Source: a virus
Virus record (IMG/VR): IMGVR_UViG_3300017605_000880
Span: 1-64,000 of that record
Length of the DNA: 64,000 nt
Reading direction: 5' to 3' (one strand)
Position numbers and translations under genes: made by a program. How positions within the stretch are numbered: the stretch's first letter is position 1; every line of letters starts with the position of its first letter. This document shows, piece after piece, positions 1-64,000 of this stretch. The notes below the pieces were generated by a model. The model was not told where the DNA came from. It saw only the letters and a list, made by a program, of their open reading frames with translations, and did no database searches.

Positions 1-228
1 CGGGTTGAGCAGGTACCTGGTGAGGTGGATGTGCCAGGTCCCGTCGGCCGCGAGCGTCCGCCGTCTGGGCTGCGCGCCGGGTCCGTCGTCGGGGCTGTCC
101 TCCCATGGGTACAGGACGATCTCGTCGTCCCCACACGGCAGTGCACTGGTCTCGAGCACTCGGGAGTAGATCGCCGGGTTGTGCTGGGGCTCCTGGTCGT
201 GCACGTCCAGCCACAGGGTGATCTTCAT
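1..228 (-). CDS. hypothetical protein (3' end outside window)
   Basis: ATG at 228 overlaps the stop of the upstream gene; frame open to the window edge (MKITLWLDVHDQEPQ...). Confidence 0.5.
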   Translation of the reverse strand, partial: MKITLWLDVHDQEPQHNPAIYSRVLETSALPCGDDEIVLYPWEDSPDDGPGAQPRRRTLAADGTWHIHLTRYLLNP

Positions 229-443
229 GCCGCGAACCACATGAACAGGTGGATCAGGCCGAACACCGACACGACCGGGATCAAAGTCACCAGCCCGATC
301 ACCGAGCCGGCGTCCAGCTTTGGACGCCACCACTCCCACGAGGACAGGCACCGGCCGGCGTGTCGTAGCTGGTCCTGCCACACCCACAACAGCATCGGGC
401 CGGCCACAGCCGCGATCGGCAGCATGAGATAGAGAGCTATCAC
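225..443 (-). CDS. small membrane protein
   Basis: GTG at 443 overlapping upstream TGA; two hydrophobic segments. Confidence 0.55.
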   Translation of the reverse strand: MIALYLMLPIAAVAGPMLLWVWQDQLRHAGRCLSSWEWWRPKLDAGSVIGLVTLIPVVSVFGLIHLFMWFAA

Positions 444-724
444 TTTTTCCTCCGGTACCGATTGGCGTCGGGGCAGGTTGCGAAGTGCGACAGGTGTAGA
501 GTGCCGGGCAGTTTGGTGGCGATCGCGGCTGTGTTCAACACCACCGCGAGCGGCGCGTCCAGCCCGGTGTCGCGCAGCTGGAGGTTGCCCTTCGGGTCGG
601 GTTCGGCGTTGACCAGCATCCGGTCGCGGCCGGCACTGCACCACACCACCGGGGTGTCGCGGCATTTCGCAGATTCGCACCACGGGCCGACCGGGAACCG
701 GCTACCGGTCAGATCCACCGTCAT
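440..724 (-). CDS. small Cys/His phage protein (CxxxxC...HFATCP)
   Basis: MTVDLTG...SHFATCPDANRYRRKK, a recurrent actinophage C-terminal motif. Confidence 0.65.
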   Translation of the reverse strand: MTVDLTGSRFPVGPWCESAKCRDTPVVWCSAGRDRMLVNAEPDPKGNLQLRDTGLDAPLAVVLNTAAIATKLPGTLHLSHFATCPDANRYRRKK

Positions 725-1079
725 CCCCATCCAGCTCGGCCGCGATCTGCCCGTAGCGGCGTTCGTACACCTCGACCAGCGGTTCGGCCTTCTCCTGCTC
801 CCACCACTGCACGAGCGTGGCCAGCCAAACGTCGAACACGCCACGCTCAATGAATGTGGCCTGCAGGATCTGTTGGGGCAGGCCGCGCAGCGGATCCGGG
901 TGGCGCAATATGGTGACGCCGACCTTGCCGTCCTCCATGATCGAGATGCCGACCCGCTTGATCCCCGGCTCAGTGCCGAACCTGCCCATCGAGGCGTAGG
1001 TCACCGGGAACCCGTCGATCCTCCCGTCGAACAGACCATCGACGTGGTCTACGCGCAGCGGATCCGGTTCACGAGCCAC
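702..1079 (-). CDS. hypothetical protein
   Basis: GTG at 1079 overlapping the end of the upstream gene; globular-looking C-terminal part of ORF 702..1487. Confidence 0.6.
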   Translation of the reverse strand: MAREPDPLRVDHVDGLFDGRIDGFPVTYASMGRFGTEPGIKRVGISIMEDGKVGVTILRHPDPLRGLPQQILQATFIERGVFDVWLATLVQWWEQEKAEPLVEVYERRYGQIAAELDGDDGGSDR

Positions 1080-2301
1080 GGCGCGACCCCAACCAAGGCA
1101 GGAACCCCTCAAGCTCGGCGGCGGTTGCCCGCGCCAACTCGCCGGGCTGCCCGCGCCACTCGCCGTACAACTCCCGCAGCTTCGACATAGACCACTGCCG
1201 GGCGCCGGCCAGCGTCGCGACCTGGTTCCACAGCGCCATACGGTCGGGGGATGGTGAACTCGACGGTGCGGGTGAGGAGGTCGACGAACTGGTTGATCCC
1301 TGTCCGGCAGTACCGGCAGGGGCATCGGCGTTGCCCGACGGCGGCGGGTCGGCGAGCGAGGCCCGGCGGGATTGCCACGCCTGCCGCAGCGCGTCCACCT
1401 GTTCCTGTTCCAGCTTGCCGATGTTGTCCTGGATGTGGCCGCTGATCTGCTTGAGCTTGTCCAGTGTGTTCGCCTGGGCGATCCCACGCCACAAGCTGTT
1501 GAAGTCCCATGTGTCCTCGGTGGGGGTTGCGGTGGCGGGCAGTGCGAGCGGTTGCGGGCCGGGCTCGAGCGCGGGGGCGGGGCGGGCCTCCAGTGCCGGT
1601 GCGGCGGGTGCGCCGAGCAGTGCTACCGCCGGGGTCATGTCGATGTGTAGGACCGGGACCATGAACCGGGAGATCATCGTCTTATCGGCGTTGCGCGGGT
1701 CCGGGACCTCCGCTTGGCGTTCCTCCATCTCCAACCGGGCCGGGATGTGACGGCCCAACGCGGTCAGCAGATCCACCGCGCCGGGCAGTTCGGCAGCCGC
1801 GTTGTACCCGTGCGACTCCAGACGCCACACACCCATCCCAGGGGTGTCGGCCAGCATCAGAGACACCCGGGTGGTCGGTTTGCACCCGGCTTGTTTCTTG
1901 GCCGCCGGGTCCGGGCCGCAGACACACAGCTGGTCCTCCAACAACTCCCGCAGCCCGTCGCACCGGCGGGAACACCGGCCGTTGGTCCACTGCTCGTAGT
2001 ATTGGCTGCAGGCGTTCGGGGGGACGATGACCTGCAGGCTGGTTTTGTCGATCACCACCTGGTGCTGCTGGGCGCCGTGGTCGGGTTGCCACGGTTCCGG
2101 TTCGCCGCCGTACACCAACGCGACCTGCTGGATCAACGTCTCAGACCGGGAGGTCAGGCGGAACCGGTCGAGTTTGACCGGCTCCTTATATTCTTTGCCG
2201 GCGCGGCTGGTTTTCGGTCGGCTGGTGCCGAGCCGGATCCGGCCGACTTCGACCTGCCGTGCCTGCACGTCGGCCAGGCGGCGGGGGATCGGGATGGTCA
2301 T
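1069..2301 (-). CDS. gp3-like / recombination-directionality-factor-like recombination protein
   Basis: GRIRLG...PVKLDRFRLTS...GVWRLESHGYNAAAELP motifs; adjacent to exonuclease gene; ATGA overlap at 2298-2301. Confidence 0.7.
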   Translation of the reverse strand: MTIPIPRRLADVQARQVEVGRIRLGTSRPKTSRAGKEYKEPVKLDRFRLTSRSETLIQQVALVYGGEPEPWQPDHGAQQHQVVIDKTSLQVIVPPNACSQYYEQWTNGRCSRRCDGLRELLEDQLCVCGPDPAAKKQAGCKPTTRVSLMLADTPGMGVWRLESHGYNAAAELPGAVDLLTALGRHIPARLEMEERQAEVPDPRNADKTMISRFMVPVLHIDMTPAVALLGAPAAPALEARPAPALEPGPQPLALPATATPTEDTWDFNSLWRGIAQANTLDKLKQISGHIQDNIGKLEQEQVDALRQAWQSRRASLADPPPSGNADAPAGTAGQGSTSSSTSSPAPSSSPSPDRMALWNQVATLAGARQWSMSKLRELYGEWRGQPGELARATAAELEGFLPWLGSRRGS

Positions 2302-2456
2302 GACGGGTCCCTGTCGTTGCAGCGGTTGACGTAGCAGTAACAATCGGTCCAGTTGCCGGTAGGTGGCCGGGTGCATTCGCCGCCGCAGGGCAGTTGTGAG
2401 TTCAGCGGCAGGCTCTGCACGGTGGAAACCAAGACGTGCATCATCTGGTCAGCCAT
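2298..2456 (-). CDS. 52-aa Cys-rich protein (not in ORF track)
   Basis: MADQMMHVLVSTVQSLPLNSQLPCGGECTRPPTGNWTDCYCYVNRCNDRDPS; GAGGA SD upstream; fills the gap exactly. Confidence 0.55.
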   Translation of the reverse strand: MADQMMHVLVSTVQSLPLNSQLPCGGECTRPPTGNWTDCYCYVNRCNDRDPS

Positions 2457-2466
2457 GGGGGTCCTC

Positions 2467-3846
2467 TCAGAACGGCAGCGGCTCGTCCAACAGAGCCAAC
2501 TGTGGCGAGCCGATCTTGAACTTCGACGACATCGTCGCGGCGGTCACCGACCCGGCGGCTTTGATCAACTCCGCATTGGCTGCGATGTCGCCCGAGATCG
2601 CCGCCCGGACGCGGGCCTTCTGCGCCTGCGCGACCGGCGGCAGCGGCGGCAGGTCGGGCAGCGGCGGTTCCTCGTCGGACAGCCAAGAATCGAGCGGATC
2701 CGGCCCGTTCGGCATGTTCTCGGTGCCGGCGAAATGCTCCTGGGCGGTCCGGTGGACCTCGTGCGGGTCGCCCATCTCGCACAGGTAGCAGCCCGGCTCG
2801 AGTGCCTCCCCGATCGCCTCCTGGATGGCCGCGAAATCCAACCCGGCCGGGTCGTCCTCCGCGACGTCCATCACCGCGAGCGCCACATCCGACACACTCG
2901 CCCGGATCGGCAGCTGGTCCAACGGCGGGTCGAACGGCTTCTTCCCCACCCCGTTGATCCACCGGTACGTAGTCAGGACACCCAGGAACGCCACGAACGC
3001 ATCATCGTCCGACAACATCGCCTTGAACGTGTACGACTCCGGGCGCAGCTGCAGCACCGCCCGCGCCCAGGTCGACGGCGCCGGGAACTCCTGCCCGTCC
3101 GGCAGCATCGCCACGCGGCACCGTTCGTACGCCACCGCCTGCAGCGGCATGTCGTAGTACAGCCGCTCGTCCGGCTTCTCCCGGGTTTTGTAATCCACCC
3201 GGATAAGCTCCGCATCTCCACCGCCGACCCGGTCCAGGAACTCGTCCGCCAACCGCGACGCACCCCGCCTGATCCACACCGCCCCGTCCGACGTGCCAGC
3301 GTAGCCGTGTTGACGGTTCAACAGCGTCACCTCGGTCTGCTCCCACGAACCGGCCCCCTCCGGGCCGTTCGGGTGCAGACCGTAGTCGGTCACCCACTGG
3401 TGGAACTGGTCCATGTACGGGCGGACCTCCGAACGTAGCGAGATCTGCGACCCACCACCAAGAATCCACGCGTTGATCGCCTCGTGGACCTCCGTCCCCT
3501 CCTGCGACCGGCGGTTCGACTCCGCCTCATGCCGCCACGCAACCCGACGCCACCAACACCGCTCGCACCGCCCACACGGGCAACGCTCGCAGCTGCTGCC
3601 CCGGCCGTGCTTCAGATGGCACTTGTTGAAGGTGTTCCCGCAAGGTGGGGTCACCTGCGCTGCCCAGATTGCTGGCAGGTTGTCCACCGCGTAGTCCGCC
3701 GCGACCATCCCGGCCCAGATCTTCAACGCCGCCTTGTCCACCAGATCCAGGATGGTGGTGACCGAGTCGAACCGTTCGTTGGTCAACGGGTGTACGTAGT
3801 ACTTCCCACCGGCTGGGTTGGTCTGACGGTTGGCCGGTTCAGCCAC
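2467..3846 (-). CDS. PD-(D/E)XK (RecE/Cas4-like) exonuclease
   Basis: SVTTIL, GTEVHEAI, TEVTL..YAGTSD, VDYKT, LQAVAY motifs; Cys-rich insert. Confidence 0.8.
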   Translation of the reverse strand: MAEPANRQTNPAGGKYYVHPLTNERFDSVTTILDLVDKAALKIWAGMVAADYAVDNLPAIWAAQVTPPCGNTFNKCHLKHGRGSSCERCPCGRCERCWWRRVAWRHEAESNRRSQEGTEVHEAINAWILGGGSQISLRSEVRPYMDQFHQWVTDYGLHPNGPEGAGSWEQTEVTLLNRQHGYAGTSDGAVWIRRGASRLADEFLDRVGGGDAELIRVDYKTREKPDERLYYDMPLQAVAYERCRVAMLPDGQEFPAPSTWARAVLQLRPESYTFKAMLSDDDAFVAFLGVLTTYRWINGVGKKPFDPPLDQLPIRASVSDVALAVMDVAEDDPAGLDFAAIQEAIGEALEPGCYLCEMGDPHEVHRTAQEHFAGTENMPNGPDPLDSWLSDEEPPLPDLPPLPPVAQAQKARVRAAISGDIAANAELIKAAGSVTAATMSSKFKIGSPQLALLDEPLPF

Positions 3847-4033
3847 TGGACAGCTCCTGTTCGAACAGGCGGCGGACGACTGCGGCGGGGATCCGCCACC
3901 GCCTCCCCGGGCGGATGGCCTCAATCCGGCCGGTCCTGGCCCAATCGGACACGGTCCGGCGGGACAGACGCAACATCTTGGCGACCTCGCCGGTGGTGTA
4001 GGTGCAACGTTCGTGTGGCGGGTGGTAAGTCAT
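3839..4033 (-). CDS. excisionase-like HTH DNA-binding protein
   Basis: YTTGEVAKMLRLSRRTVSDWARTGRIEAIRPGRRWRIP is an HTH_17/MerR-like signature. Confidence 0.85.
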   Translation of the reverse strand: MTYHPPHERCTYTTGEVAKMLRLSRRTVSDWARTGRIEAIRPGRRWRIPAAVVRRLFEQELSSG

Positions 4034-4061
4034 CGGAGGTGGCGCTCCTGCGGGTCCGGTG

Positions 4062-4601
4062 TCAGGTCACGTGGCTGACTGGGGCGGCGGTGCCGATCCA
4101 GCTGTGGATCTGCCCATCGGTCACCACCGGGTCGACGGTGTTAGCCAACAGCCACTCCTGGGCCGCTGCCTTCCGGGCCTGGTCGTTCTCGGCCCGCAGC
4201 CGCCTCTGGTTGGCCGCCCCGGTGATCTCGTAACGGGAGAACCGGTCCCACCGGTGCTGCCCGATCCGCTCCTGGTAATGCTCGTCGCGTCGGCGCAGCC
4301 ACCGCTGCGCCAACCCGTCCAACACCCGGAACCCCCGGTCGGACAGTGACTGCCACAGCAGCGACAGCACAGCCACGGTCGGGCGGATCAGCCGTTGCGG
4401 CAGCGGCTCGGACCGGGCCCGCAGCAGCGCGCCAAGTTCGTCCTCCAGCAACCGCAGCTTGAAATGAGCCAGCGTGGCCTCCACCCCGGAACCGAACGTG
4501 TACACGGCAGCCAGGATCGGCAGCCAGTACACGCCGGTCAGGATCGCGGCGACGGTCAACACGGCCACGGCGGGAACGGTACGGACCAGCCAGGACAACA
4601 T
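4062..4601 (-). CDS. membrane protein
   Basis: N-terminal hydrophobic helices; GGAGG SD. Confidence 0.6.
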   Translation of the reverse strand: MLSWLVRTVPAVAVLTVAAILTGVYWLPILAAVYTFGSGVEATLAHFKLRLLEDELGALLRARSEPLPQRLIRPTVAVLSLLWQSLSDRGFRVLDGLAQRWLRRRDEHYQERIGQHRWDRFSRYEITGAANQRRLRAENDQARKAAAQEWLLANTVDPVVTDGQIHSWIGTAAPVSHVT

Positions 4602-4616
4602 CGGGACCTCCGGGGG

Positions 4617-4877
4617 TCAGGCTGCTTGCTGTTGGATGCTGTTCTCGTGCACGCGCAGCCAACGACGCGGCACCTCGTGGGTGATGTAGACCTTCGACTT
4701 CGAATCGGTCACGCCCCGGTTGATGATCTCCATCATCTCGTCCCGGATGGCGACGAAGGTAGCGGGTGGGTCGTTGCCGCGCCGCTTCTGGATGAACTCG
4801 ATCGGGTCGCACCCGAGCCGAGAGGCGACCAGCTGGTACAGCGGCCGGTCGGCCAGGGGTGTGGGGGTATCTGCCAT
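4617..4877 (-). CDS. putative HTH regulator, first gene of leftward operon
   Basis: TFVAIRDEM...ITHEVPRRWL helix-turn-helix-like; immediately downstream of divergent promoter. Confidence 0.5.
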   Translation of the reverse strand: MADTPTPLADRPLYQLVASRLGCDPIEFIQKRRGNDPPATFVAIRDEMMEIINRGVTDSKSKVYITHEVPRRWLRVHENSIQQQAA

Positions 4878-4883
4878 CGGTCA

Positions 4884-4964
4884 AGCAAACCACGGCAAAG
4901 TGAAACCCGTCAAGCAACCTGGCGTGGCACGTCGCTTGACACACCAGCTGTGGGTTGGTATGCT
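4884..4964. promoter_or_regulatory. divergent sigma70-type promoters, both probably leaderless
   Basis: Rightward TTGACA(4936-4941)-N17-TATGCT(4959-4964), ATG at 4972; leftward TTGACG(4914-4909)-N18-TTTGCT, 6 nt before ATG 4877. Confidence 0.7.
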
Positions 4965-4971
4965 CGGACCC

Positions 4972-5307
4972 ATGACCCTGACACCGGTTGACCCCGCCCT
5001 GCCCACCGCCCACGCCCTCGGCCTGCAGCGGTTCGGCGAAGTCATCGCCCAACTAGAGAAATGGGGCTGGCGCCGTCTGCGCGTCGACACCCTCGTTTGG
5101 GAGGCCGACCAGACCAACCCCCGGGCGTTCCCCACCGTCCGGCACCACTACGACCACGGGGTGTGGGAGCTGTACTACGAACTGGACAAGTACTGGAACC
5201 CCGCCATCGCCCCGTTCAACGTCGCCCGGCTCAACCAGGCCGACCTGCCCACCGTCGACCAGGTGTTGGCCCAGCTGTTCGGCATGCACCTCGAGCGGTA
5301 CACATGA
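4972..5307 (+). CDS. hypothetical protein
   Basis: ATG 7 nt after the -10 box; ATGA overlap with next gene. Confidence 0.65.
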   Translation: MTLTPVDPALPTAHALGLQRFGEVIAQLEKWGWRRLRVDTLVWEADQTNPRAFPTVRHHYDHGVWELYYELDKYWNPAIAPFNVARLNQADLPTVDQVLAQLFGMHLERYT

Positions 5308-5546
5308 TCCAGGAGCTTAGCGCCGTCGAACGGGCCGCGTTGCAGATCGTGGTCAACGGCGCCACCACCGCCGTCGAGGTGTTCCAAGAAGGACCCGCTA
5401 AAGCCGCCGACGGGACCCCCGTCGACCAAGCCACCTGCCGGCAGATCGCGCTGCTCGCCGCGAACCTCACCCACGCCATCGCCCAATACCCGCACGTCCT
5501 GCTCGAACTCGCCACCGACGATAGTGGTACGGGTCTCGTGGTATGA
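5304..5546 (+). CDS. hypothetical protein
   Basis: MIQELSAVER...; ATGA overlaps at both ends. Confidence 0.6.
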   Translation: MIQELSAVERAALQIVVNGATTAVEVFQEGPAKAADGTPVDQATCRQIALLAANLTHAIAQYPHVLLELATDDSGTGLVV

Positions 5547-6052
5547 TCCGTACTGTGTTGGATACCACCGCCGCCTGGCTGGCTGCCCTGATCGACGGGG
5601 AAGGTTCGGTTATGCTCAACCGTCGAACCTACTCCGGCAACAGCCCTGCCACCCGACAACCGAGCGGCCCCATCTATCGACCGGTCGTCGTAGTCGCAAG
5701 CACCACCGACTACCGCCTGATGGACGCCATCCGCGAGAAACTCACCTGCGGACAGGTCTATCAGCACCGCGCGGGCGGCGACGCTCGGGCACCACGCAAA
5801 CGCAGCCAATGGACCTACCGGCTCAACGTCGGGCAGATCCGCGAAGCGCTGCCACCCATACGGCCATGGCTGGTCTTGAAAGGCGAACAGGCAGACCTGC
5901 TCGCCGAAGCCATGGAGATCAAACAGCAGATCACCCCCGGACAGCCGGGGTTCCTGCTGGTCAACCGTCCGGCGCTCAAACAACGCCTGGACGCCATCTA
6001 TCTGGAGATCCGCGCGCTGAACACGCGCGGCAGGGAGGTGATGCCCACATGA
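5543..6052 (+). CDS. free-standing LAGLIDADG homing endonuclease
   Basis: WLAALIDGEGSV motif, then the typical beta-strand region and PWLVLKGEQA (PYL.xKxxQA) motif. Confidence 0.85.
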   Translation: MIRTVLDTTAAWLAALIDGEGSVMLNRRTYSGNSPATRQPSGPIYRPVVVVASTTDYRLMDAIREKLTCGQVYQHRAGGDARAPRKRSQWTYRLNVGQIREALPPIRPWLVLKGEQADLLAEAMEIKQQITPGQPGFLLVNRPALKQRLDAIYLEIRALNTRGREVMPT

Positions 6053-7105
6053 CGTACGGAACTCTGCAGGTTATCGCAGGAGGACAGTACGGCTCCTTAT
6101 GCCGAGGCTAAAGGAGCAGTCGCCGGCTACCTGGCGGCCGAGCAGCAGCACATGCTCGCAATCCGGGTCGCCGGGCCGAACGCCGGACATTCGGTCGTGC
6201 ACCCCAGCAGCGGCAAAAAGTACGCCCTGCGGCAGATCCCGGTTGCTGCCGTCACCAACCCCGGCGCTTTGCTGTGCATCGCCGCCGGGTCGGAGATCGA
6301 CCCGTACGTGCTGCATGAAGAAATCGCCTGGCTCGAGAAAGACGGTGTCAGCGTCAAGGATCGACTGTTGATCGACCCGGCCGCGACCTGGCTCACCCAG
6401 GACCACAAAGACCGCGAGACCACCGCCGGGCTGGTCGGGCGGATCGGGTCCACCGGGAAAGGAATCGGCGCCGCCCGCGCCGCCCGGATCATGCGCGAAG
6501 CCCGCACCGTCGGACAGCACCGGCCCGAGTTCGAACAGTACGGGCATGTCGGGTCGGTCGCGGCTGCCGCCCGGTCCGCGCTGCGCGACGGCACTACGGT
6601 CCAGATCGAAGGGACACAAGGGTACGGGTTGGGGTTGCACGGGCAGCACTACCCGCAGTGCACCTCCTCCGATTGCACCGCGTTGGATTTCCTGCAGATG
6701 GCGCAGGTCAACCCGTGGGAAGCCGGCCAGCTGCAGGTGTGGCTGGTGTTCCGGCCCTACCCGATCCGGGTCGCCGGCAACTCCGGGTACCTGTACGGCG
6801 AGACCAGCTGGGAGGCGCTCGGGCTCGAGCCGGAGATGACCACCGTCACTAAGAAGACCCGCCGGGTCGGGTTGTGGGACGGCGGGCTCGCGCACGCTGC
6901 GGTGCAGGCCAACGGCGGGCCGCGTGCCGTGTGGCCGGTCCTGACCATGGCCGACCAGATCGACCCCGCCCTGGCTGGGGCGACCGATCCTGATGCGGTG
7001 TTCGGTTCGGATCTGCTCGGGCAGTTCCTGAAGATCTTCGAAGCCGATGTCGGGCTCGAACCGTGCATGGTCACCACCTCCGACCGTACCTGTGTGAGGC
7101 TGTGA
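6049..7105 (+). CDS. purZ: PurZ0-type N6-succino-2-amino-dAMP synthetase; frame interrupted by 7-nt insert at 6097-6103
   Basis: MTYGTLQVIAGGQYGS (6049-6096) + EAKGAVAGY...RVAGPNAGH...GSTGKGIG...EGTQGYGLGLH...YPQCTSSD...PYPIRVAGNSG...TTVTKKTRRVG (6104-7105). Ser in place of the PurA catalytic Asp marks PurZ; GSEAKG and IRVAGNSG resemble actinophage PurZ0. Confidence 0.85.
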
Positions 7106-7686
7106 TGGACCGGGTGCTCCAAGCGGTGACCGACGGGCGTGAACAGCGCATCGCCGACTACCGCGAATCCGGCGGACGTTGCCCCGCCTGCCTGCAGCAG
7201 ATCCCGCTGCGAGTGTCCGGCGCGCCCGACATTATCGGGACCTTCCGGAAACACCGCGACGCCGGGCGTTGGTGTGAAGGCGGCGGGAAGGCACCCAACC
7301 CGTTCACCGTCGCCGAGAAAGCCCGAAAGATCGCCGAACACCTGTCAACCCCAGAGCAGGACCTCGCCGACTGGTGGCGGCAGCGGTGCGAAGGCGAGAT
7401 CGATATGGTGGTCGCGAAAGCCATCGAATATGGCGCGACCGACCTGCGCGACCTCGGCCGGCAGATCATGGACATGGCCGGACGGCTCGACCCGGAAGGC
7501 CCGCCTCTCCCAGACGGGTACCTCACCGAGGTCGGGATCGTGTTCTACGCCCAAGGGAAACTCGCCCGGATCGTCGCCGCGATCAAAGAAGGCCGACGTC
7601 CCTCGGCCGACTCGTGGCTGGACCTCGGTGTGTACGCCCGGATGGCCCAACGGGTCCACGACCGAGGCGGCTGGCCCGGTGTCTAG
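7105..7686 (+). CDS. Zn-ribbon + nucleotide-modification-associated domain 1 (DUF1599-like, all-alpha NTP pyrophosphatase)
   Basis: CPAC...H...C N-terminus; KAIEYG...GKLARI...DSWLDLGVYA C-terminal domain; translationally coupled to purZ. Confidence 0.65.
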   Translation: MDRVLQAVTDGREQRIADYRESGGRCPACLQQIPLRVSGAPDIIGTFRKHRDAGRWCEGGGKAPNPFTVAEKARKIAEHLSTPEQDLADWWRQRCEGEIDMVVAKAIEYGATDLRDLGRQIMDMAGRLDPEGPPLPDGYLTEVGIVFYAQGKLARIVAAIKEGRRPSADSWLDLGVYARMAQRVHDRGGWPGV

Positions 7687-7764
7687 CCGGCCCCTGCTCC
7701 GCCTGGCCCCCGCCTGCATCTACTGGGCGTGGTTCATCCTGACCTACTGCGCCGGCAGCTGACC

Positions 7765-8103
7765 ATGCCCACCCGGATATCCACCGCAGACGAGCACTAC
7801 TGGGAACAGCAAGCCCGACACCTGGTCGGCTGTGACATCTGCCCCGCCCCGGTCGACCAACCATGCCAATACCCGACCAGCGGAGTCGAAGCCTCGGTGT
7901 GCTGCCACACCGGCCGGATGATCGCCGCCGTCAACCACCCCGACTGGGCCGGAAGGAAACCCAAATGGCTGCCGGTGAATCGATGCGCGACTGGCTCGCC
8001 CCCCAATCCCGACGAGCCGACTGCCCCGAACCCGACTGCAACATGTGGGCCGGACACCAAGGGTTGCACTCCATCGCCCCACCCCACCGCCGCCGTTCCG
8101 TAG
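7765..8103 (+). CDS. hypothetical Cys-rich protein
   Basis: CDICPAPVDQPC...HTGR zinc-finger-like; 3' end overlaps next gene. Confidence 0.45.
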   Translation: MPTRISTADEHYWEQQARHLVGCDICPAPVDQPCQYPTSGVEASVCCHTGRMIAAVNHPDWAGRKPKWLPVNRCATGSPPNPDEPTAPNPTATCGPDTKGCTPSPHPTAAVP

Positions 8104-8258
8104 CGTTGTGGGCCGTCACCATCGCCACCCTCGCCATCGGGTTGGCGATGCTGGTCGGCGCTGCGTGGCTCGACCTGAAAACCGCCCAGCTTGCCGGCTT
8201 CGGGATGCTGCTGGCCCAACTCGCCATACTCGCTATCAACGAGATGAGGAAACACTGA
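7983..8258 (+). CDS. small membrane protein
   Basis: CPEPDC..GHQGLH then two hydrophobic helices. Confidence 0.5.
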   Translation: MRDWLAPQSRRADCPEPDCNMWAGHQGLHSIAPPHRRRSVALWAVTIATLAIGLAMLVGAAWLDLKTAQLAGFGMLLAQLAILAINEMRKH

Positions 8259-9211
8259 TGGGCACACCCTGGGGCGACCAACCCCCACTCGTGTACTTCG
8301 CCGAACCGATCGACAAAGCCCACGGGCAGAACTTCGCCATCGCCGCCGCCATGCACGGCGCACTAACCACCTGGGGCTGCACCACCTACCGCCCCAGCGC
8401 AGCCTGGAAAGCCACCCACCTGGACTGGCGGGTTGAACATCTCAACCGGCAAGCCCTGCGCCTGGCCGACCTGATCGTTGCCTACCTCGACGAGCACACC
8501 CCATCGATCGGGGTCCCCGCCGAGATCGAAGCCGCCACCGCCCAGAAAATCCCCGCCATCGTCCACTACACCGGCCAGTCGTTCGCCCTGGCCAGCAACC
8601 CGCTGGTCACTGTCATCCGAGACACCGCTGACCTGGTCGCAGCGGTGATGCGGGCGTTGAAAGACCACCCCCGACCCGACCGGGCCGCCGACCACCACCT
8701 GGCCCGGACCCTCGCAGCAGGCGGTTCGGTCAGCCTCGGCACCATCACCCCCACCACAGCTACCGCCCTGGTCGCCCAGATCAACGGCCCCGAACCGATC
8801 CGGCTGGTCGTCACCGACGGCGCCACCCCGCCTGTGCGGGTCTACGCCGACGACGCCGGGATCGACCTCACCACCGCCGCCGAGGTGACTATCAGCCCTG
8901 GGCAGTACATCGACGTCCCCACCCAGGTCGAAGCCACCCAACTCCCGGACGGGTACTGGGGGTTGATCACCGGCCGCTCGAGCGCCCTACGGAAATGGCG
9001 CCTGCACATCCCGAACGCGGTCATCGACCCCGGCTGGCGCGGCCCGCTGTTCGTCGGGGTGTGGAACCTCGGCGGGAACCCCGTCACCGTCAAAGCCGGC
9101 GACCGGCTCGGACAGCTGATCCTCATCCCCAACCACCCCGCCCCGATCGAGGTCGTCGCAGCGGTTGAGGACCACCCCCGGGGTTTGAAAGGTTTCGGCT
9201 CGAGCGGATGA
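8258..9211 (+). CDS. nucleoside 2-deoxyribosyltransferase/N-glycosidase-like domain fused to trimeric dUTPase
   Basis: N-term VYFAEPID...NRQALRLADLIVAYL...SIGVPAEIEAA; C-term DAGIDL, GRSS, VIDPGWRG, GDRLGQL, RGLKGFGSSG (dUTPase motifs 1-5). Confidence 0.8.
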   Translation: MGTPWGDQPPLVYFAEPIDKAHGQNFAIAAAMHGALTTWGCTTYRPSAAWKATHLDWRVEHLNRQALRLADLIVAYLDEHTPSIGVPAEIEAATAQKIPAIVHYTGQSFALASNPLVTVIRDTADLVAAVMRALKDHPRPDRAADHHLARTLAAGGSVSLGTITPTTATALVAQINGPEPIRLVVTDGATPPVRVYADDAGIDLTTAAEVTISPGQYIDVPTQVEATQLPDGYWGLITGRSSALRKWRLHIPNAVIDPGWRGPLFVGVWNLGGNPVTVKAGDRLGQLILIPNHPAPIEVVAAVEDHPRGLKGFGSSG

Positions 9212-9651
9212 AACCGAACCACCAATGCCGGGTCTGCGGGCGGTGGCTCGAAGGCGAATGGAACCGGACCACCGACCCAGACCTGCAGGCCGCCCTACAG
9301 CGGCAGATGGACCAAGGCCACTGCGACAGCTGCACACCAGACCCCGAACGACCCCACCAATGGCGACCTACCCGGCTCGGCATCACCCGCATCCTGCAGA
9401 CCGAACGGCTATCCATCCACCGCGTCAACTACCTGTGGTGGTGCGCCTGGTGCGGCCGGCAGACCAGACAACCCGACTACCCCGGCGGGATGTGCAACCA
9501 ACACCGGCTCGCAGAGATCACCGGCCGGACCTACACCGCCGACACCAAACCCCCACTCCCAGGAAGGCCACCCAACCGGACATGGCACCCGACTACCACT
9601 GCGTGTACTGCCGCCCCCAACCCCACGCACGATTCCACAACGGCACATTGA
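9208..9651 (+). CDS. Cys-rich hypothetical protein
   Basis: Several CxxC pairs; ATGA overlap. Confidence 0.55.
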   Translation: MKPNHQCRVCGRWLEGEWNRTTDPDLQAALQRQMDQGHCDSCTPDPERPHQWRPTRLGITRILQTERLSIHRVNYLWWCAWCGRQTRQPDYPGGMCNQHRLAEITGRTYTADTKPPLPGRPPNRTWHPTTTACTAAPNPTHDSTTAH

Positions 9652-9872
9652 TCGAAATCGTTCTGCACCACCTCGGACGGCGCTGCCACGGCGACATCAC
9701 CCGGCTCACACCCACCGAATGGGACAGTTACGCACCCGCCCACGTGGATACAGAGCTGCGCCAGAAATGGGTCCAGAACTGGCAACGCGAACATGCACCC
9801 GCCACTGCGACAGCCCGACCGGACCGGCCCCGACCTGCCGGGACCGTCCGACGGCCCACCCCCCGCCGGTAG
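9582..9872 (+). CDS. hypothetical protein
   Basis: MAPDYHCVYCRPQPH...; GGAAGG upstream. Confidence 0.4.
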   Translation: MAPDYHCVYCRPQPHARFHNGTLIEIVLHHLGRRCHGDITRLTPTEWDSYAPAHVDTELRQKWVQNWQREHAPATATARPDRPRPAGTVRRPTPRR

Positions 9873-10053
9873 GGTGTTGTCCCGCCAGAACCAGCGGTAC
9901 GATAGACGATCCGCGCCCGCAGACAGGAGCGGGGGGCTGCGCCGCCACGCGCAACCCCCCACCTACCGTCACCGGACCCGCAAGAACCACCTGGATCAAT
10001 CCTAGCACAACCGGCCCCCGACGGCCGCCAACCACCAACAAGAGGGGGGACGA

Positions 10054-12237
10054 GTGGAACGTACCCCGCTGCAGGTCGTGCTCGACGCCATCACCACCCG
10101 CACCGGGACCGGGCAGCTGCAGAACGGCCAGTGGCGGTTGCACTGCCCCGCCCACCCAGACCGGAACTCCAGCCTCGGCCTCGGCGAATCCCCAGCCGGA
10201 CACGCCCTGCTGTACTGCCAAGCCGGCTGCCGCACCGAAGACGTCCTCGCATCGGTCGACCTGCAGATGCGCGACCTGTACCCCATCCCGGTCAGCGACC
10301 GTCGTGACGACCCGATCGTCGCCACCTACCCCTACGTTGACGAGACCGGGCAGCTACTGTTCCAAGTGCTACGGACCGCGAACAAACGGTTCATGCAACG
10401 CCGCCCCGACCCCGACCACCACGGCAAATGGATCTACAAACTCGACGAGGTCCGACGGGTCCTGTACCGCCTCCCAGCTGTGCTGCAAGCCATCCGCGAA
10501 GGCCAAACCATCTACCTGGTGGAGGGCGAGAAAGACGTCCACACCGTCGAGTTGGACGGCGGTGTCGGGACTTGCAACCCCGGCGGCGCCGGGAAATGGC
10601 GACCCGAATATACCGAACAGCTACGCGGCGCCCACCTCGTCATCGTCGCCGACATCGACCCCACCGGGGTCGGGATGCGCCACGCCCGGACCCTACACCA
10701 ACAGCTACAACCAGTAGCAGCCAGCCTGTTGTTGACCCAGCCCGCTGCCGGGAAAGACACCACCGACCACCGGCTCGCCGGGCACCAACTGGACGAACTG
10801 ACCATCGTCGACCCTAACCCCCCAACCCCCAGCTTGCAGGCCGTCCCGCTGCCCCCGGAGGCCATCGACGGGCCAGCCGAGCCGGTATCACCCGCCACCA
10901 TTGATATGGGGAGAGCGAGGATCCGGTTGACCCCCGCCAGCGCATTCACCATCAAACCCGTCCGGTGGGTGTGGGACGGGCGGATGCCGCTCGGCGAGAT
11001 CTGCCTCATCGCCGGCCGCGAAGGCGTCGGCAAAAGCACATTCCTAGCCTGGCTCACCGCCGCCATCACAAACGGTAACCTCCCCGGGGTGTACGAAGGC
11101 GAACCCCGGGCCGTCCTGTATTCAGCATCGGAAGACGCCTGGAGTTACACCATCGCCCCCCGGATGGTCGCCGCCGGAGCCAACCTCGACCTGGTCTACC
11201 GGATCGACACACTCGACGACGACGGCACCCCCGGGAAGTTGATCCTCCCACGCGACAGCCGGTACCTGCCGGAGATCGCCGAAGAAACCAAAGCCGCCGC
11301 ACTCATGTGCGACCCCATCCTCAGCCTCGTCGACGGAAGGATCAACCCCAACCAAGCCCAAGAACTCCGGTCCGCACTCGAACCGTTGAAACACGCCGCC
11401 GAAACCGCCGGGATCGTCGTCCCCGCACTGGTGCACTTCAACAAAACCCGCGACGTCGACATCCTATCGATGATCGCCGGGTCGAGATCCTGGTCCGAAG
11501 TCGCCCGCGCCGCACTCGCCATCGCCGAGGACAAAGAAGCCGAAGAATACACCTGTGTCGTCTCCCAAGGCAAGAACAACCTCGGCCGGAGAAACCTCCC
11601 CAACCTGCTGTACACCATCGACGACGTAGCGTTGGAGACCGAGGACGGACCACCCGCCAGGGTCGGGCGGCTGCGCTGGACCGGCGAGACCGAACTGGAG
11701 GCGGAGGAGGTCCTCCAACGGAAACCGGCCAGCCAAGCCAACCGCGACAACGTCAACCGGACCCAGGCGGCGATCCTGGACTGGCTGGACGAACAAGGCC
11801 GCGCCTGCAGCCCCCGCGAGGTCGCTGACGGACTCCCGGACGTCCTGAACTACGAGAACGCGAAGAAAACCCTCGCCCGGTTGGCGTCACGCGGCGTGAT
11901 CCAACGCGTAGGGACAGGCTTGTATCGCACTGAACCCGCTGTCCCTGCCGCCGGAGCCGGGTCAACGGCCGCGCGCACGCGCGACCCCCTCGGAAACCTG
12001 TCCCTGTCCCCCTCCCAAGTCAGGGGGGGTAAAAGGGAGGGACAGGGACAGCAGGGACAAGGGACAGGGACAGGGACGGAGGGGGCAGGGGGGTTGTCCC
12101 TCGAGGTGGTAAGGAGCTGTTCGGTCTGCTACGGACCGTTAACCCCAGTAGAGCCAGGGCAAACCACCCACCCCACCTGCCAACCCGAGACGCCCGGTGA
12201 TACGCTGGGTGCCACGGAAGGAGACACCGCCACATGA
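10054..12237 (+). CDS. DNA primase-helicase (Zn finger + Toprim + AAA_25/RepA-like helicase + C-terminal HTH)
   Basis: CPAHPD..CQAGC; VEGEKD and ADID Toprim motifs; Walker A GREGVGKS; Walker B LMCDP; LVHFNK. Confidence 0.9.
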   Translation: MERTPLQVVLDAITTRTGTGQLQNGQWRLHCPAHPDRNSSLGLGESPAGHALLYCQAGCRTEDVLASVDLQMRDLYPIPVSDRRDDPIVATYPYVDETGQLLFQVLRTANKRFMQRRPDPDHHGKWIYKLDEVRRVLYRLPAVLQAIREGQTIYLVEGEKDVHTVELDGGVGTCNPGGAGKWRPEYTEQLRGAHLVIVADIDPTGVGMRHARTLHQQLQPVAASLLLTQPAAGKDTTDHRLAGHQLDELTIVDPNPPTPSLQAVPLPPEAIDGPAEPVSPATIDMGRARIRLTPASAFTIKPVRWVWDGRMPLGEICLIAGREGVGKSTFLAWLTAAITNGNLPGVYEGEPRAVLYSASEDAWSYTIAPRMVAAGANLDLVYRIDTLDDDGTPGKLILPRDSRYLPEIAEETKAAALMCDPILSLVDGRINPNQAQELRSALEPLKHAAETAGIVVPALVHFNKTRDVDILSMIAGSRSWSEVARAALAIAEDKEAEEYTCVVSQGKNNLGRRNLPNLLYTIDDVALETEDGPPARVGRLRWTGETELEAEEVLQRKPASQANRDNVNRTQAAILDWLDEQGRACSPREVADGLPDVLNYENAKKTLARLASRGVIQRVGTGLYRTEPAVPAAGAGSTAARTRDPLGNLSLSPSQVRGGKREGQGQQGQGTGTGTEGAGGLSLEVVRSCSVCYGPLTPVEPGQTTHPTCQPETPGDTLGATEGDTAT
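11911..12100. repeat. GGGACA/TGTCCC iteron cluster, candidate replication origin
   Basis: GGGACA at 11911, 12039, 12045, 12054, 12061, 12067 (GGGAC at 12073); inverted TGTCCC at 11940, 11999, 12005, 12095. Confidence 0.65.
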
Positions 12238-13676
12238 GCCGACGCACCCCCACCCCAGACATCGACCGCATCTGGACCACCACCTGGACCACACACCTGT
12301 GGCACCAACAATGGCTCGCCCACCTGCACACCCAAACCCGAGCCAACCCCAACCACCCAGGACACGACCACCTCGACCACTACCACCAAGCCGCCCAGGC
12401 TTACACCGACAACCCCACCCCATGGTTGATCGAACAACAACACCAAGAACAGATCACCCGACACGACCTGCAAGCCGCACTCGACGTGTTCAACCGGCAC
12501 GCCGGACACGACACCGCCCACTACGGACTCACCAGCCACGACATCACCGACCCCACCACCCAGATCCAGATCCGAGACAGCGCCAACCACATCCTGCGCC
12601 AGATCACCGAACTCGCCCACCAACTCGGACAACAAGCCCGAACCTGGCGCCTGCAACCGCTGCTCGCCCGCACCCACGGCCAACCCGCCCAGGTCACCAG
12701 CTACGGACACCGGATCGCCACCACCATCACCCCGCTGCTCGCGGCCGGGGCCCGGCTCGAGGCCGCGATCCAGAACTACGACTTCCGCCCGCCGCACGGC
12801 GCGGTCGGCACCTCTGCTGACCTGAACCGCGTCCTACACGGGTGGGCCAGCAGCGGGGACGCCCCGACGACGGCCTCGGAGGGGTCTCCGAGCGCCTCGG
12901 AGCCCCCGACGGGTATTTCGGGCCCCCCTCGGGCTTCGGAGGCCGCCGGAAAGGCTTCCGAAGCCGTCGACCTGTACGGCGTTTTGATCGCCAAAGCCGC
13001 CGGGTTCCTGTTCGTGATGCCCACCACCCGTCAGATCTACCACCGCAGCTACGACCTGCCGATCGCGTCGGCGATGGTGGAGGTCGCGGCGGTCGCCCAG
13101 ACCTGGGCCACCGACCGGCGTCTGGAGGCGATGCTCGGGTTGGGCAACGAAACCCGCGACCCGGGGCAGGTCGGCTCGTCTGCGATGGCACATAAGACCA
13201 ACCCTGTCTTGTGCGAGCGGATCTGCAGCCTGGCGTCGGTTACGCGGAGTCACTACACCGGGTTGGCGGAGATCGCGGGGCAGGGTTGGCTCGAGGGGGA
13301 TGTGTCGACCTCTGCAGCCCGTCGGTTGTTGCTGCCGCAACTGTTCTCGAATGTCTCGGCGATCCTGATCAACTGGCGGGACGCGGCCGACCGGTGGGAG
13401 CCGGATTGTAAGCGGCTATCCCAGGAGTTGGGGTTATACGCCCAGGAGGTGTCGACGGGTGCGTTGCTGCACTATCTGGTCGAGTCTGGGGTGCCACGGT
13501 CGGAGGCTCACGAGAAGCTGCGCGGGGGGGTGTTGGGGGTCCTGGCCGAGGCGGACGACGACCGTCACGAGCAGTTAGTGGAGGTGATGGTGGATGCGTC
13601 TCGGATCCCGGCGCAGGCGTTGATTGAGGTCGATGTAATTGTGGAGGCAACGGCCCCCCTCGGCCCGTCCAGTTGA
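12234..13676 (+). CDS. purB: adenylosuccinate lyase (phage-encoded PurB)
   Basis: TRHDL, HYGLTSHDI, ARTHGQPAQVT, GAVGT and fumarate-lyase signature GSSAMAHKTNP. Confidence 0.85.
   Translation: MSRRTPTPDIDRIWTTTWTTHLWHQQWLAHLHTQTRANPNHPGHDHLDHYHQAAQAYTDNPTPWLIEQQHQEQITRHDLQAALDVFNRHAGHDTAHYGLTSHDITDPTTQIQIRDSANHILRQITELAHQLGQQARTWRLQPLLARTHGQPAQVTSYGHRIATTITPLLAAGARLEAAIQNYDFRPPHGAVGTSADLNRVLHGWASSGDAPTTASEGSPSASEPPTGISGPPRASEAAGKASEAVDLYGVLIAKAAGFLFVMPTTRQIYHRSYDLPIASAMVEVAAVAQTWATDRRLEAMLGLGNETRDPGQVGSSAMAHKTNPVLCERICSLASVTRSHYTGLAEIAGQGWLEGDVSTSAARRLLLPQLFSNVSAILINWRDAADRWEPDCKRLSQELGLYAQEVSTGALLHYLVESGVPRSEAHEKLRGGVLGVLAEADDDRHEQLVEVMVDASRIPAQALIEVDVIVEATAPLGPSS
12868..12969. repeat. 102-bp in-frame segment bounded by 14-bp imperfect inverted repeats inside purB
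   Basis: CGACGGCCTCGGAG (12868-12881) vs TTCCGAAGCCGTCG (12956-12969), 12/14 complementary; internal GCYTCGGAG repeats encoding ASE. Confidence 0.55.
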
Positions 13677-14191
13677 CACCCGGGGTGGCACGGTGGTTTC
13701 CTGGTGGGATGCCTGAACATAGCCACGCCGATCCGGCTGCTGAGTTCCGACGGTCGATGCAGGACGGGCATCCCTGGCTGCCCGGCGGCGTCTTCGCCGC
13801 CAACCCCGGACTGGACCAGCGCATCCTGGCCGCGCTGGAATCCTGGACCGCTCCGTTGTCCTGGGCAAATAGTCCGCCGCCGTCGATCCTGGTTGAGTTC
13901 GAGACCGACGCGCACAGGGCCGAGGTCGAAGCACTTCGAACGCAGATCGCGGCACTCACCGCCGAACGGGACCGGGCACAACGCCTCGCCGGGGAAGCAC
14001 GGGCGCTGCTGGAGTCCTGGTACCACGACCCGGACTGTTCGGTCGGCAGACGTGAGCTGCAGCACTTCGAAGGCGAGAAGGTGTGCGCGCACTTCAAAGA
14101 GCGGTGGCGGCACCAGTGCGCCGAGGCGCTGCTCGCCGTCCTGGGCGGCGCCGAACCCGACGGGGAGGCTGTTGGCCCCAGCGAGAGCTAA
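13673..14191 (+). CDS. hypothetical protein
   Basis: Coiled-coil plus HDPDC...CAH...C; start uncertain. Confidence 0.55.
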   Translation: MTPGVARWFPGGMPEHSHADPAAEFRRSMQDGHPWLPGGVFAANPGLDQRILAALESWTAPLSWANSPPPSILVEFETDAHRAEVEALRTQIAALTAERDRAQRLAGEARALLESWYHDPDCSVGRRELQHFEGEKVCAHFKERWRHQCAEALLAVLGGAEPDGEAVGPSES

Positions 14192-14201
14192 GCTGGGATC
14201 T

Positions 14202-14384
14202 ATGCCAGCTGATGTCTTCGCCCGAGTCCGGGTCACCCGAGTATTCAACCTCGAAGAACAACTCCGCGACCAAGTCCAAACCCTGCAAGGCCAACTCCAA
14301 ACCCTGCAAGGCCAACTCCAGACCCTGCAGGGTCAGGTCCAGAACCTGAACCAACGAGTCACCGCTCTGGAGAACGCACCGTGA
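14202..14384 (+). CDS. small coiled-coil protein with QTLQGQL heptad repeats
   Basis: About three tandem 21-bp repeats (approx. 14276-14338); TAAGCT -10-like box 7 nt before ATG. Confidence 0.65.
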   Translation: MPADVFARVRVTRVFNLEEQLRDQVQTLQGQLQTLQGQLQTLQGQVQNLNQRVTALENAP

Positions 14385-14397
14385 AAGGACAACACCT

Positions 14398-14928
14398 GTG
14401 GTAAGCGACGGATATTGGCTGGCCGCCCCCGGCCACGGCTGGCGGCGGGTCAAGCTCGAGGATTACCTGACCGCAGCCGGCAACGCCGGGCTGTACCGCA
14501 CCGTCACCGACCGGCCCCCCGAAGCGTTCACCGACATCGCCTCCGGGATCCGAGGCACCACGACCGACCCGAACACCACCCCGCAGGAGGTCCCCCGGTT
14601 GCACGTGGAAGGCCGGACGTTGAACGAGCAGCTGGGCGATCTGCGCACCGCATGGAGCCAGCTTGGCGAGGCGTTGGCTGCTGTCGGCCAGGCGTCGCGC
14701 GTGATCGCCGAGGCCCGGCAGATCTTCCGGGAGGCTGTGACGGTCAAGAACCAGTCGTGTTCGGCCGCGCTGCCCCAGGGGGATCCCCGGGTGTGCTATG
14801 TCTGGACGACCCACGAACACCCCGACCTGCCCGGGATCAAGATCGAGACCTGCATGCGATGTGGGCAGCCCAACTGGGAGGCCCTGACCCGGCTGCTGCA
14901 GCCAACCGACAAGGAGAACCCCGAGTGA
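14398..14928 (+). CDS. hypothetical protein
   Basis: AAAGGA SD; C-terminal C...H...CxxC. Confidence 0.6.
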   Translation: MVSDGYWLAAPGHGWRRVKLEDYLTAAGNAGLYRTVTDRPPEAFTDIASGIRGTTTDPNTTPQEVPRLHVEGRTLNEQLGDLRTAWSQLGEALAAVGQASRVIAEARQIFREAVTVKNQSCSAALPQGDPRVCYVWTTHEHPDLPGIKIETCMRCGQPNWEALTRLLQPTDKENPE

Positions 14929-15563
14929 ACCGGCCCATCAAGATCCTCACCGCCGCCGTCACAACCGCCGCCATAGTTGTGACACTGACCGGCTGCTCCA
15001 AGACCGAGAACTGGATCGCCGACGCGATGCGCGCGTTGGGCTCCACCCCCGGCACCGTGTACAACTTCGGACCGGACGGGCAGCAGGTCTATCAGGCGCA
15101 CTGCCGCAGCCTGGACTTCGCTCCGGACCACCAGTTCGACGTATATAACGCCAAGGGAGAGAAGACCGGCGACTCATCGGTCATCCTGATCTCCTGCGGC
15201 GACAACCAGATCCGGACGGTGGGGTTCACCACGGTCTACGTCTCGGACGAGGCCCAGGGGGCTCTGTTCGCCAACTCGCAGCAGTTCGCCAGCCTGCGGA
15301 TCCAGAACAACGACCGCAGCATCCCGTTGGTCAACTTTGCGTGGCGGGCGGTTAAGAACCAGTTCGTGGGGACGGCCGGTGTCGCGCAGGTGTGCGACCA
15401 GTGGAACAACCCGATCATGGCTTTCGCGGGGACGATCAACGGGTTCTCCACCGATGTGACGAAGTCGACGATGTTCCAGGTCAAGTACGGCGACAAGAAA
15501 ACGGGCTATGTCTGGGTGTCGCGCGGGTCGTACACCGTGACCGACACGGCGCTGCTGGGCTGA
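14925..15563 (+). CDS. lipoprotein (DUF5052-like)
   Basis: GTG start after AAGGAG; lipobox LTGC; beta-rich body resembling DUF5052 phage lipoproteins. Confidence 0.65.
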   Translation: MNRPIKILTAAVTTAAIVVTLTGCSKTENWIADAMRALGSTPGTVYNFGPDGQQVYQAHCRSLDFAPDHQFDVYNAKGEKTGDSSVILISCGDNQIRTVGFTTVYVSDEAQGALFANSQQFASLRIQNNDRSIPLVNFAWRAVKNQFVGTAGVAQVCDQWNNPIMAFAGTINGFSTDVTKSTMFQVKYGDKKTGYVWVSRGSYTVTDTALLG

Positions 15564-15625
15564 CGGGGGGGGCAGGGCGGCGGACGCACCTTGTGTCACA
15601 CTGGATGTCACGCTAAGATGGTGCC

Positions 15626-16261
15626 GTGGATCTATCGATACGAACCGCCACCGCCGCCCTGACCGCACTCGCCACCCTCACCCTCACCACCGGGTGTAAC
15701 ACCGACTTCTGGGGCAACCCACAACCCGGCCCCAGCGACGAAGGCACCAGCTGCCCCGTAGGAGAAGGACCCGTGGCCCCACCCCCGCCATTCGACCCCG
15801 CCGCCCAACAGAAGCCCGACGGCGTCACCCCCGGCAACAGCTGGATCGTGTTCGAACTCGAAGTCCGGGCGTTGGACGTCGACGGGAACCGCGACTACTG
15901 CATCCCGTTCGCCGGGCACGTCTACGCCCGATCCGGCGAAGCCGACACCGTCACCCTCGACGGTGCCGGGCTGCCCGGCGGGCCGCACGACTTTACCGGG
16001 ACCACCCCCTGGGCCGGGCGGTACCTCGCGCTGCAGTACAACCCGACCGAGCAGCGGTTCGCCGGCCAACCCCCCGCCTATGAGGTCCACCTCGACGCGA
16101 CCTACCTCGCCGATCGGGACGCCCACAACCCGCCCCCGGCGGCGCTGCGCTGTGCGATCCGGCTGCGCGGGGCGACCGTCGCGCAGGACCTGTCGGTGAT
16201 CGCCCAGGGCAGCAACGTCCGGTGTGAGCTGCGCAGCAACGACTACTGGATCCACGCATGA
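15626..16261 (+). CDS. lipoprotein
   Basis: Signal peptide with LTTGC lipobox; Pro-rich linker; TAAGAT -10 box 6 nt before start. Confidence 0.7.
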   Translation: MDLSIRTATAALTALATLTLTTGCNTDFWGNPQPGPSDEGTSCPVGEGPVAPPPPFDPAAQQKPDGVTPGNSWIVFELEVRALDVDGNRDYCIPFAGHVYARSGEADTVTLDGAGLPGGPHDFTGTTPWAGRYLALQYNPTEQRFAGQPPAYEVHLDATYLADRDAHNPPPAALRCAIRLRGATVAQDLSVIAQGSNVRCELRSNDYWIHA

Positions 16262-16340
16262 AGATCTCAATTCTGTTGGTCGCCCTGACGGCGGCGTTCT
16301 GCACCCTCGCGGCGGTCGGATTCCTGGCCGGATACATCCG

Positions 16341-16715
16341 ATGAGCCGGGCGTTGTACGGCAACGCCCGAGGCCACTGGGCGCAGTTGACCTGGCCGACG
16401 GGGCTGGTGGCCCCCCCGGTGTTGGGGATGCACCAGCCGCTGGTCGGGCCAGTCGAGTTGACCTATCTCGGGCATCCCGGCGATGTCATGAGCCGGATCT
16501 GCGTGCGGCACGGCGGCGGGAACAAACGTCCGGCGCAGCAGGCGATCGCCCGGCTGCTCGGGGTGACCCAGCAGTCGGTGTCACGGTACGCTCAGGGGCA
16601 GACGTTGCCGCCAACCATCGCCGTGCCGATAATCGTCCGAATGTGGTTCGACCCGCAGTTGGTCGAGGACGCGATGGCTGCGATCGAGGCGGAGGGGGGC
16701 AGCGACGGTGGTTGA
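16341..16715 (+). CDS. Cro/XRE-type HTH protein
   Basis: QQAIARLLGVTQQSVSRYAQGQTLP. Confidence 0.7.
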   Translation: MSRALYGNARGHWAQLTWPTGLVAPPVLGMHQPLVGPVELTYLGHPGDVMSRICVRHGGGNKRPAQQAIARLLGVTQQSVSRYAQGQTLPPTIAVPIIVRMWFDPQLVEDAMAAIEAEGGSDGG

Positions 16716-17073
16716 TCTTCACGGCGAGATTCGGGTCCGGATCGAGGCCCGGCAGCAGCGGGCCCGGGAAGCTGCCCCGACCTGGGGTAAGAGCGTCCGC
16801 GATGGCGGGGTCGGTACGACCTTCACCCACCAGGCTGGGCAATGGGAGGCGGCCGAGGCGACGAAGGTGTTCGTCTATCATGAGAACCCGACGGTCGTCC
16901 TGCGCAACTGTGCCGAGGACCTTGACGTGCTCGAGCGGCATCGGCCGTGCGCCTGCGATCTGGCTCGCGAAGCCCCACACTGCGCCACCCACCGGTGCTA
17001 TGTCGCCCGGCCGCACGACGCGATCCTGTCGCTGGCCCGCCGCTACGGGATCGAGGAGGTCGGCGGTGCCTGA
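16708..17073 (+). CDS. hypothetical protein (DUF6221-like)
   Basis: ARQQRAREAAPTW...HENPTVVLRNCAEDLDVLERH...ILSLARRY. Confidence 0.6.
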   Translation: MVDLHGEIRVRIEARQQRAREAAPTWGKSVRDGGVGTTFTHQAGQWEAAEATKVFVYHENPTVVLRNCAEDLDVLERHRPCACDLAREAPHCATHRCYVARPHDAILSLARRYGIEEVGGA

Positions 17074-17452
17074 CGAACACCCGCTGCAGTTCCTGGCCGA
17101 CCATGGTGCGGGCGAAGATCTCAACCCGGGGCCGTTGCAGTTCCTGGCCGACGCACTGCTTGCGAACGGGGTCAGCCGGTTCCACGCGGCGAACCTGGTC
17201 GCCGCTATGGCCGACACGCTCGAGGTCGAACGGAAAGCAGCCGATATGAACGCCTGGCGGCAATGCCGGGCCGAAGCCGACGCGTGGCGCGACGAACTGG
17301 CCGCCAGGATCGGCCGGTCCGAACAGCTGTATGGGGTGCAGATGGAAGCCGCCTGGGAGATGCACGACGTCATAGCGGCGGTCCGGGCGCGGGGGATGCG
17401 CGACGGGCTGGCTGTCGCGGCGGCGATCCTAGCAGAATCGAGGACCCAGTAA
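17066..17452 (+). CDS. hypothetical protein
   Basis: GGAGG SD, GTG start; coupled to neighbours. Confidence 0.55.
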   Translation: MPDEHPLQFLADHGAGEDLNPGPLQFLADALLANGVSRFHAANLVAAMADTLEVERKAADMNAWRQCRAEADAWRDELAARIGRSEQLYGVQMEAAWEMHDVIAAVRARGMRDGLAVAAAILAESRTQ

Positions 17453-17973
17453 TGCCCGGCTGGTGGGACCATCTGATGCACACTCCGATGCGCGAGCTTG
17501 CCTGGTACGACTGGATCGCCGCGATCGTGGTGATCGCGACGTTCCTCGCGGTCCCGATCGGCGCGACGATGGCCATCCAGCGCTGGCAGCGGCTGCGCCG
17601 GGGCAAGCCCACTCCGGAGCAGTTGATCGCCGCGATCAAAGCCGATTATGCCGGCCAGTGGGTAGCCATCCACGGCGGGCAGGTGTACACCGCCGCCGCG
17701 ACCGCCGCCGTGGCGTACGCCCGGGCGCAGCGGATACGACATGCCGGGACGATCGTCTATGTCCCCCGCCCGGAGGAGATCCCCCAATGGGCGGCGAGGT
17801 TCGACCGGGAAGGCAGGATCGGCCCGAACGACGAACACGCCACCCGCGAGGGCGCCGAGCGTTGGGCGCGGTCCTGCGCCCGATCGCGCGGCCCGGCAAC
17901 GTTGATGCAACGGGTGGACAGCCCGATGCACCTGGGCGGCACCTGGATTGAGATCGGACCGATCGGTGCCTGA
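17452..17973 (+). CDS. membrane-anchored hypothetical protein
   Basis: TAATG overlap; TM helix; YAGQWVAIHGGQV motif. Confidence 0.55.
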   Translation: MPGWWDHLMHTPMRELAWYDWIAAIVVIATFLAVPIGATMAIQRWQRLRRGKPTPEQLIAAIKADYAGQWVAIHGGQVYTAAATAAVAYARAQRIRHAGTIVYVPRPEEIPQWAARFDREGRIGPNDEHATREGAERWARSCARSRGPATLMQRVDSPMHLGGTWIEIGPIGA

Positions 17974-18162
17974 CGAGCAGGACGAGGACGGGATGTTGGT
18001 CCTGACCTTCCGCGACGGGGCAGGCCGGGAATGGCTCGCCGCCGCCGCTGTCGGCCCGCTGTCCCGCTACGAGGGCGCCGACCCCGTCCCGGTCGAGACC
18101 ATCCCGGTCGGGCTGTTGAAGGATCGCCCGTTCACCCTGTGCCGGATCACGGTGGTCGACCC

Positions 18163-18594
18163 ATGACCAGCGGGTGGCGGAGCGGGCTGTGGAGCCGCGA
18201 CCGGGAAGCCTACTGGGCCCTGGCCGCCTCCGCTGGACGTTGGCAACGGCGAGGCTGGAGACTGCAGGCCGGGCAGCACACGTGGTACCGCGCCGACAGC
18301 CGCCGCCGGTTCCGGGTGGTCGCAGCCGCAGCGAAGCTGCCCTACGGACGCGGGATGGGCAAACCCCACACCGACCGGACTGTGTCCCACGTCGCCGACC
18401 TGTGTCTGTTCGCGTGGGAACGGGGCCGGCTGGTCGGGACGATGGCGGTGTGGCTGTGCGGGGCGCACACCTCTGAGTTCGCCTTAGAGACCGAGATCCT
18501 GTCCCGTCCGTGCGGGTTGTGTTTCCTGCGCCGCGACGGGCTCGGGATCCTGATCCAGAACAGCGTCGTGTACATCGGAGGCGACCGTGGTTGA
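18163..18594 (+). CDS. hypothetical protein
   Basis: ATGA overlap; H...C...CxxC. Confidence 0.5.
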   Translation: MTSGWRSGLWSRDREAYWALAASAGRWQRRGWRLQAGQHTWYRADSRRRFRVVAAAAKLPYGRGMGKPHTDRTVSHVADLCLFAWERGRLVGTMAVWLCGAHTSEFALETEILSRPCGLCFLRRDGLGILIQNSVVYIGGDRG

Positions 18595-18808
18595 ACCGCG
18601 ACACCAATGTCCCGGGTTGTGCGGCAACACCGTCCCGAAGCATCTGCTGGCCTGCGGGCCGTGCTGGTGGCGTCTACCGGCGCAGTTGAAGCGGGCGGTC
18701 GGTCGGGCTTACCACCGCCGGGAGCACGATCCGATCGGGCACCAGGAGGCGGTCGCGGCAGCAGCAGACTGGTACCGGCAGCAGAAGGAGGGGACAGCGA
18801 ATGGGTGA
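18587..18808 (+). CDS. small Cys-rich protein
   Basis: CPGLC...CGPCWWRLP. Confidence 0.6.
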   Translation: MVEPRHQCPGLCGNTVPKHLLACGPCWWRLPAQLKRAVGRAYHRREHDPIGHQEAVAAAADWYRQQKEGTANG

Positions 18809-19574
18809 GGCTGAGGTCGATCTGGAGAAGGTAGAGGGCCGTCGGGCGCGGGCAGCTGCCTGGATGAACAACCAGGACCCGCCGGAGGGTGCGGGGGAAC
18901 GTGCGGCGTGGCTGGTGATCACTGGGGATGTCCCGGCGTTGATCGCCGAACTGGAGCAGATCCGGTACGCCCGGGACCAGCGGGTCGCGGAGGCCGAGCG
19001 GCTCGGCGAGAAAGCCAACGAACTGGTCCAGCGGGCGACCTTCGAACGGGAACGGGCCAACGAAGCCGCCCGGTTGAGCGCCGAAGCCCGCGACCAGGCC
19101 GACGACCTGCGCACGGAGATCGGGACGCTCCGTGAACAGATCGAGATCCTCGAGCAGGACCGGCTGGAACGGGACGCGTGGGCTGTCAACCTGTGCACCG
19201 AACTGGACCTATACAAACACCCGTACGAGGTGGCCAACGAGTTCGGCGCGATCGCGGCCCGGTTGCGCGGGTGCGAGCGGATGGCGGCGGAACATCACGC
19301 GGAGTTCAAACAGTTCGAACGGTTACGCGACGAGGCGATCGCCGAAGCGGAGGAGGTGATCCGGATCCTGCGCGAGGACCTACAACGGCACAGCGACGCC
19401 CGGATCACCGATACCCACGCCCGGATGCACGCCGAGCAAGTCCAGTTCACCCACTCCATGCTCGCCTACCCCCACCTGTTCCTGTGGCACGCCCTGTTCG
19501 ACGGGACCCCGCTGTGCCGGTGCTGGCACAGCCGCGAGATGAGAGGCGACCGCCGTGCGCTGGATGGTGGATGA
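18801..19574 (+). CDS. coiled-coil hypothetical protein
   Basis: GGAGGGG SD; DVPALIAELE motif; long coiled coil. Confidence 0.6.
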   Translation: MGEAEVDLEKVEGRRARAAAWMNNQDPPEGAGERAAWLVITGDVPALIAELEQIRYARDQRVAEAERLGEKANELVQRATFERERANEAARLSAEARDQADDLRTEIGTLREQIEILEQDRLERDAWAVNLCTELDLYKHPYEVANEFGAIAARLRGCERMAAEHHAEFKQFERLRDEAIAEAEEVIRILREDLQRHSDARITDTHARMHAEQVQFTHSMLAYPHLFLWHALFDGTPLCRCWHSREMRGDRRALDGG

Positions 19575-19631
19575 ATCGAACCTATCCCCCCGCCCCATCC
19601 GGCACCACCGAACCGATCGAGACCGAGGAGC

Positions 19632-20327
19632 ATGGCAATGGCTGACCTGCCCGATGAGGTGTACCTCAAGGCCGCCCGCTGGTACGACCACGCGATCAAC
19701 GCCGCGCTGCGCAACCCGCCCGGGGTGGTCCTCGGGCCGGAGAACCAGCAGAGGCTGGTCGAGATGCCGCATTTCCGGGCGGCGGTCGAATCCGCCTACG
19801 GGGATGGGCACCGGGCCAGTCTCGAGCCCCAACCGGACAACCCGCTGTACCAGGATCTGCGGCAGGCGTTGAACCGCAACAGCGCCGAGAACGGCAGCAA
19901 CACCCCCGACTACGTCCTGGCCGATTTCCTGATGCAATCCCTGCGCACGTTCGACTACGCCGTACGGTACCGGGCGTCCGCGACCCAGCTGTGGGACGGA
20001 CGGATGGACCCCGGGTCGACCCTGTTCAAGCAGCAGTCCAACCCCGATGACCTGGCCCCGGCCGTCCCGGGGCTCCAGACGCTGCTCGAGCAGCACACCA
20101 AGGCGATGGAGGAGCTGCTGCTGAGGGCAGTGTGCGCGGTGTGCGGCGACCCTGCGGTCGCGCTGTGGCAGGTCAAGCCGGCGCAATTCTCGGTGCACCG
20201 GGATGTGGAGGATAATCCGACGATGAAGATCCTGGAGGAGGTTCGCCCGTTGTGCGCCGCCCACCACCCGGACGCACCGGAGCCGGCCGTCCCGTCCGAC
20301 CCGTACCTGTGGGAGTCGGGGACGTGA
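19632..20327 (+). CDS. hypothetical multidomain phage protein
   Basis: GAGGAG SD; contains the recurrent phage domain LNRNSAENGSNTPDYVLADFL. Confidence 0.65.
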   Translation: MAMADLPDEVYLKAARWYDHAINAALRNPPGVVLGPENQQRLVEMPHFRAAVESAYGDGHRASLEPQPDNPLYQDLRQALNRNSAENGSNTPDYVLADFLMQSLRTFDYAVRYRASATQLWDGRMDPGSTLFKQQSNPDDLAPAVPGLQTLLEQHTKAMEELLLRAVCAVCGDPAVALWQVKPAQFSVHRDVEDNPTMKILEEVRPLCAAHHPDAPEPAVPSDPYLWESGT

Positions 20328-20597
20328 TCCTGTCCTGGGTCTTGGAGGCCGCCCTGGTCGTCGCCTCTGCCTGCCTGGGCGGGTTGATCCGCACCTGGTG
20401 GTACGAGAACATGGAGGGACACGAGTGAGAATCCCCGAGGGTGTGTACGTCGAAGCCAACCGGGCCCGCAACAGCGAAGTGCACGGGCTGAACAGCGGCG
20501 GGCTGGAACGTCTGATCGTCATCGGCGCCCGGGAGCGCGGATTCCGCGCCGCAGTCGCCGCCGCCTACCGCGCCGGCCAAGCCAGTACAATGGGTGG

Positions 20598-21518
20598 ATG
20601 CACCCACACGTGTGGAACCCCCGGCTGCACCCCCGCGATCGGATCGGCCAGTTCACCGACACCCCCGGCAGCGGATCGTGGCTCTCCCGGGCTGCCGAGC
20701 AGGCCCGGCGCGGGTTCACCGACGCCGAGCTTGCCCAACGCGAGCAGGACGTCAACGACCTGATCGCCGGGAGCCGTCATCTGGACACCCATCGGGTGCA
20801 CAAACCGAACGGGCGGTGGTCCGACGAGCGGGCCGCCGCCCACCGGGAGATCCTGGACAGGGTGTGGGCGGAGAAGGCCACCCGGGTGCCGAACCAACAC
20901 CGCGCGGTGATGACCGGCGGGTTGATGGGCGCTGGGAAGACCACCGTCCTGGCCGGACACCCGGAGATTGACATGTCCGACTACCTGATGGTGTCGGCCG
21001 ACGATATGAAAGAGGAGATCATCCGCCACGGTCTGGTCCCGCAGATCCCGGGCGCGGAGCACCTGTCGCCGATGGAGCTGTCGGCGATGTACCACGTCGA
21101 ATCGGCCTACTTGGCGGATGCACTGGCAGAGCGGGCGTACGCCGAGGGGAAGAACGTGATCCTCGACGCGTCGATGGGCGACCGGACTGCGCCTGCAGCG
21201 CGGCTGGCTCGGCTGCGCGATATGGGCTACCAGGTCCGGGGGGTGTTCGTCGACATCCCGGTCGAGACGAGCCTGGAGCGGGCGTCGGCCCGGTACCGCT
21301 CGGGGATGCAGCAGTGGGGCAGCGGGGCGGGTCCCGGCGGGCGGACGATCCCTCCGGCGTTGATCGAGGGGCAACGCGGCCCGGGTGGAATGACCAAGAA
21401 CCGGGTCGTGTTCGACCAGCTGCGCGAGGAGGGTCTGTTCGGGGCGGGGTGGGAGGTGCACGACAACACCGGGTCGGCGCCGGTCCTACTGAAACGCGGA
21501 GGGGGAATACAGACGTGA
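20598..21518 (+). CDS. zeta-toxin-family P-loop kinase with N-terminal HPR tag
   Basis: WNPRLHPRDRIGQFTD tag; GGLMGAGKTT, SADDMKE, NVILDASM, GYQVRGVFVD, SLERASARY; TACAAT -10 box at 20586-20591. Confidence 0.8.
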   Translation: MHPHVWNPRLHPRDRIGQFTDTPGSGSWLSRAAEQARRGFTDAELAQREQDVNDLIAGSRHLDTHRVHKPNGRWSDERAAAHREILDRVWAEKATRVPNQHRAVMTGGLMGAGKTTVLAGHPEIDMSDYLMVSADDMKEEIIRHGLVPQIPGAEHLSPMELSAMYHVESAYLADALAERAYAEGKNVILDASMGDRTAPAARLARLRDMGYQVRGVFVDIPVETSLERASARYRSGMQQWGSGAGPGGRTIPPALIEGQRGPGGMTKNRVVFDQLREEGLFGAGWEVHDNTGSAPVLLKRGGGIQT

Positions 21519-21551
21519 CACGGGGTGTTGCACTTAGAGAAGGAGTGTCGC

Positions 21552-21818
21552 ATGGGCAGCAGCAGGACGGTGCAGCAACTGGTCGAGGACCTCGCATCTG
21601 GCAGGATCAACCTGGACCTGGCGGTGAGGGATTTTGGGACCCGCCGCTGGCCCGGCCCCGCCCCCGAGACCGCGCAGCAACGCCACGGGGTGCACGACGC
21701 GGACCTGCCCGACCCGAACAGTATCGATTGGGTGCAGATGCACCCCGGGCTGTCGGAGCAGCAACGCCGCGCGCTGCTGCGCGTGTACGACCAACGCACG
21801 TCCCGCTCTGGGCGCTGA
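21552..21818 (+). CDS. small protein, candidate antitoxin
   Basis: AAGGAG SD; directly downstream of zeta toxin gene. Confidence 0.6.
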   Translation: MGSSRTVQQLVEDLASGRINLDLAVRDFGTRRWPGPAPETAQQRHGVHDADLPDPNSIDWVQMHPGLSEQQRRALLRVYDQRTSRSGR

Positions 21819-21980
21819 TCGCGGTCCGCGAGCTGTGCTTCGCGGTGATGGTCGCCTCGTGCGGGTGGCTGGCGGTGTACGCGGTTTGGCCGTGGTCCCC
21901 GTTGCCGGCGCTGTTGGTGTTGTGGCTGGGGTCGCAGCTGGTGCCGTGGTTCCGCCAGCTGTCCCACCCCCGCCCCCGAG

Positions 21981-22010
21981 TTGCACACCGGGTGTCACCT
22001 GTGGTACAAT
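21981..22010 (+). promoter_or_regulatory. promoter copy 1 (TTGCAC-N18-TACAAT) containing GTGTCAC box
   Basis: 21-bp GGGTGTCACCTGTGGTACAAT (21990-22010) identical to 22523-22543. Confidence 0.75.
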
Positions 22011-22046
22011 AGTGGGGCAAGGGACAACTACAGAGAGGACCCTGCG

Positions 22047-22433
22047 ATGAATGACAGCATCACCACCGCGACCGACGCGGAGGACGAGGCCACCATCGCC
22101 CAGGCCCACCAGGACCTGAGTGAGACCCTCGCCGCCGAGGACGCGGACTGGGACGCCAGGCAGGCCGCCCCCGACGCCACCTCGCCCGAGTACCGGGCAG
22201 GCTGGGCCACCGAGGACGCCCGCCAGCGGGGCGAGGACGGCGCCGCCGCCCCCGCCGACGAGATGAGCGCCTTCACCGGCCGGCTCGCCGACTGGCTGCG
22301 CAGCCAGCCCGACGTCGCTGAGGTGGACGTGGTCGCCGACGGCGGCAACGACAGCCAGGCTCTCAGCACGATCCTCGGGTTCAGCCTCGCCGGTGTCGGC
22401 GGGGTCAGCCTGGGGATGAACCCCACCCCGTGA
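22047..22433 (+). CDS. acidic hypothetical protein (moron-like)
   Basis: Own promoter, GAGG SD, followed by GC hairpin. Confidence 0.65.
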   Translation: MNDSITTATDAEDEATIAQAHQDLSETLAAEDADWDARQAAPDATSPEYRAGWATEDARQRGEDGAAAPADEMSAFTGRLADWLRSQPDVAEVDVVADGGNDSQALSTILGFSLAGVGGVSLGMNPTP

Positions 22434-22456
22434 CCTTGTTCCCTCTCTGATGGGCC

Positions 22457-22489
22457 CGGCCCCCCGGCGCGACGACGCCCGGGGGGCCG
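22457..22489 (+). terminator. GC-rich hairpin terminator
   Basis: GGCCCCCCGGCG...CGCCCGGGGGGCC inverted repeat after the stop. Confidence 0.55.
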
Positions 22490-22513
22490 GTGCTTGTCCG
22501 GGGCCACGCGCGG

Positions 22514-22543
22514 TTGCACCGAGGGTGTCACCTGTGGTACAAT
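22514..22543 (+). promoter_or_regulatory. promoter copy 2 (TTGCAC-N18-TACAAT)
   Basis: Exact 21-bp repeat of copy 1. Confidence 0.75.
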
Positions 22544-22602
22544 GGAGGTGTCCGGCCGGACGTCGGCCGGGCGGGTTGACAACTCCAGAGAGGGAGAACA
22601 GG

Positions 22603-23022
22603 ATGTCGGAGACAGTGGCACAGGGCGTCACCGAACAGGGCCGCGACTGGAAGATCATCCAGGGCGTCAAGCCGGAAAACGGAGGCTACCGCGACCACGT
22701 CTGGCAGGAGTTCGCCGGGCTGGCCATCGAGATGGGCGGCTACAGCGACCTGACTGCCATCGACCCCTACAGCGGGCGCAGGCTCTGGCTGTCCAGCGCG
22801 TTCAAGTGCGACACGCACACGGCGATGCTGAGCGCGGCCAAGCCGGGCGAGGAGGCCATCGAGGTCTACCGGTTGTCGCACGAGTGCGGCGACTGCGGCG
22901 ACTCGGTCTTCGCAGCGCTCCGGCGGCTGGTGGACGCGATGGAGGCCATCGGGTTCCCGGAGGGATTCCGGGACGAGGCCCAGGCTGCCGGGGTCGTCGT
23001 CCCCACGGCCCACGACCGCTGA
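22603..23022 (+). CDS. hypothetical protein (moron-like)
   Basis: GAGGGAG SD; own promoter and terminator. Confidence 0.65.
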   Translation: MSETVAQGVTEQGRDWKIIQGVKPENGGYRDHVWQEFAGLAIEMGGYSDLTAIDPYSGRRLWLSSAFKCDTHTAMLSAAKPGEEAIEVYRLSHECGDCGDSVFAALRRLVDAMEAIGFPEGFRDEAQAAGVVVPTAHDR

Positions 23023-23034
23023 CCAACCCAACAC

Positions 23035-23063
23035 GACGCCCCCCGGCAACCCCGGGGGGCGTC
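23035..23063 (+). terminator. hairpin terminator
   Basis: GACGCCCCCCGG caacc CCGGGGGGCGTC perfect inverted repeat. Confidence 0.65.
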
Positions 23064-23263
23064 GCCTTATACCTTGCCGACGTGCTCGATCAACACCGCG
23101 ATCACAAACGAGCAGAACCCGCCCCAACCGAACCGCTCCGGGATGATCCCAAACGCGGCCAGCCCCGACAGGACCGCCGCCAACAGCAGGAACAGCAAAA
23201 CCAACACGGTTGCCATACCGGGTGTTTACCCGCCGCGACCCTCGAGCATGCTACGCTCCCCAG

Positions 23264-23539
23264 ATGACTGACAACGTGACACAGCCCGCGCGGCCCGCCC
23301 GGCACTTCTCGGTCGAGGAGAAACTGCGCTGGCTCGAACCCAACCCGAACCTGCCGCCGCACCTGCACGTGATCGCCGCGCAGTTCCAGGCCCTGGCCAT
23401 GGCGTTGCTGCGGCAGGTCGAGGACAGCCCGCAGCTGACCCTCGCGTTGCAGCACCTGATCGACGCCAAAGACTGCGCCGTCCGAGCGAAGATCGCCGAA
23501 CAGCCGCACGTGCTACCCTCGGACCTGGGGTCGCGATGA
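23264..23539 (+). CDS. small helical-hairpin protein, possibly Acb2/Tad1-like
   Basis: LPPHL..IAAQFQALA...SPQLTLALQHLIDAKDCAVRA; TACGCT -10 box 6 nt before ATG. Confidence 0.55.
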   Translation: MTDNVTQPARPARHFSVEEKLRWLEPNPNLPPHLHVIAAQFQALAMALLRQVEDSPQLTLALQHLIDAKDCAVRAKIAEQPHVLPSDLGSR

Positions 23540-23561
23540 CCCCTGGATAGGGAGAGTCGAG

Positions 23562-24092
23562 ATGACCAAACCCGCCGAAGGTAAACGGCTAAGCGGCAAC
23601 CCCGTCGGGATCCGGGTCAGTCCCAACAAGGACAGCCTCATCGCCCGCCGGATCCGCGCCGTCGAACTGCGCGTCCAAGGCATGACCCTCAACGAGGTCT
23701 CCAAAGCCACCGGCGTCAACCCCCGGACCGTCCGGATCGACATCGACACGGTGTTGCGTGAGCGGGACGCCGCGACCATCCCGCTGCTGCGCGCGTTGGA
23801 AGAGGAACGGCTGGATCTGGCCGTCCGGACCGCTGCGAAGATCATCGAAGACCACCCCGGGACTGAACTGGCGTTGAAAGCCGTCGACCGGCTGATCCGG
23901 GCGTCGGCCCGCCGCGCCGGGCTGCTCGGGTTGGACGCCCCGGTCGAGTTGAACATCCGCAGCACCGAGGTGACCCAGGCGGATCTGGAGTTGGAGGAGC
24001 TGATCCGGGAGGCGCAGACCCGCAACGCGACCACCCTCGAGCAGCTGTTAGCGCAGGCAACCGGCGATGACCCAAACCCTGCCGCAGCTTGA
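23562..24092 (+). CDS. terminase small subunit (HTH)
   Basis: AVELRVQGMTLNEVSKATGVNPRTV HTH; RRAGLLGLDAP; overlaps large terminase. Confidence 0.75.
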   Translation: MTKPAEGKRLSGNPVGIRVSPNKDSLIARRIRAVELRVQGMTLNEVSKATGVNPRTVRIDIDTVLRERDAATIPLLRALEEERLDLAVRTAAKIIEDHPGTELALKAVDRLIRASARRAGLLGLDAPVELNIRSTEVTQADLELEELIREAQTRNATTLEQLLAQATGDDPNPAAA

Positions 24093-25680
24093 GCTTGACG
24101 CCCCCCCGTCGCCCTGGATCACCGACCCGTACCACTCTGAGGTCAACGCCGAGAACTTCGACCTGTACGGGTATCTGGCCCAGTTCGACCCCCGGCTGTT
24201 CACCCACAGCCGAGGCAGGCGTGAGATCACCCGGTACGACCCGATCCTGTTCGCGATCGTCTACTTCCCGCACCACATCCGCACCGACGGGAGGATCTCG
24301 TTCGCCGACCCGCACTTCCAGTGGGCCGGCGCCGCCCGCCGGTGGGTCGTCCCTGCCGGGTTGAAACAAGACCGGCACGCCTACGTCGCCCCCCGCGACA
24401 CCGGCAAGTCGACGTGGTGGTTCCTGCTGCTGCCGATGTGGGCCGCCGCGCACGGACACATCAAGTTCGCTGCCGCGTTCGCCCACTCCGGCACCCAATC
24501 CGAAACCCACCTGCACGCGTTCCGGTCGGAGCTGGCCGAGAACCAACGGCTGCGGCAGGACTACCCCGACCTGTGCACCCCCGCCCGGAAGCCGAACGGG
24601 AAGACCACCGCCGACAACATCCAGATGCTGCGGACCCGGGGCGGGTTTGCGTTCGCCGCCCGTGGGGTTGATGCGGCGAACCTCGGGCTGAAGGAGAAAG
24701 ACACCCGCCCCGATCTGATCCTACTGGACGACGTCGAACCGGACGAGGCGAGTTACAGCCAGTACCAGATGGAGAAACGACGCGGGACCATCATCGAGGC
24801 GATCCTGCCGATGAACCTCCGCGCCCATGTCGTCCTGGTCGGTACCGTCACCATGCCCGGCAGTATCGTCCACCAGCTGGTCGCAGTCGCCCGGGGTGAC
24901 ACCGAGGTCGAAGGCTGGGTTGGGGAGGAGAACTTCGCTCCGCACCACGCCCTGCCGATCTGCCTACGTGATGACGGGACCGAACGCAGTATCTGGCCCG
25001 CGAAGTGGCCGCTCGAGTTCCTGCAGTCGATCCGCCGGACCCGGTCCTACCTGAAGAACTTCGCCAACGACCCGATGGGCACCGAAGGCGGGTATTGGAC
25101 GGTGGACGATTTCACCTACGGCGAGCTGGGCAACCCGACCCGCTGGTTCCTCGCGTTGGACCCGACGATCACCACGAAAACCCGATCCGACCCGGCCGGG
25201 GTGGCGGTCGTCTCCTACGCCCCCGGCTATGTGATCCCGTCCGAGGACCGGCGCAGGTTGCCAGTCAAGGTGCCGAGCCGGTGTTTGGTGGAGTTCGCGG
25301 CGGAGGTGAAGCTGGTCGGGGAGGGTCTGCGGCGGTACCTGTTGAAGGTCCTGCAGCGGTTCCCGAGGGTCAAGGCGATCATCGTCGAAGGCAACCAGGG
25401 CGGGGAGAACTGGCACGCGATCCTGCACGATATGCCGGTCCGGGTGATTGTGGTGTGGTCGGAGGAGAAGAAGGAGGTCCGGGCGGCGAACCTGCTGGAG
25501 CTGTACCAACACAACCCGCCGAGGGTCCTGCACCCCGAACCTGGGGCGGTGGTTGCGTTGGAGCAGCAGATGGCGTCGTTCCCCCGGGGCAAAGACGACA
25601 TGGTGGACGCGGTCGGGTCGGTCTGTCTGCGTGTCCTGGGGAAGCCGGCGAAGAAAGGCCAGACGTTCTTCCCGGTCTGA
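24067..25680 (+). CDS. terL: terminase large subunit
   Basis: Walker A APRDTGKST, Walker B LILLDD, VGT coupling motif, nuclease ALDP, VEGNQGG, KDDMVDA. Confidence 0.9.
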   Translation: MTQTLPQLELDAPPSPWITDPYHSEVNAENFDLYGYLAQFDPRLFTHSRGRREITRYDPILFAIVYFPHHIRTDGRISFADPHFQWAGAARRWVVPAGLKQDRHAYVAPRDTGKSTWWFLLLPMWAAAHGHIKFAAAFAHSGTQSETHLHAFRSELAENQRLRQDYPDLCTPARKPNGKTTADNIQMLRTRGGFAFAARGVDAANLGLKEKDTRPDLILLDDVEPDEASYSQYQMEKRRGTIIEAILPMNLRAHVVLVGTVTMPGSIVHQLVAVARGDTEVEGWVGEENFAPHHALPICLRDDGTERSIWPAKWPLEFLQSIRRTRSYLKNFANDPMGTEGGYWTVDDFTYGELGNPTRWFLALDPTITTKTRSDPAGVAVVSYAPGYVIPSEDRRRLPVKVPSRCLVEFAAEVKLVGEGLRRYLLKVLQRFPRVKAIIVEGNQGGENWHAILHDMPVRVIVVWSEEKKEVRAANLLELYQHNPPRVLHPEPGAVVALEQQMASFPRGKDDMVDAVGSVCLRVLGKPAKKGQTFFPV

Positions 25681-25692
25681 TACCCTCGACAG

Positions 25693-26253
25693 GTGGATTG
25701 GGACCCGGCGAAACACCCGCGCGACCCGGACGACGGGCGGTTCACAGACAGTTGGGTCGGGGCGGCGTTGCGTCGGATGCGGTTGCCCAGCTGGATCGAG
25801 AAGGTCACCCCGCAGCAAGCCGAGGCCATCCGCGCTGACCTTGCGGGGGAGGACAAGGCCAGGCGGTACATGCGGCTGGCGTTGACCGACACCGGCCACG
25901 GCGGGCAGTACGACGCCGTGACCCATGTGGCCCGTGATGAGCGTGGGCAGGTGGTCGCGGCGGTGTCGACCCGGGCCTACCAACAGTGGACGGAAGAGTC
26001 TGACAGCTTGGTCCCGCTGACCGGGATTGAGTATCTCGGGTCGGTCGCCCCGGGTGGTGGGACTGCGCTGGTGCGCAACACCGTCTTGCGGGCCTGGGAA
26101 GCCGGCCACGCCGGTGTCTACCTGGAACCGGGGGAAGGTTCGCTGGGGTTTTGGGAGAAGCTGGGGTTCGTACCTGACCCGCTCGAGTTCGGAACCGACG
26201 CCCATTACGGGTTGACTGCCGACCAGTTCGAGCAGTGGCTTGCCGAGCACTGA
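25693..26253 (+). CDS. HPR-tagged GNAT-like acetyltransferase
   Basis: MDWDPAKHPRDPDDGRFTD tag; IEYLGS...GGGTALV...SLGFWEKLGF. Confidence 0.7.
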   Translation: MDWDPAKHPRDPDDGRFTDSWVGAALRRMRLPSWIEKVTPQQAEAIRADLAGEDKARRYMRLALTDTGHGGQYDAVTHVARDERGQVVAAVSTRAYQQWTEESDSLVPLTGIEYLGSVAPGGGTALVRNTVLRAWEAGHAGVYLEPGEGSLGFWEKLGFVPDPLEFGTDAHYGLTADQFEQWLAEH

Positions 26254-26264
26254 GGAGCTGCACC

Positions 26265-27098
26265 TTGGATTGGGACCCGGCACGGCACCCCCGATGGCCC
26301 GCCGACGCGCCCGAACACCGGGGCGGGCAGTTCGCCGACAGCCCCCTCGCGAACGAGTACCGGGCGTTCCAAGCCGCCGGGCAGGTCTGGCTGCGCAGCC
26401 TTTCCCGACGGGCACACCCGAAAGGCCGTTGGAAACCCGGCCGGTGGGCCATGGTCGACCCGCAGGCGTACCACAAAGAACAGCTGGCGCACATCCGCGA
26501 CTCGTTCCTGCAGAACGGTGTGCACCCGCACCAGGCCCGGCAGATCACCCAGGAGATCGCCGACAGCACCACCCCGCCAGCAGTGGTCCTGCAGAACGGA
26601 CCACACCGGTTGGTGTTCCAAGCCGAACACAGCGACTACGGCGCGGTTACGGAGATGTTCGACCGGCTGCACCACGCCGCGCCGGTCTCCACCCCGGCCC
26701 GGCTGCTGTTCGCCCGCGACATCCCCGACCGGCACCACGGGACCACGTTGATGCCGTCCGCGACGGCGATGTTCGACATGAAGATCTTCCAACCGCCCAG
26801 CCAGACTGACGTCGAAACCTCGATGCCGTCAGCCGGGCGGGTCCCGTGGTGGCAGTATGTGATGGCCCACGAGTGGGGCCACGTCGTCGGCGGCGATAAC
26901 CGGCAGTTGGACCCGCCGATGCCGATGATGCAAGGACTGTCCGCCTACGTGTACCGGACGGATTGGGCGGACGAGGCCGAGCGGCGGCGGGAAGCCTACG
27001 CCGAGGCGTTCGCGGAGTGGTTCTTCGCCGACGGGCACCCCTCGATCGAGGCGGTCCGGGAGGCGGCGTTGGCGTTCAGATGGGAGTTCCCGGGATGA
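26265..27098 (+). CDS. HPR-tagged zincin metallopeptidase
   Basis: TTG start after GAGGAG; WDPARHPRWP...GGQFAD tag; HEWGH...LSAY...REAYAEAFAEW. Confidence 0.75.
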   Translation: MDWDPARHPRWPADAPEHRGGQFADSPLANEYRAFQAAGQVWLRSLSRRAHPKGRWKPGRWAMVDPQAYHKEQLAHIRDSFLQNGVHPHQARQITQEIADSTTPPAVVLQNGPHRLVFQAEHSDYGAVTEMFDRLHHAAPVSTPARLLFARDIPDRHHGTTLMPSATAMFDMKIFQPPSQTDVETSMPSAGRVPWWQYVMAHEWGHVVGGDNRQLDPPMPMMQGLSAYVYRTDWADEAERRREAYAEAFAEWFFADGHPSIEAVREAALAFRWEFPG

Positions 27099-27247
27099 GC
27101 GAACCGATCCTGGTGACGGACAGGTTCGCCGACGGCGGCGGATCGACCCCGATCACCGAACTGGACGAACCGACCTTGTACCGGCTGGCGGTGGCCGGGT
27201 CGGATGAGGCGGTCGAGGAGATCGCACGTCGCGCGAACAGCGACTAA
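27095..27247 (+). CDS. 50-aa acidic protein, candidate immunity/inhibitor
   Basis: ATGA overlap with the zincin gene. Confidence 0.55.
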   Translation: MSEPILVTDRFADGGGSTPITELDEPTLYRLAVAGSDEAVEEIARRANSD

Positions 27248-27297
27248 CCCCGGGCTTCCTGGTATCCTGGTCGTAACCGACAGAGAGGGGGCCGGCG

Positions 27298-29307
27298 TTG
27301 ACCAGAGCGCTCACCCCGGCCCACGCCGCCCAGCTACAGGTCGGAACCATGACCACCGCAGGCTACGGCACCCCCGCCCTGGTCAACCCCGGTGGTCCGG
27401 TCGAGATCACCGTCACCCCCGACAGCGACGGCGACGGGCAGCACCTCGATACTGGCGCCACCGGGCTGTTGATGCGCAGCCTCGCCGAACTGGACGCCGC
27501 CCGCCCCGAGTACGCCCTAGCCGACGAGATGTACGACGGGACCGTCGAAGAACTACACGTCTCCGATGCGATCGCCCGGCTGTTGGCCCAATCCGGCGTG
27601 AACAACATCGAAAACCTGAACTACGCGAAAGTCCCAGTCGACACCATCGCCGAGAAGCTGCAGATCCGCGCGATCACAGTCTCTGCCGGCGACCTGGCCG
27701 AGGACGACAGCCACGACCCCGACCGGGAGATCGGCGAAGCCGACCGCGACATCGAAGACGACCCCGAGGTCGACGAGCAGAAAGAAATCAGCAGCCACGC
27801 GCAGGAGCTGCTGGACGACATCCGGAAACGCAACCAGCTCGACGCGGAAGAACCCGAGCTGATGAAAACCTGCTCCAAATACGGCGAAGGATACCTGTTC
27901 GTCTGGCCGGTCGTGGCCGACCCGGAAGGCTACGAAGAAGCCTCACCGCTCGAACCGGACCAACCCGCCCGGATCGTCGGGGTCGACATGTTCGTCAACA
28001 GCCCGTACACCACCCGGGCGTACTACGACGCGGAGAACCCGCTGCGGATGACCCACGTCCTGAAATCGTGGGAGTGGTACGACGAGGCCAACGACACCGA
28101 CCGGCTCCGCGCCACCCTGTACTTCCCCGACCGGATCGAACGTTGGGTGGTCAAGCTGCAGGGCGACCCGGCCCGCCGCGAAGACTGGGAACACTACGTC
28201 GAGGGCGACGAGCAGTGGCCGTTGGACAACCCGACCGGTGAGATCCCGTTCTTCCACCTGCGCAACGACCGCCCCTACGGCAAACCGGAACACCGGGCAG
28301 CGTACGGGCCGCAGCGGTTGATCAACAAACTGGTCAGCACCCACGCGGCGACGATCGACTTCCAGGGCTGGCCCCAACGCTATTTCCTGATCGATCCTAA
28401 AGCCGACGACCCGATGATGAACCTGCTCGACCCGGACAACCCGGAGGACGATGGGGACGATCCGGAGGGCAGTGGGCGCAGCCCGTTCCGGGCCGACCCG
28501 GCAGCAGTGTGGAAGATGTTCGCCAGCGCGGTCGGGCAGTTCCAGGCCGCCGACCCGCAGGTGTTCATGGCACCGCTGGACCGGTACATCAAATCGATCT
28601 CCGAACTGTGCGGGATCCCGCTGGACCGGTTCGTCGGCTATTCCACCCCGCCGTCGGGGGAGTCGCGGAAGGCCGCGAACGAACCGCTGTACGAGAAGGC
28701 CGGATCCCGGCAGGACTCGTATGGTCCGGTGATGGAGGACGCGTACGAGTTCGCGCTGCAGCTGCTGGGTGTGACCGACGTGACGGTCGACGTGAAGTGG
28801 AAGCCGCTGCAGGTTGCGGTCGGGCTCGAGGACTGGAACATCATCCAGGCGAAGATCGGCAACGGTGTCCCGGTCCGGCAGGCGTTGATCGAAGCCGGCT
28901 ACCCGGAGGACGAGGTCGACATCTGGCTGGTGGATGAGACCGGCGCGGACCTGGTCCGCCGGGTGGCGTTGTTGAACTCGATCGGGACCGCGATCCAGGC
29001 GATGTCGGCCGGTGTCGCGGTCGGGATGGTCTCCCCGGAGCAGGCCGGCGACATCATCGCCCGGATCATCGGGGCGGTCGGGGAGAACCTGCCGCGCCTG
29101 GCGAAACCGGTCGCGTTGCACCCGCAGATGCAGCAGATGGCGGACCAGATGCAGAAGGACGCCCGGGGTCAGCAGATGGCCGAACATATCGCGTCGGCTC
29201 CGGCGCAGCCGCAGTTCGACCCGGAGGGGAAGCCTATCCCGCCGCCGCCGGACCGGCCGCTGCCGCCTATGCCACCTCCACCTCCGCCGGTCAAGGTCGG
29301 CAGGTGA
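27298..29307 (+). CDS. portal protein (SPP1 gp6-like)
   Basis: NYAKVPVD, KYGEGY, IPFFHLRN..PYG, GWPQRY, PSGES motifs; position after terminase. Confidence 0.85.
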   Translation: MTRALTPAHAAQLQVGTMTTAGYGTPALVNPGGPVEITVTPDSDGDGQHLDTGATGLLMRSLAELDAARPEYALADEMYDGTVEELHVSDAIARLLAQSGVNNIENLNYAKVPVDTIAEKLQIRAITVSAGDLAEDDSHDPDREIGEADRDIEDDPEVDEQKEISSHAQELLDDIRKRNQLDAEEPELMKTCSKYGEGYLFVWPVVADPEGYEEASPLEPDQPARIVGVDMFVNSPYTTRAYYDAENPLRMTHVLKSWEWYDEANDTDRLRATLYFPDRIERWVVKLQGDPARREDWEHYVEGDEQWPLDNPTGEIPFFHLRNDRPYGKPEHRAAYGPQRLINKLVSTHAATIDFQGWPQRYFLIDPKADDPMMNLLDPDNPEDDGDDPEGSGRSPFRADPAAVWKMFASAVGQFQAADPQVFMAPLDRYIKSISELCGIPLDRFVGYSTPPSGESRKAANEPLYEKAGSRQDSYGPVMEDAYEFALQLLGVTDVTVDVKWKPLQVAVGLEDWNIIQAKIGNGVPVRQALIEAGYPEDEVDIWLVDETGADLVRRVALLNSIGTAIQAMSAGVAVGMVSPEQAGDIIARIIGAVGENLPRLAKPVALHPQMQQMADQMQKDARGQQMAEHIASAPAQPQFDPEGKPIPPPPDRPLPPMPPPPPPVKVGR

Positions 29308-29310
29308 CCT

Positions 29311-30156
29311 GTGACGTGGGGACCGGACGACGAGCGGAAACACCCGCGCGACACTGAAGGCCGTTGGACTGACCGGCTCGATGCCCGGCTGCGCCGGCTG
29401 CCGGGCTTCCCGGCCGACGGGTTGAAGATGCAAGCGTCGGAGATGGCGTACCGTAAACGCTGGCTGGACGAGCACGGCCGGTACAGCGGGCTGGAGATCT
29501 GGCACCCGAACCAGGGCACCTGGATGGACGCAGCCGACGCCTTCCCGAAGGGCCGCTCCTACGGGCCGGCCGACGAGGACGACCCGATGAAGGGTATCAA
29601 ACTGGACGACCCGTACGGGCTCGGGATGGACGCGCACTGGACCCCCTCCGCTCCGATCCACGTCCGCAGGAAACTCGAGCCGTCCCGCCGGGTCGACCAG
29701 ACGCGGGAGAAGCCCAACCCGAGGATGGAGTACCTGCACGAGGAGACCGGCGTATGGGTGCCGGGGTCCAGGCTCGACGTTGACCCTGACACGGGGATGT
29801 GGGATGCGTTCGGCAGTCCGTTCGGTTCGGGGAAGGTCGCCGAACGCCCGCACTACCCGCCGACGAACTTCGACAAGCAGACCGTCGCTTATGGGTTCAC
29901 GCAGGAGGACCACGCGTTCAACGGGATGATCCGAACTATCCGCCTGCAGGATGTGGTCGACCAGCCGTCGTACCTGCAGGGCGGGTACCAGATGCTCGGG
30001 GAGGACGGCAACTGGCACACCTTGGAGGAGGTGTACCAGGTCTACCCGGAGCTTGAAGATTCGGATCTGTTCGAGTTGATCGCGGGGGATCTGCATTTCC
30101 CGGAGATCGAGGCGTCGTCGGAGTTGACGGTCCGCCGCACCCCAATGGACTACTGA
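29311..30156 (+). CDS. HPR-tagged protein with repeated beta-rich domain
   Basis: WGPDDERKHPRDTEGRWTD tag; C-term GGYQMLGEDGNWHTLEEVY... Confidence 0.7.
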   Translation: MTWGPDDERKHPRDTEGRWTDRLDARLRRLPGFPADGLKMQASEMAYRKRWLDEHGRYSGLEIWHPNQGTWMDAADAFPKGRSYGPADEDDPMKGIKLDDPYGLGMDAHWTPSAPIHVRRKLEPSRRVDQTREKPNPRMEYLHEETGVWVPGSRLDVDPDTGMWDAFGSPFGSGKVAERPHYPPTNFDKQTVAYGFTQEDHAFNGMIRTIRLQDVVDQPSYLQGGYQMLGEDGNWHTLEEVYQVYPELEDSDLFELIAGDLHFPEIEASSELTVRRTPMDY

Positions 30157-30170
30157 CAGGAGGAACAACA

Positions 30171-30344
30171 ATGGCAACCTACGGAGCGCCCCGGCAGGTG
30201 CCGGGCCGTAACAGCACCGGGCGCAGCGGGCAGACGGCCAGCGCGAAGCGTAAGGGCATGAAGGCGCTGCCGCCGCGACGGACCGGCGGGTCGAAGATGA
30301 CCCGCGACGGGTCGAACCCGATGGCCCACGGCGGGAACTGCTAA
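30171..30344 (+). CDS. 57-aa basic protein (not in ORF track)
   Basis: AGGAGG SD; MATYGAPRQ...NPMAHGGNC. Confidence 0.65.
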   Translation: MATYGAPRQVPGRNSTGRSGQTASAKRKGMKALPPRRTGGSKMTRDGSNPMAHGGNC

Positions 30345-30354
30345 GGAGACGGCG

Positions 30355-31209
30355 ATGCGCCGCTGGAATGAGAAGGACCACCCCCGCAACCCCGAGGACG
30401 GTAAGTTCCGGGACAAGATCGGCGGCGGCGGGTGGGCGCGGCGCATCTCCGACGCGATCGGACGGCGCCGGGGCGAGCGCGACCAACGCCGCGAGGACGC
30501 CCAATTCGAACGCGACCGGCGCGAGCACATGCGCACCCACCCGGGCGCGACTGCCCGGCAGGCTGCGATCCATGCGTCGATGCAGCAGTCGTTCCGCCGG
30601 GAGGACCAGGCCAGGGCGGCGGGCGACACTGCGCGGGCGGACAGGCTGCGGGCCCAGGGGTTCGATTTCATGCAGTCGTACCACCGGCCGGACCCGGGTG
30701 GGCCGTCGCGGCTGTCCCGGATGGAGGACGGCACCGGTTCGCGTGACCCCAGGCAGGTCGGTGGGCGTCCGATCGAGATCAACGGCCAGACGGTCGGGTA
30801 CGAATCGACCGGGCCTGGGATCCGGGGCGTCAACCAGGACGAGGAGGGGCTGCCCCGGGGCCAGTTGGATCGGGAACTGGCCGCGCTCGTGTCTGACCTG
30901 GACCTGCCGGCGCAGGATGCGCAGGCGTTGAACGAGTCGAAACACCAGATCATCACAACCTACGTCGATGACCTGTTCGAGGTCGCGGAGGACATCCAGA
31001 ACGGGGTCTTCCAGCACGATTTCGAGGAGGACCCCGACTTGGAGGATCTGGTGAATGCGATGGCGGATGTGGCGATGGACCGGCCGGACAACTGGGGCGC
31101 GATGCAGACGGCGGCGGAACGCCTACGGAAGTACATCATCCGCAGCGGCTACGCGAATGTGGCGAAGCTGCCGGCACGCCCGCCGGAGTCGACCTGGAGG
31201 AGAGACTAG
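30355..31209 (+). CDS. HPR-tagged hypothetical protein
   Basis: MRRWNEKDHPRNPEDGKFRDK tag; AAGGAG SD. Confidence 0.7.
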   Translation: MRRWNEKDHPRNPEDGKFRDKIGGGGWARRISDAIGRRRGERDQRREDAQFERDRREHMRTHPGATARQAAIHASMQQSFRREDQARAAGDTARADRLRAQGFDFMQSYHRPDPGGPSRLSRMEDGTGSRDPRQVGGRPIEINGQTVGYESTGPGIRGVNQDEEGLPRGQLDRELAALVSDLDLPAQDAQALNESKHQIITTYVDDLFEVAEDIQNGVFQHDFEEDPDLEDLVNAMADVAMDRPDNWGAMQTAAERLRKYIIRSGYANVAKLPARPPESTWRRD

Positions 31210-31211
31210 GC

Positions 31212-31241
31212 GTGACACACGCGGTGTCACTCTGATAGAAT
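31212..31241 (+). promoter_or_regulatory. GTGACAC-N5-GTGTCAC palindromic operator overlapping a TAGAAT -10 promoter
   Basis: Perfect inverted repeat 31212-31230; TAGAAT 31236-31241; ATG at 31248. Confidence 0.6.
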
Positions 31242-31247
31242 GGAGGT

Positions 31248-31445
31248 ATGGTGCGATATAAGACCAAGCGTACTGGCGGCACCAGCAGCAGCAGGATGGC
31301 CGCCGGGCTCGACCGTCTCGACCCCGTTACCCGATACGCTCTCGGGTACCGCCCCCGGAAGCTGACCTCAACCGGCGGCCGGATGCGCAGCTGGGTCCCA
31401 GGGGACCACCCCCGGGGCCGGGGCGGCAGATTCCGCAAGAAATAG
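31248..31445 (+). CDS. basic protein with C-terminal HPR tag
   Basis: Ends SWVPGDHPRGRGGRFRKK. Confidence 0.65.
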   Translation: MVRYKTKRTGGTSSSRMAAGLDRLDPVTRYALGYRPRKLTSTGGRMRSWVPGDHPRGRGGRFRKK

Positions 31446-31455
31446 GAGGAGAGCC

Positions 31456-31641
31456 ATGGCAGTCACCGTCAAACCCCTCGGACGGGTCGGTAAGTACACC
31501 GCCCGAGGCCACCACGCCCACACCGCGATCGGCTACCTCAACAGCGGCGCCCCCCTCGCACACGGCGGCAACTTCCGTGGCGGGACAGCCGCACCCCGCG
31601 CCCGTCGCGGCGGCGGCGGACGCCGACGCAGCAGCTACTGA
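31456..31641 (+). CDS. Arg/Gly-rich basic protein
   Basis: AGGAGG SD; PLAHGGN motif; RARRGGGGRRR. Confidence 0.65.
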   Translation: MAVTVKPLGRVGKYTARGHHAHTAIGYLNSGAPLAHGGNFRGGTAAPRARRGGGGRRRSSY

Positions 31642-31652
31642 GGAGTAAGGCC

Positions 31653-32540
31653 GTGGCCGATTGGGACCCGGGCAAACACCCCCGCGACCTGCGTGATGGG
31701 CAGTTCACCGAGTCGTGGGCCACGGCCATCTCCGACCAGATCGCCGGGGCGGTCGGCAGGGCCACATCCAGCCCGAACCTGCCCCGGCTGCAGCCCGGCG
31801 GCGGGCTGCCCGCTGACACCCCCGCCGACGGGCGGGTCGACACGATCGCCGACCTGGCCGACGCCACCGCCCACCTGGACAGCGGCGGCCACGAACGGTT
31901 CGAGGGTATCGAATTCTACGTGGGAGACGTTGGCTGGGTCAACGCTGACGAGGCGCGGTTGCTGCCCACCACACGAGTCGGACCCAACGGCCAGCTCTCT
32001 GACATCGGTCCCACTATCGTCCTGGACAACTCGGAGATGACCATCCCCGGCGGGCTGGGCGGAGCAGTCGACGTCAGCCTCGAGGGCAAAGCTCGGTGGC
32101 GCCACGCCGACATCCGGCCAGTCAACATCGACCAACCACCGAACCCCGACTGGGAATACCTGGTCGACTTTTACGACGAGTCGGAGTGGATCGACGCCCC
32201 GCAGATCGATGTGGCCGACGGGGAATGGGTGTACGACGGGGAGATATTGACCGCCGTCCTGGGGGGTCGTCCGATGATCGACCCGCCCGAGATGGAAGGT
32301 CTGCACACCCACCCTCAGAAGACCACCGTCGGCGCCCGGCTACTGGACAACCTGCCCGCCTGGACCGGCGGCGGATACCAGATCTACAACCCCGACACCG
32401 GGACCTGGCACACCATCGAAGAGATCTACCAGGACAACCCGGACGAAGAAGAAATCGAACTGATCGCCGACGGGTACCACCTGCCGCACCTGGACACCTC
32501 GGACGAGATCATCGTCCGCCCGATACCTGTAGGGGACTAA
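31653..32540 (+). CDS. HPR-tagged acidic protein with repeated beta-rich domain
   Basis: WDPGKHPRDLRDGQFTE tag; C-term GGYQIYNPDTGTWHTIEEIY... Confidence 0.7.
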   Translation: MADWDPGKHPRDLRDGQFTESWATAISDQIAGAVGRATSSPNLPRLQPGGGLPADTPADGRVDTIADLADATAHLDSGGHERFEGIEFYVGDVGWVNADEARLLPTTRVGPNGQLSDIGPTIVLDNSEMTIPGGLGGAVDVSLEGKARWRHADIRPVNIDQPPNPDWEYLVDFYDESEWIDAPQIDVADGEWVYDGEILTAVLGGRPMIDPPEMEGLHTHPQKTTVGARLLDNLPAWTGGGYQIYNPDTGTWHTIEEIYQDNPDEEEIELIADGYHLPHLDTSDEIIVRPIPVGD

Positions 32541-32542
32541 CG

Positions 32543-33010
32543 ATGGCCCGCGACTGGCACGAGAAGGACCACCCCCGCAACCCGGAAGACGGCCAGTTCG
32601 TCGACAAGGCCAGCGCCGGACGGTGGGCCAGCAGGATCTCCGACGCGATCGGACGGATGCGAGGCGAGCCCGGCCGTAGCCGCGAACAGCGTCGGATGGC
32701 CGACCCCAACGCGTTCATGCCCGGTCGTGGCGGGACCATCCGACACCCCGACGAGACCCCCGGGTCTGATCCGGACCCGGGCGACATCCGGTTCGCGCTG
32801 CAAAGCCAGGTCCCGTACATCCGCCAAACCGACCTGGACGCGCTGTCGGACGAGATGATCATGGAGGCGATCGACCAAGCCAAGGAGGACGCCGCGACCA
32901 ACCCGCCCGAGGGGATCTCGTTCGACGAGTTCGTCGTGGACCAGCTGACCCAACTGCTGCGCCACGCCCACCCCAGCGAGCTGTGGCCACACCTGTCCGA
33001 GGAGGGCTGA
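32543..33010 (+). CDS. HPR-tagged hypothetical protein
   Basis: MARDWHEKDHPRNPEDGQFVDK tag. Confidence 0.7.
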   Translation: MARDWHEKDHPRNPEDGQFVDKASAGRWASRISDAIGRMRGEPGRSREQRRMADPNAFMPGRGGTIRHPDETPGSDPDPGDIRFALQSQVPYIRQTDLDALSDEMIMEAIDQAKEDAATNPPEGISFDEFVVDQLTQLLRHAHPSELWPHLSEEG

Positions 33011-33234
33011 TGGCGTACAAGGCGAGCAAGACCTTCCGACGGCAGATCGGGCAGGGCGTGCGTGCGTTGGGCCGCGCCATCGCCGCCGGGATCCGCCTGA
33101 CCCGGCAGAAGAGGCTCCAACGGATCCGCACCGGCGAACTGCAGGGATCGGTCCCGCGCCGGCACAGCCGCGCCCGAGGCCGTGTCACAGCCACCCGGCA
33201 CGGAATCCGCACCGCCCGCCGTAGACACCGCTAG
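33010..33234 (+). CDS. Arg-rich basic protein
   Basis: GGAGG SD, TGATG overlap; MAYKASKTFRR...RTARRRHR. Confidence 0.6.
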   Translation: MAYKASKTFRRQIGQGVRALGRAIAAGIRLTRQKRLQRIRTGELQGSVPRRHSRARGRVTATRHGIRTARRRHR

Positions 33235-33243
33235 GAGCCGAGA

Positions 33244-36200
33244 ATGGCGCGACGCCGATACGGGATGCACCCCGGGGATGACGACCAACCCCGCTGGCCT
33301 GAAGGCACCCCGGTCCGCCCGGACGGGCACGGGCCGGGCGGTGGGCGGTTCCGTGGTACCGGTGATGTCGGCGGGGCTGATGTTGGCGACCTCGTGTCCG
33401 GGCTACAGGGCGCCTCGAGCCGGCCGTGGTACGAGACCGCAGCCGGGCAGATCGCACAGCAACGCGGCGGCGGACACCCCCGGGTGGGGTACAACCTGGC
33501 TGTGATCAACGCCGCCCAGGCGCAGTACAACGAGAACCGGGGCGACGGGTACAACGACGACCAGCTGCCGCAGCTGATCGGGCAGTACAACGTCGCGGAG
33601 GCGCAGGGCAACCCGGCTGGGCAGGATGTCGCGGTCGATCAACTCCGGTCGTGGATCGATTCGCACTACCCGGAGCAGTGGGCTGGCGCTCTGCCGGCGC
33701 GGGTGGAGGCCCGGGAGGCGCCCCGGGCGGCGGACCAGGACCAACGCAACCAACGGATCCTGATCCAGGCGTTGGCGTTCCAGTCGAATATCGAGGCGAA
33801 CACCGGCGACCCGGACGACGATTTGGCGATCCGGATCGAAGCACTCGAGCGGCATCTCGGGCGGACTGGGCACCGGGTGGAGGCGGATCGGGAGGCTGCT
33901 GCGCTGCGGCAGTACATGGACAGCGAGATGGACCGGGAGGCGGCGCAGAACCCGGTGTTGCGCCGCCAGGCTGGGCAGGGCGATCTGGGTGAGATCCAAC
34001 GGCTGCTCGAGCCGGCCGGGCAGTTTGCTGGGCCGCCGTCGGACCACGACCGGAACCTGCGGCTGGTCAACGCGATGGAAACCCCCGACGGGGGTGAGGT
34101 CACCGCCGTTGAACTGCTCGAACTGGTCGGCAACGGGCACCGGCTGGAGGTGTTGGGCCGGCACGGGTGGGATCGGGTGGAGACGGTCGACGTCTCCGGC
34201 GAGGGTGACCATTTCATCTACCTGGAGAACGACCCGGAGCCGATCTCGATGTCGCCGGATAGCCGGCTGGCGATCCGGTTCCCCCGGCCGAGCAACGTCG
34301 ACGATGAGTGGCTGCAACAGCACGCCAACCGGCGGGGCCGGGCTGGCGGGGGTCCGCACCCGCTCGGTTGGGACACCGGAGATGAACCAGCCGGTGAGCC
34401 GGAGTTGGACCTCGGTGGGAACCCGGCCACCGACCGCGACGCATGGAACCGACTGGTCGTATATGTTGCCCGTCGTTCCATGGCCAGCAACCCCCGGAGC
34501 CAATTCGACGACGACATCACCAGACACATCATCCGTGACATTGGGCACCCCGATGTCACCGACGTGCAGGGGGTGGCCGACAGCAACGCCGAAACCCTGG
34601 CAGCGCGGTTGCAGCGGCTATATGGGGCCTCGATCATTGACCCACCAACCCGCCGCGCCGAGCCGCAGTTCACTATCCCCGAGACTGGGGTCATCTCCGC
34701 CGCCGAGGACGTGAACCGCGTCCGCCGGGTGACGGGCCAGGCGGAGGACGCCCACCTGACCGACATGCTGCGGGTGGTGCGGGGTGAACTCCCGGGCGAC
34801 CCGCATGGCATGGTGGCGGCGATGCGGCAGCGGCTGCAGCAGATCCACGGCGTGGCCGTTCCTGGCGGCGACGAGTTGGATGTTTTGAGCGACCGCGACC
34901 TGCGCGACCTCGGCATCGAATACGACATCGCAGTCCCCGCACCGCCTCTGGCCCCCGACTACCGCGCCGACCTGATCGCCCGCATCCGCTACCGGCAGCA
35001 AGTCGACGCCGCCAACCGCGCAGTCTCACGAGCTGTCGCCCACAGCAACGTCAACTGGGCCGACACCCACATCAGCCACCAACGGCCCGGGTTCTATCGC
35101 CAAGCGGTTGACGACTACCAGATGCCGTTGCAGATCCGCGACGCGCAGGGCCAGTGGCGTACCGTCACCTCGATCGGCCACCCGACCAACGGGCAGTACG
35201 AGATCATCCACGACGGACCGACCGGCCGCACGTTCGTCCCCGAGAACCACATGATCACCGCCCGGTTCGGGTCGGACCGCAGCGGGCCGGACAGTGAGAA
35301 CCGGCAGCGGTTCAACCAGCAGGTCGCGGTGGTTGCCGAGTCGATGCTCGAGCAGGTGGCTCCGGAGGACCGGGCGGACGACGAAGGCTACACCCGGCTG
35401 CGCGCCGCGCTCGACAGCTACAACGACACCACCTCCAACCCGGATGACCAGGAGTCGATCGACTCGGCGGTGGACGATCTGGTGAACGAACTGGCCGACT
35501 GGGATATCTACTTCGACGTCCCGCCGTACCAGGACTACGACAGCGGCGGCAGCAGCTACCTGCCGCCGAGCCGGTACAGCGGCGGAGTCTACACCGGGGA
35601 CGACCAAGAAGACGACTACGAACTGCCCGCAATCCCAGAACTGTACGGTAACGAACGGCTCGCGGACGTGATGGGCCAATGGCCGACCGACCACAACGAG
35701 GATCTGCCGTCCGGGTACGAGGACCGGGCGTCGGAGATCTGGGACTGGCACGACCGGGTCACCGGGTACCGCGCCGAGGTCATCGGCGTCAGCGCCGACG
35801 GCGACGGGCTGTCTGTCGAAGGCCGGGTGTACGACGGGAACAACGAGATCGGGAAGTTCACCCGGACCATCAGTCCCAGCAGACCGCACCGGATCTACCA
35901 CGCCTACTTCAAGATGTACGACAACCAGGGCGGAGGGTTCGCCACCCGATGGCTGGACCAGGTTAAACAGCAATACCGCGACCAGGGGTTCACCGAGATC
36001 GGGGTCTCGGCCAACCTGGACGTCGGCGGGTACGCCTGGGCGAAGATGGGGTTCGATTTTGCTTCTCGCGACAGCGCCCGGCTCACACTCATAGGGATGA
36101 TGAGCGAGATCACCGGCGCCCACCGGGCAGGCCGGATCGACGACCGGACGCTGCAGGAGGCGCAGGAGCTGCAACGGCGGTTCGACGCGGGGGAACACAT

Positions 36201-36357
36201 CACCCCGTTGGAGATCGCGATGGTCGGGTGGCGGTCCCGGGCCGAGTTCGTCGACCTCGAGGATGCACCGGAGGATCCGAACGGCGACCCGATCGAGATG
36301 TGGTGGGGCAAACGGTTCCTGCTGGGCAGGAGTTGGTCAGGAGTGATGCAGCTGTGA
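33244..36357 (+). CDS. large PRWP-tagged multidomain protein with C-terminal GNAT-like domain
   Basis: QPRWPEGTPVRPDGHGPGGGRF tag; C-term HAYFKM..NQGGGFA...VSANLDVGGYAWAKMGFDF. Confidence 0.75.
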   Translation: MARRRYGMHPGDDDQPRWPEGTPVRPDGHGPGGGRFRGTGDVGGADVGDLVSGLQGASSRPWYETAAGQIAQQRGGGHPRVGYNLAVINAAQAQYNENRGDGYNDDQLPQLIGQYNVAEAQGNPAGQDVAVDQLRSWIDSHYPEQWAGALPARVEAREAPRAADQDQRNQRILIQALAFQSNIEANTGDPDDDLAIRIEALERHLGRTGHRVEADREAAALRQYMDSEMDREAAQNPVLRRQAGQGDLGEIQRLLEPAGQFAGPPSDHDRNLRLVNAMETPDGGEVTAVELLELVGNGHRLEVLGRHGWDRVETVDVSGEGDHFIYLENDPEPISMSPDSRLAIRFPRPSNVDDEWLQQHANRRGRAGGGPHPLGWDTGDEPAGEPELDLGGNPATDRDAWNRLVVYVARRSMASNPRSQFDDDITRHIIRDIGHPDVTDVQGVADSNAETLAARLQRLYGASIIDPPTRRAEPQFTIPETGVISAAEDVNRVRRVTGQAEDAHLTDMLRVVRGELPGDPHGMVAAMRQRLQQIHGVAVPGGDELDVLSDRDLRDLGIEYDIAVPAPPLAPDYRADLIARIRYRQQVDAANRAVSRAVAHSNVNWADTHISHQRPGFYRQAVDDYQMPLQIRDAQGQWRTVTSIGHPTNGQYEIIHDGPTGRTFVPENHMITARFGSDRSGPDSENRQRFNQQVAVVAESMLEQVAPEDRADDEGYTRLRAALDSYNDTTSNPDDQESIDSAVDDLVNELADWDIYFDVPPYQDYDSGGSSYLPPSRYSGGVYTGDDQEDDYELPAIPELYGNERLADVMGQWPTDHNEDLPSGYEDRASEIWDWHDRVTGYRAEVIGVSADGDGLSVEGRVYDGNNEIGKFTRTISPSRPHRIYHAYFKMYDNQGGGFATRWLDQVKQQYRDQGFTEIGVSANLDVGGYAWAKMGFDFASRDSARLTLIGMMSEITGAHRAGRIDDRTLQEAQELQRRFDAGEHITPLEIAMVGWRSRAEFVDLEDAPEDPNGDPIEMWWGKRFLLGRSWSGVMQL

Positions 36358-36590
36358 ACAGACAGGAATACCTGCGTAGGGCGGCGGAGATTCACACCGC
36401 GTGGTCCGCCCGGTACGCTGACCGGATCGAACCGGCGACGGGTGCGTCCAGCCCGCACGAGCCGGGCGGCGAGTCGGATTTCGCCGAACATCACCACGAT
36501 GTGTCGGCGCCGCCGCATTTCGCGGATCTGCTGGACGAACAGCTGCAGGCGTTGACGCAGGAGTACCAGGCTAGTCCCGACCGGGGGTGA
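36354..36590 (+). CDS. small protein, candidate immunity
   Basis: GTGA overlap; AGGAG SD. Confidence 0.55.
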   Translation: MNRQEYLRRAAEIHTAWSARYADRIEPATGASSPHEPGGESDFAEHHHDVSAPPHFADLLDEQLQALTQEYQASPDRG

Positions 36591-36649
36591 GACAATGGGC
36601 GGGAACAGCCGCCCATCACCCGACGTTGAACCACCGGAGGTTACACACG

Positions 36650-36862
36650 ATGCGCAAGGTGAGGATCCAGACCATCCCCGAACCCGGCAGCCACGAGAAG
36701 CCACAAGAACTCGGGCAGCTGGTCGAGAACAACGGGCAGATCATCGGCACCACCCCCGCTGCTGAGGAAATCCTCGGCCCCGACCCCGGACAACGCCAAG
36801 CCAAGTTCGACCGGTACCACCGTGGCTGGGCCAACGGGTACGTCGAAACCCTGGCAGCGTAG
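36650..36862 (+). CDS. small hypothetical protein
   Basis: GGAGG SD; MRKVRIQTIP...GWANGYVET. Confidence 0.6.
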   Translation: MRKVRIQTIPEPGSHEKPQELGQLVENNGQIIGTTPAAEEILGPDPGQRQAKFDRYHRGWANGYVETLAA

Positions 36863-36864
36863 CT

Positions 36865-37881
36865 GTGCCGGCGCCCCGCGACCAGCCGCGTTGGCCCCGG
36901 GGATCGCCCGACGACCCGGAAGGTAGAGGCCAGGGCGGGCGGTGGCGTGAACGTAACGCCGCCACCATGTGGTCCGACCAGCTGTACACCCGGATCGGCG
37001 GGATCCCACCATGGGCCGATCGGGGCTACATCGCCCGGTTGGCATTGCTGCGTCCGAAACGGGAAGGCCGCTTGTCGGGCGGGGCGGTGGCGCAGACCCA
37101 ACAGCTGGAGTACGACGGCGGCGGGGTGGCCGTCCGCAAGACCTTCTCCGACGACGACGACGGGATACGGGCAGCTTCGGCCGAATATCTGTCGTCGTTG
37201 GTGTCGGACGTGGTCGGGGCGATGGCCCCGGCGGTGGTGAAAGACCCGACCGATCCGGAACACGCGGTGATCATGGGCCGGGTCAACGGCGACCTCGGGA
37301 CGTTGCACACCGGCAGCAAAGATGCCACCGAGTGGGGCGAGGCCCGGTATTGGTACGCCGAGTCCGACGCCGGACGCCGGATCGGGCTGTTGGATGTCCT
37401 GATCGCGAACCGCGACCGGCATTCGATGAACTGGATCGTGTCGAACGAACTGGACGCCCCCCATGCGTGGCGGCCGGACCAGGGTACGATCCGCCGGCCG
37501 ATCCCGATCGACCATTCGGAGGCGTTTCAGGACACGTTGATCGCCGGGGCGGGGTTGAAGATCGTCAGCCCGGAAGGGCAGTACACCGCCCCGATGGAGC
37601 TTCTGGCGTACCGTGGGTTCACTGGGGCGTGGCTGCAACGTGCGGGGGAGTTGGCCGACCAGTCGGGGGTGGCGATCGACGCCTGGTCGTTGGGTGGGAC
37701 GTTTGCCTACGCCGAGAAGAACCCGCTGCACCCGGACGATATCCCGGTCTTGCGGGCCCGGTTGGAGGCGCTGCGGCCCAGGTTCGCCGACGAGGATATG
37801 CTCGAGCAGTACACGTTGATGATGCGCCGGTTCGAACACCTCGCCCGGCGGGCCGCCGGGACCGAGCGGATGTTCCCGTGA
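36865..37881 (+). CDS. PRWP-tagged HipA/PI3-PI4-kinase-like kinase 1
   Basis: QPRWPRG...GGRW tag; GGAVA loop, VRK, SAEYL, LLDVLIANRDRHSMNW, IPIDHS. Confidence 0.8.
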   Translation: MPAPRDQPRWPRGSPDDPEGRGQGGRWRERNAATMWSDQLYTRIGGIPPWADRGYIARLALLRPKREGRLSGGAVAQTQQLEYDGGGVAVRKTFSDDDDGIRAASAEYLSSLVSDVVGAMAPAVVKDPTDPEHAVIMGRVNGDLGTLHTGSKDATEWGEARYWYAESDAGRRIGLLDVLIANRDRHSMNWIVSNELDAPHAWRPDQGTIRRPIPIDHSEAFQDTLIAGAGLKIVSPEGQYTAPMELLAYRGFTGAWLQRAGELADQSGVAIDAWSLGGTFAYAEKNPLHPDDIPVLRARLEALRPRFADEDMLEQYTLMMRRFEHLARRAAGTERMFP

Positions 37882-38720
37882 GCCGCGCCTGGGACGAGGC
37901 GGAACATCCCCGCGACGAGGATGGGCGGTTCACCGAAGCCTGGGCCGCCTCGCTCGCCGCGACCCTCCCGCACCGGTTCATGACCCACGCCCAGCTGGCC
38001 GACTACGCCGACCGGACCGACTACACCCGGGCGTACTTCCACGGTGGCGGGTCGTCGATCACCGCCGTCCGGACCTACAGCGACGGCCGGGAACTGCTCG
38101 AGAAGTACCACATCGACACCGACGACCAGGCCGATACTGAGGTTGCGGTCAGCTATATCGGCGGGGTGGTCCGGGCCCCGGTCCCCCCGGTGGTGCTACT
38201 GCCCGAGACCGACGAAGACGGCAACCTCGGGACCCTATCCGAATACATCCACGGCAAAACCGCCGCCCAGGTCCTGCCCGAGTACACGAGCATCGGGATC
38301 CCCGAGTACGAACGGCGAACCGGCGAACTGGCTGCGCAGTACCAGGACGACCGGCTCGGGTTGTTGGACCTGCTGATCGGCAACACCGACCGGCACGCCG
38401 GCAACTGGATCATCGCCCCCACCGACCCGCACCACCGGGTCCAGACCGGGCCCAGCCGGGTGGTCGGGATCGACCACGCGAACGCTGAGTTCCAAGGCCA
38501 CACCACCAGCCCGTTCGCCGACTACCTGTACGACACGGCGGCGTTCCAGCTTAGGACCGGAACCCACAGCTGGCCAACGGCGGAGTTGGATCGAATCCAA
38601 CGCGGGATCGACGACCTGCACCATGTCGGGATTGTCCCCGCCTGGGAACACCGCAGCATGTCCGCGACACTGCGCGACCTGCGCAAGCTCGCCCCGGACG
38701 CCCCCGGGAGGGTCCAGTGA
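37878..38720 (+). CDS. HPR-tagged HipA/PI3-PI4-kinase-like kinase 2
   Basis: GTG at 37878; WDEAEHPRDEDGRFTE tag; GGGSS, LEK, LLDLLIGNTDRHAGNW, GIDHA. Confidence 0.8.
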   Translation: MSRAWDEAEHPRDEDGRFTEAWAASLAATLPHRFMTHAQLADYADRTDYTRAYFHGGGSSITAVRTYSDGRELLEKYHIDTDDQADTEVAVSYIGGVVRAPVPPVVLLPETDEDGNLGTLSEYIHGKTAAQVLPEYTSIGIPEYERRTGELAAQYQDDRLGLLDLLIGNTDRHAGNWIIAPTDPHHRVQTGPSRVVGIDHANAEFQGHTTSPFADYLYDTAAFQLRTGTHSWPTAELDRIQRGIDDLHHVGIVPAWEHRSMSATLRDLRKLAPDAPGRVQ

Positions 38721-39592
38721 CCGACCAGCCGCGCTGGCCCGAAGGCACGCCCATCGCCCCCGACGGGAAAGGACCCGGCGGCGGGAGGTTCCGCGACAGC
38801 GTCCCCGAAGGGTGGGCGTTGCAGACCGCGCTGGTGCTCGGGCAGAAACAACCCTGGAAGCGGATCTCGCGCGGCGAGCTGAGCCTGGCCGTACGGCGCG
38901 GCACCGACGCTGCTGCCGCCGATAAGCTGCACGGCGGGGAGATGGCCCAGACTCAGATCTTCACCTACCCCGACGGGCAGGCGGTCGTCAGGAAAACCTA
39001 CGGCCGGATGGACCACGATTCGGTCGATTCGGAATACCTGGTCGGGTTGGTGTCGGAGGCGATCGGCGCACCCACCCCGGCTGTGGTCCGCGACCCCGGC
39101 GGTGACCCGGCCGTGGTGTGGATGCAGTACGTGCCGGGTTCGTTGGCCGCCTCGCAGCTGCCCCGCCGGTTGACCCCCGACCCGTACGCTTCTGACGACG
39201 CGGCGCTGCTCGGGCTGCTCGACGTGCTGGCGTTGAACTGGGACCGCAACGCCGGCAACTGGAAGTACGCCCCCGGGAACCGGATCGTCGGGATCGACCA
39301 CGGTGAGGCGTTCAAGCTGTCGGTCCCAGACTTTTCGGACGGATCGCCCGGCATCCCCAGGCAGATGCGCGACTCCGGGTTCACCAAACTGTACGCCGAC
39401 CGGGGTGTGATGGGTTGGTCCTGGAAAGACAACGACCTGCACCCCGACGACCTGGAGGCGATCCGACCCCGGCTGCAGGCGCTGCGGGCACAGTTCGTCC
39501 AAGCCCACCTGGGGCACTACCACCAGGAGATGATGCGCCGACTGGGTGAGTTGCAACGCCGCGCCCGGGGGACCCGCCGGAGGATCCAATGA
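38717..39592 (+). CDS. PRWP-tagged HipA/PI3-PI4-kinase-like kinase 3
   Basis: QPRWPEGTP..GPGGGRF tag; GGEMA, VRK, SEYL, LLDVLALNWDRNAGNW, GIDHG. Confidence 0.8.
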   Translation: MTDQPRWPEGTPIAPDGKGPGGGRFRDSVPEGWALQTALVLGQKQPWKRISRGELSLAVRRGTDAAAADKLHGGEMAQTQIFTYPDGQAVVRKTYGRMDHDSVDSEYLVGLVSEAIGAPTPAVVRDPGGDPAVVWMQYVPGSLAASQLPRRLTPDPYASDDAALLGLLDVLALNWDRNAGNWKYAPGNRIVGIDHGEAFKLSVPDFSDGSPGIPRQMRDSGFTKLYADRGVMGWSWKDNDLHPDDLEAIRPRLQALRAQFVQAHLGHYHQEMMRRLGELQRRARGTRRRIQ

Positions 39593-40653
39593 CCCTGCCG
39601 ATCGGACCGACCGACGAACAACTCGACGTCGAACTGCGCGCCGCTGCGATCTTAACCAACGAACTGCGCCAGCAGCTGGAGGCCGCGACCCGCCAGATCG
39701 CCGCGTTGTACATCGGGCTCGCGGGCAGTTTGAGCCAACCACTGCCGCCGCCGGTCCGTCGCCGGTTCGCCGACGCCGCCGGACGGATCATCGCCCGGGT
39801 GGCGGTCGACATCCGGGTCCCGTTGTGGGAGATGGTCCTGCAGGCGTTAGACCTGGGGCAGCAGTCGGCGACCCCTTTCGTACAGCAGGTCCCGGCACGG
39901 CTGCGCAGCTACAGCCAATACACCTACGACCAGCTGATGGCCGGGTTGGAGCAGTTGGAACGCCCACCGGCGACGGTGCACCAGTGGGTGGTTGCGTTGG
40001 CAGCGGCTGCCCAGGCAAGGATCGACGCGCAGTTGTTGTCCGCACAGACAGCCGGGCAGGTCGGTGCCCCTCCGGAGGACTTCGCGGAGGTGCTAGCGCG
40101 GATTATCGCCCCCGCCGAGCAGGCGTTGACTGGGCTCGAACGCGACACCCGGTGGGCGACCAACGCCGGGTTCAACATGGGGGTCCGGGAGGTTGCCGAC
40201 CTGGCGGGGGTGTCGCGGATGTGGATCGCCGAACGCGACGCCTGCCTGCACTGCCTGGCGTTGTCCGGTGAGATCGCCGGGCCGGGCCAGCCGTACAACG
40301 CGAACCTGACGTTCTACATCGGGCCGAACGGGCTGTTCAAACCGCTCCCGGTCTATCCGATCGGCCCGTTGTGGGGTCCGCCCCGGCATCCGAACTGCCG
40401 GTGTTTCCAACGACCTGCGCCGGTCCTGGCGGGATATCCGGTCCAGCCGTGGGAGTCGGGGCCGTACACCCCGGCGGAGGCGTTGAAACGCGAAGCCCGC
40501 CGGTCGGTGCTGCGCGGGGTGAGTGGGTCGGATTCGCTGCCGGCCCGGTTGCGCGCCACGGATGCTTTACTGGCCGTGGGTGCTGGGTTGCCGGTGTCGG
40601 TGGAGCGGCGGGCCCGGCGGGCGGTACGTCGTGGCGGATATGGGGGGAGGTGA
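39589..40653 (+). CDS. MuF-like minor head protein
   Basis: WIAERDACLHC...PPRHPNCRC. Confidence 0.8.
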   Translation: MTLPIGPTDEQLDVELRAAAILTNELRQQLEAATRQIAALYIGLAGSLSQPLPPPVRRRFADAAGRIIARVAVDIRVPLWEMVLQALDLGQQSATPFVQQVPARLRSYSQYTYDQLMAGLEQLERPPATVHQWVVALAAAAQARIDAQLLSAQTAGQVGAPPEDFAEVLARIIAPAEQALTGLERDTRWATNAGFNMGVREVADLAGVSRMWIAERDACLHCLALSGEIAGPGQPYNANLTFYIGPNGLFKPLPVYPIGPLWGPPRHPNCRCFQRPAPVLAGYPVQPWESGPYTPAEALKREARRSVLRGVSGSDSLPARLRATDALLAVGAGLPVSVERRARRAVRRGGYGGR

Positions 40654-40658
40654 TTGGG

Positions 40659-40751
40659 ATGGCGAAGAAGGGCCGGTTGGGCAACTTCGGCGGGAAGAAG
40701 GCCCCGCCGTTCACGAAGAAGAGCGGCGGCAAGGGCGGTAAGAAGAAGTGA
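40659..40751 (+). CDS. 30-aa Lys/Gly-rich peptide
   Basis: GGAGG SD; MAKKGRLGNFGGKKAPPFTKKSGGKGGKKK; GTGA overlap with next gene. Confidence 0.55.
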   Translation: MAKKGRLGNFGGKKAPPFTKKSGGKGGKKK

Positions 40752-41509
40752 CGCAGCAGCGCTGGCCCCGGGGCACTCCGGTCGCCCCGGGTGGCCACGG
40801 CCCGGGTGGCGGGCGCTACCGGGGTGTGTCCAGTTCGGCGTACGGTGATGATGACCATGATGTGTGGGTCAGTACCGTGTCGGACCGGATGGACCGGATG
40901 GAGGTGTTGAAGCGGACCCCGCCGTGGATCTCTGGGCGGGCCGAGTGGAAGCGACACCACCGCGACCAGTGGGTGCAGAAGGCAGCCGAGACCCTGGGTG
41001 AGCTGGGCTACCAGGCGGCGGACGCGCCGAACGGCGGGTTGTTGCCTCGCCCGCAGGGTGCGGCGGGATCCTACCACTACCGGTTCTCCCCTGAGACCCT
41101 CGGCGAGATCTACGACCAACACGCCTACCGGTACTACCCGCACGACTACATGATCGACGCCATCGGCATCCTCGAGGACGGGTCGCCTGAGGGGCTGCCT
41201 GAGCTGCGCAACGCCCGAGGCGACTGGCGGGTCTCGATGCGGGCCTACGGCGAAAGCCCGGACACGAAAGAGATCCTCGGGCATGCCCTGGCCGCCCACC
41301 CCGACTACGCCACCTCCGGGGATTTCTCCATCCGGACACCGTCGGGGGAGTGGGCGATGCTGGAGGAGATGTACGTCGACCCGGAAGACCCGGACACGCT
41401 TGAGTTGCACGCTGGGGATCAGGTGTGGCAGATCGACACCAGCGATGATGTTCTGATCCGGCGCAACTGGGAGCCGAAATACCGCAGCCCCATACTCGGG
41501 AAGAGGTAA
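40748..41509 (+). CDS. RWP-tagged protein with repeated beta-rich domain
   Basis: QQRWPRGTPVAPGGHGPGGGRY tag; C-term FSIRTPSGEWAMLEEMY... Confidence 0.7.
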   Translation: MTQQRWPRGTPVAPGGHGPGGGRYRGVSSSAYGDDDHDVWVSTVSDRMDRMEVLKRTPPWISGRAEWKRHHRDQWVQKAAETLGELGYQAADAPNGGLLPRPQGAAGSYHYRFSPETLGEIYDQHAYRYYPHDYMIDAIGILEDGSPEGLPELRNARGDWRVSMRAYGESPDTKEILGHALAAHPDYATSGDFSIRTPSGEWAMLEEMYVDPEDPDTLELHAGDQVWQIDTSDDVLIRRNWEPKYRSPILGKR

Positions 41510-41511
41510 CC

Positions 41512-43152
41512 GTGGCCCGCAGGTTCGTCGAACGCGACCACCCCCGGTGGCCGGCTGAGGCGCCGGACAGTAAGGGCGGGGAGTTCCGCGACAAGACCCC
41601 CGAGATCGGCGGGGGCGGCGGAGATTGGGCGGATCGACTGTCCGGGCGGATCGGGGTGCAGCCGGCGGGCCGGCACGGGTCGGTCGCGACCGGGCTGCGC
41701 CAGACCTGCCCGGTGTGTTACCGGCAGGTGAAGGTGGTCGGGTCGGGGAAGCTGTCGACCCACAATGGGCACGACGGGAAACGCTGCCCCGGGTCGGGGA
41801 TGCCGGCGACGGTCAAACCACCGGCGGATATCCAACGGGCCCCCACCCGCAGGACCCCCGGTGCGAAACCACCGGCGAAGAAGGCCACCCGCCGCGCGGC
41901 TGGCACGCTGCGGCCCCCGCCGCCGCCGAAGGTCACCCCCGGGGCGTGGGATGCGCCGGTCACGGGTGCGGCCGAGATCAGGATGGCCGACTGGCGGTCC
42001 CGTACGATGCACCGTCAGGCCGACGGGTCGATGTACCACCCGAACACCGCCGCCACCCGCGCGGCGGAGATCCAACGGCTACACGACGACATCCAGCAGG
42101 AGGAGAAGAACCTGGAGGGCCGGCGCAACCGGGTGATGATCGATGCCGCCAGAGCCGCCCTGGGGTTGAAGCACTGGGAGTACCTGCCGGTCGGTGTGGC
42201 GCTGGACCTACATAAGACCGACGCCGACACTGACCCGCACGTGCTCGCGGCGGAGGCTAAGCTGCGGGCGTTGCGCAACCAGCTGGACTACGCCGAGTCG
42301 GCGATCAAACAGGACCGGCCGTTCGATCCGACTAACCCGCTTGCCTACTACGGTCCGTTGTTGCATATCGAATCGAACGACTGGTTCGCCTACGGTGTCC
42401 TGGATCAACTCGAGCAGCGGGTCCCGCCCGCGTTCCACAAAGCAGTAGCGGAATGGCTGGCGTACCAGAGCCGAAACAACAACAGCTCCGGGATTTGGGT
42501 CGGCAGCACCCACAGCATCCGCGACCTGGACAACCTGAAACGGCAGATCACCAAACCGCCGCGCGGGTGGGGCAAGAAAGCCACCATGGCCACCTGGGAC
42601 GACGTGGACGGGGTGGTGTCCGGCAGCGCCGTCTACGCGGTCGTGCACACCGAGAACAGTGAATCGCACCTGCGCAGCCGGCGCGGGTACCGCAGGATGG
42701 CCGGGCAACCGGACGAGCTTGCCGTCGGCGACGCTGGGCTGCACGAGTTCGGCCACGTCCTAGATGCTGCGATGGGGTTCTTCAACACCAACCGGGCCTA
42801 CCGGTGGGACGACGCATCGGCCCAGCGGAAGTGGCGTCTGATCCACGGGAAGGTCAAACGCGACTCGCGGACCCTGTCGCCGTACTACCGGCAGAAAGGC
42901 GACGCCGGCCCGGAGGAGTTCTGGGCGGATGCGTTCTTCACCTGGGCGTCAGCCGACCCGGAACTCGACCCGATCGACAAGGACGTCGGGTATCCACGGC
43001 GGCGGACGATCACGAAGCAGGACCGGCTGTTGGCCGAGACCTACGGGACCAGCTTGGCGTTGGCGCAGGAGATCTCGGATTACTTCAACGGGCTACACCG
43101 GGATCTGGTCAGCGGGCGGCGGCTACCGAGGATCGAACAGAGGAGGCCGTGA
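41512..43152 (+). CDS. HPR-tagged Zn-ribbon + zincin (lethal-factor-like) metallopeptidase
   Basis: FVERDHPRWPAEAPDSKGGEFRDK tag; CPVC..H..C; LHEFGHVLD...LSPYY...EEFWADAF. Confidence 0.75.
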   Translation: MARRFVERDHPRWPAEAPDSKGGEFRDKTPEIGGGGGDWADRLSGRIGVQPAGRHGSVATGLRQTCPVCYRQVKVVGSGKLSTHNGHDGKRCPGSGMPATVKPPADIQRAPTRRTPGAKPPAKKATRRAAGTLRPPPPPKVTPGAWDAPVTGAAEIRMADWRSRTMHRQADGSMYHPNTAATRAAEIQRLHDDIQQEEKNLEGRRNRVMIDAARAALGLKHWEYLPVGVALDLHKTDADTDPHVLAAEAKLRALRNQLDYAESAIKQDRPFDPTNPLAYYGPLLHIESNDWFAYGVLDQLEQRVPPAFHKAVAEWLAYQSRNNNSSGIWVGSTHSIRDLDNLKRQITKPPRGWGKKATMATWDDVDGVVSGSAVYAVVHTENSESHLRSRRGYRRMAGQPDELAVGDAGLHEFGHVLDAAMGFFNTNRAYRWDDASAQRKWRLIHGKVKRDSRTLSPYYRQKGDAGPEEFWADAFFTWASADPELDPIDKDVGYPRRRTITKQDRLLAETYGTSLALAQEISDYFNGLHRDLVSGRRLPRIEQRRP

Positions 43153-43349
43153 TGTCGGTCGGTGAACCGTGGCAGGACAAGAATGGCCAGTGGATGGTCC
43201 CGACCCGGGTTGAAGGCGGCGACGAGGACGACCAGCGGGTGGTGGGGATGGGTTGGGCTCCGTTGACCCCGGACCATCCGTTGTACGAGCAGTGGCTGCA
43301 GTACATCCGGGCTGGTTGGGCACGCGAGGTCGACGCCCGGATCAGCTAG
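43152..43349 (+). CDS. 65-aa protein, candidate immunity/inhibitor
   Basis: AGGAGG SD; TGATG overlap with the zincin gene. Confidence 0.6.
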   Translation: MSVGEPWQDKNGQWMVPTRVEGGDEDDQRVVGMGWAPLTPDHPLYEQWLQYIRAGWAREVDARIS

Positions 43350-43417
43350 AATGGCGGGATCCCCCGGGATGGGGGGGCTGGCGTGATGCCGGCACCACGT
43401 GGACAGGAGCGGTCGGG

Positions 43418-44206
43418 ATGACCAGACGAGACGGCGCGATTGTGGCGGGGCCGGACGACGACGACCTGGACCCCAACGGGCCGGACGAGGACGACGAGCC
43501 TGACGAGGACGAACTGGAAACACCGCCGGCCCAGCAGCAGGGGCCGACCCGTGAGGAGCTTCTGGCGGAGGTCCAGCGGCTGCGCCGGGGCAACACCCGC
43601 AACAACCGGGAGCTGCAGAAAACCCGCCAGGTCACGGCGTGGATGAAGAAAAACGGCATCACCGACCTCGAGCAGTGGCTGGCCGACCAGCAGGGCCCGT
43701 CCGGCAGCCCCGGCGAGGTATCTGGGAGCCCCACGGAGACACTCGGAACGCCACCCGGGCATGTCGATAACCCCCCGGCCCCCCCAGCGCCTCCGGCGCC
43801 GCCCGCGCCGTCTGAGGCGGAGGTCGAACGGCGGGTCCGGCTCGAGTTGGAGCGGCGGCAGGCGCAGGACGAAGAGCGGGTCGACAAGCTCACTAACTCG
43901 CTGCGCGCGAGCGCCATCCAGGCCGCCCTGTCCAGCGCCCGGTTTAGCGGGACCGTCGCGACCGCGTTGAAGGTCATCGACCAGTCGAAGATCGAAGTCG
44001 ATGCCGACGGGAACGTCACCGGGGTCGAGGACGCGGTGGCCGAGTTGCGGGCGGAGATCCCCGAATGGTTCCGCCGCCCCGCCCAGACGGCACCCAGCCC
44101 GACCCGCAACGGCGGTGCGGTTGACGGCGGGGAGAAGCGCCCGCCGCCTGCGAAGCCGCGACGTTGGGAAGACCAGATCGTTGACCGGTGGCGAGGCGGC
44201 CGGTAA
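43418..44206 (+). CDS. capsid scaffolding protein
   Basis: Acidic N-term, coiled coil, IEVDADGNVTGVEDAVAELRAEIPEWF; upstream of capsid gene. Confidence 0.8.
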   Translation: MTRRDGAIVAGPDDDDLDPNGPDEDDEPDEDELETPPAQQQGPTREELLAEVQRLRRGNTRNNRELQKTRQVTAWMKKNGITDLEQWLADQQGPSGSPGEVSGSPTETLGTPPGHVDNPPAPPAPPAPPAPSEAEVERRVRLELERRQAQDEERVDKLTNSLRASAIQAALSSARFSGTVATALKVIDQSKIEVDADGNVTGVEDAVAELRAEIPEWFRRPAQTAPSPTRNGGAVDGGEKRPPPAKPRRWEDQIVDRWRGGR

Positions 44207-44344
44207 GATCGGACCTGGGTTCACACCCCCCCTCACCCGCCCCCGCGCAAGACCCTCCGGGGACCTGGACAGCGAGCCGCCCCCGTGCTCGCCGGTGGTC
44301 CGGTCGGCGCGGGGGCGGCTCTATCCCGGGGTGAACCTGTGGGA

Positions 44345-44869
44345 TCAGACGTCCGGCGTGACTTCCTCGTCCGGGGAGTCGGTCGCCGCGAAACCCTCCG
44401 CCGCGCCGGCCGTGACGTTGATCGTGTCCTCGATCACGACCGGGGCGCCGCCGCCGTCCGGGGTGGCCGTGAACGTGAGCGCAGCCGCGCCGAGCGCGCC
44501 GCCGCCGACAGCCGCGATGACCGCGCTGCCGTCACCGTTGTCGGTGACGTTGATCAGCTCCGGGTTGGCGGTGGTGAACACCTGGGTGCCGACGAACGGC
44601 GCGCTGGCCGGAGCGCCGAACTCGTCGACCGGGGCGTAGGTACGGGTGAACTTCTTGTCCTGGGCGAGGTCACGCACGGTGTGGATCCTTCCATCTGTGG
44701 TGGGTACCGCTGGGGTGCTGTTGGGCACCCGGTCGGATGCGACGGTGTCTCGGTCAGTCCCGTCATGCAGCTGGAACTGGGGGCGTCGGCCCTTGACAAT
44801 GCGTCGCACCTGGAGAAAGGTGTCACCCTCGTCGGTGATCTGCCCCAGCGGGTAGAGGTCGCTTAGCAC
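44345..44869 (-). CDS. Ig-like beta-rich protein (possible internal start at 44677)
   Basis: GAGGGGAG SD before GTG 44869 and GGAAGGA before GTG 44677; FTTANPELINVTDNGDGSAVI. Confidence 0.55.
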   Translation of the reverse strand: MLSDLYPLGQITDEGDTFLQVRRIVKGRRPQFQLHDGTDRDTVASDRVPNSTPAVPTTDGRIHTVRDLAQDKKFTRTYAPVDEFGAPASAPFVGTQVFTTANPELINVTDNGDGSAVIAAVGGGALGAAALTFTATPDGGGAPVVIEDTINVTAGAAEGFAATDSPDEEVTPDV

Positions 44870-45005
44870 TGCGCCGGCTCCCCTCTCTTGTCTCTGGCAT
44901 CGTACCACCGGCTACCGTCGGCTGCCCGTTCGTATCGGTCGGCCATCCGCCGTTCGGTCACCCGTGGGTACGATTGACCTCGGTGTTTACCTTCCGCCCA
45001 GCAGA

Positions 45006-45050
45006 ACACCCCCCGGCCCGTCCGCGACGGGCGGTGCAGCCGGGGGGTGT
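45006..45050 (-). terminator. hairpin terminator downstream of lectin gene
   Basis: Perfect 12-bp IR ACACCCCCCGGC / GCCGGGGGGTGT. Confidence 0.55.
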
Positions 45051-45072
45051 GCAGTCGAGGCATCGGGGGGGG

Positions 45073-45615
45073 TCAGGCGTACGGTAGGTACCAGAGGCTC
45101 GCGCCGCTGCCGAACCCCTCAGCGCAGTTCGTGGTCTGCCTGACGTACGTGCCGAGGCCCGGGTCCTCCTCGGTCAGGCACTCGTTGGAGTAGGCGTTGC
45201 GCAGCTTGAACGTCCCCGGCAGCCCAGCGGGCCCGGGTTCCTGGACCCACTGCTCAGTGAACGAGGACCAGTCGCAACTCCACTGGACGATCGTCGAACG
45301 GTACAGACTGGCCACGCCCGGCGTCGTGCACCACAGGTTGTGGCCCGGCCGCACGAAGTACATGTTCGAGAACGTCCCGTCGGAGAACCAGAACTTCTGA
45401 TTCCACGAACCCGACGTCGGACCGCAGACGCTGACGGTCAACTGCTCGTTCATCTGCATCGACGAGTTCGGCACCTCCAGGCACAGGCCCGTGTTGTAGT
45501 TGATGATCCGGTGCAGGTAGCTCAGCGCGTGGGCCGGTGTCGCGATGGCGACCGCGCCAACGATCCCCACCAGCGCAGCCGTGAGCAGCGCCGCGACCCT
45601 CTGCTTGATCTTCAT
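45073..45615 (-). CDS. secreted ricin-B (beta-trefoil) lectin domain protein
   Basis: Sec signal ending PAHA; NTGLCLEV, NQKFW, EQW, LRNAYSNECL QxW-type repeats. Confidence 0.75.
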   Translation of the reverse strand: MKIKQRVAALLTAALVGIVGAVAIATPAHALSYLHRIINYNTGLCLEVPNSSMQMNEQLTVSVCGPTSGSWNQKFWFSDGTFSNMYFVRPGHNLWCTTPGVASLYRSTIVQWSCDWSSFTEQWVQEPGPAGLPGTFKLRNAYSNECLTEEDPGLGTYVRQTTNCAEGFGSGASLWYLPYA

Positions 45616-45626
45616 TCTCCCCTCCT

Positions 45627-45848
45627 TCACCGGCGGCGCGTCGACCGGCGCTTCTTGCCCCCGACTGCCATGCCCGGGTACCTCGCCCGGACCGCCGCCG
45701 CAACCCGAGCATACACCCCGTTACGCCGGGCGTACGCCAACGCTGTCCTGGCGTGGGCCCGGTCGTGGATCGGGTACTTGCGCGACTTCGGATACACGAA
45801 CGCACTCGCCGGCAGCCTGCGGCGAGAAGCAGCCGTCAACTTCGCCAT
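45627..45848 (-). CDS. basic protein (RRLPASAF.YP..RKYPIHD..HAR.AL family)
   Basis: MAKLTAASRRRLPASAFVYPKSRKYPIHDRAHARTALAY...; recurrent phage head-region motif. Confidence 0.65.
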   Translation of the reverse strand: MAKLTAASRRRLPASAFVYPKSRKYPIHDRAHARTALAYARRNGVYARVAAAVRARYPGMAVGGKKRRSTRRR

Positions 45849-46025
45849 ACGACCAACGGTACCCCCGCCGCACCACGTGTTACAATAGCAGCGGCAGAGC
45901 ACCTGTTCGACCTCGTGTCAAGTGGCTGCGACCCTGCCGGTTCGTGATGAACCCGGCCCCTGCTCGCGATGAGCGAATCCCAGTACACCTCGGATCTCGC
46001 TGCGACAGCGGGAAGGAGTCTACAC

Positions 46026-47108
46026 GTGAGCAAGACTGCACTGCCCGAATGGGTCATCGGCCTCGACGAGGGACACGAAGGCCCCACGTATCGCCCTGGC
46101 ACCATCGTCGGGTTCCGCAAGGACGGCACCCCGCTGTACATGGTGGCTGGTGGCGCTGCCGCGAATGTCGCCGACTGGATCCCGATCGAGTACGACTCGG
46201 AGGTCATCCAGCGGGTCCTGATGGAGTCCGCGATCGAGCGGTTCGGCAGCCGCGTCCCGATGCGGTCCAAGACCAAGTCGATCCCCCGCTCCGCAGGGAT
46301 CACGGTCACCGCCGGGACCACCTACGTCGACGACACCTCGACCAACGACGAGGTCACCATCACCGCCCGCCGGTTCATCGCCCGGTTCAAGATCGACGAG
46401 GACGACCTCGCCGACGCTTCGACCCGCATGGACGTGATCCGGACCAAGGGCATCGACTGGGCGATCTCCTACGCCGACGTGTTCGACAACGCGTGCCTGG
46501 CGGTCACCGGCGCCGAGAACGGCACCACCGTCCCGTTCACCTCGGTGTACCGGGCGCTGCGTTCGACCAACTCCGACACCAGCTACACCGCCGACGACAA
46601 CTACCTGCAGTGGGATGACGACCTGATCAACATCCCGGCAACCCCGCTCGGGACGTCGCTGTACGAGAAGCTGTCGGCCCTGTTCAAGAAGGTCGAGACC
46701 GGCAAGTACTGGTCGCCGGCCGACATGCTCGTCATCGCCCACCCAGGGTGGCGTGACGCACTGCGGCTGTGCCTGGACGCGCAGGGCCGGCCGATCTTCC
46801 AGCCGGGTGTCGGGTTCGGCCTGCCGGGCAACGGCACCCCGGATGCGCTGTTCAACACCCCGATCGTGTGGACCCGTGGCGCGAAGACCAGCCCGACCAA
46901 CACCGGCTCGCCGGGCGGCAACGACGTGCTGTTCTTCGCGAACGCCCGGTTCCTCAAGCGCGGTGACCGTTCTGGCCCGGAGACGCTGACCGACGACGCG
47001 CGGGCGCAGGACGACACCGACGACTACGCGATCAAGTTCCGCACCCGTCGCGGGTTCGTGGTCTCGCACGAGAAGGCGATGGCGGTTCTGGAGCGCATCA
47101 CCGACTAA
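46026..47108 (+). CDS. major capsid protein (HK97 fold)
   Basis: GGAAGGAG SD before GTG; WIPIEYDSEVI, CLDAQGRPIF, LFNTPIV, IKFRTRRGFVVSHEKAMAVL. Confidence 0.85.
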   Translation: MSKTALPEWVIGLDEGHEGPTYRPGTIVGFRKDGTPLYMVAGGAAANVADWIPIEYDSEVIQRVLMESAIERFGSRVPMRSKTKSIPRSAGITVTAGTTYVDDTSTNDEVTITARRFIARFKIDEDDLADASTRMDVIRTKGIDWAISYADVFDNACLAVTGAENGTTVPFTSVYRALRSTNSDTSYTADDNYLQWDDDLINIPATPLGTSLYEKLSALFKKVETGKYWSPADMLVIAHPGWRDALRLCLDAQGRPIFQPGVGFGLPGNGTPDALFNTPIVWTRGAKTSPTNTGSPGGNDVLFFANARFLKRGDRSGPETLTDDARAQDDTDDYAIKFRTRRGFVVSHEKAMAVLERITD

Positions 47109-47229
47109 CGGCACCCCCCGTTCTCGGGGGCCGGTGTTTCGGGGACCCCGACCCCCGAGCCCGGCCCCCGAGCCGTACCTGGCTGGTACACTGGTGGCGA
47201 CGGCGGACAACCAAGTCGGGAGGATCACA

Positions 47230-47682
47230 GTGGGAGTGTACGACGATTGGCGGCAGCCGCAGCTGCAGGCCGAGGCTGCTAAGCGCGGTCTGTCCGGGGG
47301 CGGGTCGAACGACGAGATCAAGGCTCGGCTCGAGCAGGACGACGACGAGCAGCGGATCAAGCAGCTTCTCGGCGACGGCGACGGCGGCGAGCCCGACGCT
47401 CAACCAGCCAGCCCACCCGCCGCAACCTCGGCAGCCCCCCCGGAGCCGGAGGCGACCCAGGCTGAGCCGACGCCGCCACCGAAGGAGTACACCGCGAAGT
47501 TCGAATGTCGCGGCGAGCTGTCGACCGGGACCCACGAAGACAACCGGTTCCGCGCCTACGACCAGGCCGTCCGCGCTGGGCACACCCCACGCGGCGGGCT
47601 CGCTGCGGCGTACCGGTCCGGGTTCGAGGACGTCAACGGGGTCCGGCACGCCGTATACAAGGTGACTCTCACGAAGCAGTAG
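47230..47682 (+). CDS. SAP-domain protein
   Basis: LQAEAAKRGLSGGGSNDEIKARL. Confidence 0.65.
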   Translation: MGVYDDWRQPQLQAEAAKRGLSGGGSNDEIKARLEQDDDEQRIKQLLGDGDGGEPDAQPASPPAATSAAPPEPEATQAEPTPPPKEYTAKFECRGELSTGTHEDNRFRAYDQAVRAGHTPRGGLAAAYRSGFEDVNGVRHAVYKVTLTKQ

Positions 47683-47692
47683 GAGGCCGCCG

Positions 47693-48139
47693 GTGACCGC
47701 ACCGCTCGAGGCGTGGGCCGACAGCGACGACGTGGACCTGCTGACCGGTGTCACCGTCGGCGACGATGATGTCCTGCGCGCCCAGGACATCATCGAGATC
47801 TTCGCCGGCACCACCTGGCTGGCCACCGATCAGATCTCCGAACGGAACCTGCGGCTGTTGAACCGGGCTGTGGCGTACCAGACCGCGTGGATGGCCAGCC
47901 GACCCGACATGTACAGCCATTTCGACGTCGACACTGTCTCGCAGGACGGGGCCAGTTTCACCCCCAGCACAGTGAACGCCCAGCTTCTCGCCCCCCTCGC
48001 GCAGCGGTGCCTGCGCCGGCTTACCTGGGGGCAGAAACCGCTGCGGGTCCGGCACGGCTACAACCAGCCGGACTACAACAACCTGGGGCCGCGTGATTCG
48101 GCTGTCGCCGACGACAACCGGCCATGGGTGCCGATGTGA
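47693..48139 (+). CDS. head-to-tail adaptor
   Basis: Position; RAQDIIE...LNRAVAYQTAW...LAPLAQRCL. Confidence 0.7.
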   Translation: MTAPLEAWADSDDVDLLTGVTVGDDDVLRAQDIIEIFAGTTWLATDQISERNLRLLNRAVAYQTAWMASRPDMYSHFDVDTVSQDGASFTPSTVNAQLLAPLAQRCLRRLTWGQKPLRVRHGYNQPDYNNLGPRDSAVADDNRPWVPM

Positions 48140-48471
48140 GAGCGGTCGCCACCACCACCGTGTCGATCCTGCGCGGCACCGTCACCGACGGCTACGGCGA
48201 CGCGGTGGACGACAACACCGGCACACCGGCTGCGACCGGGGTGCCAGCGTCGATCCTGGAGCAGAACCGGCGGGTGTTCCTGCCAGCCGAGCAGGCTTAC
48301 CGGATCGTCCGGACCTACGCCGGGCGGGTCGGCCCCGAGGTCGACATCCGCAAAGACGACCGGCTGTTGGACGAGCAGACCAACATCGTCTACCTGGTGA
48401 CCGACCTGTCGGACCCGCACGCGTCGGTGATGCACCCCGACTACGTACTCCAGCTGTCCCGCACCACCTGA
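48136..48471 (+). CDS. head-to-tail stopper
   Basis: VSILRG..DGYGD...DIRKDDRL. Confidence 0.7.
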   Translation: MRAVATTTVSILRGTVTDGYGDAVDDNTGTPAATGVPASILEQNRRVFLPAEQAYRIVRTYAGRVGPEVDIRKDDRLLDEQTNIVYLVTDLSDPHASVMHPDYVLQLSRTT

Positions 48472-48562
48472 TGCTACAATCGGGCTAGACAGGGGGATCC
48501 TCGGACGGGTCGACCGGCCGCCCCTGCAGGTCAGTCCAGCTTGGTAGACAGGCGGGTGAGCA

Positions 48563-48952
48563 GTGGTTGTTATCTACGTTGAGAGCCCACTCGCCCAGGT
48601 GCACATCGACGGTATCCGCGACGACCTGCGCGAGTGGCTCGCGAAAGAAATCGCCGCCGACGCCCGCCGGTACGCCCCCGTCGACACCGGCTACCTGTCG
48701 ACCCACATCTGGCCCAACCACGACTCGAGCCGGGTTATCGCCTCCGGGGCCGGGATGCCCCCGAACGCCGACGCTCCAGCCTGCGTCGAATACGGAACCC
48801 GGCCGCACGACATCCCCAATGCGTTCGGGTGGGGCTTCACCGCCCACCACCCCGGCACCCAGCCGCAGCCGTACCTGCGGCCAGCCGCGTACACCCGCAG
48901 GGTGATCCCGCCGTCGGCGGTCCATTCGATCTCCAACCGGGCGCCGCGATGA
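48563..48952 (+). CDS. HK97 gp10-like neck protein
   Basis: ARRYAPVDTGYL...VEYGT...HPGTQPQPYLRPA. Confidence 0.8.
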   Translation: MVVIYVESPLAQVHIDGIRDDLREWLAKEIAADARRYAPVDTGYLSTHIWPNHDSSRVIASGAGMPPNADAPACVEYGTRPHDIPNAFGWGFTAHHPGTQPQPYLRPAAYTRRVIPPSAVHSISNRAPR

Positions 48953-49419
48953 GCACCCCGCTGCTGCCCAACGCCGAACTGGTCGCCAAGCAGTGGCTGC
49001 TCGCCGCCGTGTCCGGGTTGACCGGGAAGGTCTCCACCACCCTGCCTGACTCGCCGTGGACCGACCATGAGTTCGTCCAGATCATGGCCGTCGGCGGGAG
49101 CCCCGACCCGGATGTGCCGATGTTCCACCCGGTGGTGACCGTCAACGTCTTCGCGGAGAAACCCGGCAGCCGCAAACCGCCATGGGGACAGGCGTTCCAG
49201 CTGGCAATGCGGATCGTGATGGCGACCTACACCAAACGGTGGGCGCCCGACCCGGCGGTCGAACTGACCGGGCTCCCGGCCAACTACGGCCGGGCGGTGG
49301 TCGGGTCAGTGTACCCGGTCAGCGAGATCCGGAAGCTCCCCTCAGACCCGTCGCAGTACGCGGCGTACACCGTCGACCTGCAGTTCAACTGGGTCCCCGC
49401 GTCGGTGGTGATCGCATGA
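48949..49419 (+). CDS. tail terminator
   Basis: LPNAELVAKQWL...VGGSPD; position. Confidence 0.7.
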   Translation: MSTPLLPNAELVAKQWLLAAVSGLTGKVSTTLPDSPWTDHEFVQIMAVGGSPDPDVPMFHPVVTVNVFAEKPGSRKPPWGQAFQLAMRIVMATYTKRWAPDPAVELTGLPANYGRAVVGSVYPVSEIRKLPSDPSQYAAYTVDLQFNWVPASVVIA

Positions 49420-49661
49420 GCCGCACCATGCCGGACCGGTACGGGCTGGTCGGCGCCTCGTCGGGGCAGCTGCTGACCTACCAGGGCCAGGCGATCCTGC
49501 ACGACAACCGGCGGGAGATGGAGTTCCTGTTCCCGAACACCCGGGTTGTCCGGGTCACCCGGGGCGAGTTGGGCCAGCCGTGGATGTGGCTTAAACACCA
49601 CCCGGCGATGGAGCGTACCTCGTTCCCGCTCCAACGGGAGGAGTTCGTCGATGCCCGGTAG
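49416..49661 (+). CDS. hypothetical protein
   Basis: ATGA overlap; LLTYQGQAILHDNRREMEFLFP. Confidence 0.6.
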   Translation: MSRTMPDRYGLVGASSGQLLTYQGQAILHDNRREMEFLFPNTRVVRVTRGELGQPWMWLKHHPAMERTSFPLQREEFVDAR

Positions 49662-49863
49662 ACGTGGGCACCACCGGGGCAGTCACACCTATCCGGGGTT
49701 CCGCAGCAAGAAGCAATGGCGGTGGGCGTTCGCCACCCACCAGAAGTTCGCCCACAAATGGGCCCACGAGACACCCGGCGGCAAGAAAGTCAGGTACCGG
49801 CGGCTGCCAACCCGGGTCGGCCGTCCGACAGCACGAACGCTACGCAGCAAGAAAGGAAGATGA
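49651..49863 (+). CDS. basic protein
   Basis: GGAGGAG SD; FRSKKQWRWAFATHQKFAHKWAHETP...LP. Confidence 0.65.
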   Translation: MPGRRGHHRGSHTYPGFRSKKQWRWAFATHQKFAHKWAHETPGGKKVRYRRLPTRVGRPTARTLRSKKGR

Positions 49864-49866
49864 GCA

Positions 49867-50451
49867 ATGGCCGTAACCGTGCTGAACCTGATCCAGGGAC
49901 CCGGCACTCTCTACAAGGGCACGCAGTATTCGAACACGACTGCGTACACCACCACCGCAGAGCCGCTGGACGCGGCAGTCAACACCACCCCCCAGTCCTC
50001 GTCGTGGACCGACGTCGGCGGGACCCGGGACGGTGTGACGATCGAGATCGGTCGGGAGTACTCCGAGCTGGAAGTCGACCAGCTGGTCGACACCCCGGAC
50101 CGGCGGATGACCAAGCGGGAGATGAACATCGCCACCAACCTGGCGGAGGCGACGCTGGAGAACTACGCTCTGGCGAACAACGAATCCCCCCCGACCACCG
50201 CGTCCGGCTACAAGGTGACCGAGCCGGTGACGACTACGGCGGCGACCCAGCCGACGTTCGTCCCGTTGATCTTCGACGGGTTCGCGCCGACAGCGTTCCG
50301 ACGGCGGTTTATCGGCCGCAGGATGTTGTCGACCGAGCCGGTGCAGGTCGCGTACAAGAAGGACGGGCAGACGGTCTACGCGGTCAAGTGGGCGTCGCAT
50401 TACGTCTCGTCCAGCATCGCACCGTACAAGCTGGTCGATCAGACCTCGTAA
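49867..50451 (+). CDS. major tail protein
   Basis: NLIQGPGTLY, WTDVGGTRDGV, EVDQ, TNLAEATLEN. Confidence 0.8.
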   Translation: MAVTVLNLIQGPGTLYKGTQYSNTTAYTTTAEPLDAAVNTTPQSSSWTDVGGTRDGVTIEIGREYSELEVDQLVDTPDRRMTKREMNIATNLAEATLENYALANNESPPTTASGYKVTEPVTTTAATQPTFVPLIFDGFAPTAFRRRFIGRRMLSTEPVQVAYKKDGQTVYAVKWASHYVSSSIAPYKLVDQTS

Positions 50452-50467
50452 CCCAGGAGAGCAGGCA

Positions 50468-50869
50468 ATGACTATGGTCGGGGAGTCGGCAGGCGGCAGC
50501 GGCGGCGGGTTCTCGGTGAACCCGTCGCTGTTGGCCGACGATGAGGAGACAGCAGACGGCGGGCTGCCGGACGGGGTGTACCTGGAAGGCACCATGGTCC
50601 CGCCGGATCGGGAGGAGCTTTTCCGGGTCGAGGGGAAGATCTACACGGTCCCGAAGAAGATCGACCCGGGGATCGCGTTCCGGTACATGAAGAGCGTGCG
50701 CAAGGGCAGGGGCGACCAGGCCGCCGCCGACATGTTGTACGACGTGCTCGGCGAGGCTGTGATCGACGTCCTGGCTGCGGACAAGCTGGACCAGGACCAG
50801 GTGGCGGCGGTGATGAAGGCGACGGAGAAGTACGCCATGTCGGCGATCCGCAAGACCTTGGGAAACTGA
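50468..50869 (+). CDS. tail assembly chaperone (G)
   Basis: Between major tail and tape measure genes; ends at slippery site. Confidence 0.8.
   Translation: MTMVGESAGGSGGGFSVNPSLLADDEETADGGLPDGVYLEGTMVPPDREELFRVEGKIYTVPKKIDPGIAFRYMKSVRKGRGDQAAADMLYDVLGEAVIDVLAADKLDQDQVAAVMKATEKYAMSAIRKTLGN
50860..50866 (+). other. -1 programmed ribosomal frameshift site G GGA AAC
   Basis: X XXY YYZ heptamer before TGA; the -1 frame is open into ORF 50887..51192. Confidence 0.8.
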
Positions 50870-51192
50870 TCCAGCGCGCCGCCGAGATGTCCTGGATGCT
50901 GGACCTGGATTACGACATCGAATCCGACCTGCACCGGTTCCACGGGTTGGAGGTCGACCTCGACGAGGACCAGTACGCCGGGCTACCGGCGGAGCGGCTG
51001 TTCAGCCTGATCGAACGGCTCGGCGCCTACGACGGCGCGCTGGCAAGTAGGATCCACCAGCTGGTGGAAGAGCAACGGACGCAACACCCCAGCGCCCAGG
51101 CCCTACAGAAGCCCGGGGCAACCCAGATCGACGCGACCACGGCAGACGTCGCCGAACAGCTGGGTGACTGGGTGGAGATCTCGAAGGTGTAG
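50860..51192 (+). CDS. tail assembly chaperone frameshifted extension (GT)
   Basis: -1 frame continuation KLIQRAAEMSWMLDL... Confidence 0.75.
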   Translation, partial: GKLIQRAAEMSWMLDLDYDIESDLHRFHGLEVDLDEDQYAGLPAERLFSLIERLGAYDGALASRIHQLVEEQRTQHPSAQALQKPGATQIDATTADVAEQLGDWVEISKV

Positions 51193-51206
51193 GCAGGAGG
51201 CGGAGG

Positions 51207-53837
51207 GTGGCAGCCGGGTTCAAGGTCGCCGACGCCTACATCGAGGTCCATGTCGACGACGACACCAAAAAGGGCCGGCGTGACATCGACCGCGACACCC
51301 GCCGGTGGGCTGACAACCTCGGTAAAGGGATCGGCACCAGTCTGCTGTCCGGGTTGACCAGCGGGCTGCGCGGGCTGTTCACAGTGCTCAAAGGCTCGAT
51401 CATGCTGATCGCCTTCACTGCCCGGATGGCGCTGCTCGGGTTGGTTATCGGCAGCGTCATCTCCGCCGTCGCCGGGCTGCTCGGCGCCCTGGTCAACCTC
51501 ATCCCGGTCCTGCACGAATTGGTCGCGGTGATGATACAAGCCGCCGGGGTGTTACTGCTGTACCCAGCGGCGATCGCGTCGGCGTTGATCGCGTTCGGCA
51601 CGTTGAAGCTCGGATTCCAGGGGATATCGGCTGCGTTGAAAGCCGGCCTGTCCGGCGACCTGGAGGCGTTGAACAAAGCACTGGAGAAGCTCGCCCCCAA
51701 CGCGGCGGCGTTCGTCAGCGAGATCATCAAAGCCAAACCGGCGTTCGACCGGATGCGGCTGCAGATCCAGAACAGCCTGTTCGAGGACCTGGCCGAGCTG
51801 CTCCGGAAGATGTCCATGGTGTACCTGCCGATCCTGACCCACGGGTTGGACACCATGGCGATCGCGTTGAACCAGGTGTTCAAGAACATCGGGCAGTTCC
51901 TGTTGGGCGCCCAGACCCAGAACGACATCGGCACCATCATGCAGAACGCCGCCCGCGCCGCGACCGAACTCGGCGGGGTGCTCACCCCTGCGTTGGCGAT
52001 CCTGCGCGACGTGCTGGTTGTGTCGACAAAAGTCCTGGCCGATCTGACCGCCAAACTGGTCCCGGTCTTCCAGGTGTGGGCCGACTCGATCGAGCGGATG
52101 CGCGCCGACGGCTCGCTTGAGAAGCTGATCCTGGACGGTGTTGAGGCGTTGAAGCTGTTCGCCGGTTTGGCCGGCGACCTGATCGGGATCCTGGGCGGGC
52201 TGTCGCGGGCAGCCGGCGAAGGCGGCGGGCTGTTCAGCTTCTTCGACCGGCTGAACAAGCTGGTCAACTCCGTATCCGGGCAGAACACCCTGACCCAGCT
52301 GTTCACCGCACTCGGCGACGCGGCGGTCGCACTCACACCGGTGCTGCTGGTCCTGCTGCAGGCGTTGGTGCCGATCCTGCAGGGGATCTCGCAGATCGCG
52401 GTCGCGTTCGCCCCCGGGCTGACCGTCGTGGTGACCGCGCTCGGGCAGGCGTTGGCCGCGTTGGTCCCGGCGTTTATCGCGTTGGCGCCGCTGCTGGACG
52501 TGGTCGCCGAGGGGTTGATGCCGATCGCGAACATCCTGGTCGACCTGGTGGTCAGCGCAGCCCCATACCTGGCCGAGTTCTTCCGGCTGCTCGCCGACGC
52601 CCTGAAACAGCTGGAGCCGGTCGCCGCGCCGCTCGGGAAAGCACTCGGGCTGCTGGTCCTGGTCCTGTCCGACGCGCTGGCTGGGATCCTGCCAGGGGTG
52701 ATCGACCTGCTCGGGTTCCTGGCCGACGTGCTGGTCGTGATCTTGACCCCGCTCGAGCCGTTGATCCGGCAAGCAATCCCGCTGTTGACGGTGCTGTTCC
52801 ACCAGCTGTTCGACTCGCTGCAGCCGCTGCTGCCGGCGCTGTTCACGTTCGTGATGGTGTTCGTCACCGAACTGCTGGCGCACAAAGACGAGCTGATCGT
52901 GATGTTCTTCCAGTGGGTGCAGCTGCTGACCACCCTGGCTGAGAAGATGACCGGCGAGTTCATCCAAGCGCTGGCCGACATCATCCCGCTGCTGCCGCAG
53001 CTGATTGAGAACGGGTTGGCGTTCGCGCAGGTGCTGCTCGAACTGACCCAAACCTTGATGCCGTTGATCCTGCTGTTCTTCGACGCCACCAACAACAGCG
53101 GGCTGTGGGTGGTGGTTATCCTCACGTTGACCGGCTGGTTGAAGATCCTGCAGGTCGAGTTGGAGGGCGCGAAGATCTGGGTGAACTACCTGATCGCCGA
53201 GTTCAAGATCATCATGCAGGTCATCGGGTGGGTGATCGACCAGGTGTCGCGGCTGGTCGGCTGGATCGTGTCCGGGTTCAGCCAGATCAGCAGCGCAATC
53301 GGTGGGGCGTTGCACAGCGCCTACCAGGCGATCCTGAACTTCGGGGTCAGCATGTACAACGCCGGGGCCAACCTGATCTCCCAACTGATCGGCGGGATCA
53401 AATCGATGCTCGGTCCGGTCGGTAACGCGGTCGGCGCCGTGGTGCAGCGGGTCAAGGACTTCTTCAACTGGAGCCCCGCGAAACGCGGCCCGCTATCCGG
53501 ACGCGGCGACATGCGCTACGCCGGGCAGAACCTGGTCGGACGGCTGGTCGAGGGCGTCCAGCAGGGGATGACCGAGGCGGAGCAGGCCGCCGCGACTCTC
53601 GCCGGGCTGTTCGGGGTGGGCGGGGCTGGGCGGTTCGCGTTTGCCGGAGTCGGCGGCGGTGCAGCCGGTGGGCAGCCTCCGCAGATCTACGCGTTGGTCC
53701 AGATCGGCGAACGGCCGGTCAGGGAGATGGTGCAGGCCACGCTCGTGGACAACCCGGAGATGGTCGCGAAGGCAACCAACGAAGGCAACCGGCAGGACGC
53801 GGCTATCACTGGGCGGAAACGGATCGGTGACACGTGA
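51207..53837 (+). CDS. tape measure protein
   Basis: VADAYIEV N-term; long amphipathic helical repeats; FFNWSPAKRGPLSG. Confidence 0.9.
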   Translation: MAAGFKVADAYIEVHVDDDTKKGRRDIDRDTRRWADNLGKGIGTSLLSGLTSGLRGLFTVLKGSIMLIAFTARMALLGLVIGSVISAVAGLLGALVNLIPVLHELVAVMIQAAGVLLLYPAAIASALIAFGTLKLGFQGISAALKAGLSGDLEALNKALEKLAPNAAAFVSEIIKAKPAFDRMRLQIQNSLFEDLAELLRKMSMVYLPILTHGLDTMAIALNQVFKNIGQFLLGAQTQNDIGTIMQNAARAATELGGVLTPALAILRDVLVVSTKVLADLTAKLVPVFQVWADSIERMRADGSLEKLILDGVEALKLFAGLAGDLIGILGGLSRAAGEGGGLFSFFDRLNKLVNSVSGQNTLTQLFTALGDAAVALTPVLLVLLQALVPILQGISQIAVAFAPGLTVVVTALGQALAALVPAFIALAPLLDVVAEGLMPIANILVDLVVSAAPYLAEFFRLLADALKQLEPVAAPLGKALGLLVLVLSDALAGILPGVIDLLGFLADVLVVILTPLEPLIRQAIPLLTVLFHQLFDSLQPLLPALFTFVMVFVTELLAHKDELIVMFFQWVQLLTTLAEKMTGEFIQALADIIPLLPQLIENGLAFAQVLLELTQTLMPLILLFFDATNNSGLWVVVILTLTGWLKILQVELEGAKIWVNYLIAEFKIIMQVIGWVIDQVSRLVGWIVSGFSQISSAIGGALHSAYQAILNFGVSMYNAGANLISQLIGGIKSMLGPVGNAVGAVVQRVKDFFNWSPAKRGPLSGRGDMRYAGQNLVGRLVEGVQQGMTEAEQAAATLAGLFGVGGAGRFAFAGVGGGAAGGQPPQIYALVQIGERPVREMVQATLVDNPEMVAKATNEGNRQDAAITGRKRIGDT

Positions 53838-56059
53838 CCGGTGAGATGTACTTCGGGGCCCCCGGGTCGCTGTTCGAGATCCCCCACCCCCGGGGCGGGG
53901 TCCAGACCAGCCGGATCCGGCCGAACTCGACGTTCCAGACCGCGTCGGGTGGGGCCCGGTTCGGTAAGACCGTCAATGGTAAACGGAAGTTTACCCTGAA
54001 CTACGAGCGGCTGTTCCTGGACACCTACGCCGACCTGCTGCAATACGAACAGGGCCACATGGGGCCGGGGCCGTTCGTCCTGCACGACCCGTCCGCGACC
54101 AACTGGTTGACCCCGAACCAGGCCGCCGCGACCTCGCTGCGCAACGACCCGCTCGGGTTCACCATTGACGACTGCTCCTACACGGTCTACGACAACTACA
54201 CCCGGTCGGCGGCGTCCGGGTGGGGCACCTCCACCTCCGGGCATGCCTGGAGCACGGTGTTGACTGCCGGGGCGATCTCGGCAGCGGTGTCGGTCAACGG
54301 CACCCAAGGGCAGGTCGCGCACAACGTGGTCGCAGCCGACTACACGTTGCTGCAACCCGGCACCTACATGGACACCTACCAGGAGATCGACGTCCAGGTC
54401 CCACTGTACGTCACCCAGACCAGCCCGCTGCAGTGGTTCGACGGTGCGCCGACCACCGGCGAGTGCGACACCCTGCTGTTGGCGCGGTACGTCGACGCGA
54501 ACAACACCTACCGGGTGTTCTGTTCGTTCCAGTCGAACGGGTTCGTCTCGATCTACCTGGATGAGCTGCTGGCCAGCGCCAGCACCACCCTGGACAGCGA
54601 ACTGGACGCGATTGCGTACGAGCCGGGCCGGCCGTTGCGGGTCGCGTTCGAGGTTACCGGCGACACTGCGCGGGCGAAGGTGTGGGACCCGTCGGCCGGG
54701 TCGCCGCCCGAAGCTTGGACGGTCACCTCGAGCCTGGCGACCAGGATCTTCAGCGGCCAGTGCGGGGTCCGGACCCGGACCAATGCTGGTAACACCAACA
54801 CGTTCCCGTTCACGGTCTCGTTCGACAACTACGTGTTGAAGCGGTGCGACGCGGCGTTGCTCGCCTACGACAACTACACCCGGACTATCTCCGGGTCGTG
54901 GGGGACCGCCGACGACACCGTCCATTCATGGGGGACGTTGGTCGGTGCGCCGAACGCGTTCAACGTCAACGGCACCACCGGGCGGATCACATTGATCGGC
55001 GCCGCGAACACCACCTACTCGGCTGTGTTCGGGACGTTCTCCGAGTTCAACATGCGGCTGCAGCTGACCAACACCTGCTCGGCCACTCCGACCGGCGCCA
55101 GCATCACCACCAACATCGACTTCCCCTACGTCGACACCAACAACTACTACCGGCTGCAGATCGTCCGGACCACCACCAACACGGTCACCGCCGAACTGAT
55201 CAAAGTGATCAGCGGGGTCACCACCAGCCTCGACGGGCCGGACACTATCTCCGGGGTGAACGCCACCTCCAACCTGTCGATCGAGATGACCCGGGACGCG
55301 GATCAGATCGGCGGGCATGGGCAGGTTTTCTGCCGGATCTGGCTCGCCACCGGGACCAAACCGACCGGGATCACCCTGACCACCACCGACACGACATTGG
55401 CCGGGAAGGGCAGCCTGCGGCTCGGGGCGATCCGCAACACCTCCAACACCAACACCAACCCGGTGGTCAGCTTCGACAGTGTCACCGTCGACTACCTGGC
55501 CACACCGTCGGTGTTGACCTCCACCCCGACCCCGGTCGCCCGGGGGCCCCGGGCGTTGGAGTGGACCCACAACGGGCTGACCGGGCTGCAGGTCCCCTGG
55601 CTCACGATCGACCCGCCGGTCCGGGAATGGCCCGGGATCCCGGTCATCTCCAACCAGGCGATCATCCTGTCGATGCAGGCCCGGGGCGGCGGGACCGACG
55701 CGATCGTCACCCTGACCCCGAAGCTGATCTGGCTGAACTACAACTGGTGCCCGATCTCGATCACCTCCGGCACCCCGGTCGTGACCTCGACCAGCTACGC
55801 CTCCATGACCGTATCCGGGACCCCGCCGTCGGGGGCCGCGTACGTGTCGTGCGTAGTCGAGGCCACCTCCGGGTTGACGGCCGGGTCGATCATCTACCTG
55901 GACCAGTTCCAGTTGGAACGCGGCTCGAGCGTCACCGAATGGCGACCCGGGACCGGTATCTTCCCAGTGGCGTTGGTATCGTTGAACGAACAATGGCCGT
56001 GGCAGGCGTGGGACTACCGCGAATCGGCGACGTTGGTGTTGCAGGAGACGGGGCCGTAA
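53834..56059 (+). CDS. minor tail protein (Dit-like, with duplicated inserted beta domains)
   Basis: Follows tape measure gene; two YDNYTR...WGT modules. Confidence 0.7.
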   Translation: MTGEMYFGAPGSLFEIPHPRGGVQTSRIRPNSTFQTASGGARFGKTVNGKRKFTLNYERLFLDTYADLLQYEQGHMGPGPFVLHDPSATNWLTPNQAAATSLRNDPLGFTIDDCSYTVYDNYTRSAASGWGTSTSGHAWSTVLTAGAISAAVSVNGTQGQVAHNVVAADYTLLQPGTYMDTYQEIDVQVPLYVTQTSPLQWFDGAPTTGECDTLLLARYVDANNTYRVFCSFQSNGFVSIYLDELLASASTTLDSELDAIAYEPGRPLRVAFEVTGDTARAKVWDPSAGSPPEAWTVTSSLATRIFSGQCGVRTRTNAGNTNTFPFTVSFDNYVLKRCDAALLAYDNYTRTISGSWGTADDTVHSWGTLVGAPNAFNVNGTTGRITLIGAANTTYSAVFGTFSEFNMRLQLTNTCSATPTGASITTNIDFPYVDTNNYYRLQIVRTTTNTVTAELIKVISGVTTSLDGPDTISGVNATSNLSIEMTRDADQIGGHGQVFCRIWLATGTKPTGITLTTTDTTLAGKGSLRLGAIRNTSNTNTNPVVSFDSVTVDYLATPSVLTSTPTPVARGPRALEWTHNGLTGLQVPWLTIDPPVREWPGIPVISNQAIILSMQARGGGTDAIVTLTPKLIWLNYNWCPISITSGTPVVTSTSYASMTVSGTPPSGAAYVSCVVEATSGLTAGSIIYLDQFQLERGSSVTEWRPGTGIFPVALVSLNEQWPWQAWDYRESATLVLQETGP

Positions 56060-58557
56060 TGCAGACCAGTCTGATCAGCCTCGGGCAGGCGTTGCGAGCC
56101 GGCGCAGTCACCTGGGATCCGCTGTTGTTCGCCGACTGGGCCGACGACGGGAACGGCGAACGCGGGTCGATCGACGACCTGTCCGGACAGGCCGGCTCCA
56201 TCCAGGTGTCGCATTCGATGGATGACGGGATGCCGGATGAGGTGTCGTTCTTGTCCGGCGGGGTCCCGACGTTGCGGACCAACCTGTCTGGCCGGGAGCC
56301 GTTGGACGGCACCGAGTATTTCTCGCCGTTCCGGACCGACTCGCCGATCTACGGGTACGATCGTGACGTCGCCGACGTAAGGCTGGACATCGCCGCTGTC
56401 ACGGCGGAAGGCATGGAGAACATCCGGGTGTTCACCGGGATCATGCGCGACACCCCGGTGCAGGGCGGGCGGGCCACGTTGCAGGCCGCGTCGGAGGCCC
56501 GGCTGTTGATGAGCAAGGTGGTCCAACCGCAGGCGAAGGCCCGCTCGAGTGGCGCCGACTCCGGGATCGTCTACGGCCTGACCGCGACCCACCCGATCAC
56601 CTGGGCGTTGCACAAGGCAGACATGGACGCGTCGCCCCCCCACCCCGACGAGGGGGTGATCTTGTGGATGCCGCTGCACGGTAGCGGCCACGCCTACCAC
56701 CCCGACGTCAACCTAGATATGCAGCAGAACGGCGACGGGATGCTGCACGCCTACACCGTCGATGCGTCCGGTGCGTCGGACCTGAACGCCGAGCCGATCT
56801 GGATCCGGGGGCCGTACGTCGGGGCGTCGTTCGCTGAGGTCCAAACCGATGGGGTGCGGGCGTTCTGGGGTGGGACGTTCAACACCAACACCGCCAACTC
56901 CCCCAGGGTGTGCGGGATCGCCGACGACGGCCAGGCGAAGATGATGTCCCAGGGGGCATACGACGCCGCTGCCGTGACCCGGCTCGAGTTCTGGGTCCGG
57001 GGCGACACCGCCGCGAACGTCAACACCACCCCGTCCGGGTCGGCGATCTTCGCCGACACCCACAGCATCTATACCGGCAAATCAGCCGCATATGTCAGCC
57101 TCAGCATGCGGTACGACTCGTTCCTGTCCGGGTTCGCGATGGGGATCGACTCGAGCCGGAACCTTTACATCTCGACCTGGGACAACACCGCCCAGAATCA
57201 CAAACGGACCGGTCCGGCGCTGCCGTCGGATGGGGCGTGGCATTTCGTCGGGTTGGCGTTCGACCCAGCCGGTGCGAAGGTCTGGTTCAACCTGGACGGT
57301 GTGATCACCACCAACACCATCTCCCCGGCGATCGTCCGGGCCAACCTCCCGCCGCTGGACTACACCACCAGCAACATCTTGACGATCAACACGTTCCTGC
57401 CGGTCGCGGAGTTCCTACTCACCGGCTACCCGGTCGATTCCGACTTCCCCACCATCGCGAACCCGGACACCGGCAACCCCTGGCTGAACAACCAGGGTTG
57501 GGAGCAACGCTCGCACGTCTACCCGTCGTGCCTACAGCTGGAGACCCTGTCCGACCCGACCCCGAGCGAGGTGTGGCAGCTGATCGCCTCCTACGCCAGG
57601 GCCGAATACGCGGCGATGACCCTCAGCGAACACGACCACTTCTACTACTGGCCACGCGGGTATTTCGCCACCGTCGCCGGGCAGACGGTCGCGCAGGAGC
57701 TGACCTCGGACTACGACACCGCCATCCCGCAGGTCGATCTGGACCACACCCGGATCCGTACCGCGTGTCGGGTGTCGTACCAGCAGACCCGGGTGGCGCA
57801 GATCGTCAACACCGAGGTGGTCGAAGTTCGGGAGTTCGTCGTATTCCCACCCGGTACGACTGAGTTCCAGGTCGCGTTCGACCACGCCGCCGTCGGGGTG
57901 GTAGGCGGGACGATGGAGCTGTTAACCGCGACCCAGGTCGCCGGGGGTGGTTTGAACCCCCAACGCAGCTACCTGTCGCTGGCGTTGGACGCCGACGCGA
58001 TCACCGGCTACGCGACATCAGCTGAGGCCCAGGTCACCATCACCGACTGGTGGGGCGGTGGGGCGACGATCCAAATCGTGAACAGCTACGGCGGGCCGCT
58101 GTACCTGTTCAACGATGGCGACACCTACCCACACCTGGGGGTGTACGGCCGGATTGTGTCCTCGAGCCGGCTGGCGGTGGTCGAATCCTACGACGCGGGG
58201 GTCACCGTCCGGGGAGAACGCGGTTTGACGTTGACGTTGGATCGGGTCCAGCGGGAAGAAGACGCCCGCCGGATGGCCCGGCGGATCGTAGTCCCGCAGT
58301 CGTTCCCGATCCCGGTCATCCGTTCGGTGCAGATGTTCGGCGACCCGCGCCGGCAGGTCGGGGATCTGATCCAGTACAGCGATGAGTTCAAGACCGGCGC
58401 GGCTGGGAAATGGCGGATCCACGCGGTGGGTCACACCGTCGACGGGGCCAGTTACACTCAGGAGGTCGCCGCCCAACGGGCGGAGTTGGTCGGGACGTGG
58501 GGCGACGGGGTGTCGACCTGGGGCAGCGGCGTCTGGGCCGGGCTGGAGGAGGCGTAA
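56059..58557 (+). CDS. minor tail/baseplate hub protein with LamG-like insert
   Basis: TAATG overlap; RVFTG, DGAWHFVG, GDPRRQVGD. Confidence 0.7.
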   Translation: MQTSLISLGQALRAGAVTWDPLLFADWADDGNGERGSIDDLSGQAGSIQVSHSMDDGMPDEVSFLSGGVPTLRTNLSGREPLDGTEYFSPFRTDSPIYGYDRDVADVRLDIAAVTAEGMENIRVFTGIMRDTPVQGGRATLQAASEARLLMSKVVQPQAKARSSGADSGIVYGLTATHPITWALHKADMDASPPHPDEGVILWMPLHGSGHAYHPDVNLDMQQNGDGMLHAYTVDASGASDLNAEPIWIRGPYVGASFAEVQTDGVRAFWGGTFNTNTANSPRVCGIADDGQAKMMSQGAYDAAAVTRLEFWVRGDTAANVNTTPSGSAIFADTHSIYTGKSAAYVSLSMRYDSFLSGFAMGIDSSRNLYISTWDNTAQNHKRTGPALPSDGAWHFVGLAFDPAGAKVWFNLDGVITTNTISPAIVRANLPPLDYTTSNILTINTFLPVAEFLLTGYPVDSDFPTIANPDTGNPWLNNQGWEQRSHVYPSCLQLETLSDPTPSEVWQLIASYARAEYAAMTLSEHDHFYYWPRGYFATVAGQTVAQELTSDYDTAIPQVDLDHTRIRTACRVSYQQTRVAQIVNTEVVEVREFVVFPPGTTEFQVAFDHAAVGVVGGTMELLTATQVAGGGLNPQRSYLSLALDADAITGYATSAEAQVTITDWWGGGATIQIVNSYGGPLYLFNDGDTYPHLGVYGRIVSSSRLAVVESYDAGVTVRGERGLTLTLDRVQREEDARRMARRIVVPQSFPIPVIRSVQMFGDPRRQVGDLIQYSDEFKTGAAGKWRIHAVGHTVDGASYTQEVAAQRAELVGTWGDGVSTWGSGVWAGLEEA

Positions 58558-59037
58558 ATGACGATCGTTGCCCCAGTCGACGGCGACCCGATCGACCCGC
58601 AGTGGGCGCAGGACATCACCACGCTGATCAACTCGTTGGATTCAGCCAGCCAAGCCGAATCGGGTGTCTGGACCGCTTACACCCCGACCTGGACCAACGG
58701 CGGCAGTATCGGCAACGGCACCCTGACCGGGCGGTACAAGCAGGTCGGCAAGACCGTCCGGTTGAAGATCTACCTGTTGGCCGGGTCGACCACCACGTTC
58801 GGGGCGGGGGTGTGGTCCTGGAGCCTGCCGGTCACCGCGTTGGTCACCGCACGCGACTGCGGCTCGGTGTACATGTTGGATGCGGGGACGGCGAACCGCA
58901 GCGGGTCGTGCCTGTTGAACACCACCACTTCGCTGTTCGCGATCTCGTCGGCCGACGGCGATGTCAGCCCGACCGTCCCCCAAACTTGGGCGGTCAACGA
59001 TGCATTCGTCGCCAGCATCACCTACGAGGCAGCATAG
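58558..59037 (+). CDS. tail fibre/receptor-binding-like protein
   Basis: WTAYTPTW...GNGTLTGRYKQVGKTV...SLPV...ITYEA. Confidence 0.7.
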   Translation: MTIVAPVDGDPIDPQWAQDITTLINSLDSASQAESGVWTAYTPTWTNGGSIGNGTLTGRYKQVGKTVRLKIYLLAGSTTTFGAGVWSWSLPVTALVTARDCGSVYMLDAGTANRSGSCLLNTTTSLFAISSADGDVSPTVPQTWAVNDAFVASITYEAA

Positions 59038-59050
59038 AGGGGAGTCGGGG

Positions 59051-59350
59051 ATGGTCGAGTTTGTCGCCCTGCCAACCGGGGGGCAGTACATGGCGGACGG
59101 GCATGGGCAGGCCGAGAAGGACCTGCGGGACGGGTTGGCTGCTACGCTGGGGGATGTGCAGCAGGCTGGAGCGGCGATCTTGGCGGAGGCGTGGTACGCC
59201 GACGGGCATGGATTCGGCCACGACTGCGCACTGCACCAGGATGTGGACCAGTCGATGTGGGCGCCGGGTTGCCACGACGGGGGGTTCCGGCCGGTGACGG
59301 TCGCCACCGTACGGTCGAGCCCGGGGGGAGTGAGGCGGGCAAATGGTTGA
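59051..59350 (+). CDS. hypothetical protein
   Basis: GAGGGGAG SD. Confidence 0.55.
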   Translation: MVEFVALPTGGQYMADGHGQAEKDLRDGLAATLGDVQQAGAAILAEAWYADGHGFGHDCALHQDVDQSMWAPGCHDGGFRPVTVATVRSSPGGVRRANG

Positions 59351-59576
59351 CCTGCGAGAGCCGACCCAGCTGCGGGTGGAGATGCTCGACAAGGACGACA
59401 GGCTGGTGTCGGAGGTGATCCTCGGCGACGACGAACCGGTGGTCTCGCCAGAACAGGCCGCCTCGATGGCGTTGCACGCCGACACGGTGACCCGGGCGAA
59501 GGTGTACGACATGGCCGGGGTGCTGCTGCTGGACCGTAGAAAGGACCCGGACGGCAATGGGTATCTGGACGCCTGA
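59343..59576 (+). CDS. hypothetical protein
   Basis: Overlaps neighbours. Confidence 0.55.
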   Translation: MVDLREPTQLRVEMLDKDDRLVSEVILGDDEPVVSPEQAASMALHADTVTRAKVYDMAGVLLLDRRKDPDGNGYLDA

Positions 59577-60411
59577 AGCCACATACGTCGGCCCGACCCC
59601 GAACAAGGGCGGGTCGATGCTGGAACAACGCGGGTTAGTGCTGCACGTGATGCAGGGCACCCTGGCCGGTTCGGTCAGCTGGGGCAAGAACCCAGCCTCG
59701 AGCATGTCGTTCCATTTCGGGACCCGCAAATCCGACGGGTTGGTGCAGCAGCTGGTCGACACCAGCATCGCCGCGTGGACCCAATGCAACGGCAACGGCC
59801 GTTGGATCTCGGTCGAGAACGAGGACTACTCGGGGAATCCACTGTCGGACGCCCAGATCGAATCGATCGCCAGGCTGTACGCCCGGGGCCACCGCGAATA
59901 CAGCTGGCCGTTCCAGATCGCCGACAGCCCAAACGGCCGGGGTTTGGGCTGGCACGGGATGGGCGGGGTCGATTGGTGCAACCACCCGACTTGCCCCGGC
60001 GAGCCAATCAAGCAGCAACGTCCGGCGATCCTCGCGCGGGCCGAGCAGATCGTGAACGGTGGATCCACACCGGTACAGCAACTAGAAGGAGCAGACATGT
60101 TGATCGCGAAGTCGGGCGCTGGCCCGAACGGCGAGGACACCGACCACAGCCGCTGGTGGTGCGGTACGGGCGTCCACTTCGTCGAGATCACCAAGGCGGA
60201 AGCCGACACCAGGATCCACGCGCTGCGCAACTTCTACGGCGCCCCGAACGCCACCATCCTGACCTGGGGCGACTCCTCGCCGGAGGCCGTCCAGCGCAAC
60301 ATCGGCCCGGTTGCGGCCGGGACAGCCCCGGGCGGCGGGCCTGTGCCGTTGACCTACGACCAGACGGTCCAGGCGGCTCGCGACGGCGCCAACCTAGCCG
60401 AAGACAGTTAG
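59557..60411 (+). CDS. endolysin, N-acetylmuramoyl-L-alanine amidase (Amidase_2)
   Basis: VLHVMQG, SFHF, QLVD..AAW, ISVENE, GWHG, TCPG. Confidence 0.85.
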   Translation: MGIWTPEATYVGPTPNKGGSMLEQRGLVLHVMQGTLAGSVSWGKNPASSMSFHFGTRKSDGLVQQLVDTSIAAWTQCNGNGRWISVENEDYSGNPLSDAQIESIARLYARGHREYSWPFQIADSPNGRGLGWHGMGGVDWCNHPTCPGEPIKQQRPAILARAEQIVNGGSTPVQQLEGADMLIAKSGAGPNGEDTDHSRWWCGTGVHFVEITKAEADTRIHALRNFYGAPNATILTWGDSSPEAVQRNIGPVAAGTAPGGGPVPLTYDQTVQAARDGANLAEDS

Positions 60412-60480
60412 CCGTGGGCTCCCCCCTGGGAACGCCCCACCCGGCAGAGAGGGAGCACCCGTGGTTGACTGGAACCGGAG

Positions 60481-60735
60481 TTGCTGAACACCCTGGTCAC
60501 CGGCGGGGTGATCGCCTCCCTGGTGGGGGCGATGATCACCCTGGTCCGGATGGCGGTCTCAGCGGAGCGGCGCCGCGCCGACGATTGGCGTACCGCCGCG
60601 ACGACCTCGGCCGAGGCGAACAAGGTCCTGTCGGGCAACCTCGAGAAGCTGATCAACACGGTGGACCAGATGGCCAACGCGCAGCACGAGATGATGCAAC
60701 TGCTGCGGAAGGTGGCAGACGGGGGCCCGTCGTGA
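60481..60735 (+). CDS. holin-like membrane protein
   Basis: N-terminal TM helix plus coiled coil, after lysin. Confidence 0.55.
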   Translation: MLNTLVTGGVIASLVGAMITLVRMAVSAERRRADDWRTAATTSAEANKVLSGNLEKLINTVDQMANAQHEMMQLLRKVADGGPS

Positions 60736-60950
60736 TCAGGTGGCCCTGGCGCGGGCGGGTGGGGAAACACCGCAACGGCAGTGCTGCCAAGCAGGCGGTC
60801 CAACAGGCTCAGGATTCGCTGGCCAGCGCGACCCGCCAGACCGGACACGCCGACCAGGTGGCGGAACGCGGCCGGGCTATGGCCGACCGGGCTAGCTGGT
60901 TTACTCAAGACATGGAACGGGCGTTGCACCTGAGACGGGGGTCAGCGTGA
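60732..60950 (+). CDS. hypothetical protein (lysis cassette)
   Basis: GTGA overlaps; IRWPWR...NGSAAK...WFTQDMERAL. Confidence 0.55.
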   Translation: MIRWPWRGRVGKHRNGSAAKQAVQQAQDSLASATRQTGHADQVAERGRAMADRASWFTQDMERALHLRRGSA

Positions 60951-61234
60951 GGGGGGTCCTTACTGCCCTGGTCGTCCTGTCCATCGCCGTCACGACGTGG
61001 TTCGTGCTCCGGTTGGGCAACCCGCAGCGCAGCGCCGACCCGTCGGCGGCGTGGCTGTGGGCTCTGCTCGGCTGGGTCACGATCGCACTCGATGTCCTGC
61101 TGCTGCTGATCCTGCTGCACATCCGGTACCCCGCGTGGGTGGCGGCGGCGGTTCTGACAGCGCAGGACATCATCTACGTGTGGCGGTCGGTCCGGTTGGA
61201 GAAAGCCCGCAGGGCGGACAGGGAGAACAGCTGA
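60947..61234 (+). CDS. putative holin (3 TM)
   Basis: Three hydrophobic segments. Confidence 0.6.
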   Translation: MRGVLTALVVLSIAVTTWFVLRLGNPQRSADPSAAWLWALLGWVTIALDVLLLLILLHIRYPAWVAAAVLTAQDIIYVWRSVRLEKARRADRENS

Positions 61235-61587
61235 TGGATGTCAAGGCGTGGGTTTATGCCGGGTTGCGGACCTTCGCGCAGGCGTTGTGGGCGTTGCTGG
61301 TGACGTTCCTGGCGAAGAAAGGGATCACCCTGCCGGACGCCCTGCAGGGCTGGTTCGTCGACGTGGTGATCCTGTCGACGGTGATCGGGGCGGCGACGTC
61401 GGGGATCCGGTGGATGGAGACCCGCAAGGGCGACCAGTGGCATGCGAGGCTGCTCCGTGGGATCGCCCACATCCTGATGCTCGGCTTGTCGGCGAAACAG
61501 CCGACCTATTCGACGTCGGATTCGCGGGCGGCGGCGGTGGAGGTCACCCACGCGAACGGTCAGGTTGTGTCGAGCTTGCGCGAGTGA
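61234..61587 (+). CDS. membrane protein / putative holin
   Basis: LRTFAQAL N-term; TM segments. Confidence 0.6.
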   Translation: MDVKAWVYAGLRTFAQALWALLVTFLAKKGITLPDALQGWFVDVVILSTVIGAATSGIRWMETRKGDQWHARLLRGIAHILMLGLSAKQPTYSTSDSRAAAVEVTHANGQVVSSLRE

Positions 61588-61614
61588 TAGCGTAGCTGGA
61601 GGCCAGACAAGCAG

Positions 61615-61645
61615 CAGCCCCCCCGACCGACGTCCGGGGGGGCTG
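61615..61645. terminator. bidirectional hairpin terminator between convergent operons
   Basis: CAGCCCCCCCG...CGGGGGGGCTG. Confidence 0.65.
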
Positions 61646-61648
61646 ATG

Positions 61649-61855
61649 CTATTCTGGGGGGGTTCCCTCGGTCTGCATCGGTGGCAGCCCCCCGCGACCC
61701 GGGGGGCTGTCATTTAACAACGGGCAGCGGATGGTGATCACCCATTTGCCGAACCGGTACCGGGCCCACATCTGCAGACCCGCGACCGCAGCCGGGTCGT
61801 CGTACTCCCACTGGAATCCGCCGCCGTAGGGTCGGGTCAGTCGTTGCGGATCCAC
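61649..61855 (-). CDS. hypothetical protein
   Basis: Last gene of leftward operon. Confidence 0.45.
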   Translation of the reverse strand: MDPQRLTRPYGGGFQWEYDDPAAVAGLQMWARYRFGKWVITIRCPLLNDSPPGRGGLPPMQTEGTPPE

Positions 61856-62181
61856 AGCCGGCCGTCGTCCCCCCGGATGTGCCCGGTCTCGATGTGCCCA
61901 GCACCGAGCAACGTCCCATACATGGACACCATCGCCTGGTGGGCGTTGCGGATCGCAACCAACCGCTGGTACGGGTAGAAGTCCCGCAGCAGGGTCTTGC
62001 CCATGTACTTGTCGTCGATCTGCGACCCGTCGGCCAACGCCATCCGGCCTTGCTGTTGGGCTGCGCCTTTCTCCGCAGCCTCAGCTTCGTACGCCTCGAT
62101 CTTGGCCTGGGTCCGTTCGGCCTGGTCGGCGTGCCAGATCATCTTCGCGTGGTTGCTGCTACGGCCGGATATCTTCGCCAC
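61837..62181 (-). CDS. hypothetical protein
   Basis: GGGAGG SD. Confidence 0.6.
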   Translation of the reverse strand: MAKISGRSSNHAKMIWHADQAERTQAKIEAYEAEAAEKGAAQQQGRMALADGSQIDDKYMGKTLLRDFYPYQRLVAIRNAHQAMVSMYGTLLGAGHIETGHIRGDDGRLWIRND

Positions 62182-62518
62182 GGTGGGCCTCCCGGTCGTG
62201 TTCGACCAGCAGCTGGCACCAGCCGGGCAGGTCGGGCATGAACATCTTACGGTAGACGTCGCTGCACCGGGCCTGCCCGTCGCGGCCGTCTTTCAACACC
62301 GACACCCCGGCCAGGATGACGTAATCGACCTCCCCGTCGGTGCTGTGGATGGTGACCTCGGTGGGGCGGATCCTGTGGCTGTGGTGCCGGCGCGGGATCG
62401 GCGCCGCACCGATGACCTTGTATTCGGTGGTCCGCTCCCGGGAGGTGAATGTCGTCTCGGCGGTGATCTCCGGGACCAGGTCGCCGGTTTGGCGCAGAGT
62501 GAACGGTTCGCCGGTCAT
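62159..62518 (-). CDS. hypothetical protein
   Basis: ATGA overlap. Confidence 0.6.
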   Translation of the reverse strand: MTGEPFTLRQTGDLVPEITAETTFTSRERTTEYKVIGAAPIPRRHHSHRIRPTEVTIHSTDGEVDYVILAGVSVLKDGRDGQARCSDVYRKMFMPDLPGWCQLLVEHDREAHRGEDIRP

Positions 62519-62979
62519 GCCGCTGCCTCCTCGGCCTTCGCCGGGGTGGCCTTGCGGGGCCGCCCGCCGCGACGCTTCGGCGCCTCCAGCTCCGGCTTGG
62601 GCTCGGCGACGATCGGCAGCGGGTAGGCCAGCTGGACCCGGGCGATCTGCGCGGTGGACAACGCCCAGACGGTGTCGTTGTCGGTCCGCAGGATCAACAG
62701 GTCGGAGTTGGATCCGGTGGTGGTGGCGGCGACGGCGACAAGCTCGCCGACGTACTGCTGGTCGCCCATGGCGGCGACCCGGCCGAACCAGCGCTCGAGC
62801 ACGACCCGGTGTCCGACGAACGGGCGCATGATCTCCTTACGGGCTGGGCGCTTCAAACGCCACAGGGGGGTCTCGATCGGGTCGAGTTCGCCCCGGACGG
62901 GCTTGGTGCCGACGGTCTGGTCGAATAGGGAGATCGGCTCCGCCGGGGCAGCAGGGGCGGTGGTCGTGGGGTCGGACAT
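62515..62979 (-). CDS. hypothetical protein with AT-hook-like tail
   Basis: AAGGAG SD; KRRGGRPRKA. Confidence 0.65.
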   Translation of the reverse strand: MSDPTTTAPAAPAEPISLFDQTVGTKPVRGELDPIETPLWRLKRPARKEIMRPFVGHRVVLERWFGRVAAMGDQQYVGELVAVAATTTGSNSDLLILRTDNDTVWALSTAQIARVQLAYPLPIVAEPKPELEAPKRRGGRPRKATPAKAEEAAA

Positions 62980-62981
62980 GG

Positions 62982-63158
62982 TCAGTTCTCCTTCTGGTTG
63001 AGGTACTGCAGGTAGGCGGATTGGCGGATTCGGAACTGGCGCCCCACCCTAACGCTGGTGATGGCGCCGGTGCTGAGCAGCCGGAAGACGGTCATCTTCG
63101 ACACCCGCAGGTCGCGGGCGATCTCGGCGGGGGTCAGGAACGGGTCGTCGTCGTTCAT
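62982..63158 (-). CDS. excisionase-like HTH DNA-binding protein
   Basis: FLTPAEIARDLRVSKMTVFRLL..GAITSVRVGRQFRI. Confidence 0.85.
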   Translation of the reverse strand: MNDDDPFLTPAEIARDLRVSKMTVFRLLSTGAITSVRVGRQFRIRQSAYLQYLNQKEN

Positions 63159-63427
63159 AGCAGTTCCAACCCGGGGAAGTAGTAGATGTGCTCGTCCAGG
63201 ACGCGGGGGCCGGTCCGGACGATCGCGGCGAGCAGGTGTGCGTCGCCGACCCCGATGTGGTGTACGGCGGCGAGGATCAGCAGCGCGAGTTTCTGTGCCG
63301 ACCCGACCAGGGCGGGGTGTCCGTTGTGGGCGTGGGTGGTGCGGATCCCGGCGTCGCGGTTCATCGCGAGCCACCGGTCGGTGTTGACGATCAGGGTGAC
63401 CTTCTGCTCGTCGGCGGGGGCGGTCAT
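63155..63427 (-). CDS. hypothetical protein
   Basis: ATGA overlap; IYYFPG C-terminus. Confidence 0.55.
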   Translation of the reverse strand: MTAPADEQKVTLIVNTDRWLAMNRDAGIRTTHAHNGHPALVGSAQKLALLILAAVHHIGVGDAHLLAAIVRTGPRVLDEHIYYFPGLELL

Positions 63428-63639
63428 GGCAGGGCTCCGATGCTGGTCACTTTCAGGACGACCGAGGGCCGTTCGGTCTGCGGGAACCACATCCGGCCGA
63501 CCACGTCCCACACCCAACCGTCGATGACCATCAGATCGCCGACGGCGGGGACGTGCTCGAAGCCGAGCCGTGCAACGTCCCGATGCGGCGGGTTGCCGTC
63601 GACCAGCCGCAGCCATATCGCGCCCTGGCTATCGGACAT
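63424..63639 (-). CDS. hypothetical protein
   Basis: HVPAVGDLMVIDG..WDVVGRMW. Confidence 0.55.
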   Translation of the reverse strand: MSDSQGAIWLRLVDGNPPHRDVARLGFEHVPAVGDLMVIDGWVWDVVGRMWFPQTERPSVVLKVTSIGALP

Positions 63640-63826
63640 CGGGACCCCCCCAGGGCTTCGGACCGTTGTCGAATGCCGTCTGCAGTCGGGCCATCCGGGC
63701 GTCCCACTCCGGGGTGTGGACCAGCCCCCGGGCCTTCTCGGAGTTGTAGTGCGCCAGCTGGGAGATCCAGTCGGCGTTCGCTCGAGCCCACCGGCGGTAC
63801 TCGGGGTCGGTCCTGCGTCTGAACAT
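63629..63826 (-). CDS. hypothetical protein
   Basis: GAGAGGG SD; YNSEKARGLVHTPEW. Confidence 0.6.
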   Translation of the reverse strand: MFRRRTDPEYRRWARANADWISQLAHYNSEKARGLVHTPEWDARMARLQTAFDNGPKPWGGPDVR

Positions 63827-64000
63827 CTCGTGCCCTCTCTGTCGGGTTTCACGTGGATCCGGGAATACAGCGAGGGGGCCGCCGTAGCGACCCCCTCGAT
63901 GTGTCAGACTGCCACCGTCTCAAGCTCGGTGTCCGCCTGGCGCGCAAGTTCGATGGCCTTCTTCGCCGCGCCGCGCCCACATCCGGTCGCCCGCATCAGC

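Follow-up and report, generated by a model that had tools for sequence, protein, structure and literature searches.

The internal proteins and Alt of bacteriophage T4 are carried in the head and injected, and have a short N-terminal capsid-targeting sequence that acts together with a scaffold core and is cleaved off by the gp21 protease. Encapsulin cargo-loading peptides, which are usually C-terminal, are also short and conserved, and bind the interior of an HK97-fold shell even though shell sequences diverge. In polymorphic toxins, junction motifs such as VENN in CdiA and PxxxxDPxGL in Rhs border variable effector modules, with one C-terminal toxin per secreted protein. For the phage-type polyvalent proteins (Iyer, Burroughs, Anand, de Souza and Aravind 2017, PMC5512222), the available portion of the article describes a repertoire of kinase, zeta-like, GNAT-like and metallopeptidase-like domains, a portal-terminase head context with predicted packaging and injection, and a proposed processing into units by peptidases; conjugative polyvalent proteins are described there as having the same host target. 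In the MuF polymorphic toxins (Jamet et al. 2017, PMC5576092), the MuF head protein carries variable toxin domains.

The DNA analysed here, a window of 64,000 nucleotides from the 72,977-bp genome of an uncultured high-GC phage, belongs to an SPP1-like siphophage in whose head-assembly module about 13 enzyme genes open with one short peptide (Table 1; genes are named by their first position). The head genes follow the order TerL, portal, MuF-like protein, scaffold and capsid and, as the earlier note stated, all tagged genes but one, 20598, lie between the terminase and the scaffold.

Table 1. Tagged genes and neighbouring head genes of the window
Feature	Coordinates	Strand	Evidence
Zeta-toxin/AAA_33-like kinase with type A leader (residues 6–19)	20598..21518	+	Pfam Zeta_toxin 5.9e-15
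Terminase large subunit, TerL (context)	24067..25680	+	phrog_38, 4.4e-51
Type A leader and 186-aa body, possibly GNAT-like	25693..26253	+	Atlas lead 0.89 (acetyltransferase clusters), below the tool's mark of 0.9
Hybrid leader (HPRWP..GGQF) and body with HEWGH, putatively zincin-like	26265..27098	+	motif
Portal protein, SPP1 gp6-like, without leader motif	27298..29307	+	PF05133 3.3e-9; phrog_104 5.4e-47
Type A leader (W-x7-HPRD..GRW) and body of no assigned family, common to 31653 and 40748	29311..30156	+	
Type A leader, WARRISDAIG helix and body without assigned family	30355..31209	+	
65-aa basic ORF, C-terminal type A motif WVPGDHPRGRGGRF-RKK-stop; doubtful gene	31248..31445	+	
Type A leader, WATAISDQI helix and body paralogous to 29311 and 40748	31653..32540	+	
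Type A leader, WASRISDAIG helix and 155-aa body	32543..33010	+	
Type B leader and 1,037-aa multi-domain protein with C-terminal GNAT-like unit	33244..36357	+	
Type B leader and PI3/PI4-kinase-like domain	36865..37881	+	PF00454 4.7e-6, at curated cut-off
Type A leader and PI3/PI4-kinase-like domain	37878..38720	+	PF00454 1.2e-3, below cut-off; paralogue of 38717
Type B leader and kinase-like paralogue	38717..39592	+	BLAST to 36865 at 1.6e-18
Stand-alone MuF-like minor head protein (CxxC...HPNCRC), without leader	39589..40653	+	phrog_2662 8.6e-7
Type B leader and body; C-terminal domain common to 29311 and 31653	40748..41509	+	
Hybrid leader, Cys/His zinc-ribbon-like segment, Pro/Lys linker and C-terminal HEFGH (putatively zincin-like)	41512..43152	+	
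Scaffolding protein (context)	43253..44206	+	PF06810 8.3e-11
Major capsid protein (context)	45969..47108	+	PF05065 6.1e-10; phrog_10

The leader takes three forms: type A, W-x4-7-HPR-[DN]-x2-3-G-x-[FW], in seven ORFs; type B, (Q)(P/Q)RWPxGxP..GGR[FWY], in four; and a hybrid, HPRWP..GGxF, in two. In these 13 ORFs a plausible start codon lies 2–17 residues ahead of the motif, and most of the codons have a GGAG-like site upstream. The motifs that had been listed are real, all being found where they were placed, in the coding frame (GC3 0.82–0.89) and above shuffle expectation. Thus W.{3,6}HPR.{2,6}G.[FWY] is observed 7 times against a mean of 0.11 and a maximum of 1 in 100 block shuffles of the genome, and the type B and hybrid patterns 4 times and twice, respectively, against 0 in 100 such shuffles. 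The bare core HPR.{2,6}G.[FWY] alone is not significant (9 matches against a mean of 2.0 and a maximum of 8 in 30 shuffles); one of its nine matches, at 19901, is outside every tagged gene. Leader DNA varies at synonymous sites among the tagged genes, and conservation therefore acts on the protein. Of the "about 14" tagged proteins originally claimed, 13 have an N-terminal leader, and the fourteenth, 31248, is a doubtful gene with no orthologue among four close relatives; the 14 ORFs together amount to 13,824 nt (4,594 aa) and not to the proposed payload of about 15 kb. A W-[AVS] helix, described earlier as usual after the tag, follows the leader in roughly 10 of the 13. AF2 modelling of the leader alone with 100 natural tags gave a pLDDT of ∼83 over residues 1–20, with an R10–F17 bridge and a helix at residues 21–28. 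No description of the motif was found in Pfam, NCBIfam or the portions of the literature searched, and no mention of it in the available parts of PMC5512222 and PMC5576092.

The same peptide is widespread. A degenerate DNA pattern, which by design required W, [DE], HPRD, G, [KRQ] and F and so biases logos and counts, matched at least 133 IMG/VR stretches, and the IMG/VR loci that were fetched held 166 regex matches, a few of them spurious. With the A4 tag profile, the scan that had been suggested as a check on enrichment near head genes recovered 3,762 representative proteins at E≤1e-3 and, under the stricter limit of ≤1e-10, 431; a single protein may contain as many as 20 motif stretches. For a scan of motif positions, 235 proteins (P0001–P0235) were taken from annotated matches and the A4 search; the list of the best 150 proteins favours multi-copy proteins, which biases counts. 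The regex motif was present in 232, with a median of 3 copies per protein and a median spacing of 266 aa (minimum 70); the first motif lies within 25 aa of the N-terminus in 35 of the 232, and the last within 25 aa of the C-terminus in none. In multi-copy polyvalent proteins, a motif copy precedes each domain.

For a Pfam census, 90 motif ORFs were reduced to 82 by dropping 8 near-duplicates. Of the 82, 6 matched Phage_Mu_F (4 of them above the cut-off), 8 a portal family and 2 a prohead protease, 16 in all; other domains were ART-PolyVal, ADPrib_exo_Tox, NUDIX, Zeta_toxin, PI3_PI4_kinase, RelA_SpoT, Top1B, Acb1, SAM lyase and ATLF, and 36 ORFs had no Pfam family. MuF, portal, XkdF or DUF2213 domains occur in 36 of 98 annotated motif matches. 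MuF could be detected in only 28 of the 48 viral records that bear the motif, and in 9 of the 15 among them that are at least 90% complete, in a search of weak sensitivity. The motif proteins are polyvalent proteins of phages, in which MuF, portal or prohead protease is joined to ART, NUDIX, zeta, kinase and anti-defence domains, and the proposed link between tag and head genes holds in many phages, where the tag leads cargo units of such fusions. Stand-alone N-terminal tags are found in further viral loci (L051, L068, L082, L035 and L030) and in bacterial genomes of many phyla, where the tag is in frame at 58 of the 80 loci fetched and M-x1-3-WDESxHPRD is a frequent protein start; in 6 of 7 loci examined, the stand-alone tagged genes adjoin TerL, portal, MuF or capsid genes, so that head modules elsewhere also contain them. 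Across four different Pfam portal families and hosts of many phyla, the motif is nearly invariant.

The bodies behind the leaders form about nine families. Their description as unrelated fails for three groups: 29311, 31653 and 40748 have one domain in common, the kinase-like 36865, 37878 and 38717 are paralogous, and the first ∼40 aa are common to 30355 and 32543. Among the three kinases and the zeta toxin previously named, Pfam supports the zeta domain and, at the cut-off, 36865, whereas 37878 falls below it and 38717, with no Pfam match, is assigned by paralogy only. The calls of two zincins come from HExxH only; 26265 has no Pfam or NCBIfam family, its C-terminus matches P0215 at 5e-6, and the AF2 model of 41512, a gene kept in relatives, is confident at residues ∼61–100 and 181–266 only. 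The two GNAT-like assignments derive from the sub-threshold Atlas lead for 25693 and from BLAST matches of the 33244 C-terminus to P0046, which JGI names GNAT (1.2e-10), and to units of the MuF proteins P0003 and P0005. Atlas yielded no usable match for 29311.

Close relatives gain and lose tagged cassettes, in agreement with the domain shuffling that had been anticipated. Relative G001, with a portal 98% identical, lacks 25693 and 26265 at the site and carries three additional tagged genes and four kinases; in L149, 25693 is reduced to a tag-plus-C-terminus remnant upstream of the portal. Larger motif-bearing proteins hold units that match the bodies of 20598 (in proteins of 818–2,355 aa), the three kinases (with homologues of 36865 as the C-terminal units of 1,242- and 1,628-aa proteins), the 33244 C-terminus and 26265, and thus four cargo families of the phage recur as internal units of fused polyvalent proteins.

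That the motif leads units with internal homologues in fused proteins argues that the block, judged by its sequence, is a disaggregated polyvalent protein, in which each unit has its own gene and retains the leader. The locus is like the phage-type polyvalent proteins in domain repertoire and head context, and the leader motif occurs also in ART-PolyVal, LPD3, MuF and portal proteins, but here there are about 13 separate genes instead of one polypeptide, and MuF and portal are without cargo. The earlier note overstated a one-off system; the phage has the split-gene form of a known polyvalent-protein design. MuF-motif-effector fusions among the motif relatives recall the MuF toxins, whereas this phage has a plain, toxin-free MuF of 354 aa; PF04233 is found in the homologues of this MuF, and the G001 orthologue matches it at E 0.004. 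The leader motif was found in none of 87 homologues of this protein and none of 120 portal homologues. As in T4, a short N-terminal peptide is common to unrelated cargo proteins, but the two peptides are unlike in sequence, the search for a prohead protease in this phage was negative, and the present motif is also internal and repeated. Encapsulin peptides are analogous in being short, conserved and shared by unrelated cargo enzymes, and differ in sequence and in their usual C-terminal position. Polymorphic-toxin junction motifs also border variable effector modules, but the phage leader precedes every unit and heads free-standing genes of the head module. Taking these points jointly, the best explanation is that split polyvalent units are incorporated in the head and delivered, with the leader as their capsid-loading label, a reading to which we give about an even chance.

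An unlikely alternative is that the motif is a processing junction, at or beside which a protease cuts polyvalent proteins to free their units. The motif lies in inter-domain linkers, once per domain-sized unit at the median spacing above, usually with a Gly/Ser-rich linker after it, and it stands between portal and effector in fusions whose effectors must be released to leave the head. The enzyme could be a co-packaged zincin, since two HExxH proteins (41512 and 26265) are in the tagged set, or the metallopeptidase proposed by Iyer et al., whose article, in the portion available, proposes peptidase processing into units. This reading would make the motif of stand-alone genes a relic by inheritance or a short propeptide. 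Yet thirteen separately translated units keep it near their start under protein-level selection, where cutting frees nothing, and distant prophages show the same N-terminal arrangement. Most protease sites also need fewer residues than the seven, out of 14, that are near-invariant here. No prohead protease of the S78, XkdF or ClpP type was found in the phage (PHROGs on 59 ORFs; PF04586, PF14550 and PF00574 on the whole record), which leaves a pure cleavage role for proteases of those families without an enzyme.

Three observations count against a loading label. Units that are covalently attached to MuF or portal have the motif before each domain all the same, where a pure label would be redundant. 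The near-invariance of the motif is hard to square with binding to a fast-evolving head protein; invariance across portal families and phyla better fits a universal partner or an intrinsic role. The third is the detection of MuF in only part of the motif-bearing records, by the search of weak sensitivity described above. The motif might act after assembly, as a handle by which units leave through the tail or act in the host, for example through a universally conserved host factor, with head loading achieved otherwise. Every unit, fused or free, keeps the motif, as this requires, but the stand-alone units have no other shared element able to load them, and no candidate partner was identified. 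Moreover, none of the 98 annotated matches has a Pfam accession recognised as a conjugation domain, an indirect indication, although conjugative polyvalent proteins face the same host. We consider this explanation quite improbable. Least probable, and in our view very doubtful, is a motif without a binding or signalling role, namely a structural cap, a linker element or a junction that marks cassette recombination like the pre-toxin junctions. In its favour, the exchange, loss and gain of cassettes among close relatives take place exactly behind the tags, and the same cargo families are found fused and free. Against it, synonymous differences separate the tags, whose DNA has diverged too far for homologous recombination to be guided by it, and the residues W, H, P, R, D, G and F are conserved from phylum to phylum, which points to selection on the peptide itself.

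Under the favoured reading of split units with a loading label, about 13 separately encoded effectors, comprising zeta-like and PI3/PI4-like kinases, GNAT-like and HExxH proteins and several further domains, would be made late, incorporated into the procapsid and delivered with the DNA. The leader, W-[DE]-[EP]-x-x-HPR-D-x-x-G-[KRQ]-F, is kept at the extreme N-terminus and may form a small hairpin-like knob, here often followed by an amphipathic W-helix, that serves as an address label. By binding a component of the head interior, it might bring an unanchored unit into the procapsid, in analogy with T4 capsid-targeting sequences and encapsulin cargo peptides, and it may or may not be clipped after loading. 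Thousands of other phages have giant head proteins, anchored by MuF, portal or protease, in which the same peptide stands at the start of every domain unit, so that the leader probably serves as a portable label for head-borne cargo; the lineage-specific type B leader would represent a second class of such label.

All of the leader motifs that the earlier note had listed were found in place and in the coding frame. Seven ORFs (named by their start coordinates) begin with the type A form, W-x4-7-HPR-[DN]-x2-3-G-x-[FW], four with type B, (Q)(P/Q)RWPxGxP...GGR[FWY], and two with a hybrid, HPRWP...GGxF; in the 65-residue ORF 31248 the motif lies at the end. Types A and B align to a common theme, (H/Q)PR...GG(R/Q)F, in which type B carries an insert. 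Genome-wide, the strict patterns number 7, 4 and 2, compared with means of 0.11, 0 and 0 in 100 shuffles; the bare core HPR..G.F, taken alone, is not significant in this G+C-rich DNA. The tag copies differ at synonymous positions, and we conclude that the peptide, not the DNA, is conserved; an origin of the tags in recent DNA duplication was rejected on the same grounds.

From alignments of natural tags (A3 and A4) we define the HPRD-type leader as W-x4(-7)-H-P-R-[DNG]-x2-3-G-[KRQ]-[FW], located in a linker or at a terminus, a definition that takes in seven N-terminal tags and the C-terminal copy in ORF 31248. The W, H, P, R, G and F residues are invariant in 100 aligned tags, these being residues that the search pattern itself had imposed. 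Type B, confined to this clade and a single sister group and always N-terminal, keeps just P-R...G-G-R-[FWY] together with the WPxGxP insert, both the leading W and the H being absent; the hybrids bridge both forms. In an AF2 model of the motif alone, built from the 100-tag alignment, it folds as a compact turn with an R10-F17 bridge (pLDDT ∼83 over residues 1–20), followed by a helix. Prediction of a complex of the portal (residues 40–625), the MuF-like protein and a 44-residue tag, with alignments for each, returned ipSAE values of 0.00 and 0.00, which give no answer either way.

The window covers the opening 64 kb of a single viral record (72,977 bp, 68% G+C, CheckV completeness 93%) whose late-region gene order is that of an SPP1-like siphophage.

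Late-region genes of the window phage and their positions in the window
Gene product	Coordinates	Location
Terminase large subunit	24067-25680	late region
Portal	27298-29307	late region
MuF-like minor head protein	39589-40653	late region
Scaffold	43253-44206	late region
Major capsid protein	45969-47108	late region
Neck, tail tube, tape measure, minor tail and endolysin		downstream of major capsid protein

The nearest cultured phages are the Streptomyces phages KimJongPhill and Lizz, with portal identities of ∼32–33%. Their portal-to-capsid interval is ∼5 kb and contains two or three short genes, one of which is annotated as MuF-like in KimJongPhill; relative to these the interval in the window is enlarged by ∼14 kb of extra genes. 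No in-frame tag is present in the compact head modules of the two phages, the single match to the core expression being on the minus strand beneath an annotated plus-strand gene. Searches of 50,697 phage records gave no match, either by megablast with the 20-kb tagged block or by tblastn with a 27-residue tag, a query that is too short.

Several other features of the genome may be noted. At its C-terminus (29170-29307) the portal has a proline-rich tail, PPPPDRPLPPMPPPPPPVKVGR, that would face the capsid interior. Three small arginine-rich ORFs on the plus strand (30171-30344, 31456-31641 and 32983-33234; 57–83 residues, GC3 0.79–0.90, 88–98% conserved among relatives) are interleaved with the tagged genes and may encode DNA-associated internal head peptides. 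Further upstream, the product of 6152-7105 (+) matches phrog_1211, '2-aminooxy adenylosuccinate synthetase' (PurZ-like; 2.4e-65), with a dUTPase/dCTP-deaminase-like ORF nearby (8045-9211), and the phage DNA may contain 2-aminoadenine in place of adenine.

The bodies that follow the leader are less diverse than the fourteen unrelated proteins first proposed, and group into about nine families; the fourteen ORFs sum to 13.8 kb, somewhat short of the payload of about 15 kb claimed for them. The motif in ORF 31248 is real, but as a gene this ORF is doubtful, being without an orthologue in four relatives. Pfam matches among the cargo are to Zeta_toxin and PI3_PI4_kinase. For 25693 an Atlas search gave only a sub-threshold GNAT lead, and for 29311 it found nothing; the AF2 model of 41512, based on four orthologues, has a mean pLDDT of 48, too poor for a fold search, and its zincin family is therefore left without assignment. 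Four of the cargo families recur as units of larger motif-bearing proteins. The zeta-like body of 20598 is found as a unit in proteins of 818–2,355 residues, the three kinases at the C-termini of proteins of 1,242 and 1,628 residues, the GNAT-like C-terminal unit of 33244 in MuF proteins of ∼1,600 residues, and the C-terminus of 26265 inside larger proteins. The stand-alone units share the leader alone and, in this clade, the amphipathic W-helix that follows it.

Comparison with relatives shows that the set of tagged genes turns over. A complete relative, G001 (80,875 bp with terminal repeats), has a portal 98% identical and a matching layout in which the cassettes differ: 25693 and 26265 are missing and three additional tagged genes are present. 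One G001 locus (L138, G001:C1:65189-68770) carries four tagged kinase-like paralogues, compared with three in the window. Upstream of the portal in another relative is a 45-codon remnant (L149:2620-2754) made up of the first 15 residues, the tag, and the last 30 residues of the 25693 protein, which we read as the footprint of a cassette deletion or insertion. In the 80 loci retrieved with their flanks, other lineages have at most three separate tagged ORFs each, which makes this clade the most disaggregated case encountered.

The motif itself is widespread. A degenerate DNA pattern for type A matched at least 133 stretches in IMG/VR, often several per contig, and the fetched viral DNA gave 166 matches to the regular expression, a few of them spurious, the majority within long ORFs and up to five per protein. 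The same pattern matched 94 stretches in bacterial and archaeal genomes (one per species) from hosts of many phyla, with the motif in frame in 58 of 80 fetched loci, compared with the 25% expected for chance gap lengths. The profile scan suggested in the earlier note shows a wide distribution: a profile of 100 natural tags matched 3,762 representative proteins among 1.84 billion (E≤0.001), 431 of them at ≤1e-10, and one protein of 7,334 residues contains 20 stretches. No Pfam or NCBIfam family was reported for the motif, even in five-copy proteins, and a profile search of the PDB gave no convincing match; a weak partial match to 9rku_Af, a baseplate protein of phage 7-7-1 (E 0.97), was treated as chance. 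Prophages of Clostridia, Bacteroides and Gastranaerophilales often contain free-standing genes that begin M-x1-3-WDESxHPRD, in some cases in tandem, and in six of seven viral loci examined the stand-alone tagged genes adjoin TerL, portal, MuF or capsid genes.

For a Pfam census, 90 motif-bearing ORFs from loci with flanks were reduced to 82 by removal of eight near-duplicates. Sixteen of the 82 have a head-anchoring domain, comprising Phage_Mu_F in six (four above cut-off), prohead protease in two and a portal family (Phage_portal_3, Portal_Mu or Phage_portal) in eight. Many contain effector domains, including ART-PolyVal, ADPrib_exo_Tox, NUDIX, Zeta_toxin, PI3_PI4_kinase, RelA_SpoT, topoisomerase IB, Acb1, SAM lyase, 2'-5' RNA ligase, ATLF-like peptidases, LPD3 and PBECR1, and 36 have no Pfam family. 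A word-indexed search placed MuF, portal, XkdF or DUF2213 domains in 36 of 98 matches, and none of the 98 carried the Pfam accessions that we take to denote conjugation domains. The motif-bearing proteins belong to the phage-type polyvalent proteins described by Iyer et al. 2017 (PMC5512222).

The regular-expression motif is present in 232 of 235 scanned proteins (P0001-P0235), with a median of three copies separated by a median of 266 residues (interquartile range 195–397, minimum 70). In 35 of the 232 the first copy is at most 25 residues from the N-terminus, and in none is the last within 25 of the C-terminus; from this spacing and these terminal positions we conclude that the motif opens each domain-sized unit, usually followed by a Gly/Ser-rich linker. 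Among viral examples, a protein of 1,576 residues (L041:1693-6420) has three leaders, each followed by an ATLF-type zinc-peptidase-like unit, and one of 1,920 residues (L059:627-6386) contains both a pyridine-nucleotide disulphide oxidoreductase domain and an Acb1 anti-CBASS domain.

The logic of such cargo is already known from polyvalent proteins, from MuF and portal fusions and from the T4 targeting sequence. With phage-type polyvalent proteins the window shares the typical effector repertoire, encoded among portal-terminase head genes; whereas those proteins join at least two effector domains in one polypeptide, each unit here is an ORF to itself with its own start, and only 33244 (1,037 residues) looks multi-domain. 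The T4-type capsid-targeting sequence is likewise N-terminal, but its removal by a prohead protease is a T4 feature, and no protease of the S78, XkdF or ClpP kind could be detected in the window phage. MuF polymorphic toxins fuse an N-terminal MuF domain to a C-terminal toxin, in contrast to the MuF-like protein here, which has no additional domain and no motif. This protein has no direct match to PF04233 or TIGR01641 (Pfam, NCBIfam), its putative assignment coming from phrog_2662 (8.6e-7), from an orthologue that matches PF04233 at E 0.004, from several homologues in which PF04233 is present, and from conservation of the CxxC...HPNCRC residues. Three MuF-like homologues of 558–610 residues (P0252, P0264 and P0300) bear an intein splicing domain, PF14890. 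The motif is absent from the window MuF-like protein and portal, and from 87 MuF and 120 portal homologues.

No description of the motif was found in the open-access papers searched, PMC5512222 and PMC5576092 among them. Both the leader as a unit-opening element and its use in trans on ∼13 separate genes, in two label classes, seem to be undescribed in the searchable literature.

We infer that the stand-alone cargo units are carried in the virion and enter the host along with the DNA; homologues elsewhere are fused to what would be procapsid-interior proteins, and the window units sit in the head module. If the units are packaged, the leader is the only common element able to load them, and we therefore favour a portable capsid-loading label, to which we give an even chance. 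Two observations count against a simple label, namely that units anchored in cis still keep the motif ahead of every domain, and that the motif hardly varies between portal families or between host phyla. Such constancy points to a partner that is universal or to an intrinsic role, and frequent exchange between fused and free forms may maintain the motif in fused proteins. More tentatively, by analogy with encapsulins, in which cargo peptides act as loading signals, the HPRD leader could be a universal cargo-loading signal of tailed phages, a knob of ∼14 residues that would suffice to draw any protein into the procapsid interior, with any portal family or host phylum; we think this rather doubtful.

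The main rival, that the leader is a processing junction, we consider unlikely. Its position in linkers would fit, portal-fused effectors would need release and the two tagged HExxH proteins could serve as the protease, but the conserved N-terminal copies would be left unexplained, and the absence of a detectable protease of the S78, XkdF or ClpP kind also weighs against it. Less likely again is a handle used after assembly, and that the leader is a mere junction seems to us improbable.

Phage polyvalent proteins are predicted to be injected and to act against the host and its defences. A brief, conserved leader that precedes every unit in thousands of them, and that stands alone at the N-terminus of 13 enzymes here, offers a direct experimental handle, as a single peptide to fuse, mutate or pull down. 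Should it be a processing or ejection signal, it would still mark unit borders and help in annotating many giant phage proteins. A loading-label role would account for the modular construction of polyvalent proteins and provide a general route for chosen proteins into phage heads. Were the signal universal, polyvalent proteins would be chains of self-addressed units, and the 13 free clients of this clade, in label classes A and B, a natural experiment for a label working in trans.
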